From: a virus
IMG/VR virus record: IMGVR_UViG_3300044981_000350
Coordinates: 9,440 to 73,439 of that record
Length of the DNA stretch: 64,000 nt
Direction: 5' to 3' (one strand)
In this document: piece after piece, positions 1-64,000 of the stretch
How positions within the stretch are numbered: the stretch's first letter is position 1
How the letters are laid out: every line of letters starts with the position of its first letter
Notes under the pieces: generated by a model
Seen by the model: only the letters and a program-made list of their open reading frames with translations
Databases searched by the model: none
Told to the model about the DNA's origin: nothing
Program-made: the position numbers and the translations under genes

Positions 1-257
1 GTTACGACGCTCGTTTGCCTTCGCCTCCGCCAACTCCCCCGCAAGCCGCTGGAGCAAGCGGGCGGCGCGCTCGCGCAGTAGGCCACCAGGCTCGCAGCTC
101 TCGCCCAGATCCTGTATCGCCTCCGCCACTTCCTCTGGCAGGACGGGCGAAGATAGCTGCTCGAGGGCGACGATGGCTTGCCCGATCAGCGCATCGTAAT
201 CGTCACATCTCACGTCGCGACGCTTGGCTCGTAGCGCGGCGATTATGTTTTCGGGCG

Positions 258-563
258 TCATTCGCTCTTCTCCTCTTTCGTCGAGGAGATGGCGGCGTTT
301 GCGGTCAGCGTCAACTCGTGCCGGATCGCCTCGACGGTTCGCAGTGCGTCATCCGCGGCGACGGTGCCGAGCCATCCGATGGCACTCTCTAGCGAGTCGA
401 GAGCTTGCTCGAGTAGCGACCTTAGCGCCCGCTCGCGTTTCTCAACGGCGGCTTCGTGGATGTAGACGTGCGGATCCGTCCGATGCGGACAGTCGGCGTG
501 AAGCGCGCCTGTCGCATGCTTGTACATCGTGATCCGCTCCGGCGGCGGCTTCGGCGCGGTCAT
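258..563 (-). CDS. hypothetical phage protein
   Basis: ATG 563 (MTAPKPPPER...) in a tightly packed leftward gene string. Confidence 0.5.
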   Translation of the reverse strand: MTAPKPPPERITMYKHATGALHADCPHRTDPHVYIHEAAVEKRERALRSLLEQALDSLESAIGWLGTVAADDALRTVEAIRHELTLTANAAISSTKEEKSE

Positions 564-672
564 CGGCGCCTCAGAAGGTACCAGGCGCGATACACGATCG
601 CGCCGAACAGAATGACGAACAACAGGCCTACCCAGGCCACGTCCGCTGCGCTCCAATCGAGGCACTGCGCCA

Positions 673-1281
673 TCACGCACCACCCTTCCCAAGCCCCATC
701 TCGCGCGCGACGGCGCGGATTAGATCAGGCCAGCTCGCAGCAGTGGACCATCGACGGGAGCACTTGTCGATCAGCGCCTCCACATCGAACGCGGGCGCGG
801 CGGCGAAGCGCGCTCTGAGAACGCGCTCGAATGCGTCGATGCCATCGCCGATCGATGCCCAAAGCTTGAGCATCGTTTCCGTCCACCACGCCTCGTCCCG
901 CACCACGGCCGGCGCGGGCGCGGCGAATCGGTGTGCGTTCGCGCGGAGCACGTCGACGCAAGCGACCACGAACGACGCTTTGCCATTGTCGGCTGGTCCG
1001 TGCGCCCAACGCTTGCGCCAGATCTCCTCCGCCATCGCCGCGAAGTCGGGCTCGGGCGCAACGCCCCTTTCCCGCCGGCACTTCTTCTCCCAAGCCTCGT
1101 TCCACGCGCGCTCCTCGTGCGCCGGATAGTTGGGACCGACCGGCTTCTCCACCTCCGCCGGCACTTCCGTGCCCGCTTCGCAGGGCAAAGCGTTGACCAG
1201 CTGGACAAGGGTCTCCTTGTAGCGAACCATCGGGTCTTCGAGCATCGCCAGTATCGCGTCTCGGTCGGCCTTCTTGATCAT
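673..1281 (-). CDS. hypothetical phage protein
   Basis: MIKKADRDAIL...; start overlaps the stop of the upstream gene (ATGA). Confidence 0.6.
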   Translation of the reverse strand: MIKKADRDAILAMLEDPMVRYKETLVQLVNALPCEAGTEVPAEVEKPVGPNYPAHEERAWNEAWEKKCRRERGVAPEPDFAAMAEEIWRKRWAHGPADNGKASFVVACVDVLRANAHRFAAPAPAVVRDEAWWTETMLKLWASIGDGIDAFERVLRARFAAAPAFDVEALIDKCSRRWSTAASWPDLIRAVAREMGLGKGGA

Positions 1282-1640
1282 GCGCCTTTTCCTCCCTTGA
1301 TCACTTTCAACTCTGGTAGCCCCTTGAGCCGCCTCTTCATCTGACGCACATCCCACGGCTCGGATTCATTCTTCCGCGCCGGTTTCTTCAACGGCGCCCC
1401 ATCACTCCGGCGCCGAATCTCCGGCATCGGCGGCGCCGCGAGCGGGTTACCCGCCCGGGATTCGACTACGATCTGAGCCCGCGCCAAGGTCGCCAGCCGA
1501 ATGAAGTCGGCCGGTGTGATGCCCTGGATTTTGGCCGCCTTGATCACGAACTCCACCTCGACGTTAGTAAGCCCGAGGCCGTTGAAGCAAGGGGGCTGAA
1601 GTCTCATCCGCGTCTCATCTGGGGTTGCCTTGGGTTTCAT
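1278..1640 (-). CDS. putative ribbon-helix-helix DNA-binding protein (DUF1778-like)
   Basis: LTNVEVEFVIKAAKIQGITPADFIRLATLARA resembles the RHH helix pattern; divergent from the helicase gene. Confidence 0.5.
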   Translation of the reverse strand: MKPKATPDETRMRLQPPCFNGLGLTNVEVEFVIKAAKIQGITPADFIRLATLARAQIVVESRAGNPLAAPPMPEIRRRSDGAPLKKPARKNESEPWDVRQMKRRLKGLPELKVIKGGKGA

Positions 1641-1680
1641 CCGGGCGGCGCCGCAACCCGTGGAATCTTGGGGAAAAGCC

Positions 1681-1709
1681 TTGCGCACAGCGGGTGTGCT
1701 CGGTAGCTT
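1681..1709 (+). promoter_or_regulatory. sigma70-like promoter TTGCGC-17-TAGCTT
   Basis: Exact 17-nt spacing; identical hexamers recur at 5300-5328. Confidence 0.6.
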
Positions 1710-1782
1710 TACTTGCTCGGGCGGGCCCGTCAATGGGCCGCGGGCAACTTTTCTCTGAAAGGCGGCGAGACGATGGTGGTAC

Positions 1783-3201
1783 GTGGCTAAGGCCCCGCCG
1801 AAGGCGCAGAAACCCACCGGCCCCAAAGCTTCGAGCTTTGTGGATTGGCAGGATCTTCTCATCCGAACCAAGCGAGGGGAGCCCGTCTCGTGCTCGTTGA
1901 ACGTTCAGATCGCACTCGAGAACGACCCCCAGTGGGCGGGCCTCTTCGCATACAACACCTTCGTCGGTGAGATCGAGGCACTACGGGAACCGCCGTGGCC
2001 CCGCAGCCTTCAGCCGGGCGAGGCGCCTACCAAAACCGAGGTCCGGCGGTACTGGACCGAGGAAGACAACATCCGGCTCGCGATGTGGCTCACCGAGCGG
2101 TTGCGGATCCCGATCGGCAAGAACGAGGTACGTGATGCCCTCATCATCCTCGCGCGGCAACGGCCCTTCCACCCGGTCCATGAGTGGCTCGAGGGACTCA
2201 AGTGGGATGGGAAGGAACGGCTCGGGGGCTTCCTGATACGCCACGCCGGGGTGGTCGATGAGCACGTGATCCGATCCGTCACCGCGAAGTGGATGATCGG
2301 CCTCGTGAAGCGGATCTACGAGCCCGGGTGCATCTTCCGCATGGTGTTGATCTTGGAGGGTGAACAGGACACACGGAAGTCATCCGCGCTCGAAGCCTTG
2401 GTGCCGAACCGCGAGTGGTTCATGGCCTTCACCGCCAACATGGCCGACAAGGATGCCTACCAGGTTTTGCGGGGGGCTTGGCTCGTCGAGTTGGCCGAGC
2501 TCGACTCCCTCAACAAAACCGGCACCAGCGCGATCAAAGGGTTCATCTCCAACCCCACCGACAAGTACCGACCGAGCTACGGCAAAGGGCCGATCCTATT
2601 CCCCCGCCAGTGCGGCTTCGGGGGCACCACGAACGAGCACGACTACCTGAAGGATATGACGGGGAACACGCGCTTCTACCCCGTCACGATCACCCGGGCG
2701 GTGAACGTGGAGGCGATCGTGAAAGAGCGAGATCAGCTCTGGGCCGAGGCCGTGGCTCGCTACAAAAAGGGGGAGCCCTGTTACATCACCGACGCTGGGG
2801 TGAAGAAGAAGCTCGCTGACCGCGTCGAGGAGCGACGGCAGATCCACCCCTGGGAGGAGGAGGTAGCGAAGTGGCTCGCGAAGCTACCACCCCCGCGGCG
2901 GAAGGGAGGCATCACCGTCAACGACATCTTGAAGGGGGCCCTCCAGAAGCACACCGCCGACTTCAAACAGGGGGATACCCAGACGATCGCGGCGATTCTA
3001 CGGACCCTCGGGTGGACGAAGGATGGCCGAAAAGAGAGCCTCCGCCCCGACGGAAAGCGCGACTACCTGTACTTCGCACCGCCAGCGGCCGCGGGTTCGG
3101 GGTTGCGGGTCGTAACCCCGTTGGGGCGTTTAGCCGAGAAAAATCTAGACACCCAAGACAGCCCTAGACGAACGAATGGTCGAAATCCGGCCGAAAACTG
3201 A
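1783..3201 (+). CDS. VapE/VirE-like (virulence-associated E) replicative helicase
   Basis: FHPVHEWL, WDGKERL, P-loop-like GEQDTRKS, VELAELD, YRPSYG, FGGTTN, DMTGNTRF, RDQLWAEA. Confidence 0.85.
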   Translation: MAKAPPKAQKPTGPKASSFVDWQDLLIRTKRGEPVSCSLNVQIALENDPQWAGLFAYNTFVGEIEALREPPWPRSLQPGEAPTKTEVRRYWTEEDNIRLAMWLTERLRIPIGKNEVRDALIILARQRPFHPVHEWLEGLKWDGKERLGGFLIRHAGVVDEHVIRSVTAKWMIGLVKRIYEPGCIFRMVLILEGEQDTRKSSALEALVPNREWFMAFTANMADKDAYQVLRGAWLVELAELDSLNKTGTSAIKGFISNPTDKYRPSYGKGPILFPRQCGFGGTTNEHDYLKDMTGNTRFYPVTITRAVNVEAIVKERDQLWAEAVARYKKGEPCYITDAGVKKKLADRVEERRQIHPWEEEVAKWLAKLPPPRRKGGITVNDILKGALQKHTADFKQGDTQTIAAILRTLGWTKDGRKESLRPDGKRDYLYFAPPAAAGSGLRVVTPLGRLAEKNLDTQDSPRRTNGRNPAEN

Positions 3202-3395
3202 TGCTCTGTCTAGAGTCTAGGGTGTCTAAGGTGTTTATAGAAACTATTCCAAGAGACATAGGTGGTGGGGGTGGTGGTGTGTTCTGGGGAGCTCCAGCCC
3301 GAAATCGCCTAGACAGCTAGACAAGTTAGACTCGTGAATCATCTCGCGTAGTTACAACGAAAATGGGGTTAGACACCCCCAAGACACCCTAGACC
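3145..3395. repeat. cluster of (C/T)TAGAC(A) and CAAGACA repeats in both orientations; candidate replication origin
   Basis: About a dozen copies at 3145-3170, 3207-3234 (inverted), 3309-3331 and 3369-3395, spanning the helicase gene end. Confidence 0.6.
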
Positions 3396-3414
3396 AACGG
3401 TAGAGGAATAAAAC

Positions 3415-3768
3415 ATGGGGATCATTGAAGAAATCGAAAAATGGCTCGAAGGCCGGGGGCAGTGGTGGTCCCCCGAAGGGAAGAACCTGTTGATCCGAGC
3501 GGTGGCGCGCCTCCGCGAGCTCGAAGGAGCCGCCCACAAACCGGAGGGGCCGAGCGCATCGAGCGTCTTTTTGGACCTCACCAAAGTGGTGGTCGATCTA
3601 CGGAAGCGGATCGAAGCGCTTGAGGCCCGCGAGGAAGCGCGGGGCGGGGCGCGGGCCGCCGAGGAGGTGCGTAGGCCCATGCCGAAGGCGCAACCGACAT
3701 GCCCCGGGGCCCGCGAATTCCGGTCGGACCTCGACGATGACATGCGCTATGAAAGCGTCGCCGAATGA
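3415..3768 (+). CDS. hypothetical protein
   Basis: GAGG RBS and ATG; coiled-coil-like segment. Confidence 0.55.
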   Translation: MGIIEEIEKWLEGRGQWWSPEGKNLLIRAVARLRELEGAAHKPEGPSASSVFLDLTKVVVDLRKRIEALEAREEARGGARAAEEVRRPMPKAQPTCPGAREFRSDLDDDMRYESVAE

Positions 3769-3952
3769 CTACGCCCCTCGACCTCCACACCGCTTACTTG
3801 AACTACCGGGCCCTCCTCGCTCGTGAGCAATGTCGGATCTGCGGTCGTACGCAAGATGTCGACGTGCACTTCCCGCCGAGCGACTTAGGGGCTCCGGCGG
3901 AGCTCCGAGTGCGGTGCCCGGAGCACGTCAACAGCCCGATGCCGAAGGCGCC

Positions 3953-3981
3953 TTGACGCCCCGCCCGTCTCAAAGTAGTCT
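3953..3981 (+). promoter_or_regulatory. sigma70-like promoter TTGACG-17-TAGTCT
   Basis: Near-consensus hexamers, 17-nt spacer, mostly intergenic. Confidence 0.55.
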
Positions 3982-4033
3982 CAATTCCAGACGCTCGACG
4001 TTCCTTTCCCCGGGAGACTTCGGCGGCTCGCTC

Positions 4034-4074
4034 GACACCCCCCACGCCTCGCCGCCTGGGGGGTGTTGCCTTTT
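4034..4074 (+). terminator. intrinsic terminator-like hairpin
   Basis: GACACCCCCCA / TGGGGGGTGTT 11-bp stem followed by GCCTTTT. Confidence 0.55.
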
Positions 4075-4786
4075 GAGCCCTATTGAGGCGCTTCCCGCTT
4101 GCGCAGCCATAACCGGGCGGTACCATAAACCCCGATGCATCGTTGGGGTTGGGTTCTCATCGTGGCCCGTTGGTTCGGTTGGCGCCCCTGATGCGCGGGT
4201 TGACCGCCCTCGAAGCCGAGGTGTTGGCCCTCGCAGCATCGCCCCCGACGATTCGGGTCATCGCCGACCGCGACCAACGGGTTGCCGCGGAGGCCCTCGT
4301 AGCCGCCGGACGTGCCTACTTCGTGCCGGCCCCCGAATATGGGGCGAACGCCCGGCGGTTATTTCCGACCGCCGAGGGGCGGGTGGCGCTCATGATCCAT
4401 CGGTTCCTTCGGGTCGAGGCCTAGGTGGTTGAACACCCCGGGGCCCTATTCGTGCTGATCCTGACGATTGCCGTTTGGGTCGCCGTCATGGCGATCCCCA
4501 CCGAGAAAGATTGAGGGCCCCATGGGTGATACCGACCAGACGAAGAAAAAGCCCGAGCCGGTCATCCCGATCGGCCCCATCACCGCCTGCATCGCGGCAG
4601 CGCAGCATCGGCTTTCGGTGAGTAAGTGCGGTCGGTCGGTCGAGAAGGAATTTATCTTCACCGACGCCGACTACGCGGTGGGGGCTTACGACCGGGCGGT
4701 GCGGAACATCCCCCCGACGGCGTTGGCCGCATGCCCTGACTGCATCAAGGTGCGGCGTCGTGAGGTTGAAGAGGATTCGACCAGCC

Positions 4787-5281
4787 GTGCAAAATAGTTG
4801 GTGGCTCGCCGGCCTGGGGCTGTTGATGGTAGGGTGCATGCCCGCAGCCCCGGCCACCGCCTACCGGGTTTGCTTCTCCTCGAATTTTACCCCCGCCGAA
4901 ATCGAAGCCGGGCTTGGTGCCGTCGACGATTGGGTTTGGAACATCCCAGAATTGAAAATGCAAGCGGTAACCGGTGGTGAATGCCCCCTCGAGAACGCCG
5001 GGGGCCCGGTCATCGACGTAGCCCCCGGCGCTCTCAACGAAGGCACCGGCGGCCTGACCTACTACTACCGGAACTACGACCGTGAATTTGCTACCGTGAC
5101 GATCGATACGTGGCTCGAGGGGCAACCCGGGTTCACGTTGCAACAGGTGTTCGCTCACGAGTTCGGGCATGGCATGGGGTTGGCGCACACCGGGCCCGGC
5201 ACGATCATGTGCTGGTCGACCGCATGCCAATCGCCGGGGGTTACCATTGGGGATGTCGCGCAGTGGCGGTCGATTCGTTGA
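4787..5281 (+). CDS. matrixin/metzincin-type Zn metalloprotease, probable lipoprotein
   Basis: HEFGHGMGLAH plus Met-turn TIM; N-terminal hydrophobic stretch ending LMVGC. Confidence 0.8.
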   Translation: MQNSWWLAGLGLLMVGCMPAAPATAYRVCFSSNFTPAEIEAGLGAVDDWVWNIPELKMQAVTGGECPLENAGGPVIDVAPGALNEGTGGLTYYYRNYDREFATVTIDTWLEGQPGFTLQQVFAHEFGHGMGLAHTGPGTIMCWSTACQSPGVTIGDVAQWRSIR

Positions 5282-5299
5282 GGCGTTGCGTTTTTCTAC

Positions 5300-5328
5300 T
5301 TGCGCCCGCTAGGGTGATGGTTTAGCTT
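5300..5328 (+). promoter_or_regulatory. sigma70-like promoter TTGCGC-17-TAGCTT for the replication operon
   Basis: Same hexamers and spacing as 1681-1709. Confidence 0.6.
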
Positions 5329-5428
5329 CACATCTCACCGGCGGGGATGGAACCCCGCACGAAGGCCGCCAAACACGCCGCCTTGGTTTCTTTGAGCGAG
5401 CCACCGAAAAGTCACCGGAGGAATCGAG

Positions 5429-5581
5429 ATGCCGAAGGATAAGGCGAAGTTCGTTCAGATCATGGCCGACGACGGGAGCTTGTTCGCTCTCGATTCAGAT
5501 GGCCGAGTGTGGGAACTCGACGGCGAGGAGGATTGTTGGTGCCCGCTCACCGACAAGCGCGAAACCGACGGGGATAACTGA
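5429..5581 (+). CDS. small acidic hypothetical protein (50 aa)
   Basis: GGAGG RBS, MPKDKAKFVQIMADDGSLFALDSDGRVW...; TGATG-coupled to the next gene. Confidence 0.55.
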   Translation: MPKDKAKFVQIMADDGSLFALDSDGRVWELDGEEDCWCPLTDKRETDGDN

Positions 5582-6390
5582 TGCCCGTCTCCGCCACCGC
5601 CCTCGAGTTCGACACGCATCTTCGGATGCTGCTGATGTCCCCTCCGAAGGTCGGCAAATCGACCCACGTCATCTCCACGAGCCCGGGCCCCGTGCGGGTT
5701 CTGCTCTGCGAATCCGACACCGCCCTCCGCGGGGCCCAACGGGAGTCGAAAAACTTCGACTTCGAGCGCATCACCGGGTGGGATTCGATGATGAAAGCCG
5801 TCGTCGAGGCCAAACGGGATGCGAAGGCCGGCGCCATCAAAACCGTGGTGGTTGACCCCATCACCACCTTCGCCGATCGGCTCCTCGCCGAGTGCGTGCA
5901 TGCGACCCTCACCAAGGAGGGGAACGAAGATGGGCGTAAGGCCCATCCCGAGTTCACCAAGCGGATCGTGCATCTCGTCGACCTCCTCATGACGATCCCG
6001 GCCCACCTCGTCGTGATCGCCCACCACATGGAGACCGGCGGTGACGACGATGGGAAGAAGCTCGGCATGGGGTTGGTACCGCTCATGCCCAACACCGCCT
6101 CCCGTACGAAGCTCGGTGCCATGTTTTACGACGTCGTATGGATGGACATCGCCAAGGCGGGGCAACCCGAGTACCGCGGCCGCACGTTCGTGACGGGGCC
6201 TGATGGCTGTTGGGGCCCCGGATGCAGAAGCTTGGCGGTCAACGACAAGCTGCCGGCCCATATCGGGGAATTCATCAAGGCGATGAAGGCGGGGGAGACC
6301 GGGGCTGCGAAGAAGATAAACGGGGCCGCGTCGACGACGGGGAAACCATTCACGGCGTCATCCAAGCCGCAAGCGCAGGTGCGCCGATGA
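5581..6390 (+). CDS. AAA_24 / Sak4-like ATPase (recombination or ssDNA annealing)
   Basis: SPPKVGKST Walker A, TVVVDPIT Walker B, HLVVIAH; upstream of an SSB-like gene. Confidence 0.75.
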   Translation: MPVSATALEFDTHLRMLLMSPPKVGKSTHVISTSPGPVRVLLCESDTALRGAQRESKNFDFERITGWDSMMKAVVEAKRDAKAGAIKTVVVDPITTFADRLLAECVHATLTKEGNEDGRKAHPEFTKRIVHLVDLLMTIPAHLVVIAHHMETGGDDDGKKLGMGLVPLMPNTASRTKLGAMFYDVVWMDIAKAGQPEYRGRTFVTGPDGCWGPGCRSLAVNDKLPAHIGEFIKAMKAGETGAAKKINGAASTTGKPFTASSKPQAQVRR

Positions 6391-6581
6391 AGATCATCAT
6401 CGAAGGCAAGCAGGGTGAAGGCAAGAGCCGCCTCGCTTCTCACGTCGCGGCGGCGCTCATGACGATGGGCTTCACCGTTCACCTCTACGACCGTGAGTCG
6501 GAAGGAAATGGAGACCCCGTGAGATCAGGGCCGGCCATCAACAAGAAGTTCGCCCGAATCTTCGTAAGGCAAACACCATGA
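6387..6581 (+). CDS. small P-loop-containing protein
   Basis: MKIIIEGKQGEGKS; only 64 aa. Confidence 0.5.
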   Translation: MKIIIEGKQGEGKSRLASHVAAALMTMGFTVHLYDRESEGNGDPVRSGPAINKKFARIFVRQTP

Positions 6582-7008
6582 ACCGCTGGCAACACTTCTA
6601 CGATCTCGCCGCCGCTCAACTCGCGGTCACCTACGCCCAAACCCGCAACTTCGACGTCGCCGAGAAAATCGCGGCGGCGAAACGGATGGCGGCCGATGCG
6701 AAGGCGTTTGCGGATGCTTTCAAACAGGTCGAGGAGGCAGCCTTCGATCCGGAAGCTACTGAGGAGCAAGCAACTGAGCGGCTTCGGCGTCAGTTGGGGT
6801 TACCTCCGAGCCTCGTGCCGGTGACGAGTTCACTCCACGGCCCTAAACTCGCGGGTGTCATTCCCGTCGATGAGCCTCTCGGTGAGGCATCTCGCACCGC
6901 CACCCTTATCGCCGGCGACGACTAAAAACTTTGGCGAGATGCTTCGGCCATCGCCAGAGCCACTGCAACGAAAACGCATCCATCATCAGGAACACACACC
7001 AAACACCA

Positions 7009-7611
7009 ATGACCCAGACTCAGAACCACCAGAACAGCGGCGGCACCTACGCGGGCGCCAACTTCGAGCCCATGTCCTACGACGTCGAGGAGATCCAACC
7101 GGACGCCTACGACGGCGAGTACGAGGCGACGATCGAGAAGGTCGCCTTCAAGGGTACGAAGAGTAAGAACCAGCCGATGATCGAGCTCACGTGGAAACTC
7201 ACCGGAACCGAAGACGATTCCGAGAACTGCCAGAAGAGCATCGGCGCCCAGGTCCGCGACTGGATCGTTCTCGCGAACGACCGGTCGGGGAACCGCGGCA
7301 AGGTCAAGCTCCGCGTCCTCCGGGACACACTCGGGTTGGATCCCGACGTGCTCCCGACCCAGATCAGCTCATTCGATGACCTCGCGGAGCTCGGCAACGC
7401 GCTCAAGGGCCAGTCGATGAAGGTCTGGATCTCGACCAACATGGACCCCGACGGCAACGTCCGGACGAACATCAACTACGCGGCCCCGCGCGGCGCGTCG
7501 ACGATGGCTCCGATGGGCGACGAAGAGGCCGAAGTCGAGGAGAAGCCGGCCCCCAAGGCGGCCAAGGCGAAGCCCGGGCTCCCGAAGGCCGCCAAGGGCG
7601 CTCGCCGCTAA
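7009..7611 (+). CDS. phage ssDNA-binding protein (DUF669-like)
   Basis: GEYEATIEKV..K.NQPMIELTWKL pattern; low-complexity tail; follows the AAA_24 gene. Confidence 0.65.
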   Translation: MTQTQNHQNSGGTYAGANFEPMSYDVEEIQPDAYDGEYEATIEKVAFKGTKSKNQPMIELTWKLTGTEDDSENCQKSIGAQVRDWIVLANDRSGNRGKVKLRVLRDTLGLDPDVLPTQISSFDDLAELGNALKGQSMKVWISTNMDPDGNVRTNINYAAPRGASTMAPMGDEEAEVEEKPAPKAAKAKPGLPKAAKGARR

Positions 7612-7614
7612 GAA

Positions 7615-7785
7615 TTCGGGGGCCTGTTATTGTGCGCTGCGCGCTTCCGCAAACCCCGCAGCCAACCAATCGGGCCAACGATGCCTGCTCCTCCCTCCAG
7701 GCGCGAATGAGGGGGGCCCCTTCGGGGGTTTGGGATCTGGGTTTGAAGGCCCGGCGCCGCGTTCGACTCCGGCAGATCCCTCCGA
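7615..7785 (+). ncRNA. candidate structured RNA ending in a tRNA-like acceptor stem plus T-arm
   Basis: GGGATCTG(7732-7739)/CAGATCCC(7773-7780) stem, GTTCGACTC T-loop, CCCC-TTCG-GGGG tetraloop hairpin. Confidence 0.4.
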
Positions 7786-7813
7786 CGATTGCGCTTTCAA
7801 CCAAGGAATTTCC

Positions 7814-8146
7814 ATGCCCAAAGGATTCGGTTCGCTCACCCCCGAACGTCGCCGCGAGATTTCATCCGCCGGCGGTAAAGCCGCCCACGCCGCGGGTACG
7901 GCCCATCGCTTCTCGAGCCAAGAGGCGAAGGCCGCCGGGCGGATCGGTGGGTTGAAGGCACGGAAGCGCCAGTTAGCGCTTGATGCCTTGGCGACGCCGC
8001 CGGTCACCTACGCGGATTGTCCGGCGACCGAGCCGCCGCCTCCAGCCGCTCCGACGGAGCCCGCGCCAGCCCCGGCCGATCCGCAAGCGGCGCTCGATGC
8101 CGCCGAGATCCAACACGTTTACGATGAGGCGACGGCCCGATCATGA
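7814..8146 (+). CDS. KGG-repeat stress-induced protein with Pro-rich tail
   Basis: GFGSLTPERRREISSAGGKAAH..GTAHRFSSQEAKAAGRIGG. Confidence 0.75.
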   Translation: MPKGFGSLTPERRREISSAGGKAAHAAGTAHRFSSQEAKAAGRIGGLKARKRQLALDALATPPVTYADCPATEPPPPAAPTEPAPAPADPQAALDAAEIQHVYDEATARS

Positions 8147-8751
8147 GGACGGATACCCTCGTGGGGATTCAAGATGATCGGCCGACACCGCCGGTGCCCT
8201 ACCCGGCCGCGCGGGGCCAATCTCGGCGCGGCGACCGCATCGTCACGGCCTCCGGGGTTGCCTTCTGGCCGCTCGATCCACTGCCCGCCGAGATTCGGTT
8301 GAGTGATATCGCATCGGCCCTCTCGAAGTTGTGCCGCTTCGGGGGCCACATCGAAGGTGATGTTGCCTACTCCGTCGCGCAGCACTCGGTGTTGGTGGCT
8401 CTCTCGTTGCCGCAACACCTTCGAGCGCAGGGGCTTCTCCACGATGCTGCCGAAGCCTATCTTGTCGATGTACCGAGGCCCATCAAGAAGTACCTCGTGA
8501 ACTACGAGGTGATCGAGGCACGGCTCGCGGCGGCCATCGGGGATCGCTTCGGGTTGGAGCTCTGCGAGCTTCCACCTGAGGTCAAGCTGGCGGATGAACG
8601 AGCGCTCATGACCGAGAAACGCGACTTGCTCGTGCCGCCGCCGTTCAAGTGGGGCAACGCCGAGCCGTGGAAAGCCCGGATCCAACCGTGGTCACCGGCG
8701 GAGGCGCGCAAGGCGTTTTTGGGGCTCGCCGGAAAGTTAGGGTTGCGGTGA
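8143..8751 (+). CDS. HD-domain 5'-deoxynucleotidase (YfdR-like)
   Basis: DIASALSKLCRFGGH, YSVAQHS, LLHDAAEAYL.DVPRPIK, VKLADERAL.TE. Confidence 0.85.
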   Translation: MRTDTLVGIQDDRPTPPVPYPAARGQSRRGDRIVTASGVAFWPLDPLPAEIRLSDIASALSKLCRFGGHIEGDVAYSVAQHSVLVALSLPQHLRAQGLLHDAAEAYLVDVPRPIKKYLVNYEVIEARLAAAIGDRFGLELCELPPEVKLADERALMTEKRDLLVPPPFKWGNAEPWKARIQPWSPAEARKAFLGLAGKLGLR

Positions 8752-8856
8752 GCAACCGGATTTTCTACATCTGGCTTACGGTCGGGTGGATCCTCGCTTT
8801 CGGAGCGGTCGCTTTCGGTCAGACGAAGCCGGCGTCGGCCCCCTGCCCGTTCCCGC

Positions 8857-11463
8857 GTGACGCCGGAACCATCGAGTAGGCGCTTGGCCGTTTACGATCC
8901 GGTTGCGTACGGCGCCGAGTGTCACCGCTGCGTTTTGAAGGACGCAACGCCGGTGCCACCCACGCCCGCGGCGAACGGCAAGCCACGCCTCATCATCGTG
9001 GGCGAAGGTCCCGGCAGCGTTGAAGTAAACCGCGGTGAGTGCTTCATCGGCCCAAGTGGCAGGATGCTCAACGGGGTCTTGCGCCAGGTCGGGTTCGATC
9101 GAAGTGAAGCGCACATCACCAACGCGACCCTTTGCAAACCGGAACGTGACTCGGATGTGAAAGAGGCGATCCCCTGCTGCGCGCCCCGGCTCGCGCGGGA
9201 GTTATCCCAATTGGATCCCGCGGTGCCGATCCTGGCCCTCGGAGCCCCGGCTACGCGGGTGACGTTGGGCAAAGCCGGGATCATGAAGGCCCGCGGGTTC
9301 GTTTGGCACTCACCCGAGATCCGGGAGACCGCGTTGAGGGCCGTCGACCGCCGGATCGAAAAGGCAAAGGCTGTGTTGGAGACAGCCACGAAGAAGACCA
9401 AGGCCAAGCTCGAGGTCAGTTTGGGCAAGGCCCTCGACTCGGCCGCCTTACTCCACGCCCGCGCTCTGTTGGCCGGACGCGTGGTTATTCCAAGCATCCA
9501 CCCGGCGTTTGTTCTCCGCGGTGCGGACGGCCACTTGCCGCTGTTGCGTATCGACATCGACCGTGCGGTGCGTTGGGCGCGCAAGCCGTTCCCGCTGGTC
9601 GACAAGGGGCCCTACCAAGTCGTCACGACGGTGAAGGCAGCCAAGGCTGCGCTGGCGTCGTTCAGTAAAACCGTCGTGGTCGACATCGAAACCGATGGGG
9701 TCGACCCGACCACGGCGGAGATGACCTGCGTAGGCATCTGCGACGTCGGCAACGTAAAAAAAGCGTTGCTTCTCGACCCGTGGAAGAAGGCTTTCGTTCC
9801 GGTCGTGCGTGACTTCTTGAAGAGCCGTACCGTCGTGACGCAGAACGGCCCCCAGTTCGATACCATCGTGCTCCGCCGCTACGGGATCCACTTCGGCCAA
9901 AACGAAGACACGCTCGTAGCCCACCACGCCTTCGCTTCCCACCTCCCCAAGTCCCTCGCGCACATGGGAAGCGTCTATACCGACTGCGGCCCATGGAAAC
10001 AGAAGTTCAAAGACGGGGCTGAGAAGGGGATCGCTGGGTTCGGGGTCAAGAAGGAAGACCTCGCGGAGTATTGCGCCGCCGACGTTCGGATCACCGCGCT
10101 CGTGTGGAAACGTATGGCCCCCGACTTGGCCCCGGAGCGGCGGGTGTATGAGCTCGACATGAAGATGGCGGAGATGTACCGCCGCATGACCGAGCGGGGG
10201 ATCCGCATCGACGAGGGTCGCCGACGCGAGCTCTCCCGAAAGATGAAGTTCCGCGCGGCCGCGTTGCTTGGTGAGATGCGGTCCCTCCTCAACCAACGCG
10301 AGTTTCATCCCCGGCGAGTCGCAGACATAAGGTATGCACTCTTTCAACAATTGAAGGCACCTACCTACCTTGCGCCGCCGACCCCTACGGGCCTCCCGGC
10401 GGCCAACGCGGCTGTTTTGGAGAAGCTCAAGGCCGGCACCAACGACGCGGCCACGCTGGCCGACTACATCATCCGGTGGCGTAGCGCGAACGACGTCCGG
10501 GCGGAGTACCTCGACAACGTCGTGGCCGGGGCCGACGGGCGCGTACACGCTGGGTGGGGTTTGGGGCCGGTCACTGGAAGGCCGCGCTGTAGGGGCCCGA
10601 ATCTGCTGAACACTCCACGCATGGAGTACTGCCCCGGGTGCGGCTCGATGCTCGTCGACGGGATGACCCACAAAGAGACCTGCAAGCCAAAGAAACGGAG
10701 GGACCCGCAACCGGAGGCGCAGATCCGTGATGTGTACATCCCGGCCGAGGGCTGCGTGTTTGTTTACTTCGACCTCTCCCAAGCCGAGATGCGGTTCGCC
10801 GCGAACATCAGCGGCGATGCGGCCTTCATCGAATCGTGCAAAGGTGATGTGCACGCCGGCAACGCGAAGATCATCTTCGGGGGTATCCCCGCGGCCGTCG
10901 AGGCCTTGGAGAAAGACCCGAAGGGTGCTGGCAAGAAGTTCCGCGACGTGGCGAAAAATTGCGGGTTCGCGATCAGCTACCTGGCCGAGGCCGAGAAGCT
11001 TTTCATGCACCTCATCGAACACGGCTTCGATGTCGACATGGCGGTGTGCTCGGACATCATCAGCCGCATACACTCGGCGTACTGGCGCTACTACGAGTTC
11101 GTGGAGGAAAATGTTCGCCTTTGCAAGAAGCAGGGCTTCCTCCGAACGCCGTTCTTGGGGCGTAAGAGGTGGTTGGGTTATTATCCTAAACCTACAGAAT
11201 GCGCCAACGCGCCTATCCAATCAGGTGTTGCGGATATCATGGGGTGGCGTCTCCTCGACATCGAGTCGCGGCTGCCCCCAAGCTGCCACCAGTTGATTTA
11301 TGCGTACGATGCTGCGATTTACGAGGTGCCATCGGCGCGCATCAAGGAGGTAGAGGATTTGCTCGAGGAGGTTTGGGCCGAACCCGTCAAGTTGCCGGAC
11401 GGCCGAACGTTCATGCAACCGATCGACCGAAAGGTTGGCGATCGGTGGAGCTACTTTGGCTAG
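8857..11463 (+). CDS. family A DNA polymerase with N-terminal family-4 UDG-like domain and 3'-5' exonuclease
   Basis: UDG: CxxC, IVGEGPG, FIGPSG, TNATLCKP, HPAFVLR. Exo: DIETDG, NGPQFD, YCAAD. Pol: DLSQAEMR, RDVAKNCGFAISY, YDA. Confidence 0.9.
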   Translation: MTPEPSSRRLAVYDPVAYGAECHRCVLKDATPVPPTPAANGKPRLIIVGEGPGSVEVNRGECFIGPSGRMLNGVLRQVGFDRSEAHITNATLCKPERDSDVKEAIPCCAPRLARELSQLDPAVPILALGAPATRVTLGKAGIMKARGFVWHSPEIRETALRAVDRRIEKAKAVLETATKKTKAKLEVSLGKALDSAALLHARALLAGRVVIPSIHPAFVLRGADGHLPLLRIDIDRAVRWARKPFPLVDKGPYQVVTTVKAAKAALASFSKTVVVDIETDGVDPTTAEMTCVGICDVGNVKKALLLDPWKKAFVPVVRDFLKSRTVVTQNGPQFDTIVLRRYGIHFGQNEDTLVAHHAFASHLPKSLAHMGSVYTDCGPWKQKFKDGAEKGIAGFGVKKEDLAEYCAADVRITALVWKRMAPDLAPERRVYELDMKMAEMYRRMTERGIRIDEGRRRELSRKMKFRAAALLGEMRSLLNQREFHPRRVADIRYALFQQLKAPTYLAPPTPTGLPAANAAVLEKLKAGTNDAATLADYIIRWRSANDVRAEYLDNVVAGADGRVHAGWGLGPVTGRPRCRGPNLLNTPRMEYCPGCGSMLVDGMTHKETCKPKKRRDPQPEAQIRDVYIPAEGCVFVYFDLSQAEMRFAANISGDAAFIESCKGDVHAGNAKIIFGGIPAAVEALEKDPKGAGKKFRDVAKNCGFAISYLAEAEKLFMHLIEHGFDVDMAVCSDIISRIHSAYWRYYEFVEENVRLCKKQGFLRTPFLGRKRWLGYYPKPTECANAPIQSGVADIMGWRLLDIESRLPPSCHQLIYAYDAAIYEVPSARIKEVEDLLEEVWAEPVKLPDGRTFMQPIDRKVGDRWSYFG

Positions 11464-11476
11464 GAGGACAAAATCG

Positions 11477-12001
11477 ATGATTATTACACTCTGTGGCAGT
11501 GCGCGTTTCGAGCCTTGGTTTCACGCTTGGAACGAGGCGCTTTCACTCTCGGGGCACGTCGTGTTCGGCCTCGCGTCGTACCCGTCACTTCATAGCGGCG
11601 AAAAGAATTGGTATACCCACGAGGAGAAACAGATCCTCGACGAGGTGCACCGCGGCAAGATCGACGCTTCGCACGCGGTGCTTTTCCTCAACGTGATGGC
11701 CTACATGGGCGAGTCGACGTTGAACGAGTTCGGGTACGCCAAGGCGCAGAAGAAGCAGATCCTCTTTCTTGAGTCGTGGGGTGAAGGCTACGGCATCGGC
11801 GGAAACCATTACCAGCACATTCAGGATGCTTTCGTGCGCTTCGGGCTGAAGGGCGGATCTCCGATCGACACGAGCATCTACCCGGCGATGGGTCTTTGGG
11901 ATCTGCTCCCGCCCGGCGGCGCACTGCGTAGTGGGATCGTTCATCGGATCGAAACGCGAGTGAATTTGGCGCTCGGGAGGCCGGCAAATGACATGCGATA
12001 A
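11477..12001 (+). CDS. nucleoside 2-deoxyribosyltransferase-like protein
   Basis: AGGAGG RBS; IITLCGS, HRGKIDASHAVLFLN..YMGEST.NE..YA. Confidence 0.65.
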   Translation: MIITLCGSARFEPWFHAWNEALSLSGHVVFGLASYPSLHSGEKNWYTHEEKQILDEVHRGKIDASHAVLFLNVMAYMGESTLNEFGYAKAQKKQILFLESWGEGYGIGGNHYQHIQDAFVRFGLKGGSPIDTSIYPAMGLWDLLPPGGALRSGIVHRIETRVNLALGRPANDMR

Positions 12002-12260
12002 GGTTCGAGAGATCATCACCGCCTATGCCGTGGAGCTTCGCAAGTGGCCCGGCGGCCCCGAGCGGATCATCGACAAACCACTCACCGAGGCTAACTGCCG
12101 AAACCATCTCCTCTACATGTGCGATGAGCTCCTTACCTGGGGCGACGAACGCAAGGAGAAGATGATGCGGTGGCTCGGGTTCATCCAAGGGGTGCTCGCG
12201 ATGGTTGAACGGACACCGGTCGAGGTTCTGAAGGAGACCAACAAGCCGATTGGCGCTTGA
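11988..12260 (+). CDS. phage hypothetical protein
   Basis: HLLYMC...KMMRWLGFIQGVL motif. Confidence 0.6.
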   Translation: MTCDKVREIITAYAVELRKWPGGPERIIDKPLTEANCRNHLLYMCDELLTWGDERKEKMMRWLGFIQGVLAMVERTPVEVLKETNKPIGA

Positions 12261-12295
12261 CGAATCGACCGGGCTGGTCAATATAGGAGGCGACG

Positions 12296-12583
12296 ATGGC
12301 GAACGGCGGACGCAAACCCGACTTCAACCTCTCGGCGAAACCGCGCGATGGCCGGCCGGGCAACAAGGTCGGTGCGGGCTGGATCAACGATGATGGATCG
12401 ATCTCGATCGCGCTCAACGTCGGCGTGACCCTCTCGTGGAACGACGATCTGTTCCTGGGGCTCTTCCCCGTCGAGGGTCGGGCAAATCGGCGTACGCCGG
12501 GGCCGGCGGTGACCCGAACTCAGGTCGCGGATGAAGGTGGGTTCGAGCCGGACATGGATCCGCCGTTCGGGGTGACCCGATGA
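12296..12583 (+). CDS. small SSB-like/DUF736-like protein
   Basis: KVGAGWINDDGSISIALN; acidic tail with DPPF; AGGAGG RBS. Confidence 0.55.
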   Translation: MANGGRKPDFNLSAKPRDGRPGNKVGAGWINDDGSISIALNVGVTLSWNDDLFLGLFPVEGRANRRTPGPAVTRTQVADEGGFEPDMDPPFGVTR

Positions 12584-12811
12584 TGATCTTGATCTGTTAC
12601 CTCGGTGGGTTCTTGGCGTCGTGGGCCGCTCTCTTCGCGTGCGATTGGTCGCAGCGCGAGGTCGGAGAGCGGATGCCGTGGAGCGATTTGGTTTTGAACA
12701 CTCTCGCTACGGCGCTATGGCCGCTGTTGGCCCCTGGGGTGTTGATTGTCATCGCCGGGTACGAAGCGGTATTGTGGTGGAGCCGCATGCGGCTACGTCG
12801 AGGAGCCGACC

Positions 12812-14143
12812 GTGGTTGACAAAAAGCTCACGGTCGACGATCTCTCGCCGGACCAGCGTGAGGTCTACGATGCGATGATCGGGTGGGCCGAGGGTAAAGG
12901 CAGCGTCGGTGTGCTCCTTCGCCGATGTCAAGAGGGCGGCGGGCTGTTTACAGTTGGAGGTTTGGCGGGAACGGGGAAGACAACCCTCCTCGGCGTGTTC
13001 GCCGCCACCACCGACCTCCTTTGTGCGTATGTAACCCTGACCGGCCGGGCCTCATCTATTTTGCGCCGCAAGCTTCGCGCGGCCGGTGCGGCCACCACCG
13101 ATTGCATGCGGCCGGCCGAAAACTCCCGCGGTGGCGGCCCCGGGGTTGACCCCCATTTGCCTTACTCGAGCGGCCCCGCGTTCGTCGGAACCATCCACCG
13201 GCTTTGCTACCGCCCCATTCTCTCGCCCGAGGAGGAGGTGCTCGGCTGGACCAAACGGACAGCCCTGGATCGTAAGTATGATCTGATCATCATCGACGAA
13301 GCCTCGATGGTGGGCGGCGAGATGCTTCGCGACCTGCAAGCCTACGGTGTTCCGATCCTAGCGGTCGGCGACCACGGGCAGCTCCCGCCGGTGATGGATT
13401 CGGGCGAGTTGATGAAAAACCCCGAACTCCGGCTGGAGAAGATCCATCGGCAGGCGGAGGGCAATTTGATCATCAAACTCGCCCACGAAGTGCGTACCAC
13501 GGGGCGGTTCTCGATGCCGCGGGTTGCGCCAGCCCCCCGCGATGTTCGGTTCGTGCAAAAACGTGATGTGGTAGGGGTAGTGGCCGACGCCTTCACGGGA
13601 GGTTTCGATGGCGATGCGCCAAGCCCTCTGAATGTCGGTGTTCTTTGTTGGACTAATCGAAGTAGGGTCTCCCTCAATGCTATGGCGCGGAAGTCGCTCG
13701 GCATCTCCGGCCCGCCGCGTAAGGGTGAGCCGCTGATCTGCCTCAAAAACAAAAGCCCGGTGTTCAACGGGATGCGCGGCTTGCTCACCGAGGATTCCGC
13801 CGAGGGCTCGCCGCCGTGGATCTTGAACGCCACCCTTGAGTTTCCCGACGAAGGGTTGCCGCCGACGGCCTATCAGATGTGCGCACCGCAGTTCTGCCGC
13901 GAGACCGTCTTCAAGAGCGTCGAGGAGATGCGCGACCGCGGGATCAAAACGAACACGCTCACTGGCGCGGGGATGTTCATGGATTTTGGCTGGGCGATGA
14001 CGGTCCACAAAAGCCAAGGCTCGAGTTGGCCTCACGTAATCTTCTACGTGGATCGTCCGGTGAAACCCGATAGCGACGACTGGCGTAGGTTCGCCTACAC
14101 TGCGATCACCCGCAGTGCGGAGCGGCTTACGATCGTCCTATGA
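12812..14143 (+). CDS. RecD/Dda-like SF1 helicase
   Basis: GLAGTGKT, TIHRL, IIIDEASM, VGDHGQLPPV, IHRQ, AMTVHKSQGS, YTAITR. Confidence 0.9.
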   Translation: MVDKKLTVDDLSPDQREVYDAMIGWAEGKGSVGVLLRRCQEGGGLFTVGGLAGTGKTTLLGVFAATTDLLCAYVTLTGRASSILRRKLRAAGAATTDCMRPAENSRGGGPGVDPHLPYSSGPAFVGTIHRLCYRPILSPEEEVLGWTKRTALDRKYDLIIIDEASMVGGEMLRDLQAYGVPILAVGDHGQLPPVMDSGELMKNPELRLEKIHRQAEGNLIIKLAHEVRTTGRFSMPRVAPAPRDVRFVQKRDVVGVVADAFTGGFDGDAPSPLNVGVLCWTNRSRVSLNAMARKSLGISGPPRKGEPLICLKNKSPVFNGMRGLLTEDSAEGSPPWILNATLEFPDEGLPPTAYQMCAPQFCRETVFKSVEEMRDRGIKTNTLTGAGMFMDFGWAMTVHKSQGSSWPHVIFYVDRPVKPDSDDWRRFAYTAITRSAERLTIVL

Positions 14144-14652
14144 GGTGGTTACCGATTCGAGACTATGAAGATCTCTACGAGATCGCCGAGAACGGTCGGG
14201 TACGGCGAGCTTCCGATAGTGCACGGGCGCCTACGGGGTTTGAGCAGCAACAAGCGCTGAATAAGAAGGGTTACCCTACCGTCGGTCTGTCACGAGATGG
14301 GTTTTGCCGTTCGTTTACTACTCATCGGCTTGTAGCGATGATGTTCATCGGGCCAAAACCGAAGGGCACACAAGTCAACCACATCGACGGCGTCAAAACG
14401 AACAACCACTGGCGTAACCTAGAGTACGTGACGTGTAAGCAGAATATCCGTCATGCGGTAGACAACGGGTTGCGGGGTAACTTCAAAGGAACAGCAAACG
14501 GGTGCGCGAAGATCACGGAGGAGGACATCCCGGTGATTCGGGCGGCCTGCGCTTCGGGTGAGTCTCAATCTTCGGTGGGTCGACGCTACGGGTTGACCCA
14601 GGCGAACGTAAGTATGATCGTCCTTCGACGGACGTGGAGCCATGTATTATGA
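14140..14652 (+). CDS. NUMOD4-HNH homing endonuclease
   Basis: WLPIRDYEDLYEI..GRV, HRLVA..F, VNHIDGVKTNN..NLEYVT..QN; lower GC than neighbours. Confidence 0.9.
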   Translation: MRWLPIRDYEDLYEIAENGRVRRASDSARAPTGFEQQQALNKKGYPTVGLSRDGFCRSFTTHRLVAMMFIGPKPKGTQVNHIDGVKTNNHWRNLEYVTCKQNIRHAVDNGLRGNFKGTANGCAKITEEDIPVIRAACASGESQSSVGRRYGLTQANVSMIVLRRTWSHVL

Positions 14653-15140
14653 GCGCGATGCCAAAGCAGAGACCCGGCCTCTCGAAGCAGGACTACGCTA
14701 CGCCGCCCGAGTTCATCGCCGCAGTGAAGAAGCGGTTCGGGATTCGCGAATTCGCGTACGACTTGGCGGCCTCGAAGGAAAACACCAAGGCACGTCATTT
14801 CTTTTGCAAAGAGCAGGACACGCTCAAGCAAGACTGGACAAAGCTGAAGGGCGATCTTTGGCTCAACCCCGAGTACGCGCACATCGCGCCCTACGCGGAG
14901 AAGTGCGCGGCGTCGGCACCGCCTGGCGTAGGTCACATACGGCGGATCTTTTTTCTAGTGCCCGCCGGCGTCGGTGCGAACTGGTTCGCGCAGCACGTCG
15001 ACGGCAAGGCGCTGGTGCTTCTCCTCAACGGGCGGATCTCGTTCGACGGTAAGGCACCTTATCCAAAGGATTGTATCCTGGCCGTGTTTGGCCCAAAGCC
15101 CGGCTACGAAGTGTGGTCGTGGGCGAAAGGATCAAAATGA
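14649..15140 (+). CDS. phage DNA N6-adenine methyltransferase (Dam-like)
   Basis: YATPPEF, YDLAAS..N, WLNPEY (NPPY variant), FLVPA, GRISF. Confidence 0.75.
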   Translation: MSAMPKQRPGLSKQDYATPPEFIAAVKKRFGIREFAYDLAASKENTKARHFFCKEQDTLKQDWTKLKGDLWLNPEYAHIAPYAEKCAASAPPGVGHIRRIFFLVPAGVGANWFAQHVDGKALVLLLNGRISFDGKAPYPKDCILAVFGPKPGYEVWSWAKGSK

Positions 15141-15360
15141 ACCCGTTCGGAAACATGGGCTGCCTCGACGCCGCACCGGCACCCTTTCACTCGCGGCTCA
15201 ATTTCCGGTGCTGCTACTGCGGCGCCACCGGTTCTCGCAATGAGAGCTACCATGCGCAACCCGGGTGCGTTCCGGGCTTTTTCGACAAGTGCCCGACGTG
15301 CCATTCGATCGACGTTGAAGTGGTCGATCCGGCGATTTATGGCGGTGCGGAGGAACCCTC

Positions 15361-15996
15361 GTGAACGATCCGTTCCCTTGCGAAACGAAGGTCGAAGGCG
15401 TTCAATGCGCCGGTCATGCGACCCACGTCTACCGCTCGGCCAGTGCGACGCGGCTCATCTGCGATGAGTGCGCGACGGCCTACCGCCTAGCGGCAAAGGG
15501 ACCCCGCAAGCTCGCGGTGGTCGAATTCAGCTTGCTGGAGTTGATCCCGGCCCGGGAATATCTTCTGGGCCAGGTCGAGACCATGCGGATGGCGCGGGAT
15601 TCGGCGGAAGATGTAGCTCGGAAGGCGAAGCAAACCGCAAGCGATGCGACCGCACTGGCGCGAGGATTCGAATCAGGAAGGGAAAAAGCCATGACCGAAG
15701 CCCAAGAAGCGTGGGCCAACATCGACAAGATGCATCAGAGCCTCGCTCGCGCCGTGGCCCTCTCGAGGGTTCATCGAAACGCCGAGGACATGACGAACCG
15801 ATGGGTGCTTTGGGGCGATGCCATGACGATCGCGCTCGCGGTCACGGCGCAGATCATCTGGGGTGGGTACGTCGGCCCTCTCGTGTTCGGCGGCGGCGCC
15901 TTTCTGGTCTACGGGGTGGTTCGGTTTGTAGTCATCCGGGCGTACACGCGGCCGGCGCTCGCGAAGTTGAACGCGAGCGCGGAGGATTTGCAATGA
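15361..15996 (+). CDS. membrane protein with Cys-rich N-terminus and coiled coil
   Basis: CDEC motif and two C-terminal hydrophobic segments. Confidence 0.55.
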   Translation: MNDPFPCETKVEGVQCAGHATHVYRSASATRLICDECATAYRLAAKGPRKLAVVEFSLLELIPAREYLLGQVETMRMARDSAEDVARKAKQTASDATALARGFESGREKAMTEAQEAWANIDKMHQSLARAVALSRVHRNAEDMTNRWVLWGDAMTIALAVTAQIIWGGYVGPLVFGGGAFLVYGVVRFVVIRAYTRPALAKLNASAEDLQ

Positions 15997-16399
15997 GTTC
16001 GATTTGGGTTTGTGATTGGCCCGACGGCGGCAAGCAATGCGGCGAGCGTGCCGAATGGTTTCTCGATCAGGGGTCAACCCACCGACCGGTTTGCGGGCGG
16101 TGTCTCAATTTGGTGCCGCAGCCGTGCGACCACCGCGCCATCATTGCGATCGACCCGACGAAGGTGCCGGGGCCGACGTTCGTGGCGCCGCCGGATCCGT
16201 GGGCGGGCCCGCAGACGGTTCATACCTCGGGCGCGGCGTTCATTTCGGATCGGCCCGCAAACCCGCCTGGGCCGCCGCCGGGATTCGGGGCGATGCCGCC
16301 GGCGCAACCGAGTCGACCGCCGTTGAAGGACGCCTTCGCGGATTTGGCGTCGGCGCTTTTTTCGTTGGGCCTTGAGAAGGTGAAGGAGTGGAAGAGTCG

Positions 16400-16723
16400 A
16401 TGAAGAGCCTCAACGAGTTACGCGATGAGGCCTTCCGCATCGCGACGGAGCATGGCTTCACGGAGAATACAGTCGGCGAAGACATCGCCCTGATGCACTC
16501 TGAGCTCTCAGAGGCGCTCGAGGATTACCGCGCCGGCCGTCCCTTCGATAGGATGTGGCTCGACAACGGCAAGCCGTGCGGGATTCCCTCCGAGCTCGCC
16601 GATGTGGTCATCCGCGTTCTTCACTTCTGCGGGCGTCACGAAATCAACATCGAAGCGGCCGTCATCACGAAGATGGCCTACAACGAAACTCGGCCCTTCA
16701 AGCACGGGGGAAAGAAGATATGA
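16400..16723 (+). CDS. MazG-like nucleotide pyrophosphohydrolase
   Basis: IALMHSELSEALEDYR...SELADVVIR...KMAYNETRP. Confidence 0.85.
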   Translation: MKSLNELRDEAFRIATEHGFTENTVGEDIALMHSELSEALEDYRAGRPFDRMWLDNGKPCGIPSELADVVIRVLHFCGRHEINIEAAVITKMAYNETRPFKHGGKKI

Positions 16724-17337
16724 ACATCATCGGCCTCTCGGGTTTGGCGGGCAGCGGCAAGGGCGAAGCCGCAGCGGTTCTCGTAGCTCGCTTTGGGTTC
16801 GTGAAGGTTTCTCTCGCTGATGAGATCAAGCGGATCTGCGCCCGCGTCTACGGGTGGGGCCCCGGCCGCCTCTGGGGCCCGTCTGAACAACGCAACCTCC
16901 CCGACCCTGACCTCGGCGGATTGACCGCCCGTCGCGCCCTCCAACAGCTCGGCACCGAGTGGGGCCGCGCGATGTACGAAAACACGTGGGTCAACCTTGC
17001 CCTCCGCGATGCGCGGCAGGTGCTCGCCGGGCTTGATTACCACCCCCAAGAGGGGGTGACAGGCATAAATTCAACAGTTGAAACCAAGGGGGTCGTGATT
17101 GATGACTGCCGCTTCGGAAATGAAGTAGTGCAGATCCATGCCATCGGCGGTCGCGTGTGGCGTATCGATCGCCCCGGCGCCGGCCTTACCGGCAGCGCCG
17201 GAGCCCACGCGAGTGAAACCGGTATCGCCGACCTCCACGTCGACGGTATCATCCGCAACGACCGGTCGTTGGAGGATTTTCAAGAGACCGTCGAGCAGTT
17301 CGCCGAGATCGCCGGCTTCAAGATGGTGCCTCGATGA
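16720..17337 (+). CDS. deoxynucleoside monophosphate kinase
   Basis: IIGLSGLAGSGK, R.ALQQLGTEWGR, VIDDCRFGNE, HASE. Confidence 0.9.
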   Translation: MNIIGLSGLAGSGKGEAAAVLVARFGFVKVSLADEIKRICARVYGWGPGRLWGPSEQRNLPDPDLGGLTARRALQQLGTEWGRAMYENTWVNLALRDARQVLAGLDYHPQEGVTGINSTVETKGVVIDDCRFGNEVVQIHAIGGRVWRIDRPGAGLTGSAGAHASETGIADLHVDGIIRNDRSLEDFQETVEQFAEIAGFKMVPR

Positions 17338-18079
17338 GTACAAAGATCGGGGTGGTGGGGGCCGAAGGTCGGTTCGAAGTAGAAATTTGGGCGTCACGGG
17401 GTGGCGTCGAGATGCACGAGGGCCGGGCTGCTCCCTTAGTTTTAGGGGCCCTCATTGGACGCCGTTGTTGGGATCTTGCTGAAGCGAGGGCCTTTGCAGC
17501 GATGATTATCGCGGCTACCGAAGAGGTCGAACGGATGCGAAAGGCAGATCGATGAGGCATCCCCTCCTCAAAGCCGCCGAGGCCGCGCTTCGCAAAGATC
17601 CCGGCGAGGCCAACGGCCGCATGGCCGGCGCCCACGACGAGAAGGCTGCGGTGCTTCGTTTCATCCGTTCCTCATCCGCCCACTGGAACCGTGAGGCCAA
17701 CAAGTTCCGCGGCGCGCGCGTTCACGCTCTCGCCATTGACGCCGAGGCTCGGGCCGCCATCCTTGACCAGGTAGCGGTCGATATCGAGTACGGGCAACAT
17801 CGGCGCACGAGTGAGGGCTCATGAGCTCCGCACGCAAGGAGGCCCGCATGGAAGTGCTCGAGGCGGTTCGGCCGTTGATCGATCGGATCAGCGCCTGCCT
17901 CGTCGGGCACAACGTCGGCGTTGCGGCCTACGCCCTCATCAATTTGGCGGTCACGTGCTGGCGCAAGACGGGCCTCCCCGGACGAGGGCCTTCATGGGGT
18001 GGTGGATGAAGTCCTACAAGCCGCCAATGCGGTAGCTGCTGAGAACGCCGGGCGGAAGAACTGAGGGTATACTGAGGCC

Positions 18080-19552
18080 ATGGCCGAATCGAACGACCGC
18101 GGCGATCGCGAAACCCCGACCGTGGTGATCGCCCCCGACTCCAACCGTGCGAACCGCGAGTATGAGGGGGTGGTGCGTGCAACCCTGCTTCGTTTTGGCT
18201 CCCCCGACCCCGACGGGGACCTCATCAAGACGAAGGATTATTGGAAGCACTGCCAAAGCGTGCGGATCGCCCCCGAGGTTTGCGGTGCGCTGATCTACGA
18301 GACGGTGCGGCATCGGCATGACCAGACGGTGATGCTTCGTGAAAACGTCGGCCTGATGGAACCGACCTCGGAGAAAATCTACAAGGGCCAACTGGTCGTT
18401 GTGGGCGGTGAGCCGCATGTGGTGCGCAAGATCGACGGGGACCTCATCACGGTCCGGAACTTCAACACGGGCGAAACATATGCCGTGACGCGAGACGCTG
18501 TCACGCCGGCGACTTCGGCCTCGGAACCATCGGCGGCCGCGCCGACGGATCGGGGCCAAGAGTGGGAAGTGCGTGTGCATCGCCACCGCGGTTACTCCCT
18601 TGCCAAGATGAAAGATGTCGCGGGCCGCAAGCCCGACGAGATCACGGACCGCAACATCATCTGGGGCGAGTTCTATGACGACGAACGCGCCAAGGAGTTC
18701 GCGCGGAAGCTCGCCCAGGGCGGCTTCATCGCCGTGTATGGGCCCCGCAACGAGCTCTATCGGAGCGGCGCCAACGAGAAAGCCGAGGATCGCGTCGGTT
18801 TCAAGTGGGTCGACGTCTCCTTCGCCAAGACGGAAGATGCCGAGAAGTTCTGCAAGCTAATCGAGAAGCAGGCTTCGAACATTGGCGCTTTCATGGGCGG
18901 CACCTCACACGGTGCGATCGTGACTACCAACGCGAACGACGCGACGATCCGGAAGGTGCTGAAGAAACACCGGTGGCAGGGCGCTTACTCGGTGCCGGCG
19001 GAGTTGAGCAGTGCCGCCGACGCCGGAGAATGTGCCGGTGACCCCTCCGCGATGGAAACCATCGAGGCGGTGGCGGAACCCATCGATTCCAACGCGGTGC
19101 CGTGGGTGAAGGTGACGCGTGATGTGGATCGCTACTCCGCTGCGGTGAAGACGGCCGACAAGATCGGGCCGATCAAAGATACGTGCAAGGTCTACGACCT
19201 CTTGGGTGACGCCCTCAATAAGGAGGACCAAGAGGTATTTTGTGTCGTGCTACTCGACCTCCGCGGGAACCTCCGGGGAGTCTGCGAAGTCGCCCGAGGG
19301 CAACGCTCACGTGTGACGGTCGGTGTCGCTGACGTGCTGCGGCCGGTCATCGCGAGTGGCGCCGAGGGCTACCTAGTCGTTCATCAGCACCCGAGCGGAA
19401 AGGCGATGCCGAGTAAAGCCGATCGCGATCTTACGCGCCTCATCGCGGAGGCCACGAAGCCCTACGGCAAAGACGTGTGCTTCATCGATCACGTGGTCAT
19501 CGGCATCGGGCAGGCCTATTCGATCTGTGAGTCGAAGCTCTACAAGTGCTGA
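18080..19552 (+). CDS. multidomain protein with C-terminal RadC-like JAB domain
   Basis: QEVFCVVLLD, VVHQHPSG..PSKADRDLT, FIDHVVIG; about 330 aa of unassigned N-terminal domains. Confidence 0.8.
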   Translation: MAESNDRGDRETPTVVIAPDSNRANREYEGVVRATLLRFGSPDPDGDLIKTKDYWKHCQSVRIAPEVCGALIYETVRHRHDQTVMLRENVGLMEPTSEKIYKGQLVVVGGEPHVVRKIDGDLITVRNFNTGETYAVTRDAVTPATSASEPSAAAPTDRGQEWEVRVHRHRGYSLAKMKDVAGRKPDEITDRNIIWGEFYDDERAKEFARKLAQGGFIAVYGPRNELYRSGANEKAEDRVGFKWVDVSFAKTEDAEKFCKLIEKQASNIGAFMGGTSHGAIVTTNANDATIRKVLKKHRWQGAYSVPAELSSAADAGECAGDPSAMETIEAVAEPIDSNAVPWVKVTRDVDRYSAAVKTADKIGPIKDTCKVYDLLGDALNKEDQEVFCVVLLDLRGNLRGVCEVARGQRSRVTVGVADVLRPVIASGAEGYLVVHQHPSGKAMPSKADRDLTRLIAEATKPYGKDVCFIDHVVIGIGQAYSICESKLYKC

Positions 19553-19637
19553 TGGCTTGCGTTTTTCGGTAGCGGCCCCAACATAGGCCTGCTAAGAAAC
19601 CTCCCTCACCTTCTCATCCCCGGGGAACTACCACCAG

Positions 19638-20252
19638 ATGCCGATCACGGACGTCAAAGAGTTCGGGCAGTACATCCAGGACAGCGCCGCATCCGACATC
19701 GATGAGCTGCCGAAGTGCGGCACCGTTGGATGGTTCGGGCCCAACCAAGGCTTCATGTACTTCGAGGTGTTCAAGCCGAACCCCCTCGACGTTTACTCGA
19801 CCATCTTCGCGATCTTCCAAAGCGACGATACGATCCGCATCTATCAGCTTCCGGGCGCCAAACCCCCCAACACGCCCGACGACAAGTGGCGCATCCGCCC
19901 CCCTTCGCGTTGGACCCTAACCCGGGTGGCGCCCACCTACGTCTCTGAGGCTTTCCCGAGCATGGATGCCATCGCCGATGCTATCGTCGCGGAGTTCGAC
20001 GAGCTTGGTGAAGCCTCCGCCAGCGCCGACGTGGAACTGACGCGGGTGATCGAGTTCCTCGAAGCCGCGAGCCCCCTCACACCCGTGCGTGAGCTCGTCG
20101 AGCAGTTGGGCGATCTTCAACACCGCGAGATCGATGACGACGATGACGAGGAGCCGGAAACGGATCCCGCCGGTGCGGCCCCCACGGTTTCATCCCCACC
20201 AACCCCCGTGCCTCTTGCCCCCGTGCCCCCCTCCACAACGGAACCCCGATAA
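19638..20252 (+). CDS. hypothetical acidic/Pro-rich protein
   Basis: ORF with typical codon usage heading the structural block. Confidence 0.6.
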   Translation: MPITDVKEFGQYIQDSAASDIDELPKCGTVGWFGPNQGFMYFEVFKPNPLDVYSTIFAIFQSDDTIRIYQLPGAKPPNTPDDKWRIRPPSRWTLTRVAPTYVSEAFPSMDAIADAIVAEFDELGEASASADVELTRVIEFLEAASPLTPVRELVEQLGDLQHREIDDDDDEEPETDPAGAAPTVSSPPTPVPLAPVPPSTTEPR

Positions 20253-21104
20253 ATGACGTCGACGGCCACCCTTACGTACACCGCCTTCCTCGGTGGTGCG
20301 ACGGACACCGAGCTCGCGGCCCTCATAAGCGCGGTGCCGGTGCCCCCTTCGGTGTTGAACGCGCTCGGCCTGCGGGTCATCTCCGACAACACGCCGGTGG
20401 CTAACCCGGTCGTCCGGACGATTGTGCTCGCATTGAATCCCGCTAGCACCGCGACGGCCACCGCGGCCCTCGCGACCCAGAATTCCGGGAGCGCAGTTGG
20501 GGCCATCACGGTCACGAGCCCGGGTTCGGGGTATGTCCTGCCCCCCATCGTTTCCTTCACTGGAGGCCGCCCCGCCAACGTGGTGGTCGCAGGTTTCCCA
20601 ACGCTTTCCACCGATGTCAATCAGCTGGCGGTGTCGGCTAATAGCCCCGCAGCCGCCCAGGCCTATTTGAAGGTGGTAAGCACCAACATCGCGGCGGGCG
20701 GCTCGGGCTATTCCGCCGGCACCACGTTGAGCGTCGTGGGTGCGCAAGAGCAAGGCGCAACCCCAGCGGTACTCACCCCCACGATTGTGGGCGGCGTCAT
20801 CACCGCCGTGGCTATCACGAACGCAGGCGATGGCTACACCGGGATCCCGCAGGTGTTCGCGGTCGATCCGATGGGGACCGGCTCGGGCGCGGTCATCACG
20901 GCCGGCATGGGCGTTGGGAACATCGCGCTCTATCGTGGCGGCACCGGATACATTTCGGCACCGACGGTGGTGCTCACGCCGGCCTTTCAGGCCCTCTTCC
21001 CCCCCACGGGCGATCAGGCCTATCCCCTTCAGCAACTCATGACGTCGGCACTCGAGGTCGCGACCATGGGGCCGGTGTTTGCAAGCCCGGTGATGATCGC
21101 GTGA
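20253..21104 (+). CDS. putative virion protein with G(S/D/T)GY beta repeats
   Basis: Four ITVTSPGSGY..PP.V-type repeats. Confidence 0.55.
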   Translation: MTSTATLTYTAFLGGATDTELAALISAVPVPPSVLNALGLRVISDNTPVANPVVRTIVLALNPASTATATAALATQNSGSAVGAITVTSPGSGYVLPPIVSFTGGRPANVVVAGFPTLSTDVNQLAVSANSPAAAQAYLKVVSTNIAAGGSGYSAGTTLSVVGAQEQGATPAVLTPTIVGGVITAVAITNAGDGYTGIPQVFAVDPMGTGSGAVITAGMGVGNIALYRGGTGYISAPTVVLTPAFQALFPPTGDQAYPLQQLMTSALEVATMGPVFASPVMIA

Positions 21105-21264
21105 AGCCGGCCGACAATCACCCGTTCAAAACCCGCCGCCGCGCCATCGCGGGCCCGAACGTCGACGACGCGCCCGCGAAACACCCACGCCCCGATTGGA
21201 TGTCGAACAAGGATTTGCTCCCCAAGAAGCCGCCCGTGGGTCCGTCGACCCCGAAGGACTACCG

Positions 21265-22773
21265 ATGAGTGACGATTTGGATCTCGAAGACACGTCGGAA
21301 GAGGAGCCCGAGGAGACCCCCAAGCCCGCACCGCGCAAGTCGATGCGGCCAAAACGCGGGGTTGGAAACGCAGGTGCATTACCGGCGGCCGTCGGCGTAG
21401 CCCCCGGGGCCCCCGCGCCATTCCGCCGCCAAGCTTCCGAGGCCGATGCGGTGTGGAATGAGCTCGTCGCGTGGCTTCCTTCTGCGGGATTGACCCCGCG
21501 TGACATCGCGATCCAAGTGCGTCGCGTCGCGCCCCCCGCGCCCTCCGGTGAACCCCTCCCGATCGGTCGCGCGTTCGGCGGCGAGATGGTGAGCGGGAAC
21601 AACACCGAGCCCCCCGGCTCTGCGCTTGTGCAGTTCGTCATGCGCTACATGCACATGCCCCTCACCCAGACACCGGCCAGCTACGATCTCATGTTCATGC
21701 GCAAGGCCACCGGCGCGCAACTCGCGACGGGCCGCTTGGCATTGCCTTCGGCTCAAGATTGCCAGGCGATGTTGCAGGCCGGCGAGCAAGCCGGTTTGGG
21801 GGCCCCGGGCGCACCGCCACAACAGATGTGGCAACCGCCGCCGATGTATCCGCAGGGCCCGGGGTTACCGCAGGGGTACCCTTGGCCTTCACAAGGGACC
21901 GGCTATCCCCAGACCTACCCCTCGGCGCAATTCGGGCCGCCCCCACAACCCACTGCGCCGCAAGGATTCGCGGCCCCCGGAATGGATCCCGGGGTGATGA
22001 GCGAACTCGCCTCACTCCGCGGTGCGCTCGGTGAAGCACTCGCAGCGGCGCGCGAAGGCCGTCAACCGAATATCCCCGGCATGACGCCCCCCGCAACCCC
22101 TACGGGCACCGGCGGCCTTACCGATCTCGATGTCGATCGCATTGCCGCACGCGTCGCGACGATGATGGGCGCGGTTGCAAAAACAGTGGGGGCCCCGCCG
22201 GCACCTCCTCCGCCCGTCCCGACGGTTGCGGCGCCTCCCCCGGATTCGAGCCTCGAAGGGATGATGCGCACCGCGGTCGCCGGCATGACCAAGCGCATCT
22301 TCGACACCGCCCTCGGGAGTGTCGAAAAGAGCGTGACGCGATCCATCGGCATCGGCGGTCTGCCGGGTGGTTCAGAAGACGATGGGGATGAAGAGCGGCC
22401 GGCGCCCGCGGAGATCATTCCGCCGGAGAAGCCCGAAGACATGGTGCCGTGGAAGGTCGGCGACGTCGGGGCCAACTGGAGTAACGGAAGCCCCGTCAAG
22501 ATCGCGATGAACAAGGAGACGGGGAAATTGGATCCCATGGGCCTCGCCTTTGCGAACCCCGCGGTGGCCGAAAAGCTCATCGACGTCGCCAACGGTCTCG
22601 GGATGGCACTTCAGGATGCGATCAAAAACTTCGGGGCGAAACCCGGAGTCGGCGCACCGCCGCAGCCGAGCCCCCACGTGGTGCATTCGATCCCCGCCGG
22701 CGCCGTCGACGCTACGGTCGGGGCCTCAGATGATACGCCGCAAGCAATTCCCGACGGTTGGCAAGCGCCGTGA
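21265..22773 (+). CDS. Pro/Gln-rich hypothetical (structural or assembly) protein
   Basis: GAAGGA RBS before MSDDLD; contains AGLGA and GVGA motifs. Confidence 0.6.
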   Translation: MSDDLDLEDTSEEEPEETPKPAPRKSMRPKRGVGNAGALPAAVGVAPGAPAPFRRQASEADAVWNELVAWLPSAGLTPRDIAIQVRRVAPPAPSGEPLPIGRAFGGEMVSGNNTEPPGSALVQFVMRYMHMPLTQTPASYDLMFMRKATGAQLATGRLALPSAQDCQAMLQAGEQAGLGAPGAPPQQMWQPPPMYPQGPGLPQGYPWPSQGTGYPQTYPSAQFGPPPQPTAPQGFAAPGMDPGVMSELASLRGALGEALAAAREGRQPNIPGMTPPATPTGTGGLTDLDVDRIAARVATMMGAVAKTVGAPPAPPPPVPTVAAPPPDSSLEGMMRTAVAGMTKRIFDTALGSVEKSVTRSIGIGGLPGGSEDDGDEERPAPAEIIPPEKPEDMVPWKVGDVGANWSNGSPVKIAMNKETGKLDPMGLAFANPAVAEKLIDVANGLGMALQDAIKNFGAKPGVGAPPQPSPHVVHSIPAGAVDATVGASDDTPQAIPDGWQAP

Positions 22774-22889
22774 CTTGGTGCGATCTCGCCGAAATCGCCC
22801 TTTCGTTCGCGTCGGCGCCGGTTACGATGATGGCCCTCGCCTGCCTGGAGTGGTGGATCGAACGCAGCCGACCCGTGTGATAGGCTTCG

Positions 22890-24200
22890 GTGGTGGTGAC
22901 GCCCCATTGGCCGTCGTATCAAGGCACGGCCCGACGGGGCCTCGGGCTCGACGTGGGATCGCTCACGACGGTCGCCAGCAGCGCGGGCGCTGCGGCCAAC
23001 GCCGGAGACGTCTTCAACCCGGATGATCCAACGCAGGATCTACCGGGGCAGGCTACGGCTCAGTTCAACTCGTTGGTGAATTCGGCCCAGCCCGCGGTAG
23101 CTCTACAGCAACAGCTTCAAAGCGCGATCGGCTCCGCCACCGGCCAAGCCCAAGCGGCTTTCCAAGGGTATGCGGGCGAGATCCAGGCCATCGAGAGCTA
23201 CCCCGGGGCGGCGGAGGCGGCCGAAGGGATGATCACGGCCGCCGGTGGTGGTGTGCCGACGGACGCTCAGCTCCAAGGGGCCTTCACCGTCGCGGCAACC
23301 GCCGGTGCCGTGGCCCTCGGTGCGACCGCGACGGCCGCGGCGACTATCGTGGCGCCCCTCTGCGCGGTCGTATGGGGAGCCGGGTACGCGATTGGGGCCC
23401 TCGTCCAAAACATCCTCGGGATCACGAGCGGTAGCCCTGCACCATGCTCCGGCGGCGACACCGCGGTGTACGGAACATCTCCCGGAGATCCGAACTGGCA
23501 AACGTACATGGGGTTATCGGGCCCAGAGCTCGGCGCACCGTGGGGCCCCTACGCACCCCAGCAAGCAGCGAACATCCAAACGTTGAAGAGCCTCGCCGGT
23601 AACCCGACGTACGGCGCCCCTGCGAACTGGCCCTATTGGACCCCGTACACGCGAGGGGCCTTCGAGAACTGGGCCGGCGGGATCATCATCCACGCCGAAG
23701 AGCTTTGGATGAATTGCAAGAAGGTGCCGCCGGACAACACGGCGACCACGCTCTTGAAGGGTCTCGTAGGGGCGTGGAACGCGCAGTACCCCAATGCGCC
23801 GAAGCGTCAGATCAACATCGCCGGCCTGGGGCCGACACCATTGGATGGCCAGATCAAGACGCTGAGCAACACGTCGTTTCCAACAAGTTTTCGGCCCCCG
23901 CTCTATTGGCAATGGATGGCATGGCAGGGCGATCCCATTCAGTACCTCTTGACCCAGGTCTCGAATGAGCAAGGGGGGAATATCGCGATCACCGTCGCCG
24001 ACCCACCCCTGACGCCCCCCGCGGCCTCGGCCCCTACTACTTCCGCGGGTACCGCCGTCGCCAACGTCGCGGCCGGTACCGCCGTCGTCGGCGGGGCGGC
24101 ACTCACCGGGACCGCAGTGTATGCTTTTGCCAAGGGTCAAGCCGTCAGCACCGTCCTCAAGTCGGGCTTGCTCGCGATCAAGGGATGGTTCATTCGATGA
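22890..24200 (+). CDS. putative virion membrane protein
   Basis: N-terminal RRGLG, internal and C-terminal hydrophobic segments; exact GTG start uncertain. Confidence 0.65.
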   Translation: MVVTPHWPSYQGTARRGLGLDVGSLTTVASSAGAAANAGDVFNPDDPTQDLPGQATAQFNSLVNSAQPAVALQQQLQSAIGSATGQAQAAFQGYAGEIQAIESYPGAAEAAEGMITAAGGGVPTDAQLQGAFTVAATAGAVALGATATAAATIVAPLCAVVWGAGYAIGALVQNILGITSGSPAPCSGGDTAVYGTSPGDPNWQTYMGLSGPELGAPWGPYAPQQAANIQTLKSLAGNPTYGAPANWPYWTPYTRGAFENWAGGIIIHAEELWMNCKKVPPDNTATTLLKGLVGAWNAQYPNAPKRQINIAGLGPTPLDGQIKTLSNTSFPTSFRPPLYWQWMAWQGDPIQYLLTQVSNEQGGNIAITVADPPLTPPAASAPTTSAGTAVANVAAGTAVVGGAALTGTAVYAFAKGQAVSTVLKSGLLAIKGWFIR

Positions 24201-24640
24201 AACGCCGCCGCAGAGCTCGCGCGAACCCGACGGGGGCCCAATGGCTCCTCATCTCGGGTGCAATCGGCGCCGTCGGTGTGCTGGGCTACCTCGTCTACAA
24301 GGCGAACGCCCCCGCTGCATCGCTCCCCTCCGGTGCCGGCTCGACCTACAACGTTCAGCTCTCTTCGGGTTCTCTCCCGACCATCACGATGTCGCTCTCG
24401 AAGGGCGACCAGATGAGCCTCACGCCCCCCGCGGGCGGTACCCTCCCCACCGTGACCTTCAGCCCCACGAACATCGTCGGCCCCAACCCCAACGGGGCCT
24501 ACCTTGCCTACTCACCGATCGCGGTCGGTAGTACGACGTGCACGGTCAACTACACCGACACGACCGATACAACCAGCACGACGAGCACCGCCACCGGCAA
24601 CACCGAAACCGCAACCTTCACCGTGAACGTGACAGCTTGA
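24197..24640 (+). CDS. NP-leader membrane protein with Thr-rich beta ectodomain
   Basis: MKRRRRARANP + TM helix; ATGA coupling. Confidence 0.75.
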   Translation: MKRRRRARANPTGAQWLLISGAIGAVGVLGYLVYKANAPAASLPSGAGSTYNVQLSSGSLPTITMSLSKGDQMSLTPPAGGTLPTVTFSPTNIVGPNPNGAYLAYSPIAVGSTTCTVNYTDTTDTTSTTSTATGNTETATFTVNVTA

Positions 24641-24840
24641 TGGCTCGGCGTCGCGCGCGGGCGAACCCCGGAGTGGATGTGTGGCTCGCGCTTGGCGCAG
24701 GCGTCGCCTTGCTCGGTGCCGGCATCTACTTCTTCACCAGACCGGCAGCCACCACAAGCACTACCGGCACCGGCGCACTTCCCCCAAGCACCCACCGCGC
24801 GGCCATCCCGATGGTCTACACCGCCCGCCTCACTTCCTGA
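24640..24840 (+). CDS. small NP-leader membrane protein
   Basis: MARRRARANP + TM helix; TGATG coupling. Confidence 0.75.
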   Translation: MARRRARANPGVDVWLALGAGVALLGAGIYFFTRPAATTSTTGTGALPPSTHRAAIPMVYTARLTS

Positions 24841-24852
24841 TCGGAAACCCCC

Positions 24853-25299
24853 ATGGCCCGTCGACGCAAGCGCACCCGTAAGACTGAAGTTCGAGAGAAC
24901 GGCCCCGAGCTCCTCTGGATTCTCGCTGGGTTGGGCGTTCTCGGCGCTGGCACCGTGGTCTACCTCGCAACGCGGCCCCCGGCGACGACGACTCCCTCGT
25001 CGGCCGCGGTGCAGGCGGCGACGCAAGCGCGCCTCAACGCGATCGAGTCGAACATCGCTGATCTGGCCAATGAAGGAATCCCGGCGCCGGTGAGTGATAC
25101 GATCCCGAACAACGTCGCCACGGCTCTTTCGAACGGTGGCGGTAGTACGGGCCCCGTGAACACCGGGAACGCCGACGTCGACAACGCTGCGAACAGCGCG
25201 ATCAATAACGCTACGGGCCAAGCTACCGACGCGGTGAATAACGCGACGAGCAGCGCCGGCAACGCGGTGAACAGCGCGGCCTCTCAGCTCGGATTCTGA
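24853..25299 (+). CDS. NP-leader-variant membrane protein
   Basis: MARRRKRTRKTEVRENGP + TM; Asn/Ala-rich tail. Confidence 0.75.
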   Translation: MARRRKRTRKTEVRENGPELLWILAGLGVLGAGTVVYLATRPPATTTPSSAAVQAATQARLNAIESNIADLANEGIPAPVSDTIPNNVATALSNGGGSTGPVNTGNADVDNAANSAINNATGQATDAVNNATSSAGNAVNSAASQLGF

Positions 25300-25308
25300 T
25301 CTTTTCCG

Positions 25309-25920
25309 ATGGCGCGCGCTCGTGAAAACCCCATTGAGCTGGCCGTGTGGCTCATCGCTGCCCTCGCGGCCGCAGCGACAGGTACGGTTGTCTACGTAGC
25401 TGCGAAGAAGAGCGCATCGAACGCCGCGGCCACTGCGGCGACAACGGCCGCGAACAATGCGGTGCTCATCGGCCCCGCCATCACGAACCCCGAGGCCGGC
25501 GGCGCGGGAAACTCTGTCGCCGAAGCGGCCAACGCCGCCTTTGTGGCCGATCAGCAAGCCGCCGCCGCGGCCGCCGCCGCCAACGCCGCCCACCTCGCGA
25601 CGTTGACCGACACGACCTACCAGCTTTCATTGAGCGGGCAGGCCCCCTCAGCGACCGCCAGCTTTCTCCTCAAGGTCGGCGACACGATCCAGATCACGCC
25701 GAGTATGGCCGGGGACCCGCCCGTGGCTCGGGTGTGGACCTACAGCCCCGTGAGCTCTAGCAGCATCATCCAAGAGTTGGGCTCGGCCGATGGGGTGAGC
25801 GCCACCTTCAAAGCGACCGCCCCGGGCTCGGGGGTTCTCCTCGTGCAGAACGTCATGGCTGGCAACCAGAATGTCGTCTACATGACCTACACCGTCAACG
25901 TCGAGGTCATCGCAACGTAG
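25309..25920 (+). CDS. NP-leader membrane protein with Ig-like C-terminal domain
   Basis: MARARENP + TM; LKVGDTIQIT...TFKATAPGSG beta pattern. Confidence 0.75.
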   Translation: MARARENPIELAVWLIAALAAAATGTVVYVAAKKSASNAAATAATTAANNAVLIGPAITNPEAGGAGNSVAEAANAAFVADQQAAAAAAAANAAHLATLTDTTYQLSLSGQAPSATASFLLKVGDTIQITPSMAGDPPVARVWTYSPVSSSSIIQELGSADGVSATFKATAPGSGVLLVQNVMAGNQNVVYMTYTVNVEVIAT

Positions 25921-25996
25921 GGGCGAACATAGGGTATTGGAGGCATGGGCGGGGGCAGCCTTAGCCAATTCTGCCCCGCCGCAGTAAACTCCCTCT

Positions 25997-26266
25997 ATGG
26001 ACGTCAAGTCGGGCGCTCTGGTCGGTTTCGTGACGGCCCTCGGGGGTGTCGCCGGCCTCGTGTTCGGATACACGGCTGCGTCGCTGGTCGACGCCAAGAA
26101 GCCCGGTGAGGTCGCGGTAGGGTTCGGGGTGATCGGCGGCCTGGTGGCCTCCTTCGCGGCCGGCACCATCATCGCACCGGACGCAACTACGACGACCAGC
26201 ACGACCACAACGACCCCCACCCCGGCGGTGGGCTCTTCCGGGATTCCGGCGCAACTCAGCCGATAA
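25997..26266 (+). CDS. two-TM small membrane protein
   Basis: Two GxxxG-rich hydrophobic helices; TAAACT 6 nt before the ATG. Confidence 0.7.
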   Translation: MDVKSGALVGFVTALGGVAGLVFGYTAASLVDAKKPGEVAVGFGVIGGLVASFAAGTIIAPDATTTTSTTTTTPTPAVGSSGIPAQLSR

Positions 26267-26277
26267 AGGGCCCGGCC

Positions 26278-27492
26278 GTGGCCGACTTCAACCCCGCACT
26301 TCCCGCGACGGCGACCCGGCGGCCCTACCCCGATGGGGCCCCGGGCATTCGCATGTCCCTTGAGGCCATGGCGCAGAAGATGCGCGAGGGTCGGTTGGAC
26401 CCCGGCGTGCGGGGATGGGCGATTCAGGCGTTGAAGGATGCGGGGATCGACGGGCGTGGAAACACGACGGTGCGCGCGCAGGCTTCGGCGCTCTTGGATG
26501 CATTGCGGGCGGTCACGACATACGCACCAGATCCCTACGGGGCCGAGTATATCCCTAGCGCCGCCGCCACGTTGTGCCTCAAGCCAAACCTCTGCGTCAA
26601 CGGCGAAGACTGCGACGGGTTGAGCGTTGCACTCGGAAGCCTGATGCTGTCGATTGGGATCCCGACCCAGATCGTCAAGCAGACCTTCGGGGGCGGCGCC
26701 CAAGAGCACGTCCTCATCGCGATCTACGACGGGACCGATTGGCTTTACGCTGATCCGTCGACGCGGTTGCCGCTCGGGGGCGCCGTGAGTGCAGCGCGCG
26801 AAGATTGGATCGATCCGATGGGTGCGGTGGGCCCTCTGCCGGAGGCGCAACCCGAGATCATCACCCTCGGAAAACCGCGCGGCCTCGGGAGCGTTCTCGG
26901 GTACCCGACGACTTCCGACGCGCACCAACTCCTCGACACGGCGATCTACAACGCCGGCCAGCTGAAGACCGCGTGGGATAACTGCAACAGCTGCACAGGC
27001 GCTTCGTCGACCACGTGCGGATGGCCTGACCCGGGTACGACTAACATTTCCGCAACCGGCCCCGGCGCCGATGCGTGGGCTGCGTGGCAAGCCGACTGCG
27101 GCAGTATGATCAACGACCTCAATACGCTCGTCGCGCAATGGAACGCGCAGAGCGCGACGGCTGCGCACTGGATGGATTCGTGGAGCTACGACCCGCTTTT
27201 TTGGGATCAGATCCGCGGTATCATCGAGCGTCAGATCGATCTCGATCAGCGCTTCCGAAACAGCGGCACTAACTGCGCGCTCCCGACTTACCCGAATGAG
27301 CCGCAGCCGATCGCTACGAACGACCCCGACCAGTGGGTTTACCAGGATGCGAACAGCGCGATCAAAGGGGTCGAGAGCGTTGCGGCCAATGCGGTGAAGC
27401 CGGTGTCGATCGCGATCGGCGGCATCGCAGTCGGCTTGATGCTCGCCGCCGGCGGTTACTTCCTTCTTGATCGACTCATCCCCCGGCGATGA
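26278..27492 (+). CDS. transglutaminase-like cysteine protease with C-terminal membrane anchor
   Basis: Catalytic triad pattern GEDCDG..VAL, EHVLIAI, WLYADPS; internal RGLG; C-terminal TM. Confidence 0.8.
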   Translation: MADFNPALPATATRRPYPDGAPGIRMSLEAMAQKMREGRLDPGVRGWAIQALKDAGIDGRGNTTVRAQASALLDALRAVTTYAPDPYGAEYIPSAAATLCLKPNLCVNGEDCDGLSVALGSLMLSIGIPTQIVKQTFGGGAQEHVLIAIYDGTDWLYADPSTRLPLGGAVSAAREDWIDPMGAVGPLPEAQPEIITLGKPRGLGSVLGYPTTSDAHQLLDTAIYNAGQLKTAWDNCNSCTGASSTTCGWPDPGTTNISATGPGADAWAAWQADCGSMINDLNTLVAQWNAQSATAAHWMDSWSYDPLFWDQIRGIIERQIDLDQRFRNSGTNCALPTYPNEPQPIATNDPDQWVYQDANSAIKGVESVAANAVKPVSIAIGGIAVGLMLAAGGYFLLDRLIPRR

Positions 27493-28142
27493 CCATGGGC
27501 TTGGTCGCTCCCGGTTCCTCCACGGCGTCGACCATCGCCCAATATTTTTTCTGGGGCGTCGTCGCCGCGGGGCTCGGCACCATCGGCTACTACATCTTCG
27601 CGCCGATCCCTCACGAGCGGGATAACCCTCGGCTCGGATCCGGCGGCCCGCGCGGTGGCTCGAAGAAACGCAAGCTGCCGATCGTGAAGGGCCGGAGCTG
27701 TCGGTTTGAAATGAAGGAAGGCCCCGATGTCACGTGCGCGGGGGCGATGCTCCACGACCCAACGGGCAAGGCATGGCCGGCGCGTTCCGTTTTGTGCGGG
27801 CCCATTCGGCGCAAACTTCGGAAGGCATCCGATGCGGAGCTCGAGGGGGCGGGCCGCCACTACTTCGGCGGGAGTTATCCCGCGCGCGTCGTTGAAATCG
27901 ATGCGCCCAACCGCAGCATGGAAGGTTGGCGGTACCTCGGCGAGGTTGAGCGGATCTACTACACGCGCGTGGGTCGAAAAAACGGCAATGTGCGGTTCCA
28001 ACATCCCTTCAACAAACCGAGCGCGCTCGCGACGGTGATGAAGGGCCGGGGCAGGGTGCGGCTATACCGTAAGGGCCGCTTCGTTCGGTTGGAGCTCCCG
28101 CGGGGTAGCATTCTTGACAGTAGAGGCTATGTTTGGCCCTGA
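27489..28142 (+). CDS. membrane-anchored basic protein (ERDNP after TM)
   Basis: N-terminal TM then ERDNP and a basic domain (LGEVERIYY...FQHPF). Confidence 0.65.
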   Translation: MTMGLVAPGSSTASTIAQYFFWGVVAAGLGTIGYYIFAPIPHERDNPRLGSGGPRGGSKKRKLPIVKGRSCRFEMKEGPDVTCAGAMLHDPTGKAWPARSVLCGPIRRKLRKASDAELEGAGRHYFGGSYPARVVEIDAPNRSMEGWRYLGEVERIYYTRVGRKNGNVRFQHPFNKPSALATVMKGRGRVRLYRKGRFVRLELPRGSILDSRGYVWP

Positions 28143-28375
28143 TGACAAATAATCGGTCTCTCATCGTGGAATACAAAGGCGGCCTTGATGTGAGCATCGA
28201 CCGGGCGGTGGAGAAGGGCGCCCGAAAAGAACGGGACGGCTCGGGGTTTTCGTTCCTCGATGGAACTCGGGATCTCTCGTTCTCATTCACGCAGGGCCGT
28301 TTCGCCGAGGCTGCGAAGGCTCGAATCAAAGCCATGCTTGGGCGAAAGGTCACCACCCGCATTGTCTCTCACTGA
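28142..28375 (+). CDS. small hypothetical protein
   Basis: DGSGFSFLDGTRDLSFSF; TGATG coupling. Confidence 0.55.
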   Translation: MTNNRSLIVEYKGGLDVSIDRAVEKGARKERDGSGFSFLDGTRDLSFSFTQGRFAEAAKARIKAMLGRKVTTRIVSH

Positions 28376-28632
28376 AGCTGCCGAGCGCGCCCTTGCCAAA
28401 TTTGATAGGCTGATGGAGCGTGGGCGATTACCTCGACAAGCTTGGCGCAAATCGGGCCGACGGACTAGAGCACGCCGCAACCGCCAAGTCGCACCGTAAG
28501 CTGCGCCGCAAGGGTACCTCCTTGACGACCACCCCGAAGCGCGCGAAACTCAGAGTCAAGCGAGTCGCTACGAAACCACCCGGGAAGGAAACGAGGGGCA
28601 CCACCAAAAAGACTCCGTCGGAGAAAGCGAAG

Positions 28633-29922
28633 ATGGCCAAGAAGAGCAAGCGCTCGAAGAAGCGTCGTTCGGCAGCGCAGCAAGCCGCGACGCGGAAGAT
28701 GCTTCGCGCCGCCAAGGCAAAGCGAGCCGGGAAAAGCCGCCGCGGCTCTTCGAAGCGAAAGGCCCGTAAGAGCGGCAAGCGCAAGAGCGCGAAGCGAGTC
28801 GCCGCGGGCAAAAAGGCCGCGCGGACCCGCAAGCGCCGCGCGTCCGTTGGAGCCTCCGAGCCGACGCGCAGCAAGCGGAAGAGCGGCAAACGTAGGGCCC
28901 GAAAGGTTCGTGCGGCTCACTCGATCAAGCTTCCCCGCGGCAAGCGCGGTGCAAAAAAGCGCGTCGGCGTCCACGTAAAAGTGGGCAAGAAACGCCGCTC
29001 GCGTGGATTCTCAGTTCCGCGGAAGACGAAGCGCGTCTACGTGATCGCAGCCGAGAAGAGCCGCCGACGTCGGAAGCGCAAGGCAAAGGCCAACCCGGCC
29101 AAGCGCCGCCGTCACTCGAGCGGTCGACGCAAGGGCGCGATGGAAAACCCGATGGACGGGGTGGAGCTCTTCATCGGAGCCATCACCGGCCTCGCGGGCT
29201 TCCTGACCGCCGACGTGCTCGACCGTTTCCTCGCGACTCACCCCCTAACGGTCTCTACGGCCGCCTCCGGGTCGACCGCAGCGACGTATACCGATACGCC
29301 CCCGACGTCGGGCGACTACCAAGGCCTCTTCAATGCGACCGCGATCTGCGCCCCGATGGACGCAACGCGGTGGCTCGCCGGCCTCGGTGTCGCAACCGTT
29401 CCGCTCGTCATCGCGCACTTCATCTCGGCCCCCAAGGGCCGAGCGGCGCTCCAGTTCTTCGGCTACGCGGCCGGGATCCGGGTCGTCGGCAAGGGCGTGA
29501 TCGACATGATCGCGCAGCTCACGCAGCCGACGCAGCTCGGCCAGCAGCTGTACGACGGTGAGATGCGCGCCGCGGCCCTCAAGGCCGGCAACGGCACGAT
29601 CGCCTCTGGCGTGAACCTCCCGAGCTCCGGCTTGGGTCGTGCCCGCCTCGGCACGGGCAAGCCCTGCGCCCCTTGCGCCACGAAGAAGATGGGCGCCGGT
29701 TACCCCAGCGCTCCCCGCGAAGTGACCGCGGTGACGAACAACAGCACCCCGACCACGCAGAACCAGCCCACGTCGACCCCGACGAATACGGCCCCCACGG
29801 CCTCGGCCCCGGCGGCCACCCCGCCGGCGCCTCCCGCGGCCGCGAACACCCTCACGGGCGCGCGCTTCATCAACGGGCTTCCTCGACGAAACCCGAATTG
29901 GGGTTATCAAGGAGACGAGTAA
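28633..29922 (+). CDS. protamine/histone-like core protein with membrane segments
   Basis: About 170 aa K/R-rich N-terminus, KANP and AMENP, hydrophobic helices, SSGLG, Pro/Thr tail with RRNP; ORF is open upstream to 28420. Confidence 0.7.
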   Translation: MAKKSKRSKKRRSAAQQAATRKMLRAAKAKRAGKSRRGSSKRKARKSGKRKSAKRVAAGKKAARTRKRRASVGASEPTRSKRKSGKRRARKVRAAHSIKLPRGKRGAKKRVGVHVKVGKKRRSRGFSVPRKTKRVYVIAAEKSRRRRKRKAKANPAKRRRHSSGRRKGAMENPMDGVELFIGAITGLAGFLTADVLDRFLATHPLTVSTAASGSTAATYTDTPPTSGDYQGLFNATAICAPMDATRWLAGLGVATVPLVIAHFISAPKGRAALQFFGYAAGIRVVGKGVIDMIAQLTQPTQLGQQLYDGEMRAAALKAGNGTIASGVNLPSSGLGRARLGTGKPCAPCATKKMGAGYPSAPREVTAVTNNSTPTTQNQPTSTPTNTAPTASAPAATPPAPPAAANTLTGARFINGLPRRNPNWGYQGDE

Positions 29923-30027
29923 CAGACGACGAGTGGCGGCGTTTTCCCGGGGAACGGAAAACAGAGTGTCTTTGACCGTTGGGTGGCGCCTTTGGGGCAC
30001 CCGACAACACCAGGTTGGAGACAGATC

Positions 30028-31359
30028 ATGGCCTATCAATCGCGAATCGTGAATCAGCCGAAGAGCAAGACGCTCGTTCGGCCCCGTCCCGCAGACCGCT
30101 ACGTCGTGGGCGCCTCCGGCGTTCCCAATGAGGCGAAGATCAAGGCAGGCCTCGGCTCGGCCGGTCTCGGCTCGATCCTCGACATCATGAAGGCGTCTAG
30201 CGAGACGCCGGTGTGGAGCATGGACGTCATCGAGCAGGTCCGCTGGACGATGACCGGCCCGCAGACCGACGCGTCGGTTCAAGCGAACTTCGGCGCGGAG
30301 ATCGACCTCTTCGGCTCCGGCAAGTCGCCGCAAGGCATTGACTTCGTCGAGACGACGATGGCGCAGACGGGCCAGACGCAGACGCACTTCGTCGCCTGCT
30401 ACATCGGCTTCCACATGGAGCCGGAACCCCTCTGCTTTACGGCGCGCGGCAACGCGTCGACGCACCCCACGAGCGCGGTGGCTCAGCCCCCGTCCCCGGA
30501 CGTCTTCACGCAGAACGACCGCGCCAACGGCGCCCTCGGCACGGCCGTCGCGGCCGGCACCCAGACGTTCCTCCCGGCGGTCTACCGCCACGGCTGGTGG
30601 GCGAACTACGTTTGCTGGCACATGGCCCGCGCGTACAACCTCCGGTGGAAAATCGGCCAGCACGTCAACATCATGGACGAGCAGTTGCGCCACACGGCGT
30701 ACATGCCGCCCAGCGCGCAAGAGGGCTCGGCCTCCAACTCGCAGGTCGATGTGACCACGTTCGTCGCGAACCTCAACCAGCGCTACGACTCGCTCGGGTC
30801 CGCGCTCGACTTCATCCCGTCGAACTTCATCCGCATCGGTAGCGACGCGGTCGGCGGCGTGAACGTCGGTTTCTTCATGCCCTCGCGTGACTTCGAGATC
30901 GTCGATGCCACCTACGGCGGCATGGACCTCCGGAGCATGCTCAAGGGCAACAGCGAGATGCGGAAGCTCTGCGTCCCGTACGTCATCGCCCCGGGCGTGC
31001 CCATCGGCCTCTTCCTCCAGGAGTGCGACACAGTTCAGGGCGACACGATGCGCCAGTTCCTCTCCATCACGCAAGGCCTCGGCGGCGCAATCCCGCCCTC
31101 TCTGACGCCGGACGAGAACTACATCGCGGAGCCGACCGCCACGGGCACCAACGTCATGTTGGAGCGCACGCTGAGCGGCACGAACGTCGCGCAGCAAGTC
31201 GACGCCGAGCGCGTCGTCTTCCAGGGCGGCGATCTGAAGCTCACGCTTCCGATCCGCGGCTTCGAAGTGAGCGCCGACTGGTACAACCAGCTCTCTTCGT
31301 CCGCCGACATCCGCGCCGCGGTCTTCGACTGCGTCGGGATGCGCTTCGCGGCTCAGTGA
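30028..31359 (+). CDS. putative major capsid protein (non-HK97; jelly-roll suspected)
   Basis: GGAG RBS, strongly C/G-ending codons, N-terminal AGLGSAGLGS, beta-strand-like segments, central position in the structural block; fold is inferred. Confidence 0.5.
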   Translation: MAYQSRIVNQPKSKTLVRPRPADRYVVGASGVPNEAKIKAGLGSAGLGSILDIMKASSETPVWSMDVIEQVRWTMTGPQTDASVQANFGAEIDLFGSGKSPQGIDFVETTMAQTGQTQTHFVACYIGFHMEPEPLCFTARGNASTHPTSAVAQPPSPDVFTQNDRANGALGTAVAAGTQTFLPAVYRHGWWANYVCWHMARAYNLRWKIGQHVNIMDEQLRHTAYMPPSAQEGSASNSQVDVTTFVANLNQRYDSLGSALDFIPSNFIRIGSDAVGGVNVGFFMPSRDFEIVDATYGGMDLRSMLKGNSEMRKLCVPYVIAPGVPIGLFLQECDTVQGDTMRQFLSITQGLGGAIPPSLTPDENYIAEPTATGTNVMLERTLSGTNVAQQVDAERVVFQGGDLKLTLPIRGFEVSADWYNQLSSSADIRAAVFDCVGMRFAAQ

Positions 31360-31393
31360 CAACGGGGGTAGCTCCCCATAAGGAGACCCTCCG

Positions 31394-32149
31394 ATGAGCA
31401 ATATCGTCGCATTCAGCGAGGAGCAGTTCAAAGCGCTCATCGCTCAGATCCGAACCCCCCATAGCAGCGGGTTGGGCGCGCCTCCGGGCAAGCCCTCTCG
31501 AGCCTTGGGGTTCGGATGCGGCGACAGCGACTTCGGCCCGCTCGCCACCGGCATCTACTCGATGCTGGCGGCGGGCTCGCCGCGTCTCGCTCTCGCCAAG
31601 GCGCGCGGCGTTCCGCTCGCCCCCTACATCATCAACGTGCGGGCGATCTTCCCGGACACGTCCACCACGTTGGTCCCCGACGTCGGCAGCGACGTGAAAA
31701 TTACGCAGGATACGCTCATCGACTCGCTCATCATCCGGATCCAAAACGAGTCGGACACGGCGAACCAGAACCAGTTTCAGTCGCTCTCTGACTTCTTCTA
31801 CGGGTACCAGAGTGCGATCGAAGCGACCCTCGATGTGCAGGGCGCGCCTCGCTATACGGTCACCGGCGATAAGTTCGTTCCCCTCAGCGTGCTGGGCGAT
31901 CCGAACAACGGCGTCGGGCACTGGCCCGGCGGGTGGGTGCTCACGTATCAGCAACAGCTCTTCATGAGCTTCCAGGCGAAGGTGCTCCTTCCCTACGCGC
32001 CGATCGAAGTGATCTGCTCGTTCCGCGGTTGGGTGCCGGTCACCCAAGCTTTCGTCAGCATGACGAACCGCGAGGCGATCACGCTCCTTCAATCGGAGTT
32101 CGGCATTCAACTGGACGATTCGTACATCAATCGAGTCGTTGCCCTCTGA
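31394..32149 (+). CDS. putative second capsid protein
   Basis: AGGAG RBS, N-terminal SSGLGA, beta-rich core (DTLIDSLIIRI...WVLTYQQQLFMSF...IEVICSFRG). Confidence 0.45.
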   Translation: MSNIVAFSEEQFKALIAQIRTPHSSGLGAPPGKPSRALGFGCGDSDFGPLATGIYSMLAAGSPRLALAKARGVPLAPYIINVRAIFPDTSTTLVPDVGSDVKITQDTLIDSLIIRIQNESDTANQNQFQSLSDFFYGYQSAIEATLDVQGAPRYTVTGDKFVPLSVLGDPNNGVGHWPGGWVLTYQQQLFMSFQAKVLLPYAPIEVICSFRGWVPVTQAFVSMTNREAITLLQSEFGIQLDDSYINRVVAL

Positions 32150-32161
32150 CCCTAAGCCCCG

Positions 32162-32971
32162 ATGGGTCGCATCGTCGAAATTGCTTCGAGTGGGCTCGAT
32201 GAATACCTCCAAGGCGTCGGCGGCGACCCTTGGGGGGGTTCATCTGCGCTCGGCTTGCGCGTTCCCTTTCTTGCGACGCCCGACAAGAACAACCGCTACC
32301 TCTTTCTCCTCGCGAGCTTCACGATCGGCGAGGGCGCGTCGGTAGTTATCAAGGGCTACCGACAATACGCATCCCTCGGGATCGCGCTCAGCGCAACGCG
32401 GTTCATCGAGCAAGAAATCACGAGCCCTGCGTTTCGACTCCCCGACGGGAACATCAGCTGGGCGATCCGAGGGTTGGGCCCGCCGAACGCCGGCGGCTAC
32501 CCAAAGCAGGGCCCTACCCCCGACGATCTGCGTTCGTTCAAGAAGAACTGGGCCGACGGCAGCTGCCTTCTCTATAACGACTACACGATCGCGGCGGGCA
32601 ACCAGATTTACACGCAGCTCGAGTCCTACGTGGCGCCGAACCTCGGTCGACCGTGGGGCACCGCGCTCCCCGCCGGGCAGCAAGGCAACTTCACCGACCT
32701 ACGCACGCCGTGGAAATCGAGCCGCGCGTGGGCGAGCCTCGATGTTCACGTCGATGGACCCACCACCATCGCGTTTTTCGCCAGCGTGCGGCAAAGCGCC
32801 GGCACCTACGCGGCGGCCGCCCCATCGGCGAGCTTCTCCGGGATGAACACCCCCGAGGAAGCTTTCATGGCGAACTTCACGACGGGCGGCGATGCGCCCA
32901 CGAAGCCAATCTACTGGCGCGTCGGGGGAAGTCTCATCGTGGAAGTGCAGAAAGGATTCACGGGTCCATGA
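32162..32971 (+). CDS. putative minor capsid or vertex protein
   Basis: Beta-rich soluble protein adjacent to the two capsid candidates. Confidence 0.4.
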   Translation: MGRIVEIASSGLDEYLQGVGGDPWGGSSALGLRVPFLATPDKNNRYLFLLASFTIGEGASVVIKGYRQYASLGIALSATRFIEQEITSPAFRLPDGNISWAIRGLGPPNAGGYPKQGPTPDDLRSFKKNWADGSCLLYNDYTIAAGNQIYTQLESYVAPNLGRPWGTALPAGQQGNFTDLRTPWKSSRAWASLDVHVDGPTTIAFFASVRQSAGTYAAAAPSASFSGMNTPEEAFMANFTTGGDAPTKPIYWRVGGSLIVEVQKGFTGP

Positions 32972-33345
32972 AACGCCGCAAACGTCGTTCCTCAGAGACG
33001 ATCGTCGTCTACCAGAAGAACCCGAAAATCTCCCCGTGGGTGTGGGTCCTCGGCGGGGCGGCTCTTCTCGGCGGCGGGTACCTCACCTACTGCTATTTCA
33101 AGACGCACTTCACGGTCGCGGCGAGCATGGCCTACGGGGTGCCGGCCGGCGCAGCGATTACCCTCACTGCCCCCGCGGGCGCCACATGGACCGGGCTCAC
33201 GGCCAGCGATGGGAGTCAAGTGCAAGTCGCGGTCGGGCAGACGACCCCCCTCACGTTTACCGCGAGCGCCACGACGGGCGTGACGTATACCGTCGCGTGG
33301 ACCCTCAACAACGTGCCGGCGACGGCCACCATCACCACGCAGTAA
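32968..33345 (+). CDS. NP-leader membrane protein, small beta ectodomain
   Basis: MKRRKRR...YQKNP + TM; LTAPAGATW motif. Confidence 0.75.
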   Translation: MKRRKRRSSETIVVYQKNPKISPWVWVLGGAALLGGGYLTYCYFKTHFTVAASMAYGVPAGAAITLTAPAGATWTGLTASDGSQVQVAVGQTTPLTFTASATTGVTYTVAWTLNNVPATATITTQ

Positions 33346-33349
33346 ACCC

Positions 33350-33751
33350 ATGGCTCGTCGAAACCCAGACCTGTCCACCCTCTGGTGGGCCCTCAGCGCC
33401 GCATCCCTCGCAGGCACCGTCGGCTACTACGTCGGCAAGGGCGTCAACCCGCTCAACCCGGCGTCGAACGTCACAACGAATATCGCCCTGACGAATGGCG
33501 GTTCCCTCACGGCGCCGGCCGGCGGTACCTGGATCCTGACCCTCCCGAGCGGCGCGACGTGGACGAACCTGACGGACACGAACAACGACATCACCTCGCC
33601 GCCCACGGGTACCGGCCCCGCTACGATTACCACCCCGGTTTCGGGTGTGACCTACACTGCAACGTGGAGCACGACCCCCACGACAGTGACCACCGGTCGA
33701 AACAATCGAAACAACCAGAATACGCAGACCGCCACGATCACGGCGCAATAA
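33350..33751 (+). CDS. NP-leader membrane protein, small beta ectodomain
   Basis: MARRNP + TM; LTLPSGATW motif. Confidence 0.75.
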   Translation: MARRNPDLSTLWWALSAASLAGTVGYYVGKGVNPLNPASNVTTNIALTNGGSLTAPAGGTWILTLPSGATWTNLTDTNNDITSPPTGTGPATITTPVSGVTYTATWSTTPTTVTTGRNNRNNQNTQTATITAQ

Positions 33752-33760
33752 GGGAATCCC

Positions 33761-34153
33761 ATGGCTCGACGAAAATCCCTTGCCCGCCGATCCCGATCGA
33801 GGGAAAACCCCGGCATCCCCCTCTGGATCTGGCTCGCCGGCGGGGCCCTCGCGGCGGGCGGCGTCGGCTACCTCATCTACACGAACACCGTGAACAGCCC
33901 GGCGCCGGCCCCGGGAGCTACGGCGGCCCCCGGGACGTCGAACATCACATTGGGTACGACCCCCGTCACCGTCCCCGGAGGCTTCGTTACCGTGAGTCTA
34001 CCCGTCAACGCCACGTGGGTTTCCCTCACCGGCGGCGGGGCCACGGCGGGATCTTCTGACCAGGTGACTATCAACCTCCCCAGCGGAAGCACCGCGACGG
34101 CCGTTTGGAACAACGGAACGGCCCAACAGACCACCACCATTACCGCTTCGTAG
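33761..34153 (+). CDS. NP-leader membrane protein, small beta ectodomain
   Basis: MARRKSLARRSRSRENP + TM; VSLPVNATW motif. Confidence 0.75.
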   Translation: MARRKSLARRSRSRENPGIPLWIWLAGGALAAGGVGYLIYTNTVNSPAPAPGATAAPGTSNITLGTTPVTVPGGFVTVSLPVNATWVSLTGGGATAGSSDQVTINLPSGSTATAVWNNGTAQQTTTITAS

Positions 34154-34190
34154 CCCCGCGTAGTATCATAGTCCTAGGAGATCAACCCCC

Positions 34191-34403
34191 ATGCGCCGTC
34201 GTGCTCGTCGAAACCCCACCCTTCCCACCTGGGCCCTCGTCCTCGGGGGAGCCGCCGTCGTCGGCGCCGTGGGTTACGCCATCTACACCAAGCAGCAAGC
34301 CACGACGCAGATCGCTGGCGCTGCCAACGCACTCGCCCCCGCGTCCACCACGACCACGTCGTCTACGACCACGACGACGCCGGCCGCCACTTCGTCGTCG
34401 TAA
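34191..34403 (+). CDS. small NP-leader membrane protein
   Basis: AGGAG RBS; MRRRARRNP + TM + Thr/Ser tail. Confidence 0.75.
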   Translation: MRRRARRNPTLPTWALVLGGAAVVGAVGYAIYTKQQATTQIAGAANALAPASTTTTSSTTTTTPAATSSS

Positions 34404-34412
34404 ACCCCGCCG

Positions 34413-34955
34413 ATGGGAATGTGGGATCAGGCGAGCGATTGCGAGACCTGCGGCGGCGGCCTCCGCGCCTGGGGCCATCTCGCGCCGCCCAATCCTACTG
34501 TTTCCCTAGATGAGGTGAGTCCGATGGATGTTGGAAATCGATGGGGCATTTTGACGGGTGCCGGGGCCGCACCGGATCGGCTCCGGCGCGTGCCGCGGGT
34601 CTTCGCGGGGCTCGGTGACGACAGCTCCGACGATAACCCGCCCGTCGACACCGACACTACGAGCGGGAGCATCGACAGCAGCGACAACTCCGACGCTGCG
34701 GTCAACCCGACGATTTCACCGGTCACCGCCAACCCCGGCGAGACCATCTCCGCCAGCCCGACGCCGACTGCGGTTTCAAACGCGAATGGCGGCGGCTCGA
34801 CATCAAGCGGCGGTGGCGGTTCCCCGAGTGTCTCCTCAAGTACCCCCGCGAGCACGAACTACACCCCGTGGATCATCGGGGGCGCGGTCGTCGGCGGGGC
34901 CGGCCTCCTCGGGTTCGCGCTCTGGCGGCGGCACCACAAGCTGCATCGGCGATGA
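34413..34955 (+). CDS. GLG-motif protein with C-terminal TM anchor
   Basis: FAGLGDD, Ser/Thr linker, TPWIIGGAVVGGAG..WRRHH; start uncertain. Confidence 0.65.
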   Translation: MGMWDQASDCETCGGGLRAWGHLAPPNPTVSLDEVSPMDVGNRWGILTGAGAAPDRLRRVPRVFAGLGDDSSDDNPPVDTDTTSGSIDSSDNSDAAVNPTISPVTANPGETISASPTPTAVSNANGGGSTSSGGGGSPSVSSSTPASTNYTPWIIGGAVVGGAGLLGFALWRRHHKLHRR

Positions 34956-35380
34956 AGCTCCTCGGCGCCGGTAATCGTGGCGCCGGGCTTGGGGATGCCT
35001 CGATCCTTCCGGCGGATCCACTCACCCAAGCGACTGCGGATCTTGTGGCGTGGCTCGTGGCGAGTCCGTGCACGCAAAACGCCGTCACGCAGGTAAGCGA
35101 TTTCCAAACGGCGTGGAACACTTCGACGCTCGGCGGAACGCTCACCGTCGACGGTAAATACGGGCCCCAAACACGCGGCGCGCTCCAAGCGGCGATGAAC
35201 GCGGCGGGGACGGGGAGCGCCCCCGCAGATTGCTTCACGTCCGCGAGTGCGGTGTGCCCTCAGGCTGCGGCCGCTGCGTCATTCGCACCCTGGATCATCG
35301 GCACCGCCGTGGTCGCTGGCGCTGGTGTTATTGCGTACACTTATTGGCAGCTCCACCACGCTCGCGGCGGCCGCCGCTGA
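34952..35380 (+). CDS. peptidoglycan-binding-domain protein with C-terminal TM anchor
   Basis: GAGLGD; VSDFQ...[15 protein letters not shown] (PG_binding_1-like); [14 protein letters not shown]. Confidence 0.7.
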
Positions 35381-35390
35381 GGATCCCCCG

Positions 35391-36068
35391 ATGCCCATTC
35401 CCTACACCCAACCGGGTTACTCGTACAGCCCCGTCGCAGCCGTTTCGCTCGGCCAAGTGGGGGCTACGGGATCGCACGGGGCGAGCGGGCCGACAGGCCC
35501 CGCGGGGGCCACTGGAGCCACCGGACCGACGGGCACTACCGGCGGAGCGGGAGCGACGGGAGCTACCGGGAGCGGAGCTACGGGAGCCACTGGAGCCGCC
35601 GGCGCGACAGGCCCCGGTGGTGGAGCCACGGGAGCTACCGGCGCAGGTGGTGCGGCCGGCGCTACGGGCGCCACCGGAGCGGCCAATACCGGCCATCATG
35701 CCTACAGCCAAAACGCGTCGGCGGTGAGTGCCTCTACGACGCCGACGTTCACGAGCGGGTCCTACACCTCGACTTCGGGGACGATCCTCATCATCGCTAC
35801 CATGACGGCTACGGGGCTTGGCGCGACGTTGGCGGCAAACGACGCCGTTGTCTTCAACCTCCTCCAAGACGGATCGATCATCGGAACTTCCCCGAGCATG
35901 AGCGTTGGCGCTGCGGGCCCCGGCCCGGTCGACGCGTCGGGCGCCCTCTCGATGATCCTCGCCGCCTCCGGAGCCCACACCTACGCGATCCAAGCGACGG
36001 TTTTGACCGGGAGCCACACCGCCACCGTTCAAATCGGCCAGGCCGCCATTTCCATCACCGACCTCTGA
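35391..36068 (+). CDS. collagen-like fibre/spike protein
   Basis: [10 protein letters not shown]-terminus, GAT/GPT triplets, C-terminal beta domain. Confidence 0.8.
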
Positions 36069-36092
36069 TTTTTTCCCTCCGAGAGAACCGCC

Positions 36093-36698
36093 ATGCCCAT
36101 TCCCTACACTCAGCCCGGTATTGATTACAGCGTCGCCGCGGTGGTCGCCGTAGGCGGCGGTGGAATGACCCGCGGTGCCACGGGCGCCACGGGGCCTTCC
36201 GGCACCATCGGGGCCACGGGCGCCACCGGAGCCGGAATCATCGGTGCGACAGGCGCCACCGGACCTACCGGCGTCGGCGCTACCGGCGCTACGGGAGCCA
36301 ACGGCTCCGGCATCGTTTCGACCACCACCACCGCTTCGGATGTCGTTCTAACGACGAGCCCCGCGGCTATCGTCACGAGCTCCGCGGTGTCGGTCACGAG
36401 CGGCCAAAAGGTGTTGGTCCTATTCTCGGCCAACGTCGCCAACACCGGCGAGGTGGTCACGAGCGGGGAAACACTCGTGAGTTTCGCGGCGCAGTTCGAT
36501 ACCACGACCGTTGACTCTTTCCAACAGTTGTTGGTGAACGCCACCGACAACGGAAATGCGACCGTGAGCTGGTCCTACGAGGTCACGGGCCTTTCGACGG
36601 GAAGCCACACGTTCCGGGCGCTCGGGTCGGTCGACGCCACTACGTGCACGCCCGAGGTCATCGCGGCTCGCATCACCACTGTTCTTCTTCCGGGCTAA
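36093..36698 (+). CDS. collagen-like fibre/spike protein
   Basis: [10 protein letters not shown]-terminus, GAT triplets, C-terminal beta domain. Confidence 0.8.
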   Translation: MPIPYTQPGIDYSVAAVVAVGGGGMTRGATGATGPSGTIGATGATGAGIIGATGATGPTGVGATGATGANGSGIVSTTTTASDVVLTTSPAAIVTSSAVSVTSGQKVLVLFSANVANTGEVVTSGETLVSFAAQFDTTTVDSFQQLLVNATDNGNATVSWSYEVTGLSTGSHTFRALGSVDATTCTPEVIAARITTVLLPG

Positions 36699-36701
36699 CC
36701 T

Positions 36702-37346
36702 ATGAGCGTCGGCCAGATCCTCAACCGCGGCTCACGGGTTGCCGTTCAACCGGGGATCCCCGCTGGCGCTACAGGCCCGAGCGGAGCCACGGGGCCGACC
36801 GGCGCCACGGGAAGCACGGGGCCCACTGGCTCCCCCGGAGCTACGGGTGCTACCGGGGCCACGGGTGTCGGAGCCACGGGCGCTACGGGGCCGGGTGGCG
36901 CGGGCACCGCCGGGGCTACCGGGGCTACCGGGGCCACGGGAGCTACGGGAACGGGAACAGCCGGCGCGACTGGCGCCACCGGACCGACCAGCGCCGGGGG
37001 GCCGGCCGTAGTCACCGCCTCTACACCAGAGGACACCAACCCCCACACGTTGACGACGCGCGCCATCACCTCCAATACGGAGCTCGTGGTCGAGGTTGTT
37101 TTTCTCGCGCGTGACCCCACCGACGGCAATGACGAGGGCGGCCGTATCGCCGGTACCTTCAAGAATACGGCGGGGACCGCAGTGCAAGAGGGGACGACGA
37201 CGAAGGTGTGGCAGCAGGCGAACGCCGGGGGCGTCGTTTGCACCTTCGGCGTGACCGGCGGGAGCTACGAGATCATCGGGACCGGCAACGGTGATGGCAC
37301 CACCGACTGGACTCTCTACATCTACGAGTACCCAAGCGAACTCTAA
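36702..37346 (+). CDS. collagen-like fibre/spike protein
   Basis: GAT/GPT triplets and a distinct C-terminal domain. Confidence 0.8.
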
Positions 37347-37933
37347 ACGATCCCGCCGTGGGAGACGGGGCCGGCCACCTCGTCGACGACATACCCCATC
37401 TCGTGAAGCCGCTCGAAGAACGCGTGGTCTTCCTTGAGCATGATCCGCTTGCCCGCCCATGGCAGGATCATGTGGTGGAAGAGCGCCACGCGGGAGCTTT
37501 CATCTTGGTAGTAGGTGAGGTCCGCGTAACGCCGGCACATGGCCTCGAGAACTCCCCTCGTGATCAAGGCGCACCCCAAGCCGGCGTGGGTGATCCGGCC
37601 GATTGAATCCCGCGTGACGGCCCACGGGTGGGGCGGCGTACGGGTCTTGTAGGGAATGACGACCACCGGCCGATCGGCGGCGAGCATCCGCGCGAACATG
37701 TCGGGGGTCAGATCGATATCGTCATCTCGGAAGAACAGCGCGTCACACGGACCCTTGAGGAAATCCGCTACGAGGTCGGCGCGGGCGCAGTCGATCCAGG
37801 GGCTGTCCTTGATGAGGCCCACCACTGAACCTTCGAGGCCAAGCCGTTGGGCGATACCCCGGGTTGTTCGATGGAGGTGCTCTTCACGTTCCTTCGACAT
37901 GCGGTGGGCCGGGGTCGCGAAGTAGACCTTCAT
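37343..37933 (-). CDS. GT-A (GT2-like) glycosyltransferase
   Basis: [40 protein letters not shown]. Confidence 0.75.
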
Positions 37934-38123
37934 TGGCTCTTGCCCTGGAGGCTCCAACGAATCAGGTCGCGGCCTTGTTTGACCTTCTCCGGATCCGGGG
38001 CCCTGGGCGCGAGGCGCGCCTTCAGTTCGTTGATCTCGCGCCGCTGGTCGCGGATGATCTCGAGGAGCTTTACGACCTGGGCCTCGGCGATGGCCCACCA
38101 GACATTCTGCGGATCTCTCATTG
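37930..38123 (-). CDS. small coiled-coil protein
   Basis: MRDPQNVWW...; 3' part of ORF 37930..38232, start approximate. Confidence 0.4.
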
Positions 38124-38351
38124 TCACTTCTCCGGCGGTTTTGTCCGATATGCAACCTCGGCGATGAGCACTGAACAAAACCATAATGAGAAGAGCGGCC
38201 CCCATACAACTGCAACGAGGACCGTTTTCCAAACGGGTTCGGCAGAGTAGCTCGCCGGCTTGCCGTCGCGTGGGGCGTCTGCGTAGTTAGACATCGTTTG
38301 AGTAAGGAACGTCGCGACGATGCCGGTTAGATAGCACCATAGGAAAGTCAT
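38124..38351 (-). CDS. small two-TM membrane protein
   Basis: Hydrophobic ORF in the leftward glycosylation string. Confidence 0.5.
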   Translation of the reverse strand: MTFLWCYLTGIVATFLTQTMSNYADAPRDGKPASYSAEPVWKTVLVAVVWGPLFSLWFCSVLIAEVAYRTKPPEK

Positions 38352-39535
38352 GGGCGGTTACGGACCTCTTCGGGATCGACCGGGGTCTGCTGATAGTAGC
38401 CCCCGGACCATCGATCCATATAACGCTGGAATACCCTTTCGTACAAGGGCCCGACCGCCTCGAGTGAATAAAGGCTCTTCGCTCGATCTCGAATCATGAG
38501 TCGATCTACCTGACTCAAACTCAGCGCCCGCTCAGCGGCGGTACAGAGCTCGCGGTGGGAAGCGCATCGCCATTCTGCGGGGGTCGTCTCGCAAAAAGCT
38601 CCGTGGTCGGTGGTAATTGCCGGGGTGCCGCTCAACTGGGCTTCGACGGCGGTACCGCCGAACGGCTCGCGGAACCGGGTGGGGTTGATGGCCGCGATCG
38701 CGTTCGCCATGAGGCTTGCTCGTTCCGCTACGTTGGCGGAACCGAAGGGGATCACGAAGTCAGGGATTTCACCCAAGTTGGCGCAACCCTGGCCGGCGAT
38801 GACGAGCCGCGCATCGGTGACGCCGCTCTTCCTCAACGATTCGACCACGCCGATGGCCTCGGGAAAACCCTTGTCGGGAATCACGCGCCCGATAAATAAA
38901 TAGAACGGGCCGGCGTTGATGATGTCGGCGGTTTTTTGAGTCGAAGGTGGATTGAGTGGAAACTCGTCCATGTCAAAAAAGTTGGGAACCACCGCACTGC
39001 TGTTGTCTTCGACCTTATGGTCGGCGCGGCCCATGACCCACTCCCGGTGCGAGTGACTCTCGAAGATGCGATAAACGCTTTGGGTTCCGTAGTACCCAAT
39101 TCCCGGCTCTACCATCATCGCGCTCTGCGCAGTGCCCCCGTAAGATCCCGGGAAGGCATCGCCGATCGGAGCCACTTGGCAGTTACCGCTCAACGTGAGA
39201 ATGAAATCTCCGCGCTTCACCCGCGGGAGGAGGCGCTCGACGCACCGCTTATTGTATTCCTGCCAGTAAGGAAGGCTCGGATCCCACACGATGTGATAAA
39301 GCTTCTGCGGATCGTGGGGCCCGAAGTGTGCCGCGCGCTCTTCCTCGGTGAAGATGTCGACATGCTCGACATCGACCGGGACCTCGGCGCCTTCGTTCGA
39401 GTAGTCAATGCAGGTGTGGCCCCGGCGGCTCATCATCTTGAGGAACTTGAGGGCTTTCATCGTGTACGCGCAATGGCTGTAGCTCGGGTGCGTAGTCGTG
39501 TGGGGCATACCGAGAAAGTGAAATCGAAAACCCAT
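38348..39535 (-). CDS. GT-B (GT4-like) glycosyltransferase
   Basis: VVPNFFD, YLFIGRVIPDKG, LVIAGQG, EPFGGTAVEAQLSGTPAITTDHGAFCE. Confidence 0.9.
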   Translation of the reverse strand: MGFRFHFLGMPHTTTHPSYSHCAYTMKALKFLKMMSRRGHTCIDYSNEGAEVPVDVEHVDIFTEEERAAHFGPHDPQKLYHIVWDPSLPYWQEYNKRCVERLLPRVKRGDFILTLSGNCQVAPIGDAFPGSYGGTAQSAMMVEPGIGYYGTQSVYRIFESHSHREWVMGRADHKVEDNSSAVVPNFFDMDEFPLNPPSTQKTADIINAGPFYLFIGRVIPDKGFPEAIGVVESLRKSGVTDARLVIAGQGCANLGEIPDFVIPFGSANVAERASLMANAIAAINPTRFREPFGGTAVEAQLSGTPAITTDHGAFCETTPAEWRCASHRELCTAAERALSLSQVDRLMIRDRAKSLYSLEAVGPLYERVFQRYMDRWSGGYYQQTPVDPEEVRNRP

Positions 39536-39537
39536 AA

Positions 39538-40134
39538 TCAACCTCCTCCGAGAATCCACGCCCGCCCAAAGCACCCATTGACCCCGTCGAACTGTTTTAC
39601 GGCGCCCTTCCGGCCGGCCCACTCCTCGAGTTTCTCCGCGCTCAACTCGTGCGGATGCCCTTCGTGGGCCGGGATTCCGATCCACTCAAAGATGCGCAAC
39701 TCACGGGCAAGGGCCCGCGCGTTCGCGATCACCTTCGCCGGATCCTCAGTGTGCTGGAGGCAGTTGTACACGAGGGCCACGTCGAATATGAACGGCTGCC
39801 CGTTGAACTTCACTTTCGCGTAGGCCTCCCCTGGCTCCTGCTCGACCTCGATCAACGCATTGCCATAGCGTGCTCTAACCCACGCTGGGTATTGCCCCGG
39901 GTCGATCACCATCGACGGCCCGCGGTTCTCGAACTTGAGTAGCACACTCACCGGCCCGCCCCCGATGTCGACGAAGCTCCGGCCTCCGCCATCGTACGCG
40001 ATGCCGCCCGCGTGCCACACTTTCTTATATTGGAAACCCATCTCGTCGAGGTAGACGTACTGTTTGGTCTCTTCCCCGGAAGTATTGGCGCAGTTGCCCC
40101 AAAAACGAGACTCGAGATCGTCGTGGTCGCTCAT
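39538..40134 (-). CDS. class I SAM-dependent methyltransferase
   Basis: FVDIGGGP, VIDP, FDVALVYNCLQHTEDP. Confidence 0.8.
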   Translation of the reverse strand: MSDHDDLESRFWGNCANTSGEETKQYVYLDEMGFQYKKVWHAGGIAYDGGGRSFVDIGGGPVSVLLKFENRGPSMVIDPGQYPAWVRARYGNALIEVEQEPGEAYAKVKFNGQPFIFDVALVYNCLQHTEDPAKVIANARALARELRIFEWIGIPAHEGHPHELSAEKLEEWAGRKGAVKQFDGVNGCFGRAWILGGG

Positions 40135-40454
40135 CGAATCAACCTTGCTGACTTGAGGGCCGCGATAAACGCGGGCGTGAGGGTGTGGAGCAGATCCTCT
40201 TCGCGCTTTACGAAGCGGCCCGCCCCGCTTCCGTAGAGAACCGCGTGGAGAATTTCATGCACAAACGAGTCGAGCTCGATCGCGGGGTTCTTCGGCACCG
40301 ACCGAATCCAGATGCGCGCAATGGGATCGGTCTCGAAGTAGCCGCACGTGGTCTCGCCCCAATCCTTCGGGAGGATGCTCGCAGGCGTGCGCGCCGTCAC
40401 GCGGATCACTTCGTAGTCGTAGCCGCAGACGACGACGTGTTTCGGGAGCCGCAT
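40131..40454 (-). CDS. small HExxH Zn-metallopeptidase-like phage protein
   Basis: MRLPKHV.V.GYDYEV...SFVHEILHAVL. Confidence 0.7.
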   Translation of the reverse strand: MRLPKHVVVCGYDYEVIRVTARTPASILPKDWGETTCGYFETDPIARIWIRSVPKNPAIELDSFVHEILHAVLYGSGAGRFVKREEDLLHTLTPAFIAALKSARLIR

Positions 40455-40464
40455 GTCGTTCCCG

Positions 40465-40546
40465 AGCATGACCTCAGCGAGCCCTACCGTCAAGCACCAC
40501 CAAACACCATTCGGGGCTTGCACCACCATTCCCGATGGGCTAGCTT
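40465..40546. promoter_or_regulatory. back-to-back sigma70-like promoters
   Basis: Minus strand TTGACG-17-CATGCT (40493-40465); plus strand TTGCAC-17-TAGCTT (40518-40546). Confidence 0.6.
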
Positions 40547-40553
40547 GGGCCCC

Positions 40554-40799
40554 GTGAGCAAGAAGAGAGGTTTCGCCGCCATGGATCCCGGGCGGCAAAA
40601 AGAGATCGCGAGCGCTGGCGGCAAGGCCGCGCACGCGAAAGGTTCCGCCCACGAGTTCACGGGCGATGAGGCGCGCGAGGCAGGCCGCAAGGGCGGCCAA
40701 GCCGTGAGCCGCGATAAAACCCACATGGCGGAGATCGGGCGCAAAGGTGGCCTCGCCAACGGGAGCCGGAAGAGCAAGACGAAGGAGGTCATCGCATGA
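40554..40799 (+). CDS. KGG-repeat general stress protein
   Basis: KRGFAAMDP..QKEIASAGGKAAH...EAGRKGG...HMAEIGRKGG. Confidence 0.85.
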   Translation: MSKKRGFAAMDPGRQKEIASAGGKAAHAKGSAHEFTGDEAREAGRKGGQAVSRDKTHMAEIGRKGGLANGSRKSKTKEVIA

Positions 40800-41040
40800 G
40801 ATTCGACGCAGGCCACGGGTGGGAGTTCGAAGCCGAGCGAGTCGTAAAAGACATCGCGGGCGTGCGTGTTTCGGTCGACTTGGAGCCGAGCGAATTCGGC
40901 GAGTTCCATTGGACCGTTTGTCGCATCGAAGGGGGTGCGGCTACGTTCGACGGCCACGGTACGGGGCGTTCGCTTTTGGCTGCTAAGGCTGACGCGGAGC
41001 GCATCGGCTTACTCATCGCCGTCAACCGCGAGGCGCTTTG

Positions 41041-41343
41041 ATGGACATCGAACGTTTTCACCCCCTCGGTGCGCGCATCTTCCTTCGCCCCGACTCCCCC
41101 GAGGAAAAGATCGGCCGCATCCTCATCCCGAGCAACGCCCGCAAGCCCACCAACACCGGCGTCGTCATGGCGTTCGGACCCGGGATGCTCTGCAAAGACG
41201 GAACGCGATGGCCGATGCCCGACATCGCCTGCGGCGACCGGGTGCTCTACGACGCACGCAATCCGTTTCAAACAGTGCGCATCGACGGGCAGGATCTTAT
41301 CAGCCTGCGGGATGACGACATCTTCGCGGTGATCGAAGAATGA
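41041..41343 (+). CDS. groES: co-chaperonin GroES
   Basis: HPLGARIFLR, ILIP, GVVMAFGPG, GDRVLY, IDGQDL..LRDDDIFAVIE. Confidence 0.85.
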   Translation: MDIERFHPLGARIFLRPDSPEEKIGRILIPSNARKPTNTGVVMAFGPGMLCKDGTRWPMPDIACGDRVLYDARNPFQTVRIDGQDLISLRDDDIFAVIEE

Positions 41344-41594
41344 GCGTCGGCGGCCTCCGTTGGACGCGCCGGTTGAAGCGGCGCGGCGGGCTCCAAGCCA
41401 TCGAGGCTCGCCGCGCCATCGAGTTCGCGCTCGTCATGAACCACAAGCCCCGGACCAACTCCGAACGAGAGATGCTACCTGGCGTTTTGGAGTGGCTCCA
41501 AGAGAATCCGCTCCGCACCCTCCCCATTCTCACCAAAGAATACTTCGGCTGGGTCTAGCCCCGCCGTTCAACATCAAACCGGAAGGACCCCAAC

Positions 41595-42233
41595 GTGCAC
41601 TTCGATCTGAATCTCGCTCATCTCTCCGTCGATCCCGCGAGCGTCGTGACCGCGTGGGTTTCGCTCTGCGCCGCCGTTTCGCTCGTCAACAAGTACGTCG
41701 TGACGCCGTACTTCCCGATGGCCGCGCGGATCATCAGCCTGCCCCTCAACATCCTCCCGGCCCACGTCGGGCAGCTCATCACCGACATCGAAGCGATCAT
41801 CGCCGACATCAAAAACCCGCCGCCCGCCACACCGACGGCAATCGCCCCGATGACTCCGACGGTTCCCCCCGCGACTCCGCCCTCGACGAGTCGCATGGGC
41901 CTTGCCGCCGGAGCCTTCGCGCTCATCTTCGGGATCCAGACCGTGGCCTTTGGTGCGGCGGTGACCGGCTGCACCCCGGCGCAACAGGCGGAGGCCGATA
42001 CGATTGAGCAGTTGGTGCTCCACGATCTCGCGGCGGGCAAATCCGACCAGCAGATCGAGGCCGACATCGCCTCGTCATTGGCGGGCCAAGTAGGCACCGA
42101 CGCAGTCGTGATCCTCAACGACGTGTTGACGTTCTTGCTCGACGCGAAGGCCATCCCGGCCGATTTGATGAGCGCCGCGCTCGCGATGAAGTCGAGTGCG
42201 GCCCCCGTGGCCGCGGCCCACCGTATCAAGTAA
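41595..42233 (+). CDS. membrane protein (holin-like N-terminus, internal lipobox-like AVTGC)
   Basis: Hydrophobic segments and position before the peptidase. Confidence 0.5.
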   Translation: MHFDLNLAHLSVDPASVVTAWVSLCAAVSLVNKYVVTPYFPMAARIISLPLNILPAHVGQLITDIEAIIADIKNPPPATPTAIAPMTPTVPPATPPSTSRMGLAAGAFALIFGIQTVAFGAAVTGCTPAQQAEADTIEQLVLHDLAAGKSDQQIEADIASSLAGQVGTDAVVILNDVLTFLLDAKAIPADLMSAALAMKSSAAPVAAAHRIK

Positions 42234-42243
42234 GCCCCCGTCG

Positions 42244-43170
42244 ATGATCTATCGAACCGCCGCCCACGAGGCGATTGCCAACACCTTCAAGGGGCGCTTC
42301 CACGGGTACATCCCCGACGATGCCTCGGGCCGATACCAGAAGCCCGCTTCGCTCCTTTTGAAGGCGTCGGGGGCGGTCGCGCAAGCGAGCCTCGTCGGCT
42401 GCGAAGCCCAGATCCTCAATCAGGGGCAGACCGGTTCTTGCGGGGGTCATGGCACCGCCCAAGCGGTCTACACCGCGCTCAACGCCGCCGGGTTCTCCCT
42501 CCTCACGGTGCCGTCGCCGCGGATCCTTTACGCGCTCGCCCGCATCATGCAGCGCACGAACGCAAGCCAGGGCCTCGCCGACAGTGGCGTGATGCCGTCG
42601 GACCTCCTCACGGTGCTTCGGCAGTACGGCATCAAACCGATGGCCCCGACGGTGACGCCCGACGGTCGGTACTCGGACGTGTGGGGCCCGGGGGATCTCA
42701 CTGGGCTGCCCCTTGCGCAACCCAACGTCAACACCGAGCCGGATTTGCTCGACCTCGAGACGAGCGGCCTCAAACTGCTCACTGGTGAATACCGCATCGA
42801 TGAAACGGATCCTACGCTGCCCCAACAGATCCTCGCGTCGGTCAATGCGAAGGCCCCGGGTGGGGTCGGCATCTTCGTCGACTCGGCATTCATGCAGTGG
42901 GATCCATCGACAGGCCCGATCAAAAGCATCAACCTCGCCGACCCCCAAGGCGGCGGCCATTGGCTCGCTCTGACCTACGGCTATACGACCCCGGCGGGTA
43001 CTATCGTGCTGGGGGGCCCCAATTCGTGGGGGGCCGAATGGCCGGTCACGGCCGGATCAGGCGTTCCGGGTTCGCCCTATTGGAAGCCGGGCCATTGGGA
43101 GGTCGAAGCGCCAGGGCTTCAGAAAGCCCTATCCGATTGTCTCCTCTTCCCCGTCAAGGTGCTCTCATGA
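42244..43170 (+). CDS. papain-like (C1) cysteine peptidase
   Basis: NQGQTGSCGGH, GGHWLAL, NSWGAEW. Confidence 0.85.
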   Translation: MIYRTAAHEAIANTFKGRFHGYIPDDASGRYQKPASLLLKASGAVAQASLVGCEAQILNQGQTGSCGGHGTAQAVYTALNAAGFSLLTVPSPRILYALARIMQRTNASQGLADSGVMPSDLLTVLRQYGIKPMAPTVTPDGRYSDVWGPGDLTGLPLAQPNVNTEPDLLDLETSGLKLLTGEYRIDETDPTLPQQILASVNAKAPGGVGIFVDSAFMQWDPSTGPIKSINLADPQGGGHWLALTYGYTTPAGTIVLGGPNSWGAEWPVTAGSGVPGSPYWKPGHWEVEAPGLQKALSDCLLFPVKVLS

Positions 43171-43532
43171 AAGTAAACCCCTATTTTACTTTCGTGCTGG
43201 CCCTCTTCGCGGCCGCGTGCCATTCGACGCCCCCCGTCGTTGTGGCCCCCGCAGTCGACGCCGCCTCGGTTCTCCCTCCGCCCGAAGCCCTCGGCGACAC
43301 CGGGGCCCCGACGGCATTAGCCGATTGCGAAGCGGCCTGCCTTGAGATCGATAAGGTCGGTTGCATCACCGAGACCGACTGCGCCGCGGTGCTCTGCGCG
43401 GCGAACAACGACCCGCGGTTCACCCACTACGACGTCAGTTGCCTCATTCACGCGATGCTTCCGAGCGACATCGCAGTCTGCGGCGTCGACTGCACTTTGA
43501 AGACTCCGAGCTCGTTGGCGCATCCGCTATGA
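43167..43532 (+). CDS. Cys-rich lipoprotein
   Basis: Signal peptide ending LFAAAC; multiple Cys. Confidence 0.7.
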   Translation: MKVNPYFTFVLALFAAACHSTPPVVVAPAVDAASVLPPPEALGDTGAPTALADCEAACLEIDKVGCITETDCAAVLCAANNDPRFTHYDVSCLIHAMLPSDIAVCGVDCTLKTPSSLAHPL

Positions 43533-43920
43533 TCTGGCTCTTCGGGAGGGCGGCCTCATGAATCAAGCTACGCAACGCAAAATAGATTCGTACAAAGAGG
43601 CACTCGACACATATCGATCTGGGTCACGCAATCGACGTGCGAGCGTTTTGGCGCTTTTGCAAGAATGCCGTCGCGAAGAGGCTTTGGATCTAAAGGAGCT
43701 CACTAGAGCGGGTAACGCCGTGCAGAGGGCATTGTTCGGTAATGTGGAAGATAGCGATCTAGTCCCCGGTCGTGCTTATGATGACATTAGGCTAGACGAT
43801 GATCTACCGAATGGTGATGTCTCAGACCAAATCGACGCGCTCAAAACACTAATCAAAGAAGCCGAAGAGGGCGAATGATTACGAGCTCGGCGGAGCATCC
43901 GCAATGATCTGGCTCTGCGG
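43507..43920 (+). repeat. 39-bp imperfect direct repeats (43507-43545, 43882-43920) flanking a lower-GC gene
   Basis: cgagctcg..gg.gcatccgc.atgatctggctct.cgg, 34/39 identical. Confidence 0.8.
43558..43878 (+). CDS. hypothetical protein, AT-richer inserted gene
   Basis: Many A/T-ending codons; bracketed by the direct repeat. Confidence 0.7.
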   Translation: MNQATQRKIDSYKEALDTYRSGSRNRRASVLALLQECRREEALDLKELTRAGNAVQRALFGNVEDSDLVPGRAYDDIRLDDDLPNGDVSDQIDALKTLIKEAEEGE

Positions 43921-45423
43921 AGGAATCTACCTCGTAGGGGTTGCCGTGTGCATCCCGCTTTTCTTCGACAAGGATGATCCTTGGGGGATCGCCTTCGCCC
44001 TCTTGTGGCCCCTCCTTTTGCTCGGCGCCGTCGGTGTTCTTATCATCGGCGTCGCCCAACACGCGCACATGTTTTTCTTCGGCCCCACCCTTCCCCCCGA
44101 GGATTCCGATGGCTGATATCCCCCCCGAGGTCCGCGCCGCGATGCGCGCGACCGTAAACACGCTCGGCCGCATCGGCTACCGCGCGATCAGCGCCGCCAT
44201 CAGCACCGCATTGAAGGGCGTCGGCGAGATCACCGAGGAAGTCGACCGGCGGGTGAAGCGCGGCGCCGGTGCGGCCGAGAAGATGGCCCGCGGGGAGCCA
44301 TACCAGAATCCCGACGACTCCGACGACGAGGAACCGAACGAATGAAAGCGCGTGAATTCGCAAAGCGAGCGATGATCTACGGGCTCGGGCTCACACTCTA
44401 CGTCTATGAGCTGTTCGTGGCGACGGTGGAGGGGCTCGGCCTCAACACGCGGGGGTTTTGGGGCGAGCCCACCCGGCCCGACGAGTCGAATCCCAACGTG
44501 GCCCCGGCGGTTGGCGATCCCATCGCGCAAGCACGCGCCGAGATGCTCGAATGTGCCTCACGTGACTTCGAGGCGTGGCAGACGATGACCCCGGCCGAGC
44601 GCGCCGCCAGCATCCAAGCCCGCTCCAACCCTCCCCCCTCCCAGAAAGAGAAGCTGTCATGACCGTCGGAGCTCATCGTCGTCGTCTCAACGTCCGCCCG
44701 CCCCCGCCGCGCTGCATCCAGTGCGACAAGGAAGATCAGATCCCCGGTCGGTCGGACAAGCTCGGAATCAACTGCGCGACCTACAAGGATCGAAGCGCCG
44801 CGAAGATCGCCAAAGCGGGCAAGCCGCGCCCCGGTGACGGCTGATGATGGATCCGACGCCCCGCAACCTCCCGGAGGAGGAGCGCCATTACTGGGAGCGG
44901 CTCTACGAAGGAGCGCTCATCGAATTCTTGAAGCGCGGTCAAACCCCCGGTGATGCCGCACGGAACGCCGCTTACGCGGCCGATAAATCGATAGAGATTC
45001 ACGCCGAGCGCTTCGCGAAAAAGTGAAGTGGCCCGGCCCGGCAAGTTTTACGCGAGCGTGATCGGCTACGCGCCGCGCGCGATCGTGTGCTTGCCGTGCA
45101 TGAGCGCCCTCGAGATTGAGCTCGGGCGATACTCCGGCATTCGTCCGTGCGAGCGGTGCGGCGGTACGGCCTCGGTTATTGCCCAGGCACCGGCGGAGAA
45201 GAAATGATCCTCCGCGGCTTCCTCGTGTTCGCCGCGACGCTGGCCGCGGATATCTGCTGGGCCCACTACGTACGGCATGCGGCGCGCGGCTCGCGATGGT
45301 GGGCGGCGCTTTGGGGTGTCGGCCCGGTCCTCGCGGGTGCGTTCAGCGTGCTCCAGTACACCGCCGACCATTGGATGGTGGTGCCCGCGGTGCTCGGCGC
45401 GTTCGTGGGAACGGCGGTGGGGG

Positions 45424-46482
45424 TCAAACCGAAGGTTTAGTAGGCCAGATCCGCAGCTTCGCCCGCGCGGCCGCATCCTTCTTGTGCCCCCGTCGGTCAT
45501 AGCGCACCGTCGTATCTGGGCTCGCGTGGCTCATGAGGCTCTGCACTGTCGCGAGGTCGGTGCCGGCGTCGAGGGCCCGCGTCGCGAACGTGCGGCGACA
45601 ATCGTGGGGGGTGAACCGTTTGATCCCGATCTCTTCGGAGATCGTTTCGCAGAGGTACTCCAACGCACGGAAGTTGAGGGCCGCGCTCTTTGCCCGTACG
45701 CTACCGTCCGGCTGCACCCTCACGAGCAAAGCAGCCGTCGGCGCGTCGAGCTCCGCGCGTACGGGGAGCCACGCATCGAGGCTCGGTTTCACGTCGGGGC
45801 CCACGGCAAGGATCGTCTCCCGGTTCCCCTTCCGCAGTAGCCGAAGCTCACTCGCCGATGGGTCGTACCCCTTCAACGTGAGTCGGCTCGCCTCCGTCGC
45901 GCGAAGGCCGGCGCCGATGAGAAGCGCAAAGGTTGCCTCGAGGAACGCCCCGTAAGCGCTTGCCGGCCAATCAATCGCCGAAGGCCCGTGCGCTTCGCAG
46001 TAGGCGAAGAGTTTCCCGATCTCCTCGTCGGAGAGGTCACGACCCGCCGGGAGGCGCGTACCGTGAATCGGCTCAAGGTTGAGGGCGTTCCCGAGGTCGT
46101 TCCCCGACATGAGGCCGAGGCGGTTTGCTTGCCTAAGCACCCCACGGAGCGCGCAGAGGGTTACCCGCACCGTGTCGAGGCTGTAGTTCGCCCTCAGAAG
46201 GGCCGCGCGGATGGCGCTCGTCTCGGCGTACGTCATCCGATGCCACGGCACGGCGGGGGCGTCGCGCCCTAATAGGCGCCCGATGCGCGCCAAACCCTCC
46301 CGCATCGTCTGCGCAGCGCGCTCGGAGTCGCGAGAGGCAAGGTAGCTTTCGTACGCGCCGACGCGCGCAAGCTTACTGTTGACCGTCGTAACGGCCGTTT
46401 GGGGGCCTAATGTACGGTCGGGCGCATCGAGGGCGGCGCCGACGAGGGCCAACGGCGCCGCGGGGGGCTCGGAGGCGCTCAT
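45424..46482 (-). CDS. tyrosine recombinase/integrase (XerC-like)
   Basis: AGLRATE, RKGNR, FTPHDCRRTF, LMSHASPDTTVRYDRR. Confidence 0.9.
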   Translation of the reverse strand: MSASEPPAAPLALVGAALDAPDRTLGPQTAVTTVNSKLARVGAYESYLASRDSERAAQTMREGLARIGRLLGRDAPAVPWHRMTYAETSAIRAALLRANYSLDTVRVTLCALRGVLRQANRLGLMSGNDLGNALNLEPIHGTRLPAGRDLSDEEIGKLFAYCEAHGPSAIDWPASAYGAFLEATFALLIGAGLRATEASRLTLKGYDPSASELRLLRKGNRETILAVGPDVKPSLDAWLPVRAELDAPTAALLVRVQPDGSVRAKSAALNFRALEYLCETISEEIGIKRFTPHDCRRTFATRALDAGTDLATVQSLMSHASPDTTVRYDRRGHKKDAAARAKLRIWPTKPSV

Positions 46483-47127
46483 CGGTACCCCATGCGCCGC
46501 CACCACCCTTCGCGCCAACCGGTCCAACCCCGCGGGCGCCAACCGTCATCGCCATCTTGGCGCACGGGCATTTCATAGGTGCCGGCCGGGGCATGCCACG
46601 GCGGACCGACGGGCGTAGGCGCTTCCACGTTGAGGTGGATCGGGAAGTGCCCCGCGACCGGGGTACCATCGGTCATCCACATTCGGCCGTTGCCAGCGAC
46701 CTGCAAGCGCTTGTAGCCGCTCACTTTGCAGCCCTCCGTGCGCACGTCGGGCACGTTGGGGGCCCGCTTTCAGCGAGGTCGCAGAGGCTTTCCAGCGGGA
46801 TGCGCCCGCAAAGCACCCCGATCTCGTTGCCCCCGCAGTCGACGGCGACGGCGTGGGAGAGCATCGGGGCCCCGTCGAGGCGTCCACGCCCGCGGTAGGC
46901 CCCCGCCAGGACGTTGCGAACACCGACAGACGAAACGAGACCTATCCCCTTGATATTATTCATGTTTTCGCCTATTCCGCTACCACTAGATGACGCTAAT
47001 ATCTCTTAGCCCGACTTAGCTTGTGGCCCGCGGGTGGCCTTGGCAAGGCCCGGCGGGCCACCGGGAGGCCCCCCTAGAACGGCCCGGGGAAGGCGTTTGA
47101 CGATACGGGGCGGGCCTGGGCCGGGGG

Positions 47128-47568
47128 TCACGTTCCGGGGTGGGCCTTGGGCGCGAGCGGGCAGGGCCCTCGGTGCTTGATGAACTTGGCCTTGCCGAAC
47201 CCCCCTCCGAGGGCCTTTAGGAGGCACCTTTCGCAGGCTTTTCGATCGCGGCACTCCACTAGGGCAGCCGTAAGGCGTTCTTGCTGCGCGCGAGACCGTT
47301 CCGCAGCGTAGTCTCGGCGGAATTCTTCAAGATCGGCACGCCGTTTCTCTTCGGCCTTGCGCTCTTGCTCCGCCTTGAGGCCCGCCTCGGCCCGATCACG
47401 CGGGTAATCGAGCTCACCCCGTTCGTTGACACGCGCAGTGCAAGCGGGGTTCGGGCATCCGAGCTTGCCCGCGATAACCGCGGCCCAACAGAAGGGGCAG
47501 TTGTAAGAACCGTCGGGGTAGGTCTTGTCGGGCTCGCGTTCGCGGCCGAGGCAATCGCGGATGATCAT
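47128..47568 (-). CDS. Zn-finger/coiled-coil hypothetical protein
   Basis: CPFC, CPNPAC, CERC motifs. Confidence 0.6.
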   Translation of the reverse strand: MIIRDCLGREREPDKTYPDGSYNCPFCWAAVIAGKLGCPNPACTARVNERGELDYPRDRAEAGLKAEQERKAEEKRRADLEEFRRDYAAERSRAQQERLTAALVECRDRKACERCLLKALGGGFGKAKFIKHRGPCPLAPKAHPGT

Positions 47569-47819
47569 GATCGAGGCTCATGCCGCACGGCGCGGTGTTG
47601 GGCGAGGCTTTTATGCAAGCGCCTCAAGTTGAGGATCGAAAGGTGCTCGTCGTTCATGTAGAACCTTTCTTCAGCGTCTTCGAGATTGTAGGCCCACGTG
47701 CACCACGTTTCCTCACCAAACCCCGGATCGGATCGATCGGTGTACGTGCCCACGTAACGGTAAAGGGGGCCGTACTTACCAACCTTCGTAACGAATGCGC
47801 GTTGCTTACTCATCTTCAT
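47565..47819 (-). CDS. hypothetical protein
   Basis: AAGGGAG RBS; WAYNLEDAEERF. Confidence 0.6.
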   Translation of the reverse strand: MKMSKQRAFVTKVGKYGPLYRYVGTYTDRSDPGFGEETWCTWAYNLEDAEERFYMNDEHLSILNLRRLHKSLAQHRAVRHEPRS

Positions 47820-48111
47820 CTCTCCCTTGTGTATATAAGACGGCCGAACCGGCCCTTTCATTCAGCCCTAATTGCATCTCGAAAGCGTCTCATCGGATGG
47901 TACCCAAAAACCAAGCCTCGACCCCCTGGGTTGAAACCAACCCACCCGGCGCCGGCCCTGGGTCAAACAAGACCCATGCCAAGGGGCTCAGGCTGGCTCG
48001 GGCCGGCCGGGGCGTCTCATAAGGGTCTCGCAAAAAAAAGAGGGGAGGGGGCTGAATGTTTTGACCGGTCCGACCGTCTTACTAGGTACAAGGAACGAAG
48101 GAGAGACGACG

Positions 48112-48441
48112 ATGAGCACGATGCGTTACAGCGGCGAGATTCGGATCCGAATCACCTACATCGACGCGCCCCAGGGCGGCACTTGCGGTTACTACCGCTG
48201 CTTTCTCCGTGCCGTCGGTTTTCACCAAGGCGAAGGCCGGACGATTCAAGTCGGGGCCCCCGCGCACCTGACGAACGCGGTCGATTCGCCCGGGGCATTC
48301 GACGATGCAGCCCGTGCGGCCATCGCCTTCGCACAAGATGAAAACCCGGGGTGGGATGACCTCGCGGCCCACAACGAAGACGGCTACCACGTCGCGCGGA
48401 GCGCCAACGCCTTCCGCGGTCTCACCGCAAAAACGGCTTGA
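48112..48441 (+). CDS. hypothetical protein
   Basis: AAGGAG RBS; AVDSPGAFDDAARAAIAF. Confidence 0.65.
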   Translation: MSTMRYSGEIRIRITYIDAPQGGTCGYYRCFLRAVGFHQGEGRTIQVGAPAHLTNAVDSPGAFDDAARAAIAFAQDENPGWDDLAAHNEDGYHVARSANAFRGLTAKTA

Positions 48442-48585
48442 ATGAAACGGCCCGCTGGGCCATCTGACAGAATCAACCCTACCCCACGGAGGCACCCACC
48501 ATGAAACCCGGCCCGTCGTAATGGCGGGCCCTGCGACAACCCAAAAGATGCGGCGAGGTCCGGTTCAGCCGGGGGATACCTCGCC

Positions 48586-48660
48586 CGTCGCAGCCGGCTC
48601 CCGATAGGGTCCGGCGGCCTCTCCCCCTTCGTCAGGATCGATCGGGAGCCGACTGCGACG
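48586..48660. repeat. 20-bp inverted repeat (1 mismatch) with 35-nt loop
   Basis: cgtcgcagccggctcccgat (48586-48605) / atcgggagccgactgcgacg (48641-48660). Confidence 0.85.
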
Positions 48661-48697
48661 CAAGAGCAACGATTCACCGAGTAAAAAAGGAACGACC

Positions 48698-49018
48698 ATG
48701 ACTCAACCGACCAGCATCAAGATTGACAACGTGGAATACATCCGGGCCGATTCGGTCCAACAGAAACCGAGCGGTAACCGCGCCGTGGTCGTCGTCGACC
48801 GCGGGTGGGTTTTCGCAGGCGACATCGAACGGGCCGACGGTCGCATCACCCTCACCCGCGCCGTGTGGGTCTTTCGATGGGAATCCGTCGGTTTCGACGG
48901 CGTACTCCGAGACCCCAAGTCGACCAAGGTCCAGATCCGGAAGTTGGAGGCGCCGGTGGACCTCCCGGAGGCGAGCGAGATTTTCTGCGTTCCGGTCGCT
49001 GCCGATTGGGGGCTCTGA
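48698..49018 (+). CDS. small beta-rich phage protein
   Basis: AAGGA RBS; VVVVDRGWVFAG...TLTRA..VFRW. Confidence 0.75.
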   Translation: MTQPTSIKIDNVEYIRADSVQQKPSGNRAVVVVDRGWVFAGDIERADGRITLTRAVWVFRWESVGFDGVLRDPKSTKVQIRKLEAPVDLPEASEIFCVPVAADWGL

Positions 49019-49299
49019 TGGCTTCGGTGGTACGGCCGGTCGGCTACGGCAACGGCTACGGCTACGGCTACGGCAACGGCTACGGCGACGGCAACGGCTA
49101 CGGCGACGGCAACGGCAACGGCTACGGCGACGGCGACGGCAACGGCGACGGCAACGGCAACGGCTACGGCAACGGCTACGGCAACGGCTACGGCAACGGC
49201 AACGGCTACGGCTACGGCAACGGCAACGGCTACGGCTACGGCAACGGCGATGGCAACGGTACGGTACGATGTACCCGCCCCGATCGCCGGAGACCGTAA
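49018..49299 (+). CDS. Gly-Tyr/Asn/Asp dipeptide-repeat protein
   Basis: TGATG-coupled; (GY/GN/GD)n. Confidence 0.65.
   Translation: MASVVRPVGYGNGYGYGYGNGYGDGNGYGDGNGNGYGDGDGNGDGNGNGYGNGYGNGYGNGNGYGYGNGNGYGYGNGDGNGTVRCTRPDRRRP
49042..49260 (+). repeat. 6-bp tandem repeat GGC(T/A/G)AC, about 36 units
   Basis: Directly visible. Confidence 0.95.
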
Positions 49300-50436
49300 G
49301 GGAAGGTTTCGATCCTTCGAACCGGGGGCCGCCTCGGTTCGAGCGAACGACTCGAAAAAACAAGGGGAAACGACCGTGGATTCAATCAAGCGACAATTCG
49401 AAGTGACAATCGTCCACCACGGCGCGCCGGCGCCGATCAAGCTGCCCGTTCTCCGCGACGAGAGTGAAGTAGCAGCACTCAAAGCGAGCTACGAAAACGT
49501 CATCGCCCGCGCGGTGGAAGTGCCTGGCGTCGACGCGGCAGTTGCCCCGGCCGAGACGGTTCCCGCGGGTTTCCGTCAGGCGCTGCGCGCACTCATTGCG
49601 TGCTACCGCAAGGCCGAGTCCGAAGGCAACACGCTCTTGTCGGCCCGCGCGCAGAATGCGGTGGCGGCGCTCTTGGGGCATCAACCGCAGTTGCGGGGTG
49701 ACAACGGCGAAGCGTTCGGGGAGCCACGGCGAATGGCGACGTTGGTAGGGATGCCCGGGGGCAAGCGATGACCTTCCCCAAAGCGCCTCCGCGCATCGCA
49801 CTCCCGCCCCTCCGCCCCCCGCCCTACTCGGGCGCCTTCCCCGATCGCATCACCATTCCGACGCCGACCGCGGCTTTCGAGCTCACGGTTCTCGCCCTCG
49901 GCGACGAGGATATCATCGCGGTCGACGACTCCGACGAGCGCATTACGTTGGTGCCCGAACGATGATCGCGCTCCGCCTCACCGATCTCGAGATCATGATC
50001 GCGCGCCGGCTTCTCCGATCCATCCGCCACCTGACTTCGATCCGGCCCTCGCGCGCGTGCATCCCGCCGCCCCGCCCCCCGCCGGCTTACTACTCGGCCG
50101 TCGTGATTCCGGCGAACATCCCCATGCGCGACATCGGATCCGCGCGCCAGGTACTCTCCAACGATGCTGCGAAGACCGCAGCGGACACTGTCAAGCCGGA
50201 GTCGGGCCGATGAGCCCGCGGAAACCGAGCCGGCCCCCGCCGCCCCCCGGTGAATTCATGGTGCGCATCATCACCGGCCCTGTCGACTTCCCCGAGGTCG
50301 TCGAGCGGCTCTGCGCCAACGAGCAAGATGGGTGGGGCGCGTTTTACGAACACTGCCGGAGCCGCGCCGATGTTCGACTGCTCCGCAACGGTGCGGTGGT
50401 CGCCCGCCGGTTCGCGGTTGTTGATCGGGTGCCTTC

Positions 50437-50853
50437 ATGAGCATCCCGATTCCCCCGGGCCCCTTCCCCAGTCGACCCAAGCGCACCTTCGAGATTCGCC
50501 TCGGTGATTCCGTCGGGGTAACACTCGGAAGCATCCAGGCCGACACCTACCTCCAAGCGGCGGGCTACGCCTCACGCCAACTCTTCGGAGGCTCCGGCAA
50601 TGTGATGCGCGCTACGGGTTGGGGGGACGCCCCAGGGACCTTCCTTGACACGGAGGTGGGGCGGCCCCCGGTGCTGTTCTTCATCGCCGAGCCCGGAGTG
50701 ACGGCGCAACACCCACTTGGTCACTTCCGAAACGCGGATGACGCTGGGCTCGGGCCTGCCCCTGCTCTCGTCGGCACCAACCCACATCACGTTACCGGCA
50801 CGCTCAAACACATACCGCAACCGAAACCCCAACCGAAACGCAAGCGCCGATGA
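50437..50853 (+). CDS. hypothetical protein (FEIR...TGWG domain)
   Basis: Paralogous to the C-terminal half of 51529..52074. Confidence 0.6.
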   Translation: MSIPIPPGPFPSRPKRTFEIRLGDSVGVTLGSIQADTYLQAAGYASRQLFGGSGNVMRATGWGDAPGTFLDTEVGRPPVLFFIAEPGVTAQHPLGHFRNADDAGLGPAPALVGTNPHHVTGTLKHIPQPKPQPKRKRR

Positions 50854-51052
50854 GTCCTCCCCATTCCCTTCCCGATTCCACCAGGTTGCTCGCTGCGGCC
50901 CTCGACAGCCTCGAAAACACGACCAGCTATTGCTCCGCCGGCAAGAGCGCGCACGGCCCGATCCTCGTCGAAGGCGCGGTGTGGTGCTACAAGTGCGGGG
51001 CGATTCGAATGCCGGGCGAGGAAACCTGGACCCAACCCAAGTCGGTGAAACG

Positions 51053-51526
51053 ATGAGCGCCTATAACGTCTACGCTGGCGAAGCCCAGCACGGCCCGCGC
51101 CGCTTCCGGCCTCGCGGCTCTCTGAAGTGCTACCACGAAGGGGCCCAAGAGAACCCTACGACCCGCCTCGGCGGGGGCGGTTACTCAGCGCGGATCTTCG
51201 TTGGCCTGAACGTCGGCCAGCGCAAGGCTTACAGCGTCGATGACGTCGTGAAGATCGTGTGGGGGGTGCGCAAGCGCCAGGGCCGCTCCGGGGATGCATC
51301 CATATTAGCCCAACGCGGTATCTACGAAGACCGCGGGGGCAAGCGCGTCGTCGAGCAGTCAGTGCAGATCATCATCATCGACTTTTCTGGCGCGACCAAG
51401 AAGGGGTTTATCGCCGAGATGATCGAGCTCGCCGAGGCGCTCCAGAAGCGCATGAAGCAAGAGACGGTCATCTTGGAGATCCAGAATAAAGGGAGAGTCG
51501 TCGATGTCTTCAGTATCGCGGAGTGA
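51053..51526 (+). CDS. putative SAM lyase (T3 SAMase/DUF3574-like fold) with NP-type leader
   Basis: GIYED....VVEQSVQI...LAEALQKRMKQETVIL matches the G.Y..E.[ST]..Q[DE].V pattern; leader RRFRPRG...AQENP. Confidence 0.55.
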   Translation: MSAYNVYAGEAQHGPRRFRPRGSLKCYHEGAQENPTTRLGGGGYSARIFVGLNVGQRKAYSVDDVVKIVWGVRKRQGRSGDASILAQRGIYEDRGGKRVVEQSVQIIIIDFSGATKKGFIAEMIELAEALQKRMKQETVILEIQNKGRVVDVFSIAE

Positions 51527-51528
51527 AC

Positions 51529-52074
51529 ATGCCTCGTAAGTATCATCCCACCGAGTACCGCGACTACTTCGGCCGCGAGATCAAGCCCTGCACAACATGT
51601 GGGGCCCCTTCGTCCTTCCACGGAGCGACGGAGTGCACCAACTGCCACGAGGTCGAGAGGCGCTTCGCGCAGTACATCGACGGGGGCCCGAGGGCGGTCA
51701 AATTCATCACGGATGCCCTCGCCGCGGCCGGGTGGGTCGGTAAAGCAAAGGCGGCACACCCCGCGACCGCGTGCGCGTTAGGCGCGGTGGATGTCGTCGA
51801 AGATGCCGCCCGAACGACGGCGGGGAAAAAAGTGAGCACCTTCGAGATCCGCGAGGTCGATTCCCTCGGGGTCCTTCTCAAGAGCGTCGAGGCCGACAAC
51901 GCCTTTCGCGCGATTGAGCTCGCGTTTCCCGGCAAGGAATTTCACCGGGAGACGGGGTGGGGCGGCGGAAGCGGTACGTGGAAAGTCAAAGGGAAAGCTG
52001 CGCATGTGTGGGTCGGCCCCGCGGTTGCGGCCCCGACGAAGCCGAAGGCCAAACCGAAAGCCAAGGTCAAGTGA
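51529..52074 (+). CDS. Zn-finger plus FEIR/TGWG two-domain protein
   Basis: CTTC..CTNCHEVE; TFEIREVDSLG...RETGWG. Confidence 0.6.
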   Translation: MPRKYHPTEYRDYFGREIKPCTTCGAPSSFHGATECTNCHEVERRFAQYIDGGPRAVKFITDALAAAGWVGKAKAAHPATACALGAVDVVEDAARTTAGKKVSTFEIREVDSLGVLLKSVEADNAFRAIELAFPGKEFHRETGWGGGSGTWKVKGKAAHVWVGPAVAAPTKPKAKPKAKVK

Positions 52075-52542
52075 GGTGGGTCCAAACACCAGCCGGCGAC
52101 AAGTGCCACGCGGTTCTCACCCGCCACAGCGGCAAGACGCTTTGCGGGTTGCCACTCGAGGGGGCCGTGATCGCGAAGGCTCCGGGGTTCGATAACCGGT
52201 GCGGTAACTGCGACGCTGAATGGCGCGAGCGCGGGCGGCACCAGAGAAAGAAGACGCGGCCGGTTTCACGAAAGGAAGAATACCGACCGCGGTTCACGTT
52301 CAAAGATTGGGAGAACCTGGCATGAAAAAAGCCATACTCAAAGTACCTCTCTCCGGACTCGACTTCCCGGTCGGTTACAGCTTCGATATTATCGACGAAA
52401 AGACCGACCCGATAACGCTCCGGACGACGGTAGGGGATCTTACAACGTCGTTTAGGGCCCTCTCTTTTTGCTTCGACATCGTCGATGACCACCCGATGAT
52501 TTGCCGCTGCGGTATCCACCGCGCTGATTGCGATTACCATCG

Positions 52543-52743
52543 ATGACCGTCTTAGCGCTGACCGTTTCGTGCGGCACCTGCGGCGAGCAGACGATGTCCG
52601 ACACGAAAAAGTGCGACAACTGTCGCGAGGTCGAAACGCGGCTCGCGCAATACCTCTTCGAAGGCGGCGCAACCGCGCGCACGTTCGTGTGGGCAGAGCT
52701 CGTCAAAGCCGAAGAGAAGGCCGAGGAAAGGGCCAACCGATGA
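52543..52743 (+). CDS. small Zn-finger protein
   Basis: CGTC..CDNCREVE.RLAQY; paralog of the 51529 N-terminus. Confidence 0.6.
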   Translation: MTVLALTVSCGTCGEQTMSDTKKCDNCREVETRLAQYLFEGGATARTFVWAELVKAEEKAEERANR

Positions 52744-54317
52744 TTGAGATCCGCCGTCTCGGCCCCAACGGTCTCTTGGGCATCCTCTCCACCAGCTTTT
52801 CGCCCGTGCTCCGCGACGAGTGCAAGCGCACACCGGGGATGGTGTGGAACCCCGAAACGGTGATCTGGGAGGGCTACACCGACGCCGTTGCGCTGGTGGC
52901 CGCCCGCGCGCGTGAGCGAGGTCTCATCATCAAAGATCCGGCGAAGTTCCCCCTCACCGCGACGGTTCTTCCCGTCGCCACGAAGGACCTCCGTGAGTAC
53001 CAGATCGAAGGGGTCAACTTCATCCTCAACAAGGCCCGCGAGGGGTGTCTCCTCGGTGACACGGTCGGGCTAGGCAAAACGGCCCAAGCCATTCGTGCCG
53101 CGCGCGCCATCAAGCAAAACACCCTCATCGTCTGCCCCTCGTTCGTGCGGGGCGTATGGGTCGACGAGTTGAAGAAGTGGTGGCCCGACGCGGACGCGCC
53201 CAACCTTCCTTCCGGGGTGAAAGTACCGGAGGGAAGCCTCGGTAACACCGGATGCGTCACGGTCATCCACTACGACATCCTCTATGCGTGGGTGCCCGAG
53301 CTTCTCAAGTGGGGCGTGAAGTTCCTAGTGTTGGATGAGGCCCAATACTGCCAAGGGTCCGCCTCTCGACGCACCAAGGCTTGCGCCGCGGTTGCCGCCC
53401 AAGCTTCATGGAGGGTTGGCCTCACCGGCACCCCGATGGCGAACCGCCCAGCCGACTTGTGGGCCGTCGTCGAGACGCTCTCCCCCGGCCGCTTCGGGAA
53501 GTTCTTTTCGTTCGGGCTGAGACATTGCAACGGCCGCAAAGAGCAAGTGACGCCGGAGAAGGCGGTGTGGAAATTCGACGGGGCGAGCCGCTTGGAGGAG
53601 CTCAATACCCGGTTGAAAAGCTTCATGCTCCGCCGGACCCGCGCCGATGTTGCCTTGCAGCTCCCGAGTCGCCAGCGCCAGATTCTGTCTCTCGAGGTGC
53701 CCCGGGCGAAATACACGCCCCAGATGATCGGATCCCACACCGCCCTCCGCAAGGCGCTCGAGGGCGCCAGCGACGCCAAGATCCCCGCCGTGATCGATCT
53801 CGTCGTCGGCCATCTCGAGGCCGGCCACAAGGTGGTCGTCGGAAGCCACCGGAAGGCGCTCGCGCATATGATCCACGATGGGGTGCGGCAGAAGATGCCG
53901 GTTCGATCGGAAGTGGTGACGGGCGAGATCCCGACGGCGAAGCGGCATGCGATCATCAAGAGTCAGCCCGAATTGATCTGTTGCACCTTCGATGCCACGC
54001 AGGTCGGGATCGATTTGAGCTTCGCCAGCGTCGGGGTCGTGGCCGAATTCGACTACCGGCCGAGTGTGTTGGCGCAGTGGGAGGGCCGATTCGGGCGGTT
54101 CGCCGGGCGTAATATTTTGATCCAGTATTGCAACGCCCGAGGGACCATCGACGACTTGATCCGGAAGGCGGTCATCACCAAGTTGGACACGCTCGAGAAC
54201 GCGGTGGGCAAGGCCGATGTCGCGATGAGGGCCGACCTCGAAGCCATCGACGGGGCGAGCGGGTTAGATCGGTTGAAGGCCCTCGCGGAGAGCCTCATGA
54301 GTGGGGACGACGAATGA
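52740..54317 (+). CDS. SNF2-family helicase
   Basis: LREYQ, DTVGLGKT, LIVCP, VLDEAQ, LTGTPMANRP, FMLRRT, GIDL, QWEGRFGR. Confidence 0.9.
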   Translation: MIEIRRLGPNGLLGILSTSFSPVLRDECKRTPGMVWNPETVIWEGYTDAVALVAARARERGLIIKDPAKFPLTATVLPVATKDLREYQIEGVNFILNKAREGCLLGDTVGLGKTAQAIRAARAIKQNTLIVCPSFVRGVWVDELKKWWPDADAPNLPSGVKVPEGSLGNTGCVTVIHYDILYAWVPELLKWGVKFLVLDEAQYCQGSASRRTKACAAVAAQASWRVGLTGTPMANRPADLWAVVETLSPGRFGKFFSFGLRHCNGRKEQVTPEKAVWKFDGASRLEELNTRLKSFMLRRTRADVALQLPSRQRQILSLEVPRAKYTPQMIGSHTALRKALEGASDAKIPAVIDLVVGHLEAGHKVVVGSHRKALAHMIHDGVRQKMPVRSEVVTGEIPTAKRHAIIKSQPELICCTFDATQVGIDLSFASVGVVAEFDYRPSVLAQWEGRFGRFAGRNILIQYCNARGTIDDLIRKAVITKLDTLENAVGKADVAMRADLEAIDGASGLDRLKALAESLMSGDDE

Positions 54318-54603
54318 AGGTGGTATGCGTCGACGCCGATGGGGAACCGGAACTCACCCTCGGGATGGTTTACCGCCTCGAGTCGTTCGTCGGCGACGGG
54401 AAGGCCCGGCTCGATCGCATCGACGCGCTGTTTGACCGCCGGCGGTTTCTCATCATCGATCTCGAACACGATGCGCGGTTCGTTTGCGGAATCGTCATCA
54501 CACTCCAAGTAGCGCGCACCCTCGGGCAATGGCCCGGTCAGGTGCGGCAGAAGAAGTGCAAATGTAGCATCCCACCTGGGGTGCTTTGCGAATACCACGG
54601 ACC

Positions 54604-55188
54604 ATGAAGAACCCTACCGACACGCTTGCTCGGATCATCACCATCGGCCTTTGGATCCTCGCCGGGATCCTTGGATCTTGCGCCCTCACCGCTTGCGGCG
54701 GAGGGGCCTTCGTTTATGACGCCCCTTCGCTTGATGCAGGCCCCATCGAAACCGAGGCGGATGGCGCCCCCGACGCGTTGGATGCCGGCCCCGATCGCGT
54801 CGTGGGACTACCCCCGCCCAAGCGCGACGCAGATACACCCGAGGTGGATGCGGGGTTACTAGGGGATGCAGCCCCAGAAGCAACCGCCGATGCGGCCACC
54901 GAGGCGTGCGCGCCGCCGCAGACCCAAGCCGAATGCATCCCCTCCGGCGCCACTTCGGGTATCTCCTACGCGATACCGGATTCCTACTGCGTGTGGCTCT
55001 ACGACCACGCGTTGAATCCACCCGCGACGCCGGTAGTGATGACGATGCCCGCGGCGTGCCGCTGCGACTACACTGAGGCGTGCCTGATGGGGGCTGGCAT
55101 GAGCATTTGCCCGGCCGGCTCGACGTACTACGCCGGGGGCATTTTCGAAACCGACGCAGGCGCAAGCCGGATTGTGTGCCAACAATGA
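54604..55188 (+). CDS. myxobacterial-type lipoprotein with DAG/DAA repeats and Cys-rich domain
   Basis: ALTACGG lipobox, repeated DAG/DAA. Confidence 0.7.
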   Translation: MKNPTDTLARIITIGLWILAGILGSCALTACGGGAFVYDAPSLDAGPIETEADGAPDALDAGPDRVVGLPPPKRDADTPEVDAGLLGDAAPEATADAATEACAPPQTQAECIPSGATSGISYAIPDSYCVWLYDHALNPPATPVVMTMPAACRCDYTEACLMGAGMSICPAGSTYYAGGIFETDAGASRIVCQQ

Positions 55189-55637
55189 TCGACGATAAAG
55201 CATTCACGGATCTCTTTGATGAGGCCCGTAAACTACCTCCGATGACAGCGCGCGAACGACAGATCCAAAGCCTCGACTTCGCGTACGGTAACCTCGCGTG
55301 CACAACGAATCACAAACCGACGCGCCAAGCGTTCGCGTTCCTCGCGAAAAGCCACGGTTGGACCGCCCCGCAGTTCACCGAATGGGCCGAGGATAAGGAG
55401 TGGTGGGTCTGATGAAACTACCCGCTCAATCGAACGCGAATCCTGAGCGGCCCCAATGGGAACCCTCCGAAGAGACCCTCGCGGTACGGCGGTTGGTCGA
55501 CGTGTGGGGACGCTCGTTCGCGCTCAAGTTCTTCCCGGGCGTCGCGGAACACGAGCTCGCGCGGTGCTACTACGGGATGCCGATCGAGCCGGGCGCGCTC
55601 GCGGGAATCAAAAAGGTGTTGAAGGAGCGGTTGGCCA

Positions 55638-56189
55638 ATGACTGAGCGAGAGCGCGGTTTTTACTGGGTGCGGATTCCCCAACGAACGCCTGTGGGGCCG
55701 ACGCACTCCGACGTCGTCGCTTTCACCCACGGAGATGGCCGGTGGTTTTTCGCAGGGCTCGACAAACCTCGGGGGGAGTTCGAAGCAATAGTGTTGGGGG
55801 GACCCCTCAAGTTCGAGCCCGGGCCGGCCCCCGCAGCGCCATTCGAACGACTTACGGCCGAACGTGACGATCTCATGTCGGCGATTAGCGTCATCGCGCG
55901 AGAGCGCGCAGAGCTGGCCGCCAATCTGACCGCGACCCAAGCACGTTGCACGGAACTCCTCGACGACTCGCGCGCGAAGGGCCGCGAGATCAAATACCTC
56001 AGAGACGAGATCAACAACCTTATCTCCGGGTGTTACGACCTGAGCGTGAAACTCGAGGCCGAACGAGCCGCCGCGCAGACCGCCCGAACCGAGGTACAGG
56101 CCCAAACGATCCGCCGCCTTCGCGCTATCGGCTATCGTGTCGTGAAACGTTGCGGCGCCTGCGTGAGCCTCGCGTTTGAGCGGCCATGA
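55638..56189 (+). CDS. coiled-coil hypothetical protein
   Basis: RERGFYWVR N-terminus and heptad-rich C-terminus. Confidence 0.55.
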   Translation: MTERERGFYWVRIPQRTPVGPTHSDVVAFTHGDGRWFFAGLDKPRGEFEAIVLGGPLKFEPGPAPAAPFERLTAERDDLMSAISVIARERAELAANLTATQARCTELLDDSRAKGREIKYLRDEINNLISGCYDLSVKLEAERAAAQTARTEVQAQTIRRLRAIGYRVVKRCGACVSLAFERP

Positions 56190-56492
56190 CACCCGACCAG
56201 CTTGCGCACTTCATCGCGCTCTTCGCGTGGCTCGTCGGTTGGCCGGCGCTCATCGCCTTCACCTTCGTGAGCACGCTTGTGTTAGTCTTTGGGGAAGGCC
56301 CTCCGCCGCACGACCCCCGCGATGACTTCCGCGACTGACACCGCCGACAACGCCGCTTCGGATGACACCGAGCCGACCGCCGTTGATTGGAAGCTCGCGA
56401 TCTCGAGTGGGCTCGCAGCGTGTGCGGTCGTCGGGCTCTTCATCTTGGCGATCAAGCACGCGGGAAGCGCTAGGAAAACTCGGTAAGCGGCC

Positions 56493-56521
56493 TTGACAGT
56501 GCCACTCGACCGCGGCAAACT
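56493..56521 (+). promoter_or_regulatory. sigma70-like promoter TTGACA-17-CAAACT
   Basis: Perfect -35, 17-nt spacer, 8 nt before ATG 56530. Confidence 0.6.
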
Positions 56522-56529
56522 CCCCAACG

Positions 56530-57840
56530 ATGGCGAAATCATTCACGGGGCTCGACTACACCAACGTACGCACGGGCGGCTGGGTGGAGCTCGAGGATCG
56601 CGCGCTCATCGAGGAATACAAGAAGGGCGGCACCCTCCCGGAGATTTCGATCGCGCTCACCAAACGGTTGAAACGACCCATTACCGCCAGCGCCATCAAA
56701 GATCGGGCCTACTATCTGCGGCTGCGGGGCGTGGAGATTCCGCAGTTACCCCGATCGCGCCCTTCGCTTGACAAGCTTGAGCCGGCAACCCCCCTCAACC
56801 CGCTCGAACGTCGCGCGGCCCTCGACAAGGCCGCCGTAGCCCGCAAAGAAATGGAGGGGCTTGTCGATCAAGTCAACGAGTTCAAAGCGCGCCAAGCGTT
56901 CCTCGATGCGGCCGCGGGGTTCAAGGCGCCTCCGGTGCTCCTTCCCCGCGAGAAAAAGAGCGGCATCCGCGAGCTCTGTCCGATCGTACTCGCGAGCGAT
57001 TGGCACGTCGAAGAGAACGTCGACCCGGAGAGCGTCGCGCGCCGGAACATCTACAGCCTCGAGATCGCCGAGGAGCGCATGGAGCGCTTTTGGCAGGGGA
57101 TCATGTGGAACATCGAGCATCACCGCGCGAGCGGTAAGGTTGCGATCCGCGACTTGGTACTCTGGCTCGGCGGGGACCTCATCACGGGGTACATCCACCC
57201 GGAGCTCGTCGAGATCGCGGAGTTGTCACCTACGGGTGCAATCCGATGGCTCATCTCACGGCTACGGAATGGGATCGCGACGCTCCTCGAGCGGTTGAAG
57301 CTCGATCGGTTGGTGATCCCCTGTAGCTACGGGAACCATGGTCGAACCACCGACAAGACGCGGATCGCCACCGGCGCCCACAACAGTTTCGAGTGGCTCA
57401 TGTACCACATGATCGCAAACGAATTCCGCGACGAAGAGCGGATCGTGTTCGAGATCACGGCGAGCGCGCACCAATACGTCGACGTTTTCGGGAGCATCGT
57501 TCACTTCCACCACGGTGACGAGGTCCGGTACAACGGTGGGATCGGCGGCCTCGGGATCCCGCTCCTCAAGGCGATCCCGAGCTGGGAGCTTGTGAAGCCG
57601 GCGGCCCTTCACTGCCTCGGGCACCACCATACGCTCCGCGACTTCGGCCGCGCGGTGGTCAACGGATCTTTGATCGGGTACACCCCCTACTCTCAAAGCA
57701 TCCGTTGCGAGTTCGAGCTCCCGCAGCAAGCGATGTTCTTCTGGGATCGCTCGCGGGGTAAGTGCATGTTCACACCCCTTTGGGTCTCCGACTTGGAGAA
57801 GGACAAGAAGAGGGGCATCGGGATCAACGCCGGCACATGA
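56530..57840 (+). CDS. calcineurin-like metallophosphoesterase with N-terminal HTH-like region
   Basis: SDWH, GGDLI.G, GNHGR, HHGD, LGHHH, VNGSLIG. Confidence 0.85.
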   Translation: MAKSFTGLDYTNVRTGGWVELEDRALIEEYKKGGTLPEISIALTKRLKRPITASAIKDRAYYLRLRGVEIPQLPRSRPSLDKLEPATPLNPLERRAALDKAAVARKEMEGLVDQVNEFKARQAFLDAAAGFKAPPVLLPREKKSGIRELCPIVLASDWHVEENVDPESVARRNIYSLEIAEERMERFWQGIMWNIEHHRASGKVAIRDLVLWLGGDLITGYIHPELVEIAELSPTGAIRWLISRLRNGIATLLERLKLDRLVIPCSYGNHGRTTDKTRIATGAHNSFEWLMYHMIANEFRDEERIVFEITASAHQYVDVFGSIVHFHHGDEVRYNGGIGGLGIPLLKAIPSWELVKPAALHCLGHHHTLRDFGRAVVNGSLIGYTPYSQSIRCEFELPQQAMFFWDRSRGKCMFTPLWVSDLEKDKKRGIGINAGT

Positions 57841-58075
57841 GCGCGATGGATTGTTGCCTCTTCTGCCTCCGATGCCGCGGCTCCATCACGAGCGAGTTCT
57901 GTACCTACGGCCTCGCGCATGAATTCCCGACGCCCCCACCGCCACCGCCTGTCAAAAAGCGCGATGCGAAACTCTGCGTCGTGTGTGGCCTACACCCGGG
58001 CAACCCCGCATCCCAAACAAATGGTTGCGCGCACCAGTATTTGACCGCCGCACCCCCTAAGGGGTAGGCTACACC

Positions 58076-58417
58076 GTGACCGACCAACCGGAAGCTGGGG
58101 CGGCAGAGCCGGAAAACGATCTCGATCGGCTGGAGCGCAAGGTCGACGCGATCTTGCACATGTGCATCACCAACCGAGATCTCTCGGCCAAGATCGCGTC
58201 GGTGGTCGAGGTGGAGCGCCGGTTGGTGGATCGGTTCGATGATCGGTTGGCGCGCGCCGAAGCGCTAGAAAAATCCCTCGGCTCTACGGTGATGAAACTT
58301 ACCCTTGCGCGGCTCCCGACCAGCATTGCCGCGGGGGCCATCGCGGGCCTCGTAGCGGCCGCAGCTGTCACCTACCTCCTCTTTGGTGGGTTCGGGGGCA
58401 TCGCCTCGGCTCATTGA
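58076..58417 (+). CDS. coiled-coil protein with C-terminal TM
   Basis: TTGACC-18-TAGGCT 5 nt upstream; heptads then hydrophobic tail. Confidence 0.6.
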   Translation: MTDQPEAGAAEPENDLDRLERKVDAILHMCITNRDLSAKIASVVEVERRLVDRFDDRLARAEALEKSLGSTVMKLTLARLPTSIAAGAIAGLVAAAAVTYLLFGGFGGIASAH

Positions 58418-58472
58418 GCCCCCGTGATATTCCCTTGCGTGCCCGGCGCCGCGGTTGCGCTAAGCTCTTCAT

Positions 58473-58916
58473 ATGCCGCAGCGTCTGAAGAACACCAACG
58501 CCCAAAAAGACACCGTCATCGGCGCTAGCGCGAGTGACACCGCCCTCGCCGACCAGCCCCTCACCGCCCAGGGCGGTCCGATGAGCATCACCGCGACGCC
58601 GACCGCGGTGCCGGGAGCCTCAATCAGCGCCCCGGCCCTTCCGGCCACCCGAAGCTACGTCATCACGTACTCGTGCGTGCTCGAAAACAGCGAGAGCGCA
58701 ACGACCGTGACGGCGCGGATCTTCGATGGCGTCGCGAGCGCCGGGATCGTGACGGAGCCCCAGGCGCTTGCCGGGACCGACACGCAGATCATCAGCTGGA
58801 CGGTCAAGGTGGCGGGCAACGGCTCCGCGCGCACCTTCGGTCTCTCGTTGGCGGACCCCGCGAGCACCGCGACGGTTCCGGCGGCGGGCTGCACCGGCGT
58901 CATCACACTCTGGTAA
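58473..58916 (+). CDS. beta-sandwich protein resembling the fibre tip domains
   Basis: Ala/Thr-rich strands like the C-termini of 35391 and 36093, without collagen. Confidence 0.55.
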   Translation: MPQRLKNTNAQKDTVIGASASDTALADQPLTAQGGPMSITATPTAVPGASISAPALPATRSYVITYSCVLENSESATTVTARIFDGVASAGIVTEPQALAGTDTQIISWTVKVAGNGSARTFGLSLADPASTATVPAAGCTGVITLW

Positions 58917-59155
58917 GCCGTCACTCGCGAAAGATACCGCCCGGCGTTGCTTCCAGGGAGTAACCGATTGAAGCCCACCGCGCGTCAGCTCGTCGCCGAA
59001 GCGAATCGGCTCAAGGCCGTCGTCGTAGCGGTTCGGAGTGACATGCCCGAAGTCATCGACAATGCGCAGTACGCGAAGATCCACCGGGCCGAGATGGCCC
59101 ATGAGGGGGCCCGGTGGCGCGCGATGGTGGCTCTTGCTGAAGAGGCGGGCCTTCT

Positions 59156-59617
59156 CTAACGCGTCGACGTAGGCGCCGCGGGTGCCGGCGAGGCCTCGTG
59201 GTGGTCCATCCCGGCGCAACGGCTCGCCAGCGCCACCACCACCGCGATCAGCACCATCCCCACCCAATGGGCGACGGGGCGCACGGCGGCCTTGGCCCAC
59301 GGCGGGAGGGAGGGCCGCTTGCTCTTGACGGCAGGCGGGATGCCCATGTGTACGGGAATCCCCGAGAAGGGAGAAAAGGCGGTGGCCGGAGTGAGGGTCC
59401 GATCTTCGTGGCCTTGGATCCGCGACTGGCCTTGCTCGAGGGCCCGGAGGCGCTCCTCGAAGCGGTCGAACCGCCGATCGTCTTGCGCGTTGCGTTCAGC
59501 GAGGCGTCGCTCAAGGCTCCGTAGGGTGAGGCCCTCGCTCAAATCCCGCCCGCGCTCCGCGAGCATCTCCCGCATCAGCTCCCAAACGAGCTCGTTGGAC
59601 GAATTTCGGTCGGGCAT
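59156..59617 (-). CDS. coiled-coil/TM protein, possible lysis accessory
   Basis: RFDRFEERLRALE coiled coil, C-terminal TM, near the endolysin. Confidence 0.55.
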   Translation of the reverse strand: MPDRNSSNELVWELMREMLAERGRDLSEGLTLRSLERRLAERNAQDDRRFDRFEERLRALEQGQSRIQGHEDRTLTPATAFSPFSGIPVHMGIPPAVKSKRPSLPPWAKAAVRPVAHWVGMVLIAVVVALASRCAGMDHHEASPAPAAPTSTR

Positions 59618-59881
59618 CCCAGTGCGTATGGTACAGCATCCTCATGTGTCCGCCCACCGGTAGTAGCAAAATCCCCCCGCCGCCTCCGCGCGAGTCGATC
59701 CCCGACGAGGAACCGACGAAACCCGACGGGTATAGAGCGCGGTGCCCGGCCTGCCCCGATTCGACCGGCCAGCCCACCGGGAAGGTAACTGTCGCGGAAT
59801 GGGGGGCCTCGAGTGTCTACCGCTACGTCGAGCGGACCTGCGATATTTGCCAGGGCCTCAAGTGGATCGACCGTACACAGC

Positions 59882-60538
59882 TTAGGCGTTGGGCGGAGCG
59901 CCAGAAGTAACCGCGTCGAAGATGGAAAGATCCTTAGCGTAGTTGGTGTCGACCGGGGCGCCATTCGGGAGCTTGCCGCCGCCACCGCTGTTTTGCCAAA
60001 GCACCCAATCAGTCCACGGGTGGGGGATCAACGGGGCGTTCAACTGGTAGCTCGCGGCCCAGAGGGGGTAAGCCGCAAACTCTGGGGTGAAACCCACGTG
60101 CGCGGCCCAGTCGGGGTACGTATAGACGATGGGGGTGGCGTTGCTGAGGGCTTGGTACGCTGACAGATAAGCGAGGATCCACGCATTGATCTGACTCGCG
60201 GTGCAGCCCCACTTGGCCCAATCTTGGGGCGCCGGCCATTCGCAGTCGATACACGCGACGATGCCGGGGCCGGCGTGGTCGAAGTGAAGTTTCGCCTGGG
60301 CCTCGGGGGCACGCGACGGGTTGCCAACCTGGGGAGGGAGTGGGTAGACGAAGTGGTAGGCCGCCACCTTCAGGCCTGCGGCTCGCGCTCCCGCGACGTT
60401 CTTTGCGTAGTCGGGGTCGAACCCGGAGTTACCTTGGCCGCACTTGACGATCGCGAAGGTGTAGCCCGCGGCGGCGACGGCCGGCCAGTCGACGGCCCCT
60501 TGAACCGTCGAGACGTCGATACCCTTGGAGTAGTTCAT
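59882..60538 (-). CDS. GH25 lysozyme (endolysin)
   Basis: GIDVSTVQGAVDW, FAIVK, AAYHF, CIDCE, PIVYT, LWAASY, LWQ, VDTN. Confidence 0.9.
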   Translation of the reverse strand: MNYSKGIDVSTVQGAVDWPAVAAAGYTFAIVKCGQGNSGFDPDYAKNVAGARAAGLKVAAYHFVYPLPPQVGNPSRAPEAQAKLHFDHAGPGIVACIDCEWPAPQDWAKWGCTASQINAWILAYLSAYQALSNATPIVYTYPDWAAHVGFTPEFAAYPLWAASYQLNAPLIPHPWTDWVLWQNSGGGGKLPNGAPVDTNYAKDLSIFDAVTSGAPPNA

Positions 60539-60834
60539 GAGGCCATGCCGCCGCGCGCACTCTGGAAGGTCGCGTCGACGATGGCTTGGCAGGTCGGGCA
60601 ACAACCCAAGAAAATCTCGCCGTGCATCGCGTCGAGGAGCCGCACAACTTGCTGCGACATCATCTGCTGCCACTCGGCGTTGTCGACGCTTGCGATGAGG
60701 AGGCCCATCGCGTGGAGCGAATCGAAGAACTCCGGGGCGCGCGCGCAAACCTCGGCCTTGTCAGCATCGCTCGGCACGTGGGCTTCGCCATCCAACAGAA
60801 CCCCACCCGAATCGTCGAGCTCGAGGCGCGCCAT
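60535..60834 (-). CDS. hypothetical protein
   Basis: Coupled between neighbouring leftward genes. Confidence 0.55.
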   Translation of the reverse strand: MARLELDDSGGVLLDGEAHVPSDADKAEVCARAPEFFDSLHAMGLLIASVDNAEWQQMMSQQVVRLLDAMHGEIFLGCCPTCQAIVDATFQSARGGMAS

Positions 60835-61280
60835 CAGGTGCCCGAAACCTTGCCCAAGGCAAGAATGTTGCTCGCGACGGCGAAGAGCGCAAGGCCTCCG
60901 AGGCCGATGCCGGCGGTGGCGAGGCCGCTCAACCGGTTCTTCTCCGAAAAGATGCTCACCACCAGGCCCCCGACGGCGGTGACGGCCACCCCCGATTCCG
61001 CTCCGGTGAGGGCCCCGGACGCAGCAGGGGTCTGGGTGAGGGCCCCGGTGCCGGCCCCCACGAGCGCCCCCAGGATCAACGCGCCGAGGGCTGACGAAAC
61101 GGCGGTCTCGGTCGAGCCGTAGGAGGGGTTATGGCGTACGCGGCGGCGGTTTCGTTTTTTAGCAGCGCGTTGTTCGCGGTATGCAATTGCGACAGCTTGT
61201 CTCGCGGGATAGCCCTCGTGCCGCAGTTTCGCGATGTTACGGCTCCGGGCAGCGTCCGTCGACGAGTGCTCGAGGGGCAT
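60834..61280 (-). CDS. NP-motif membrane protein with 'NI...G.P..QAVAIAY' N-terminal module
   Basis: MPL...RNIAKLRHEGYPARQAVAIAY, RRRVRHNP, three Gly-rich hydrophobic segments. Confidence 0.7.
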   Translation of the reverse strand: MPLEHSSTDAARSRNIAKLRHEGYPARQAVAIAYREQRAAKKRNRRRVRHNPSYGSTETAVSSALGALILGALVGAGTGALTQTPAASGALTGAESGVAVTAVGGLVVSIFSEKNRLSGLATAGIGLGGLALFAVASNILALGKVSGT

Positions 61281-61381
61281 GGGTCAAGGATAGCCCAGCC
61301 GAGCCCCCCGGGGTAGTATGAGGAGACGCCGCAGAGACGCAGGTCTGCCCCGAAAAAGGCCCCCTGCGGCGTCACCACCCC

Positions 61382-61960
61382 ATGCCTCAGGTTGCAGCCG
61401 TCAAAACTAGCTACACCCCGTCCGTTGTCGCCGGGGCGATGATCTGGGCCTACCAGCAGGTCACCGGGAAGGCCCCTCCGGCGACCACGAGCTGGCTCTA
61501 TCCCCTTGCGCAGAGCGCGATCGAAACCGCCGCGTGGGCCGGTTGCTACAACAACAACGCCGGCAACGTCACGACGGCGAACCCCAACACCGACCCGTGG
61601 ATGTACGAGCCGGGGAACGCCCTCCAGTTCCGTAGCTACAACACGATCGGCGACGGCTGCGTGAGCATGATCAAGTGGCTGTCGTCGCACGGCACGTTGG
61701 CGTACGCCGACTCGGGGGATGTTTCCGGTTACCTCTCCAGTTTGCAGGCCGGCTGCTACGCGGGGTGCGGCGTCGCTTACCCCGACATCAGCGGGTACGT
61801 CTCGAAGTACCAAAACATAAGCCCGACCCCTTACCTGAATCTTCAAACGTGGCAAGTGGTGGCGATCGCCAGTGGGATTTTGCTCGGTTGCGGCTGCATC
61901 GCTTACTACATCGCCGAGGGTGAACTTCCAACACCGAAACGACTTGCGCAAGCGCTCTGA
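61382..61960 (+). CDS. GH73/FlgJ-like peptidoglycan hydrolase with C-terminal TM (virion-associated?)
   Basis: AQSAIET, NNAGNV, FRSY.T..DG, LQAGCYA; TM tail. Confidence 0.7.
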
Positions 61961-61971
61961 AAGAAAAAACG

Positions 61972-63504
61972 ATGCCCCACATCCCCGGAAATAACCAGGT
62001 CGACGCTCTACGTGGGCAGGCCGCCATCAAAGGTGGCGGGGGCGGTGGTGGGGCCACGGGTGCCACTGGGCCCACCGGGAGTGAGGGCGCCACCGGGGCC
62101 ACCGGAAGTGGAACCGCTGGAGCAACCGGGACGCAAGGGGCCTCGGGAGCCACGGGGCCTTCGGGGACCCCCGGAGGCACCGGCGCAACCGGCGCGACGG
62201 GCGTAGGAACCGTCGGGGCGTCTGGGGCTACCGGAGCTACGGGGCCCACGGGAGTTGGGGCGACGGGCGCCACCGGCACCGCCGGATCACCGGGGGGCGC
62301 CACGGGCGCCACCGGAGCTACCGGCGTAAACGGAGCAACCGGCGCCACCGGTACGGTAGGGGCTACGGGCGTGGGCGCGACGGGGGCCACCGGAAGTGCA
62401 GGCGCGACCGGGCCGGGCGGAGGTGCATCGGGGCCGACTGGGGCTACCGGAGCGACTGGTTCGAACGGAGCTACGGGTGCTACCGGAGCCGGTGCAACAG
62501 GGGCTACCGGCGCAAACGGAACCACGGGTGGGGCCGGATCGACGGGAGCCACCGGGGCGACCGGGGTTGGAGCGACTGGCGCAACAGGGCCGAGCATCGC
62601 TACGCCCGTAAGCGTCGCGAATGGCGGCACGGGAGACAGCACCCTAGCGGCGCATTCTGTCCTGATTGGGGCCGGCACTTCGCCGGTGACCCAATTGGCG
62701 CCCGGCACCAACGGATATGCGCTCATCAGCCTTGGCGCATCGAGCGACCCTATTTACGGCCAACTGGAGCTAAGCCCCGGGGGCTCCCAGGGTGTAGCGG
62801 GTACTCTCCCGGTAGCCAACGGGGGCACCGGCCAAACCTCCCTTACAGCCCATAGCGTATTGGTCGGCGATGGGACTAGCGCCGTAACGCTCGTCACGCC
62901 GGCTACGACCGGCTATCCACTCGTTAGCGACGGACCCACGAACGATCCAATCTTCGCGCAAGTGCTGCTCGGCGGGGGCGCGGCCGGTGTCGCAGGGACC
63001 CTCCCGGTAGGTAATGGGGGTACGGGTCTCACCAGCCCCGGGGCCGCCGGCAACGTGGTTCAGAGCAACGGATCGGCCTTGCAATCAGCGCCGGTGCCGA
63101 GCGCCAGCGCATTCAACTTCCACGGCGCGACCGTCGATATCGGTAGCGGCAATATCACGCAGATAGCGGTGTGCTCGGCAGTCGCCCCGGCGGCGGGGTT
63201 TTGGATCATCCAAGCTGACTTCTCTTTTCAAAACATTTCAGGGATATTCGGTACCAATCAAGTGACCGTGAGTTACGGGATCGGCTACGACACCAACAGT
63301 GCCTTCAGCTCGGGTAGTGGCGGGTCTCAAATCCAAGGCGCCCTCGCAGGCGCGCAGCAATTCAGCACGGGGTCTTCGGCCTACCGCGTAGCAACCACCG
63401 CGGGGTCTCATAATTTTTACGCCCTCGCACAAACGAGCGCCGCCTATAGCGCGGGCCTAGTGACAGCCGTTGCGGATATCGCTGTCGTGTGGAGCGCCAC
63501 CTAA
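61972..63504 (+). CDS. long collagen-like fibre with PV.NGGTG repeats and tip domain
   Basis: About 60 Gly-X-Y (GAT) triplets, three V(A/G)NGGTG repeats. Confidence 0.85.
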
Positions 63505-63520
63505 AAAAGGCATCCCCCCA

Positions 63521-64000
63521 ATGAGCAGCCAAAATATTCCGGGGTCGAGTCAGGTTGACGCCCTCCGCAACGCCTCGTACTTGAAGAGCGGCGCGAGCGG
63601 CCCGACGGGGCCCGGCGGCGTCACGGGGGCTACGGGCGCGACAGGCCCCGCGGGTAGCCCGGGGGGCGCCACGGGAGCTACGGGTCCGATCGGTCCGGGT
63701 GGGGGTGCTAGCGGACCGACTGGCCCTACCGGTTCGAACGGAGCTACCGGCGCCACGGGGGCGGGCGTCACCGGCGCGACAGGTCCCGACGGGGCTACCG
63801 GAAGCACTGGACCCGAAGGCGCTACCGGTCCCGTGGGGGCCCAAGGGGCTACGGGCGCGAGCGGCACGCCGGGGACCAACGGGGCAACCGGAGCCACCGG
63901 AGCTGCGGGCAATACCGGCCCTACCGGAGCCAAGGGCGCGACCGGCACTGCGGGGCAAAACGCGTTCGGCGTCACGACGGCCGATTTCGTTCAACCGGCG
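63521..64000 (+). CDS. collagen-like fibre (partial, runs off the window)
   Basis: [16 protein letters not shown], shared with the 61972 N-terminus, then GAT/GPT triplets. Confidence 0.8.

Follow-up and report, generated by a model that had tools for sequence, protein, structure and literature searches.

Positions 19638-37346 of the window (the whole stretch of DNA analysed here, 64,000 nucleotides, positions 9,440 to 73,439 of IMG/VR virus record IMGVR_UViG_3300044981_000350) probably hold, at odds that we would put at about 60%, the virion module of viruses from a new lineage that have no tail, an internal membrane, jelly-roll proteins and no packaging motor that can be recognised. The virus itself is most likely a complete, ~73.3-kb temperate dsDNA virus of a bacterium, within a large uncultured family of 60-82 kb. 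The block contains 22 open reading frames (ORFs), all on the plus strand, with short gaps and a GC3 of 0.73-0.90, which bears out the co-oriented structural block of the original prediction (Table 1; ORFs are named by their first position). Searches of its ten largest proteins against Pfam and PHROGs returned only a weak Transglut_core match (26278) and repeat-domain PHROG matches (20253).

Table 1. Features of the virion block and selected genes outside it (positions in the window unless marked as genome).
Position	Strand	Feature	Evidence or conservation
19638-20252	+	First block gene, 204 aa, acidic Pro-rich C-terminus	Weakly conserved: 38% (relative G003), 25% (relative G001) identity
20253-21104	+	283 aa, four repeats of GSGY/GDGY/GTGY type; probably a virion surface protein with repeat domains	PHROGs, sequence
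21196-22773	+	525 aa, Pro/Gly/Ala-rich, largely low-complexity	Partly conserved in relatives
22890-24200	+	Membrane protein, 436 aa, central hydrophobic segment pair, hydrophobic C-terminus	Hydropathy
24185-24640, 24853-25299, 25309-25920	+	Three small N-terminally anchored proteins	Sequence, hydropathy
25997-26266	+	89 aa, two TM segments	Hydropathy; kept in loci L004, L008, L005
26278-27492	+	Transglutaminase-like (papain-fold) Cys-His-Asp protein, 404 aa, TM anchor at the C-terminus; candidate for a maturation protease or a cross-linker	Transglut_core
27489-28142	+	217 aa, N-terminal TM helix, RDNP motif; candidate membrane-tethered DNA-binding protein	Composition, hydropathy
28420-29922	+	Protamine-like protein, 500 aa; candidate genome condenser anchored in viral membrane	Composition, hydropathy
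30028-31359	+	Major capsid protein candidate, 443 aa, jelly-roll-type beta-sandwich	Predicted model
31394-32149	+	Single jelly-roll protein, 251 aa (core 73-216), helical arm at the N-terminus; candidate for the penton or a second capsid protein	Predicted model
32162-32971	+	Soluble protein, 269 aa, third of conserved trio	42-60% identity, syntenic in all relatives
33350-33751, 33761-34153	+	Two small N-anchored proteins, RRNP and RENP leaders	Sequence, hydropathy
34413-34955, 34868-35380	+	Two C-terminally anchored proteins, G-L-G leader each	Sequence, hydropathy
35388-36068, 36093-36698, 36702-37346	+	Three collagen-like proteins, N-terminal Gly-X-Y stalk, C-terminal beta-rich head; candidate trimeric spikes	
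45424-46542	-	Tyrosine integrase, outside block	Phage_integrase E 8e-19; kept in 3/3 relatives
59882-60748	-	GH25 lysozyme, outside block; candidate lysis or entry enzyme	Glyco_hydro_25 E 6.5e-29
61972-63504; 63470 across circular junction (849 aa); genome 2219-3754; genome 3774-5609	+	Four large collagen-like fibre genes in a row, outside block (window part 61972-64000)	

The argument for a shell begins with the three genes that had been singled out as soluble and beta-rich (30028, 31394 and 32162): no hydrophobic segment was found in any of them, and 30028 and 31394 indeed gave beta-rich models. The gene with the highest GC3 in the block (0.90), 30028, is also the best conserved. Its model is an all-beta sandwich that structural comparison places nearest to jelly-roll capsid proteins from viruses with an internal membrane and not to HK97, no HK97 chain being among the best 50 matches listed in each of three structure searches. 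For 31394 the model shows a clear single jelly roll; nucleoplasmin-like and PHM domains tie with the viral matches, so a capsid role does not follow from the fold alone. No hit came from a profile search of PDB sequences. ORF 32162 has no match in Pfam or PHROGs and its Atlas model (pLDDT 0.29) is unusable.

Beside these stand the membrane-anchored proteins. With a hydrophobic 19-mer scoring at least 1.5 on the Kyte-Doolittle scale as the criterion, 13 of the 22 ORFs qualify; the real number is around 11-13, since 20253 and 35388 are probably beta-rich false positives and the weak anchor of 33350 was missed, and this falls short of the "about 15" first estimated. The proteins of 24185, 24853 and 25309 follow one plan, in which an Arg-rich leader is succeeded by (R)xNP or NGP, one TM helix and a Thr/Ser/Ala-rich domain. 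ORFs 34868 (kept in L004, L008 and L005) and 35247 probably start at 34952 and 35388, respectively. No family match was found for 22890, none in Pfam or PHROGs for 19638, and neither a family match nor a Walker A motif for 21196, which, as a guess, could be a scaffold or a membrane-to-shell linker. The gene content suggests that the membrane is internal and, taken together with the predicted folds, points with moderate confidence to a membrane combined with an icosahedral shell.

It is nevertheless possible, if unlikely, that this is an enveloped or pleomorphic, non-icosahedral virus, in which the anchored proteins would form an outer envelope round a protamine-DNA core and the jelly rolls would serve as matrix, spike or lectin-like proteins. 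Against this, the soluble trio shows the strongest conservation and codon bias of all the genes, which would suit shell subunits made in large amounts; the structural searches for both 30028 and 31394 are headed by capsid proteins from icosahedral viruses with an internal membrane; and in both models an N-terminal arm precedes the barrel. Capsid jelly rolls often carry such arms.

Two candidates for condensing the genome lie immediately upstream of the shell genes. The protamine-like protein called in the original prediction is well borne out by 28420: residues 1-250 contain 39% K+R and 4% D+E (pI 12.0); two hydrophobic segments and a Thr/Pro-rich tail come next. It has no family match in Pfam or PHROGs, is kept in all relatives and, in L002-L008, immediately precedes the capsid candidate. 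The protein of 27489, likewise without a family match, has a conserved basic domain (residues 61-217, 21% K+R, pI 10.7) and 42-44% identity in 3/3 relatives.

The predicted "transglutaminase-like protease" stands as a candidate. In the family of 26278, 5/5 sequences share the Cys (in CDG/CDD), the His (in QEH) and the Asp (in YADPS) without variation, and in the L005 homologue an intein sits exactly at the triad Cys (LAGLIDADG_3 E 1.2e-4, Hint E 0.0024). The Transglut_core profile, on the other hand, stays below Pfam's 23-bit cut-off in every sequence: 17.2, 21.7 and 20.8 bits in three of the five (E 0.0065 for 26278, 2.6e-4 and 4.7e-4 for two homologues; profile positions 10-108 of 108), and no match in the other two.

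These genes form a syntenic module, in the order transglutaminase-like, basic, protamine-like/TM, 443-aa, 251-aa and 269-aa protein, and all six are core in 4/4 near-complete genomes. The last four keep this order in all seven related loci, as far as the short contigs reach; for the first two, matches come solely from the five IMG/VR loci, and the MAG contigs, at 2-4 kb, end short of that upstream stretch. Two short motifs are enriched in the block: GLG (17 against 4.6 in shuffles) and basic-NP (9 against 2.9), the observed counts being reached in 0/500 shuffles in each case. A G-[LIMVF]-G leader occurs in 64/66 and 60/60 homologues, and the Gly-hydrophobic-Gly motif is conserved ahead of the folded cores of both shell proteins (443 and 251 aa). 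As the block of relative G001 contains no strict GLG, only the looser motif is family-wide.

The collagen-like proteins were rightly recognised as such, with the spike role standing as a candidate: Gly-X-Y runs comprise 14+5+6 triplets in 35388-36068, 7 in 36093-36698 and 12+7 in 36702-37346, and two of the three proteins start with MPIPYTQPG. Pfam Collagen matches 4 of 144 scanned ORFs. The large fibre genes outside the block contain runs of up to 46 triplets (Collagen E 3.4e-26) and match collagen-type "tail fiber" PHROGs.

How would such a particle be put together? In the model that we favour, the outer icosahedral shell would consist of the 443-aa beta-sandwich, the 251-aa single jelly roll (a predicted fold) and probably the 269-aa protein, over a lipid membrane holding about a dozen small single-pass proteins, whose Arg-rich N-termini would face the DNA by the positive-inside rule. 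The 500-aa protamine-like membrane protein and the basic 217-aa protein would compact the circular genome and anchor it to the membrane, so that the genome may be enclosed during particle assembly rather than pumped into a preformed head; this would explain the absence, at the HMM level, of a terminase, a portal and an FtsK/A32-type ATPase. The membrane-anchored Cys-His-Asp transglutaminase-fold protein would mature or cross-link particle proteins, and, judging by the motif, may cut at the Gly-hydrophobic-Gly site before the cores of the two shell proteins. Collagen-like trimers would serve as spikes or fibres for host recognition.

Could this instead be a true member of the PRD1-adenovirus lineage (Varidnaviria), with the 443-aa protein as a diverged double jelly roll, the 251-aa protein as penton and a packaging ATPase too diverged or replaced? 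We regard this as distinctly improbable. The hallmark of Varidnaviria and Bamfordvirae, a packaging ATPase of the FtsK/HerA superfamily (A32-like) such as Tectiviridae possess, was found neither by HMM nor in Pfam searches of the ORFs, and the coevolution contacts argue against a simple tandem double jelly roll. Genomes measure 10-20 kb in the Tectiviridae (PRD1) and in the other Bamfordvirae of bacteria with a double jelly roll. In adenoviruses, which possess a packaging ATPase, Arg-rich core proteins (protein VII) condense the genome and a cysteine protease (adenain) cuts precursors at Gly-containing motifs; the protamine-like protein, the Cys-His-Asp enzyme and the Gly-hydrophobic-Gly motif before folded cores may be analogous, although the enzyme here is transglutaminase-like, not adenain-like, and its cleavage is a proposal. 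The Helvetiavirae build heteromeric capsomers from two vertical single jelly-roll capsid proteins, and a conserved packaging ATPase adjoins their capsid genes; none was found in the present genome, and the 443-aa and 251-aa proteins showed no relation to each other in a profile comparison. Helvetiavirae genomes, for the groups covered by our source (Sphaerolipoviridae, Simuloviridae and Matshushitaviridae: HHIV-2, HCIV-1, SH1, P23-77), measure 16-30 kb. A term search of a metagenomic survey of bacterial double jelly-roll viruses (PMC5894146) found no mention of a group with collagen, a myxobacterial link or a family A polymerase.

That a very diverged tailed phage has been missed, its HK97 capsid, portal, terminase and tail genes all escaping the profiles, is very unlikely. 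The replication set (VapE, AAA_24, SSB-like, UDG-PolA, SF1 helicase, SNF2) does consist of families common in tailed phages, as the predicted "tailed-phage-style" block implied, yet the polymerase is just 23-29% identical to any GenBank phage polymerase. The tail-like PHROG matches, namely those of the collagen-like proteins and the "baseplate wedge", "head closure Hc2" and "virion structural protein" matches of 20253 (best E 6.4e-10; kept in 3/3 relatives), fall in collagen or repeat regions. Pfam found no terminase, portal, HK97 capsid, tail tube, sheath or tape-measure family among all plausible ORFs; the 15 families that it returned for 144 additional ORFs from across the genome include no terminase, portal, capsid or tail family; PHROGs gave no terminase or portal among the 20 largest proteins without other explanation. 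In six-frame HMM searches of five records (the present genome and four relatives), Terminase_6N, TerL_ATPase, Phage_portal, Phage_capsid (PF05065), FtsK_SpoIIIE and Pox_A32 each scored 0/5, whereas in 14 control genomes they were found in 5, 3, 4, 4, 12 and 1, respectively. The Caudoviricetes hallmarks (HK97 capsid, terminase large subunit, portal) are absent by sequence profiles, and an HK97 fold also from the two folded proteins, in agreement with the original prediction, and the A32/FtsK search that it proposed came back empty. Every ORF of at least 300 aa is accounted for, low-complexity or membrane, none with a Walker A motif; no unassigned ORF has one either, and the SF1 helicase is the one real gene with a canonical Walker A. 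The absence is one at HMM level, so a packaging enzyme from an unfamiliar family may have escaped; a conserved SNF2 translocase and an SF1 helicase do occur in the genome.

The genome itself leaves little doubt about its viral nature. The record is a single contig of 73,439 bases with a CheckV completeness of 100%; its ends overlap by 172 bases with one mismatch, so the genome is complete, at ~73.27 kb with a circular map, which replaces the earlier lower bound of 64 kb. The integrase points to a temperate virus. The family comprises 180 clusters at 50% identity, on contigs of 60-82 kb. No cultured relative was found, no description of the family turned up in the literature searched, and tblastn searches of 50,697 phage records and 72,556 plasmids gave no match, in keeping with an undescribed lineage. 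Related contigs are binned with bacterial MAGs. The myxobacterial host first suggested is tentative, one MAG bin being its basis: among 301 genomes sampled from the phylum of that MAG, the capsid profile matched just the seed genome, and for the phylum of a Chloroflexota MAG it likewise matched 1 of 301. A non-viral plasmid-like or integrative element, with the block as a cell-surface or vesicle structure, would fit the lack of sequence-recognisable virion hallmark genes and the many membrane and collagen-like surface proteins, and is nonetheless extremely improbable given the capsid candidate's absence from plasmids, the lack of conjugation or partition families in Pfam, the uniform 69-78 kb genomes with circular maps and CheckV-complete virus records, and the lysozyme, integrase and jelly rolls with viral capsid proteins as leading matches.

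Among the known designs closest to the internal-membrane virion proposed here is that of Sulfolobus polyhedral virus 1 (SPV1, Portogloboviridae; capsid PDB 6oj0), although the structural likeness goes no further than a generic jelly roll and profile searches found no sequence similarity between its single jelly-roll capsid proteins (VP4, VP10) and the shell candidates. SPV1 infects hyperthermophilic archaea, has a nucleoprotein core beneath a lipid layer and a circular genome of about 20 kb without polymerase or integrase, in contrast to the 73.3 kb, own PolA replisome and bacterial MAG bins here; its capsid chains have 178-180 residues against 443 for the main shell candidate, and the basic protein is itself membrane-anchored here, unlike in SPV1. 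So far, the combination of DNA condensed by protamine, a membrane and a jelly-roll shell is known only from viruses of much smaller size. We tentatively raise a bolder possibility, on which we would not yet lean: a hitherto undescribed lineage of high rank among the dsDNA viruses of bacteria, perhaps lying outside existing realms, whose circular genomes of 70-80 kb would be enclosed without a packaging NTPase, co-condensed with a membrane-anchored protamine-like protein in a lipid vesicle and coated by a new interleaved jelly roll and a single jelly roll, with precursors matured by a transglutaminase-fold protease at Gly-hydrophobic-Gly sites. If true, the archaeal design of SPV1 would have a bacterial equivalent in this lineage, with a genome almost four times as large.

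The block is most likely a virion module, from a new lineage of bacterial viruses that are large and tailless and combine jelly-roll proteins with a membrane; we assign this reading a probability of roughly 0.6. As the window has a G+C content of 64%, genes were called by third-position GC, and the block resolves into 22 ORFs, all on the plus strand and with short or overlapping junctions. About 11-13 of these encode membrane proteins (a hydrophobic 19-mer is present in 13 of the 22, less two likely false positives and plus one miss), three carry Gly-X-Y stalks, and residues 1-250 of the protamine-TM protein are 39% Lys+Arg, with a pI of 12, followed by two hydrophobic segments. The large, tailless membrane-type gene block of the original prediction is borne out by this content and, at profile level, by the lack of head, portal, tail and packaging genes of tailed phages. 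The main uncertainty lies in the particle, predicted here from its genes, and in the weak fold matches of the 443-aa major capsid candidate.

The genome had been put at no less than 64 kb; it is instead complete at ~73.27 kb, because the single contig of 73,439 bases carries the same terminal 172 bases at both ends with 1 mismatch (an overlap falling within a repetitive collagen-like gene), the IMG/VR entry is a virus record with a CheckV completeness of 100%, and the distances from capsid gene to contig end differ widely in three near-complete relatives, which fits circular maps. Outside the block lie genes for replication and repair (VapE primase-helicase, AAA_24, SSB-like, a UDG-PolA fusion, SF1 helicase, Dam, dNMP kinase, SNF2, exonuclease and HNH endonucleases), alongside a glycosyltransferase, tyrosine integrase, GH25 lysozyme, metallopeptidase, Cpn10 homologue and several large collagen-like fibre genes. 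One of the latter spans the junction, encoding 849 aa with a run of 46 Gly-X-Y triplets. A pooled Pfam scan also returned a further HNH at another site of the genome, one ORF matching Cpn10 (GroES; E 1.3e-14) and another matching the KGG stress-repeat family (E 1.1e-9); the window contains no tRNA.

Positions of the features discussed, in window coordinates unless a genome or locus is named
Feature	Position	Strand	Length	Remarks
UDG-PolA	8857-11463		868 aa	uracil-DNA-glycosylase-superfamily domain, 3'-5' exonuclease and family A polymerase in one protein
HNH endonuclease with NUMOD4 motif	14140-14652			flanked by the genes for SF1 helicase and Dam
RadC-like JAB protein	18080-19552		490 aa	just upstream of the block; JAB domain only at residues 367-485
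Putative virion gene block	19638-37346	+		22 ORFs
GSGY-repeat protein	20253-21104	+
Pro-rich protein	21196-22773	+
Proteins with R-x-N-P leaders	24185-34153	+		including 27489 and 28420
TGase-like protein	26278-27492	+
Basic protein	27489-28142	+
Protamine-TM protein	28420-29922	+
443-aa protein	30028-31359	+	443 aa	major capsid candidate
251-aa protein	31394-32149	+	251 aa	shell candidate
269-aa protein	32162-32971	+	269 aa	shell candidate
Small protein	39538-40134	-		adjoins conserved glycosyltransferase (38348-39685, -); in all three near-complete relatives
Small protein	41038-41343	+		kept in all three near-complete relatives
Exonuclease	56530-57840
Four large collagen-like fibre genes in a row	61972-63504; 63470-64000 across the junction to genome 2191; genome 2219-3754; genome 3774-5609
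Intein-like insertion in a TGase-like homologue	L005:5020-7323		~340 aa	exactly at the conserved Cys

The absence of tailed-phage genes was approached from several sides. Among the ten largest proteins in or just upstream of the block, Pfam and PHROGs matched only the RadC/JAB domain, a weak Transglut_core in the TGase-like protein, and the repeat regions of the GSGY-repeat protein, which hit PHROGs labelled 'virion structural', 'Hc2' and 'baseplate wedge'; for ten mid-size ORFs the sole Pfam match was a coiled-coil. So that the result would be independent of our own gene calls, a further 144 ORFs were scanned (at least 75 aa, GC3 at least 0.68, minus 10 ORFs antisense to PolA, VapE, the two helicases and the exonuclease, plus 14 added manually), and all 15 Pfam families they returned lay outside the terminase, portal, capsid, tail tube, sheath and tape-measure families. 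The PHROG pass on the same set gave, among the matches listed (25 of 67 families), mostly collagen-type 'tail fiber' and HNH, and taken alone leaves room for a weak match to a single member. Six-frame searches of five records (the present genome and four relatives, 4/5 of them at least 92% complete) with HMMs for Terminase_6N, TerL_ATPase, Phage_portal, Phage_capsid, FtsK_SpoIIIE and Pox_A32 scored 0/5 for each, and identical searches detected all six families among control genomes. The claim of a structural block free of terminase, portal, HK97 capsid and tail families is upheld by these searches, and the A32/FtsK packaging ATPase raised in the original prediction failed to appear in any of the five records. 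A canonical Walker A motif was found in the SF1 helicase only among credible genes, and comparison of four near-complete genomes revealed no conserved ATPase in the structural block. Two proteins were considered as hidden terminases and set aside, neither having a Walker A motif: for the exonuclease the match is to phrog_284 'exonuclease' (9.8e-30), with none among PDB sequences, and the RadC protein matched only RadC, at its C-terminus. The N-terminal 366 aa of the latter matched nothing, and its conservation in relatives is confined to the C-terminus.

What, then, would build the shell? Within the window, GC3 peaks at the gene for the 443-aa protein (0.90), which has 215 homologues at E <= 0.001, many on 60-82 kb contigs. 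Its AlphaFold2 model, built with 66 homologues, has a pLDDT of 79, a pTM of 0.78, ~19 strands and few helices. Foldseek returned poor matches (TM ~0.1), nearly all of them to jelly-roll capsid proteins, including papillomavirus L1, polyomavirus VP1 and an iridovirus capsid entry; a second look among the top 1000 gave 5.4 for the SGIV capsid and 5.3 for PRD1 P3 (aligned end to end over 174 residues, rmsd 6.3), structural scores lower than the tool's own typical value for unmatched models. The model thus shows a jelly-roll-type sandwich, without the HK97 fold that would have spoken for a tailed phage, and its scores place the protein in no capsid family. In an Atlas search the highest score, 0.85, went to viral clusters without a name; the family profile against PDB sequences gave one irrelevant row (E 0.31). 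The 251-aa protein (192 homologues, including some on contigs of 95-142 kb; model pLDDT 85.6) is clearer, residues 73-216 forming a clean jelly roll in the predicted model, with non-viral structures tying among its matches (nucleoplasmin-like domains at 7.3-7.4, PHM at 7.0-7.3). The two families showed no relation in hhalign (probability 0.2), and a complex prediction from alignments (score 0.00, mark 0.32) speaks neither for nor against their binding. For the 269-aa protein the Atlas model has a pLDDT of 0.29, at which its match rows are meaningless. Neither the 443-aa nor the 251-aa protein found a match among 50,697 GenBank phage records, nor did the 443-aa protein among 72,556 plasmids.

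The strand and helix order of the modelled 443-aa protein is compatible with two barrels; against this, single-barrel targets span residues 64-414 in structural alignment. Mean-field DCA on 198 homologues (effective number 134) gave a noisy, weak map, with at least two strong contacts in 14 of 171 strand pairs, against ~5% of random blocks. Its top pairs, which we take as a hint only, point the same way by joining the two halves (181-188 with 395-400; 135-145 with 260-264 and 291-296). For the predicted fold, an interleaved or nested arrangement seems as likely as a tandem double jelly roll.

Short motifs recur across the block. The block has 17 occurrences of GLG, spread over 12 of its 22 proteins, against 4.6 expected (17 was reached in 0/500 shuffles) and 8 occurrences in the 66 proteins beyond the block, and the enrichment was seen again in two relatives with the same gene caller. 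Strict GLG was rejected as a family-wide signal, as the block of the relative G001 has 0; what the family conserves is G-[LIMVF]-G. This Gly-hydrophobic-Gly motif directly precedes the folded core in 64/66 homologues of the 443-aa protein and 60/60 of the 251-aa protein. Basic-x-NP leaders before TM helices number 9, against 2.9 in shuffles (9 reached in 0/500). At least six block proteins have Arg-rich leaders with R-x-N-P (RANP, RENP, RRNP, RDNP) abutting TM helices, a motif that could act as a signal for topology, sorting or processing. Perhaps cleavage takes place at both kinds of motif. The TGase-like protein keeps its Cys, His and Asp in 5/5 sequences, and 3/5 fall just below the cut-off for Pfam Transglut_core. 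One homologue has an insertion that begins with Cys, ends in Asn then Cys, and matches LAGLIDADG_3 (E 1.2e-4, above the cut-off) and a Hint module (E 0.0024); this resembles an intein placed at what may be the catalytic nucleophile. Inteins tend toward functionally critical residues.

A capsid profile search covering 1.84 billion representatives gave 180 clusters (50% identity) at E <= 0.001 and 85 at E <= 1e-30, and the family is found on dozens of contigs of 60-82 kb. Across seven related loci (five contigs from IMG/VR and two short MAG contigs from GTDB), the gene order TGase-like, basic, protamine-TM, 443, 251, 269 is kept as far as each contig extends. The four near-complete genomes (69-78 kb, 59-64% G+C) all carry AAA_24, SSB-like, UDG-PolA, SF1 helicase, SNF2 and the RadC C-terminus, an integrase and a glycosyltransferase, both tabulated small proteins, and, as structural genes, those for the GSGY-repeat, Pro-rich, TGase-like, basic, protamine-TM, 443-, 251- and 269-aa proteins. 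UDG-PolA is kept in 3/3 relatives, and polymerase identity to GenBank phage polymerases is 23-29% at most. The finding is real, and no paper in the literature searched describes the family, although supplementary files may list such contigs.

The proposed myxobacterial host is not established. In GTDB, one Polyangiaceae MAG carries two homologues and one Chloroflexota MAG carries one, all on short contigs, and among 301 sampled genomes from each of the two phyla the capsid profile matched the seed genome alone. The second homologue in the Polyangiaceae MAG (G005:C825:11047-12153, locus L010; E 4.2e-68) is more distant. Because a close and a much more distant capsid homologue lie on separate contigs, this single bin suggests two different viruses of the family.

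The nearest published design is SPV1, in which a shell of single jelly-roll proteins is combined with a lipid layer, a nucleoprotein core and a circular genome (PMC8459092, ICTV profile), and whose assigned functions include no ATPase (PMC8459092). However, SPV1 infects archaea and has a 20-kb genome lacking a replisome, whereas the present genome is ~73.27 kb with its own PolA replisome, and the structural resemblance is generic, the sequences sharing no similarity. The same tailless plan with a membrane is seen in PRD1-type and P23-77/SH1-type viruses, which differ in having a packaging ATPase and in being three to seven times smaller. We place the virus in none of these families, because the features that define them are absent or weakly matched; judged from its genes, it would work like them. 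An icosahedral shell would lie outside an internal membrane, the protamine-like protein would condense and tether the DNA, and the genome would be enclosed without a motor; virion proteins may be matured by proteolysis, and collagen-like proteins could serve as spikes.

Of the known bacterial viruses with genomes above ~20 kb, almost all are tailed, with a preformed head filled by a terminase motor. Here, a widespread family joins 70-80 kb genomes, a PolA replisome, an integrase, jelly-roll shell candidates and many membrane proteins, with no packaging motor found. Classifiers based on hallmark genes can label such genomes viral without stating of what kind, and the family, if our reading is true, adds a capsid protein family unnamed in current virus-detection marker sets. 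How large dsDNA genomes are enclosed without a motor is a question likewise open for adenoviruses and SPV1, for which these viruses would provide a bacterial test case; the tailless membrane-containing architecture would then reach a new size class in bacteria.

Follow-up and report, generated by a model that had tools for sequence, protein, structure and literature searches.

Eight small membrane anchors and their relatives

The window analysed here, a stretch of 64,000 nucleotides from the 73-kb record of an uncultured soil virus, contains eight small open reading frames, in clusters at positions 24197-25920 and 32968-34403, whose predicted products share an N-terminal leader and a common layout (Table 1). 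This layout consists of Met, a run of Arg and Lys, R-(E/R/A)-N-P (N-G-P in one copy), three to five further residues, a Trp, a glycine-rich membrane helix, and a Tyr. In an alignment of the eight leaders the invariant columns are M1, N10, and G27, and the residue after N-P is T, G, I, D, or K. On its N-terminal side the helix is flanked in all eight proteins by two to eight Arg or Lys residues (charge +2 to +8) and on its C-terminal side, as a rule, by one; the best 17-residue Kyte-Doolittle mean lies between 1.2 and 2.2 in the seven N-P copies scored. The first-pass annotation had counted the leader on about a dozen proteins. All strings that it quoted are present where it placed them; the copy at 24853 reads N-G-P rather than N-P. 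Its remark that a Trp-bearing helix ending in Tyr follows shortly after the leader holds for all eight N-terminal cases, with the Trp three to five residues on. The matches in the genes at 28420, 27489, and 60834 have other layouts, and G-A-Q-E-N-P at 51053, with neither a basic run nor a helix, was rejected as a member of the motif.

Table 1. Positions of the anchor genes and other features in the window
Feature	Position	Strand	Remarks
Small anchor protein 1, 147 aa	24197..24640	+	Leader M-K-R4-A-R-A-N-P, then Trp and Gly-rich helix; GC3 0.82
Small anchor protein 2, 66 aa	24640..24840	+	R-A-N-P closes the leader
Small anchor protein 3, 148 aa	24853..25299	+	Basic leader of 17 residues ending in R-E-N-G-P (Gly inserted)
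Small anchor protein 4, 203 aa	25309..25920	+	Leader M-A-R-A-R-E-N-P
Transglutaminase-fold Cys-His-Asp enzyme	26278..27492	+	Helix at the C-terminus; putative reader of the motif
217-aa protein	27489..28142	+	Uncharged start, helix, H-E-R-D-N-P (N-P at 27624-27629), Gly-rich linker, conserved basic soluble domain
Core protein, 500 aa	28420..29922	+	Lys/Arg-rich domain of ~240 aa, A-M-E-N-P junction, three-helix membrane domain, CxxC, Pro-rich tail
Candidate major capsid protein	30028..31359	+	Context; query for finding related viruses
Small anchor protein 5, 125 aa	32968..33345	+	Basic start; Q-K-N-P at residues 16-19
Small anchor protein 6, 133 aa	33350..33751	+	M-A-R-R-N-P, the shortest leader
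Small anchor protein 7, 130 aa	33761..34153	+	S-R-E-N-P closes the leader
Small anchor protein 8, 70 aa	34191..34403	+	Leader M-R3-A-R-R-N-P
C-terminally anchored protein	34413..34955	+	Contrast case, no N-P; gene overlaps the next at its end
C-terminally anchored protein	34868..35380	+	Contrast case, no N-P
Probable holin-like membrane protein, 148 aa	60834..61280	-	Basic run and H-N-P (61125-61130) ahead of hydrophobic segments

Outside the leader, the C-terminal parts of the proteins at 32968 and 33350 (E 1e-6) and at 33350 and 33761 (E 0.004) are alike, and those at 24197 and 32968 are marginally similar (E 0.038). Judged from their sequences, the eight leaders are not independent and all come from one virus-specific family, which has its eight copies in two clusters on either side of the capsid genes. 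A profile built from the helix only recovers all eight small anchors, including the N-G-P variant, and finds 17 further matches in related viruses. Among the N-anchored homologues matched by this profile, N-P is present in 10 of 14 and missing from 4, compared with 7 of 8 here; none of the three C-anchored homologues elsewhere has it. Inspection by eye showed that the anchors of the relatives designated L005 (four), L024 (four), L032 (four to five), and L019 keep the basic arm and lack N-P. N-P is thus dispensable in the small family, with entire sublineages having the basic arm only. In some related viruses H-P or S-P stands in its place, and this pattern points to a structural role for the Pro. 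The two C-terminally anchored proteins next to the second cluster have a similar Pro-Trp-Gly-rich helix, followed by a basic tail.

The junction in the core protein and elsewhere

The arrangement recurs in the core protein, where the N-P at 29146-29151 is the only one of three to adjoin a hydrophobic helix, the others (residues 225 and 491) having no such helix next to them. This N-P divides a protamine-like domain from a membrane domain, with the same design of arm, junction, and helix as in the small anchors. Across 130 representative homologues, clustered at 50% identity, the Asn of this junction is conserved in 130 and the Pro in 126 (Ala in the other 4), and the Asn is never replaced by D, S, or T; N243 and P244 are among seven invariant columns, and N-P occurs in all 22 loci that cover the region. 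The junction belongs to a conserved block, E-N-P-[LM]-[STG]-G-x-E, that runs on without a break into a capped helix start, the cap position being the S/T/G two residues after the Pro, and Glu is found at +5 in 132 of 142. AlphaFold2 (AF2), with a mean pLDDT of 71.8 over the modelled junction, places the first helix at residues 17-42 and N-P at 13-14, with residues 7-12 below pLDDT 50. The model would set the core N-P in a flexible stretch before the helix, and N-P itself was ruled out as the helix cap, since the modelled helix begins at 17 and the cap is S/T/G. The Asn codon varies among 20 orthologues (AAC in 12, AAT in 8), as do the Pro codons, and the Arg and Pro codons differ between the leaders of the eight small anchors, which points to selection rather than recent copying.

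Two more proteins carry the motif in other settings. Only 4 of 20 orthologues of the 217-aa protein at 27489 have a helix, and in all four [KR][ED]-N-P comes straight after it; the remaining 16 have no anchor. In the minus-strand protein at 60834-61280, a soluble start of 40 residues precedes the basic run and N-P. The GC3 of this frame (0.79) is the same as that of the overlapping plus-strand frame, and a GH25 lysozyme gene (E 6.5e-29) lies downstream on the same strand; the protein is probably a holin and hence not a virion protein.

The entire 73.4-kb record, scanned in all six frames for at least two R/K in 10 residues, N-P, and a hydrophobic 17-mer no more than 10 residues away, has 11 matches, compared with a mean of 1.16 (sd, 1.22; maximum, 6) in 100 dinucleotide shuffles. 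With a GC3-based gene set, hand corrected between 24.1 and 35.3 kb, N-P in a basic context occurs 9 times in the 5,528 aa of the structural block and 4 times in 12,438 aa elsewhere, a fivefold higher density. Both the enrichment and the conservation in homologous contigs that the first-pass annotation had put forward as checks are borne out, and the replication genes lack the motif, as it had reported. Within the virion block the motif is found in three protein families (the small anchors, the core protein, and the 27489 family) and is absent from the capsid candidates and the C-anchored proteins. The sequences M-K-N-P and M-K-V-N-P also stand at the start of two lipoprotein signal peptides (54604 and 43167), at the n/h boundary. 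Searches with the capsid candidate and the core protein found 215 and 415 relatives, respectively, and no named family was found for the genes of the virion block.

Signal anchor, cut, or turn

Type II (N-in) signal anchors follow the positive-inside rule of von Heijne, and the small anchors share their positive N-flank, a single helix of ~20 residues within the first 50, and the lack of a recognizable signal-peptidase site. They differ in the R-(E/R)-N-P edge three to five residues ahead of the helix, the shared Trp, the glycine zipper, the occurrence of eight paralogues in the virion block, and the reuse of the junction inside a protamine-like protein. We therefore read the leader as the probable cytoplasmic-side half of such an anchor, formed by a Met-Arg/Lys arm and one glycine-zipper helix. 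Class III (type IV prepilin) signal peptides likewise pair a short basic leader with a hydrophobic helix directly behind it; prepilin peptidase processes them on the cytoplasmic side, N-terminally of the helix, and they are, to our knowledge, the only well-known signals with this geometry of basic leader, cut, and helix. They were rejected: such peptides have Gly or Ala at -1 and Phe, Met, or Leu at +1 of the mature chain, with Glu at +5, whereas here N-P stands at the junction with T/G/I/D/K after it, the Gly|Phe/Met site is missing, and none of the eight leaders has Glu at +5. A search of the 73-kb virus record found no prepilin peptidase (A24, PF01478), though the host could supply one. A Tat signal (S/T-R-R-x-F-L-K, h-region, A-x-A site) was also rejected, in that the Arg runs lead into N-P and not x-F-L-K and no A-x-A site follows the helix.

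For the Asn-Pro itself, we favor, with a probability of roughly 0.4, a cut after the Asn that would free the basic arms. The arm would set the orientation of the protein and sit on the membrane face where the DNA-binding domain is; after insertion, the chain would be broken after the Asn, through cyclization of the Asn as in other proteins that cleave themselves at Asn-Pro or by the transglutaminase-fold enzyme. Both the protamine-like domain and the Arg-rich peptides would then come free of their anchors inside the particle. In the small family the cut would be optional, because entire sublineages are without N-P. This reading gains from the invariant Asn at the core junction and from the Asn-Pro self-cleavage known elsewhere. 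According to two reports, cuts at Asn|Pro occur in FlhB/YscU (N|PTH), mu1 of reovirus and VP5 of aquareovirus (Asn42|Pro43), and RsgI, and the self-cleavage sites lie in strained turns of folded domains (PMC3207474, PMC10328401). The likeness extends to a conserved Asn-Pro with an indispensable Asn and, in mu1, to the release of a short N-terminal peptide from a virion protein, whereas our N-P is modelled in a flexible segment ahead of a helix and bears no sequence relation to these proteins. Nor was homology to self-cleaving families found here: PF01312 is absent from the record, and the motif proteins have no Pfam match. The search for virion proteases gave no match to families C5, S77, and C13. 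The candidate enzyme at 26278 is conserved in all 17 loci compared, with C112, H144, and D159 invariant, and it scores 17.2 bits in Pfam, short of the threshold of 23; equally, it could be a cell-wall or cross-linking enzyme.

Nearly as likely as the cut is an uncut, fixed turn or hinge of the Asx-Pro type, which would decouple the helix from the basic arm. The arm would lie flat against DNA, lipid head groups, or the capsid floor and, staying attached, would tether genome or shell to the membrane. The turn makes the fewest assumptions, and it fits the retention of Pro with His or Ser for Asn in some small-family members, the single N-G-P, and the C-terminal anchors without N-P. The conserved block that runs into the helix start of the core protein is what a structural element would look like and speaks against cleavage, as do leaders of down to four residues, from which a cut would yield trivial peptides. 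The probable holin and the two lipoprotein signal peptides tell in the same direction, none being an obvious maturation substrate. However, Asp, Ser, and Thr form the same turns and caps and yet never replace the core Asn, and in the unrelated 27489 family the motif appears after the helix, between anchor and Gly linker, where it starts no helix; this recurrence would favor cleavage.

The first-pass annotation had also suggested a sorting tag for the viral membrane. Since leader and helix read as an ordinary N-in signal anchor, which a basic N-terminus and one hydrophobic helix already provide, no extra membrane-sorting tag is needed. An improbable variant is a docking mark, in which a capsid, scaffold, or assembly protein would grip the uncut R-E-N-P edge and admit only tagged anchors to the viral membrane patch. 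An invariant Asn would suit such a specific contact, and unrelated proteins of the virion block do have the motif in common, at a density exceeding that elsewhere. Both forms of addressing nevertheless conflict with its presence in the probable holin and its absence from the C-terminally anchored neighbors in the block and from many homologous anchors (those of L005, L024, and L032), and no docking partner was found. That N-P is a functionless heirloom of gene duplication within one paralogue family would fit the kinship of the eight leaders and the loss of N-P in several lineages but is very unlikely, given codons that diverge while the amino acids stay constant and independent occurrences in the core protein, the 27489 family, and the probable holin.

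Comparison with known virion systems

In a lineage that counts hundreds of uncultured viruses, the motif stands at the meeting point of membrane and DNA-binding arms. The junction of arm, Asn-Pro, and helix is undescribed and may be a cutting point at particle maturation. If it is one, the lineage would have a maturation step whose chemistry or enzymology is new, and a simple sequence rule would predict the mature virion proteins; an uncut turn would still make a compact, portable module of basic arm plus anchor and an annotation marker for these viruses. In its most inclusive form the cleavage proposal is somewhat less likely. It holds that these viruses form a large lineage, so far undescribed, of tailless bacterial viruses that contain a membrane and that they have an undescribed maturation system, in which breakage after the Asn follows insertion and assembly, by self-cleavage or by a membrane-anchored transglutaminase-fold enzyme, releasing the protamine-like domain and Arg-rich peptides onto the genome and leaving Pro-starting anchors in the membrane.

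The internal-membrane phages PRD1 and PM2, with genomes of 10-15 kb, encode many small single-helix proteins among their capsid genes. The present virus resembles them in this, in being tailless, and in its jelly-roll-like capsid candidates and differs from them in its 73-kb genome and in having no sequence relation that we found; no comparable leader motif is known to us in phages of the PRD1/PM2 type. In adenovirus, adenain cuts the precursors pVII and pX/Mu at (M/I/L)XGX-G. The two systems would have in common Arg-rich, DNA-condensing peptides made inside precursors and one short consensus that recurs in several virion proteins, whereas the motif here is another one, no adenain homologue is present, the precursors are membrane anchored, and the cut is hypothetical. 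If true, cleavage at Asn-Pro would correspond to the core maturation of adenovirus, in a membrane-bound form.

A shared leader on small membrane anchors

Eight small ORFs, lying in two clusters that flank the capsid candidates, have a common N-terminal module that consists of Met, 2-8 Arg/Lys, R-(E/R/A/K)-N-P, 3-5 residues, Trp, a Gly-rich helix, Tyr and usually K/R-P; the anchor starting at 24853 has N-G-P in place of N-P. Scanning the complete record in six frames gave 11 arm/N-P/helix sites, compared to 1.16 +/- 1.22 in 100 dinucleotide shuffles (maximum, 6), and basic-context N-P, counted on gene calls made in this analysis, has roughly five times the density in the structural block (9 in 5,528 aa) that it has elsewhere (4 in 12,438 aa), which bears out the enrichment in structural ORFs expected from the first-pass annotation. 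The other leaders reported there are real in the core protein, the 27489 protein and the probable holin, but their layout differs: in the core protein the motif is internal, where the Lys/Arg-rich half joins the hydrophobic domain, and in the holin a 40-residue soluble start precedes it. The case at 51053 falls outside the pattern. Antisense ORFs facing the small anchors have GC3 values of 0.81-0.88, equalling those of the sense genes, and a simple GC3-based gene caller chooses the wrong strand at small-anchor genes.

The eight small anchors are, at least partly, paralogues. A profile of the helix only, with the leader left out, retrieves all eight, and the C-terminal parts of the proteins starting at 32968, 33350 and 33761 are alike (E 1e-6 and 0.004), with 24197 marginal (E 0.038); those of the remaining anchors are unrelated and of low complexity. 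The leaders are not recent copies of each other; their codons are diverse (CGC, CGG, CGT, CGA and AGA for Arg; CCG, CCC and CCA for Pro), and the amino-acid pattern has therefore been kept by selection. The only Pfam/PHROGs matches of the small proteins, sub-threshold ones to helix-containing families (e.g., DUF7182 for one protein, E 0.017), were taken as noise.

Because a homologue search with the 33761 protein found only three proteins, too few for a census, we used the helix-only profile and 40 related loci fetched via the capsid candidate, several of which duplicate each other. The leader motif recurs in these relatives down to 43% capsid identity, so that its conservation in homologous contigs is upheld. 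Beyond the window, the helix-only profile has 17 matches, 14 N-terminal and 3 C-terminal anchors; N-P stands within 10 residues of the helix in 10 of the 14 (two near-duplicates) and is absent from the other 4 and from all 3 C-terminal ones. Inspected by eye, the anchors of a syntenic four-gene cluster in locus L005 and those in L024, L032 and L019 carry basic Ser/Thr/Lys-rich arms without N-P, some with H-P or S-P at the matching position. As far as these sequences go, the N-P of the small family is dispensable, having been lost in whole sublineages, and the core-protein junction is invariant. Two ORFs of the window, overlapping by ~88 bases, have a mirror-image layout without N-P, in which an ectodomain is followed by a Pro-Trp-Gly-rich helix resembling that of the small anchors and by a basic His/Arg C-terminal tail.

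The 27489 protein has an N-terminal helix in only 4 of 20 orthologues (the window, L001, L002 and L015), and the other 16 show no anchor; all 4 anchored ones have [KR][ED]-N-P straight after the helix, then a Gly-rich linker and a conserved soluble domain. Two probable lipoproteins open with M-K-V-N-P (43167) and M-K-N-P (54604), and their signal peptides end in lipobox-like A-A-C and T-A-C, respectively; N-P therefore also occurs in leaders that are cut elsewhere, where it separates the n-region from the h-region.

Features of the record, with window positions
Feature	Positions	Strand	Remarks
VapE-type primase			recognisable gene
UDG-PolA fusion			recognisable gene
SF1 helicase			recognisable gene
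SNF2 helicase			recognisable gene
Tyrosine integrase			recognisable gene
Glycosyltransferase			recognisable gene
RadC/JAB-domain protein	18080-19552	+	490 aa; C-terminal RadC-like JAB domain, E 4e-23; heads virion block
Small-anchor cluster	24197-25920		starts 24197, 24640, 24853, 25309
Small-anchor cluster	32968-34403		starts 32968, 33350, 33761, 34191
Antisense ORF	24550-25593	-	faces small anchors
Antisense ORF	33427-33633	-	faces small anchors
Antisense ORF	33877-34140	-	faces small anchors
Transglutaminase-fold protein	26278-27492	+	C-terminal helix
27489 protein	27489-28142	+	217 aa
Core protein	28420-29922	+	500 aa
Capsid candidate	30028-31359
Mirror-image protein	34413-34955	+
Mirror-image protein	34868-35380	+
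Collagen-like protein	35247-37346	+	G-A-T/G-P-T triplet repeats
Candidate cysteine peptidase	42196-43170	+	324 aa
Probable lipoprotein	43167-43532	+
Probable lipoprotein	54604-55188	+
Probable lysis region	59882-61960
GH25 muramidase (lysozyme)	within 59882-61960	-	E 6.5e-29
Membrane protein, probable holin	60834-61280	-	upstream of GH25 muramidase; contains N-P
192-aa protein	within 59882-61960		C-terminal helix; weak glucosaminidase match, E 0.0022

The Asn-Pro junction of the core protein

The core-protein N-P is present in all 22 loci spanning that region, where N and P are two of seven invariant alignment columns. A profile spanning junction and membrane domain retrieved 415 proteins from a representative library of 1.84 billion; among the best 150 of these 415, 130 span the motif, with Asn in 130/130, Pro in 126 and Ala in its place in 4. 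Within the same best 150, Glu lies just before the Asn in 111 of 130 and five residues past the Pro in 132 of 142, and Arg and Lys make up on average 37% of the 40 residues upstream.

The consensus past the Pro, [LM]-[STG]-G-x-E, is what we take to be a hydrophobic staple plus capping box. In the AF2 model, which covers junction and membrane domain (20 sequences; mean pLDDT, 71.8), the basic stretch is disordered, N-P occupies residues 13-14, and a 26-residue helix, modelled with confidence, begins at residue 17, with two further long helices after it; together, cap consensus and helix start therefore place Asn-Pro just ahead of the helix cap and not in it. An N-cap role for Asn-Pro is weakened, as the model helix begins three residues past the Pro with its cap at S/T/G (+2) and Glu (+5), and the Asn is never exchanged for other cap formers among the best 150 of 415. 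The best structural match of the membrane domain (Z 8.1) is to transporter helix bundles, which represent a common arrangement and not a family; all that the model matches is generic membrane helix bundles.

Among the best 150 of 415 (P0124-P0273), 16 representatives are annotated with an M-E-N-P start and one with M-M-E-N-P, and others start at the next in-frame Met; gene prediction apparently tends to skip the Arg-rich half that lies upstream in these homologues. A conserved Met stands two residues ahead of N-P, but translation starting there is unsupported: of 20 loci, 4 carry CTG or TTC in its place and just 3 show a weak Shine-Dalgarno-like word before it, and the ORFs extend further upstream.

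The virus record, its particle and candidate enzymes

The window (GC, ~64%) takes up bases 9440-73439 of one virus record, 73,439 bases long, that CheckV rates as complete; a search of the record for terminal repeats found none. Collagen-like triplet-repeat proteins are encoded in the window and at both ends of the record, which ends inside such repeats, probably because they broke the assembly there. In the block at ~19.6-37.4 kb, Pfam and PHROG searches for portal, terminase, HK97 capsid and tail genes gave no match, and the first 360 residues of the RadC/JAB-domain protein are likewise without match. The only host clue among the related loci is that two short contigs belong to MAG bins, those of Polyangiaceae and Chloroflexota.

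Relatives of the capsid candidate number 215 in metagenomes, where their contigs reach 82 kb. The AF2 model of the candidate is beta-rich (pLDDT 77) and had no Foldseek match in PDB or BFVD at E <= 0.001; in VIA, jelly-roll capsid proteins (HCIV-1 and SPV1, Z 3.9; PRD1 P3, Z 3.4) take the top rows, interspersed with unrelated beta-sandwiches. The modelled fold is only suggestive of kinship with the jelly-roll capsids of internal-membrane viruses, and a tailless, membrane-containing architecture is plausible.

The sole conserved enzyme of the module is the transglutaminase-fold protein, in which Cys112, His144 and Asp159 are invariant in 17/17 orthologues; the Pfam match is sub-threshold and present in 5 of the 17 (best E, 1.4e-4), and a PDB sequence search with the alignment gave nothing at E <= 1. 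We regard this enzyme as a candidate reader of Asn-Pro, though its target might just as well be the cell wall. One orthologue (L003:4987-7320) has 778 aa, with a match to Hint (E 0.0024) and another to LAGLIDADG_3 (E 1.3e-4); an intein has therefore apparently been inserted beside the conserved Cys motif, which suggests that this site matters. A complex prediction of enzyme residues 1-215 with core junction 214-266, run without controls, scored 0.28, short of the 0.32 mark, and weighs neither for nor against a contact between the two. Another candidate cysteine peptidase, which L001 and L002 share, has the motifs Q-x-x-x-G-S-C, G-G-H-W and N-S-W-G in the order typical of the papain family; Pfam gave no match even at E 10, and a weak cathepsin L match (E 0.44) spans the His and N-S-W-G part. 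Domains of prepilin peptidase, legumain, adenain, T4-type prohead protease and the FlhB family were sought in the record and none was found.

Roles of the leader and of Asn-Pro

Leader and helix together are most likely a signal anchor, and under the positive-inside rule the charge imbalance of the leader predicts that the N-terminus lies inside. Since a signal anchor alone suffices for membrane targeting, the sorting tag to the viral membrane proposed in the first-pass annotation is not required. The large basic core domain cannot plausibly traverse a membrane, so this protamine-like domain and the small proteins' Arg arms would lie on one and the same face, presumably that of the DNA.

As to Asn-Pro, we tentatively favor (probability, roughly 0.4) a cut after Asn, whereby the chain would be broken once the anchor has entered the membrane. 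At the core junction the Asn is irreplaceable and exchange of Pro for Ala is tolerated, the pair falls in a flexible segment where two modules meet, the motif recurs among unrelated proteins, and Pro blocks the competing deamidation route. Somewhat less probably, Asn-Pro is a turn that stays uncut, as would fit a motif that runs on into a conserved helix start, that in some anchors keeps its Pro where the Asn is gone, and that also occurs in a probable holin and, in two lipoprotein signal peptides, where n- and h-region meet. A docking mark is improbable, as it has no partner and leaves the untagged neighbours unexplained.

Judged by sequence, leader and helix form a signal anchor with an added, conserved Asn-Pro junction, for which there is a candidate reader. 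Searches of open-access main texts turned up no account of a leader like this one or of the virus group. If the junction is cut after Asn, it would represent a new kind of maturation system. Such a cut has precedents, as the bond between Asn and Pro is the one broken in FlhB/YscU, reovirus mu1 and RsgI, according to passages of two articles (PMC3207474, PMC10328401).

Follow-up and report, generated by a model that had tools for sequence, protein, structure and literature searches.

The 157-residue open reading frame (ORF) described here lies in a window of 64,000 nucleotides of viral DNA, by which we mean the whole stretch analysed. Judged from its sequence, it is a real gene that encodes a close homologue of the phage SAM lyase Svi3-3. 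We propose that the product is probably an active lyase of the Svi3-3 type, made inside the cell against SAM-dependent defences, and that the extension in front of its catalytic core is an arm native to the lyase family as a whole rather than a tag of this virus.

A complete gene for a homologue of Svi3-3

The coordinates of the gene, its parts and the neighbouring features are collected in Table 1. The ATG start codon overlaps the stop codon of the upstream 68-residue ORF (ATGA, 51053-51056), and no in-frame ATG, GTG or TTG is present between codons 1 and 37. Since the start is fixed by the overlap and no later in-frame start occurs ahead of the core, the N-terminal segment is real, and the extra segment that the first-pass annotation had placed before the core is indeed present as residues 1-36. 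It contains R16-R-F-R-P-R-G22 and ends in G30-A-Q-E-N34-P35, and its GC3 is 0.78 (codons 1-36) compared with 0.82 in the core. The description of the protein as lacking a membrane helix also holds, as the maximum Kyte-Doolittle mean over 19 residues is 1.1.

Table 1. Positions in the window of the predicted lyase gene, its parts and other features discussed in the text
Feature	Position	Strand	Basis or remark
Complete gene for a predicted SAM lyase of the Svi3-3 type	51053..51526	+	ORF, 157 codons + TGA
N-terminal extension, residues 1-36	51053..51160	+	Alignments A1 and A2; predicted structure
F18-R-P20-R-G22, most conserved motif of the extension ([FWY]-x-P-x-G)	51104..51118	+	Alignment counts
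N34-P35, extension/core junction	51152..51157	+	Aligned columns
Catalytic core, residues 37-157, ferredoxin-like/PII-like fold	51161..51523	+	Aligned to 6zm9_A residues 4-124
Upstream 68-aa ORF	50850..51056	+	Stop overlaps lyase start (translational coupling)
Downstream 183-aa ORF	51523..52074	+	GTG start overlaps lyase stop (GTGA)
SNF2 helicase	52569-54317		Same co-directional string as the lyase; SNF2-rel_dom E 4.4e-31
Exonuclease	56530-57840		Downstream of the lyase
Integrase	45424-46542	minus	
Dam methyltransferase	14634-15140		PF05869 E 2.6e-22

The SAM-lyase identity suggested by the first-pass annotation is borne out by sequence, by fold and by the residues of the active site. In a phmmer search of the PDB (177,635 sequences), residues 37-156 matched residues 4-124 of 6zm9_A (Svi3-3) with an E-value of 8.2e-35, and the core is 55% identical to Svi3-3 over 120 residues. 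AlphaFold2 models of the lyase had a pLDDT of 87.3 (first model) and 91.1 (deep alignment), with a pTM of 0.72. A Foldseek comparison with SAM lyase structures had been set beforehand as a test, and with the first model it recovered the structures of Svi3-3 (6zm9, E 1.6e-15, target TM 0.85; 6znb, target TM 0.89).

The phmmer alignment places S83, G89, Y91, E101, S103, I109, Q136 and E137 at Ser50, Gly56, Tyr58, Glu69, Ser71, Ile77, Gln104 and Glu105 of Svi3-3. According to the structural account of Svi3-3 (PMC7877911, Guo et al. 2021, eLife), its SAM-binding and catalytic residues include Ser50, Gly56, Tyr58, Glu69, Ser71, Gln104 and Glu105, and all the SAM-binding residues named in that account are retained here. 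The motif pattern quoted in the first-pass annotation, which corresponds to G89-I-Y91-E, E101-Q-S103 and Q136-E137-T-V, is the active site. Within the aligned family E101 (240/240) and Q136 (237/237) are invariant, and G89 is found in 240 of 241 sequences. With these residues in place, the enzyme would be expected to convert SAM to 5'-methylthioadenosine and homoserine lactone and, by analogy, to form a trimer with the active sites at the subunit interfaces.

Homologues numbered 74 at 90% clustering and 534 cluster representatives at E<=1e-3, of which 150 were listed and used. General family resources did not recognise the protein: neither Pfam (TAFII28 at E 0.034, under its cut-off) nor PHROGs (phrog_3543 at E 0.029) gave a significant match, tblastn against 50,697 phage records gave no match, and a pattern scan for relatives in GTDB genome contigs found none.

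Foldseek also recovered the SAM-AMP lyase of Clostridium botulinum (9gab and 9gad, E 3e-5 to 6e-5) at ~20% identity. If SAM-AMP, a signal of type III CRISPR, were the true substrate, the lyase would act as an anti-CRISPR. We consider this very improbable. Identity to Svi3-3 is 55% against ~20% to the SAM-AMP lyases, and every SAM-contacting residue of Svi3-3 is kept; moreover, structural conservation between the two enzymes is limited to Glu71 and Gln108, and the AMP group would collide with a loop present in the SAM lyase (PMC12255297).

The N-terminal extension belongs to the lyase family

Two alignments were used, A1 with 32 of the 74 homologues and A2 with 149 sequences, the first of 182 left by a length and coverage filter. 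The hairpin motif of the extension is conserved at the level of active-site residues: F18 is found in 218, P20 in 220 and G22 in 220 of 232 aligned lyase sequences, and 209 of the 232 contain [FWY]xPxG. The leader is therefore conserved across the lyase family, a point that the first-pass annotation had asked to be checked. Conservation is partial further upstream, at G9 (162/211) and E10 (95/211). From G22 to the core the linker measures 16-41 residues, with a single case of 81. Such variation in length would suit a tethered peptide that binds an outside partner no less than a fixed arm.

The Asn-Pro at the junction is less constant. It occupies the aligned junction columns in 140 of 239 lyase sequences, and a regular expression found it at most 22 residues ahead of the core in 110 of 165 (in 77 cases 11 residues ahead of the S-A-R motif, the commonest spacing), a count that left out 50 of 219 sequences not matching the core pattern. 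About one third to 40% of the family lack it and have ED, EP, TPN or other variants there, with the hairpin retained. A few natural lyases are shorter. The hairpin of P0156 is replaced by a bare Arg run and NP ('MPRRLRNP' before the core), P0073 starts with M-P-N-P, and P0145 and P0171 begin at the core itself. The occurrence of NP at one fixed spot in ~60% of a diverse family, together with the forms seen in P0156 and P0073, resembles a module seam or a cut site.

The extension is predicted to form a hairpin with strands at residues 11-13 and 16-18. Its pLDDT per block of ten residues is 77/94/79/78 with the 149-row alignment, the value of 94 falling on residues 11-20. Mean-field coupling analysis (235 sequences, Meff 213) ranked L39-S154 seventh and R38-D151 eleventh, in agreement with the published contact between the core N-terminus and strand beta9. 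Six of the ten best extension-core couplings reach helix alpha2 (residues 119-133), with weak scores. A complex prediction with three cores (37-157) and the extension (1-36) gave a score of 0.00, which counts neither way on binding. We picture the extension as a short beta-hairpin carrying F-x-P-x-G, then a variable linker, then, in ~60% of members, Asn-Pro before the first core strand. Based on the models, this arm may be ordered and rest against the outer helix alpha2 and the subunit interface. There it could modulate or stabilise the trimer or bind a partner.

The extension was found on lyases only. Profiles built from it, run against the six-frame translation of the window, matched the lyase ORF (E 2.8e-20 or 1.1e-15, next best 0.17 or 0.024), so the leader is not common to other proteins of the virus. 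Against 42 related loci the profiles again found lyases only, the best non-lyase match having an E-value of 0.0075. A word-based search with residues 1-40, by a tool that requires shared 5-residue words, returned three close lyases and nothing else among proteins of near length, and one candidate but none scored among longer proteins. ESM Atlas gave no usable match to residues 1-40 by features, and its structure rows all had a TM below 0.5.

The relatives of Svi3-3 point in the same direction. Its native start and end are not known, as its authors state, and N-truncated constructs are active (PMC7877911). Since Svi3-3 is active without an extension, the extension is unnecessary for catalysis. 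The nearest natural relatives of Svi3-3 (65-75% identity: P0085, P0080, P0060, P0054, L015/L016, L018, L019 and L025) all have sequence ahead of the core, and the full extension is there in each non-fragmentary one. The closest, P0085 (75%), is itself fragmentary; it starts 16 residues ahead of the core and shows the KRNP junction only. On the evidence of the alignments, the extension is a native module of the lyase family, conserved family-wide, and not a virus-specific NP leader.

Genomic neighbourhood

The lyase gene belongs to a co-directional string of small genes that begins ~4.5 kb from the integrase, and the presence of an integrase suggests that the virus is temperate. The genes on either side overlap the lyase gene at start and stop codons (Table 1). 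The lyase would be made inside the infected cell, as suggested by this tightly coupled string running into the SNF2 helicase and the exonuclease. There it would drain SAM, which could blunt type I and type III restriction-modification and BREX. The closest relatives, L001 and L007, retain the synteny of lyase and SNF2 gene. The upstream 68-residue ORF has no Pfam or PHROG family, PHROGs gave nothing significant for ten small ORFs neighbouring the lyase, and a promoter and terminator scan of 46000-58500 gave counts no higher than shuffles.

The first-pass annotation had also listed two SAM-dependent methyltransferases in this virus. One of them stands, a Dam methyltransferase (Table 1); no Pfam match was obtained for the two ORFs in which the second was sought (37343-38215 and 39538-40134). 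That a SAM-requiring Dam methyltransferase is encoded alongside a predicted SAM lyase counts against the explanation proposed here.

The extension and the Arg-NP tags of the virus

In the first-pass annotation, the Arg-rich segment ending in ENP was read as the virus's own particle-loading tag, by which the lyase would be packed in the virion and enter the cell preformed, together with the DNA. The window does contain proteins of a class whose sequence opens with an Arg run that leads up to NP (ORFs 24185, 24532, 33761 and 34164, with 25309 and 28420 as looser cases), the lyase itself has an Arg-rich stretch and ENP, and the lyases P0156 and P0073 have nothing more than 'MPRRLRNP' and 'MPNP' before the core. 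A precedent for virion loading is also on record, as a 'SAM hydrolase' appears among the virion-associated proteins identified by proteomics in cyanophage S-CREM2 (PMC10665884).

The tags and the lyase are alike in that Asn-Pro follows basic residues at the junction of an N-terminal piece with the remainder of the protein. However, the form differs. A tag has its Arg run directly against an NP that falls in the first 10-20 residues, and then continues into a membrane helix. In the lyase the Arg-rich motif (RRFRPR) ends 12 residues before N34, NP is at 34-35, and the soluble core strand beta1 comes next, with no membrane helix in the ~25 residues after NP. Consistent with this difference, a scan for Arg run, NP and membrane helix (Arg-NP-TM; an Arg/Lys run of at least 3 in 9 residues abutting NP, loose criteria that variant tags can escape) gave six matches in the window, including 24185, 24532, 33761 and 34164 and without the lyase.

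Neither does NP in the lyase track the tags across five related virus records (G001-G005, with 60 kb of the 78-kb G001 and part of G004 covered). G002 shares the capsid candidate with this virus and has four Arg-NP-TM tags, but NP is missing from its lyase. In G003 and G005, which we place outside the group in the sense that they match neither the capsid candidate nor the Arg-NP-TM pattern, with no implication for tailed-phage status, the lyase has the extension, without NP in G003 and with NP in G005. The first-pass annotation had raised the possibility that homologues beyond the virus group lack the leader; the opposite was found.

None of these five records gave a match to the Pfam models for Terminase_6N and the HK97 capsid. 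PHROGs recognised replication proteins only among the ten largest ORFs each of G003 and G005, and Pfam gave no virion hallmark in ten large ORFs near distant lyases. Head protease, terminase and HK97 capsid were recognised neither in this virus nor in its relatives.

Two further candidates were rejected. An overall enrichment of NP is not seen (31 observed and 27.9 expected; ratios 0.96-1.36 in the five records), which also speaks against a loading tag. A T4-style capsid-targeting peptide ending at Glu10 does not fit either, with E10 kept in only 95 of 211 sequences and no T4-type protease recognised.

Taken with the position of the lyase amid replication-type genes, ~14 kb from the presumed structural block, and with the restriction of the extension to lyases, these differences make a loading tag quite improbable, and the claim that the NP leader is the virus's own does not survive. 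Our results instead suggest that the NP beside basic residues is part of a family-specific module, present independently of the tags on the membrane proteins of the virus.

Other possible roles of the extension

A second possibility is that the extension is a pro-peptide that restrains a toxic enzyme until a cut at Asn34-Pro35, autocatalytic or by a viral or host protease, sets it free. Self-cleavage at Asn-Pro is established chemistry: the reovirus protein mu1 cleaves itself at Asn42-Pro43. The constant distance from NP to the first core strand in 140 of 239 lyases and the natural core-only lyases P0145 and P0171 would agree with such a cut. Restraint would moreover be useful to a temperate virus, as Svi3-3 is described as highly toxic on expression (PMC7877911). 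On the other hand, ~40% of the lyases have ED, EP, TPN or another variant in place of NP and still keep the hairpin, and cleavage at NP would be purely hypothetical, put forward from the sequence. A His-tagged Svi3-3 construct of 162 residues is active, ~twofold below the truncated form (PMC7877911), which argues in the same direction but says little, as the construct is without the native hairpin. We regard a pro-peptide as improbable.

Another role would be that of a tethered peptide in which the F-x-P-x-G hairpin binds an outside partner, for example the SAM synthetase of the host, MetK, so that the lyase both destroys SAM and blocks its resynthesis. A near-invariant F/P/G followed by a linker of 16-41 residues is what short linear binding motifs typically look like, and T3 SAMase is reported to inactivate MetK through heteropolymers (PMC8406200; 10.1101/2023.02.27.530186). 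However, the T3 enzyme belongs to a different and barely similar branch, and MetK would be a hypothetical partner for this lyase, suggested by analogy. The pLDDT of 94 in the monomer and the couplings to alpha2 fit a contact within the molecule or the trimer at least equally well. We consider partner binding of this kind unlikely.

These ideas could be combined in a two-part protein, whose hairpin either restrains the toxic enzyme or directs it, be it towards the particle or towards a partner (SAM synthetase, for instance), and whose Asn-Pro is the cut site that frees the active trimer. The chance of this is small in our judgement. If true, it would mean that a counter-defence enzyme occurs as a pro-enzyme, or as cargo, across a large group of uncharacterised soil viruses in which no tailed-phage structural genes are recognisable. 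We favour the native arm described above.

Comparison with known systems

IPI* of phage T4 is an anti-restriction protein that is delivered by the virion and carries a capsid-targeting sequence. Together with the virion-associated 'SAM hydrolase' of S-CREM2 (PMC10665884) it stands for the concept put forward in the first-pass annotation, a counter-defence enzyme that an N-terminal signal loads into the particle. Both belong to tailed phages of the T4-like kind, whose head protease is known; in this virus none is recognised.

The SAM-AMP lyases associated with CorA in type III CRISPR systems (9GAB, 9GAD; PMC12255297) belong to the same family of trimeric PII-like folds and use a catalytic Glu and Gln. 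They differ from this lyase in sequence (~20% identity), in the ligand pocket and in the substrate.

T3 SAMase is the product of gene 0.3. It is described as depleting SAM, by which type I restriction and BREX are evaded (Guo et al. 2021, eLife; preprint 10.1101/2023.02.27.530186), and the lyase predicted here would share both its reaction and its presumed use. Similarity in sequence is barely detectable, however, and MetK binding is a feature of the T3 enzyme.

The closest known system is Svi3-3 (6ZM9, 6ZMG, 6ZNB; PMC7877911), which resembles this lyase in its core fold (TM 0.85-0.89) and its SAM-binding residues. As an enzyme, the lyase is ordinary and adds a further phage SAM lyase. Where the two differ is at the front: the Svi3-3 construct is a library fragment with vector-derived ends and is without the N-terminal extension of 36-60 residues that this lyase carries. 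The only structurally studied member of the branch thus derives from a random DNA fragment, while its natural relatives show that the native protein of the branch has a front end of this length, in which F, P and G are as conserved as the active site.

Enzyme identity and reading frame

The first-pass annotation had proposed a SAM lyase, and this was borne out. Among PDB sequences the lyase has one clear match, the phage SAM lyase Svi3-3 (6zm9_A, E 8.2e-35), in which lyase residues 37-156 align to chain residues 4-124. The AlphaFold2 model has a mean pLDDT of 87.3 with 32 alignment rows and 91.1 with 149 rows. The best Foldseek matches of the first model (pLDDT 87.3) were 6zm9 (E 1.6e-15, target TM 0.85) and 6znb (E 1.0e-14, target TM 0.89) at 53-55% identity, followed by SAM-AMP lyases and another SAM lyase at ~20% identity, and then by PII and CutA proteins. 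The Svi3-3 ligand-binding and catalytic residues named by Guo et al. 2021 (PMC7877911), Ser50, Gly56, Tyr58, Glu69, Ser71, Ile77, Gln104 and Glu105, correspond in the 6zm9_A alignment to S83, G89, Y91, E101, S103, I109, Q136 and E137 of the lyase. Since all eight are kept, the G-I-Y-E...E-Q-S...Q-E-T-V pattern originally picked out by eye matches exactly the active site. Neither Pfam nor PHROGs gave a significant match for the lyase, and none of 50,697 phage records matched it by tblastn. Sequence and predicted fold could hardly make the enzyme assignment more secure.

The core (residues 37-157) is preceded by an extension of 36 residues. The window covers the final 64 kb of a virus record of 73,439 bases. 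In it the lyase gene belongs to a tightly coupled string: its ATG shares an ATGA with the TGA stop of the 68-codon ORF before it, and its own TGA is overlapped by the GTG of the next ORF. As no in-frame ATG, GTG or TTG is found between codons 1 and 37, a later start cannot account for the N-terminal segment. Codons 1-36 have a third-position GC of 0.78; for the remaining codons it is 0.82.

Features of the window discussed in the text
Feature	Position	Strand	Remarks
Family-A DNA polymerase	8857-11463	+	N-terminal uracil-DNA-glycosylase-superfamily domain (PF03167, E 7.8e-18), then 3'-5' exonuclease and polymerase domains
Dam-type N6-adenine methyltransferase	14634-15140	+	PF05869, E 2.6e-22
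Small Arg-NP-TM proteins	24185-24640, 24532-24837, 33761-34153, 34164-34400	+	N-terminal Arg run abutting NP, membrane helix directly after
Looser Arg-NP-TM cases	25309-25920; internal site in 28420-29922		Same layout, more loosely
Capsid candidate	29983-31359		
Tyrosine integrase	45424-46542	-	
Region with simple repeat	48723-49406		Long repeat between 48.9 and 49.3 kb
138-residue ORF	50437-50853	+	No Pfam or PHROG family
Lyase gene	51053-51526	+	157-residue ORF
Mosaic ORF	51523-52074	+	Directly downstream of lyase; no Pfam or PHROG family
71-residue ORF	52528-52743	+	No Pfam or PHROG family
SNF2-type helicase	52569-54317		Downstream of lyase
Exonuclease	56530-57840		Downstream of lyase

Conservation and possible role of the extension

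The extra segment ahead of the core is a family-wide feature, and our results identify the supposed leader as the native front end of Svi3-3-family enzymes, specific to lyases. Searching 5.8 billion proteins yielded 74 lyase homologues among 122 candidates, the majority with 157-173 residues and covering 96-100% of the query. Of 1.84 billion cluster representatives searched with a profile, 534 match at E<=1e-3, of which 425 reach E<=1e-10; the majority of the matches listed begin inside the first 25 profile positions. When 32 of the 74 homologues are aligned, G9, E10, F18, P20 and G22 hardly vary, and F18, P20 and G22 stay nearly invariant in the 149-row alignment. Among 242 unique sequences (219 proteins plus ORFs of fetched loci), F18 is kept in 218/232, P20 in 220/232 and G22 in 220/232, the same level as the core residues G89 (240/241), E101 (240/240) and Q136 (237/237). 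Pairwise identity averages 0.29 for the extension and 0.43 for the core, and the linker from G22 to the core spans 16-41 residues (81 once).

Of 239 sequences, 140 have the junction N34-P35, just before the core, at the corresponding alignment columns. An independent regex count took 165 sequences that match the core pattern with at least 25 upstream residues, leaving out 50 of the 219 proteins for not matching that pattern; an F-x-P-x-G-like motif occurs in 152 of the 165, and 110 have NP no more than 22 residues from the core, the commonest position being 11 residues upstream of S-A-R (77 cases). That the NP position is constant although the family is very diverse keeps alive the reading of the junction as a seam or cut site. 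A few members have variant front ends: P0156 has only 'MPHRPMPRRLRNP' ahead of the core, P0073 begins 'MPNP', and P0145 and P0171 begin at the core itself. P0163 and P0165 are longer proteins with further C-terminal modules after a lyase behind KKNP or RMNP. Some of these variants may be miscalled starts or fragments. Fused family members include these two, P0201, P0204, P0082 and P0216; a domain of unknown family stands ahead of the hairpin in P0082 (240 residues) and P0216 (190 residues).

With the deep alignment, AlphaFold2 predicts a hairpin (strands 11-13 and 16-18), and its confidence for residues 11-20 increases to 94. The prediction thus favours an ordered structure over a flexible leader. 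Mean-field coupling analysis (235 sequences, Meff 213) recovers sensible core contacts, including L39-S154 (rank 7) and R38-D151 (rank 11), in agreement with the contact between the core N-terminus and beta9 of the neighbouring subunit described for Svi3-3 (PMC7877911). Extension-to-core couplings are weaker, with best ranks of 17 and 32. Helix alpha2 (residues 119-133) takes six of the ten best, which is no more than suggestive that the extension could lie against this helix.

The extension is distinct from the Arg-NP-TM tags

The first-pass annotation had taken the extension for the NP leader of this virus, a tag that would load anti-restriction cargo into the particle. In the Arg-NP-TM proteins the Arg run abuts NP and a membrane helix follows, whereas in the lyase RRFRPR forms part of the conserved hairpin, with 12 residues between its end and NP, and NP is followed by core strand beta1; no membrane helix follows, and the maximum hydropathy is 1.1. 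Two extension profiles searched against the six-frame window matched only the lyase ORF (E 2.8e-20 and 1.1e-15; next-best 0.17 and 0.024), and against all ORFs of 42 related loci only lyase ORFs (best non-lyase E 0.0075). The predicted proteins show no enrichment of NP (31 observed, 27.9 expected). The NP of the tags often continues x-x-x-W (NPTGAQW, NPGVDVW, NPGIPLW, NPTLPTW); NP-x-x-W is frequent at the junction of distant lyases, which may be a coincidence.

We compared virus records using the capsid candidate and a crude Arg-NP-TM scan of whole fetched records as group markers, the window being scanned separately. G001 and G002 encode the same kind of Arg-NP-TM proteins.

Group markers and lyase junctions in virus records
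Record	Size	Capsid candidate	Arg-NP-TM hits	Lyase junction
G000 (this virus)	73 kb	Present	6 in window, two doubtful	ENP
G001	78 kb, terminal repeats	66% identity	3 in 60 kb fetched	ENP
G002	64 kb	47% identity	4	ARREPLSRL, without NP
G003	147 kb	No match	0	Without NP, C-F-R-P-A-G kept
G005	97 kb	Marginal match, E 3.5e-4	0	SNP

In G004 (150 kb), the lyase in the fetched locus is identical to that of G003, and the capsid candidate has no match. In this small sample, with a crude scan, NP in the lyase does not track the tags across five records, and the hairpin is kept in all five, contrary to the idea that homologues outside the virus group, here records with no clear capsid-candidate match and no Arg-NP-TM hit, lack the leader. 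The extension being lyase-specific, different from the tags and with an NP that does not track them in these records, the proposal of a tagged, pre-packaged lyase is unsupported.

Packaging would be possible in principle, and a virion-associated 'SAM hydrolase' has been reported from cyanophage S-CREM2 (PMC10665884); nothing found here points to packaging of the lyase. Terminase_6N and HK97-capsid (Phage_capsid) models had no match in G001-G005 (64-150 kb; related or lyase-bearing), replication families were the only ones matched by the largest ORFs in G003 and G005, and no terminase, portal or HK97-capsid family was recognised among the large ORFs tested in the 18080-37346 region of the window.

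Genomic neighbourhood

The arrangement of lyase and SNF2-type helicase is common only to the closest relatives, L001 and L007; at more distant loci the lyase lies among unrelated genes. The tyrosine integrase suggests that the virus is probably temperate, and the toxic lyase must then be silent in the lysogen. The same virus encodes a Dam that needs SAM and a lyase that destroys it. Two SAM-dependent methyltransferases had been proposed: Dam was confirmed, and no second one could be confirmed among the ORFs tested. Elsewhere in the window are a VapE-type primase-helicase, the family-A polymerase fused to a UDG domain, a Dda-like helicase, Sak4 and a RadC/JAB protein.

The ORF directly after the lyase is a mosaic of two neighbours: its N-terminal Cys-x2-Cys...Cys-x2-Cys-x-E-V-E part matches the 71-residue ORF (E 4e-9) and its C-terminal part the 138-residue ORF (E 1e-6). 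Just upstream of the lyase-bearing gene string, one frame of the simple repeat reads (Gly-Asn-Gly-Tyr/Asp)n, and the other frames give runs of Arg/Cys/Ser or Ala/Val.

Comparison with Svi3-3

In the deposited Svi3-3 construct (P0058, 162 residues), a His tag and vector residues occupy the place of the extension. The natural sequences nearest to Svi3-3 (65-75% identity: P0085, P0080, P0060, P0054, L015/L016, L018, L019 and L025) all have sequence upstream of the core. Each of those that is not a fragment has a full extension of 45-60 residues including G-E...R-F-R-P-x-G; P0085, the closest, is a fragment starting 16 residues before the core, so that only its KRNP junction is visible. Judging from these relatives, native Svi3-3 very probably had the extension. 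We found no description of it in the literature on Svi3-3 and on phage anti-defence SAM lyases with an N-terminal extension. The extension is dispensable for catalysis, and Svi3-3, the characterised enzyme, lost it through cloning. The modest new point is that the lyase family to which Svi3-3 belongs has a strongly conserved, catalytically dispensable N-terminal arm.
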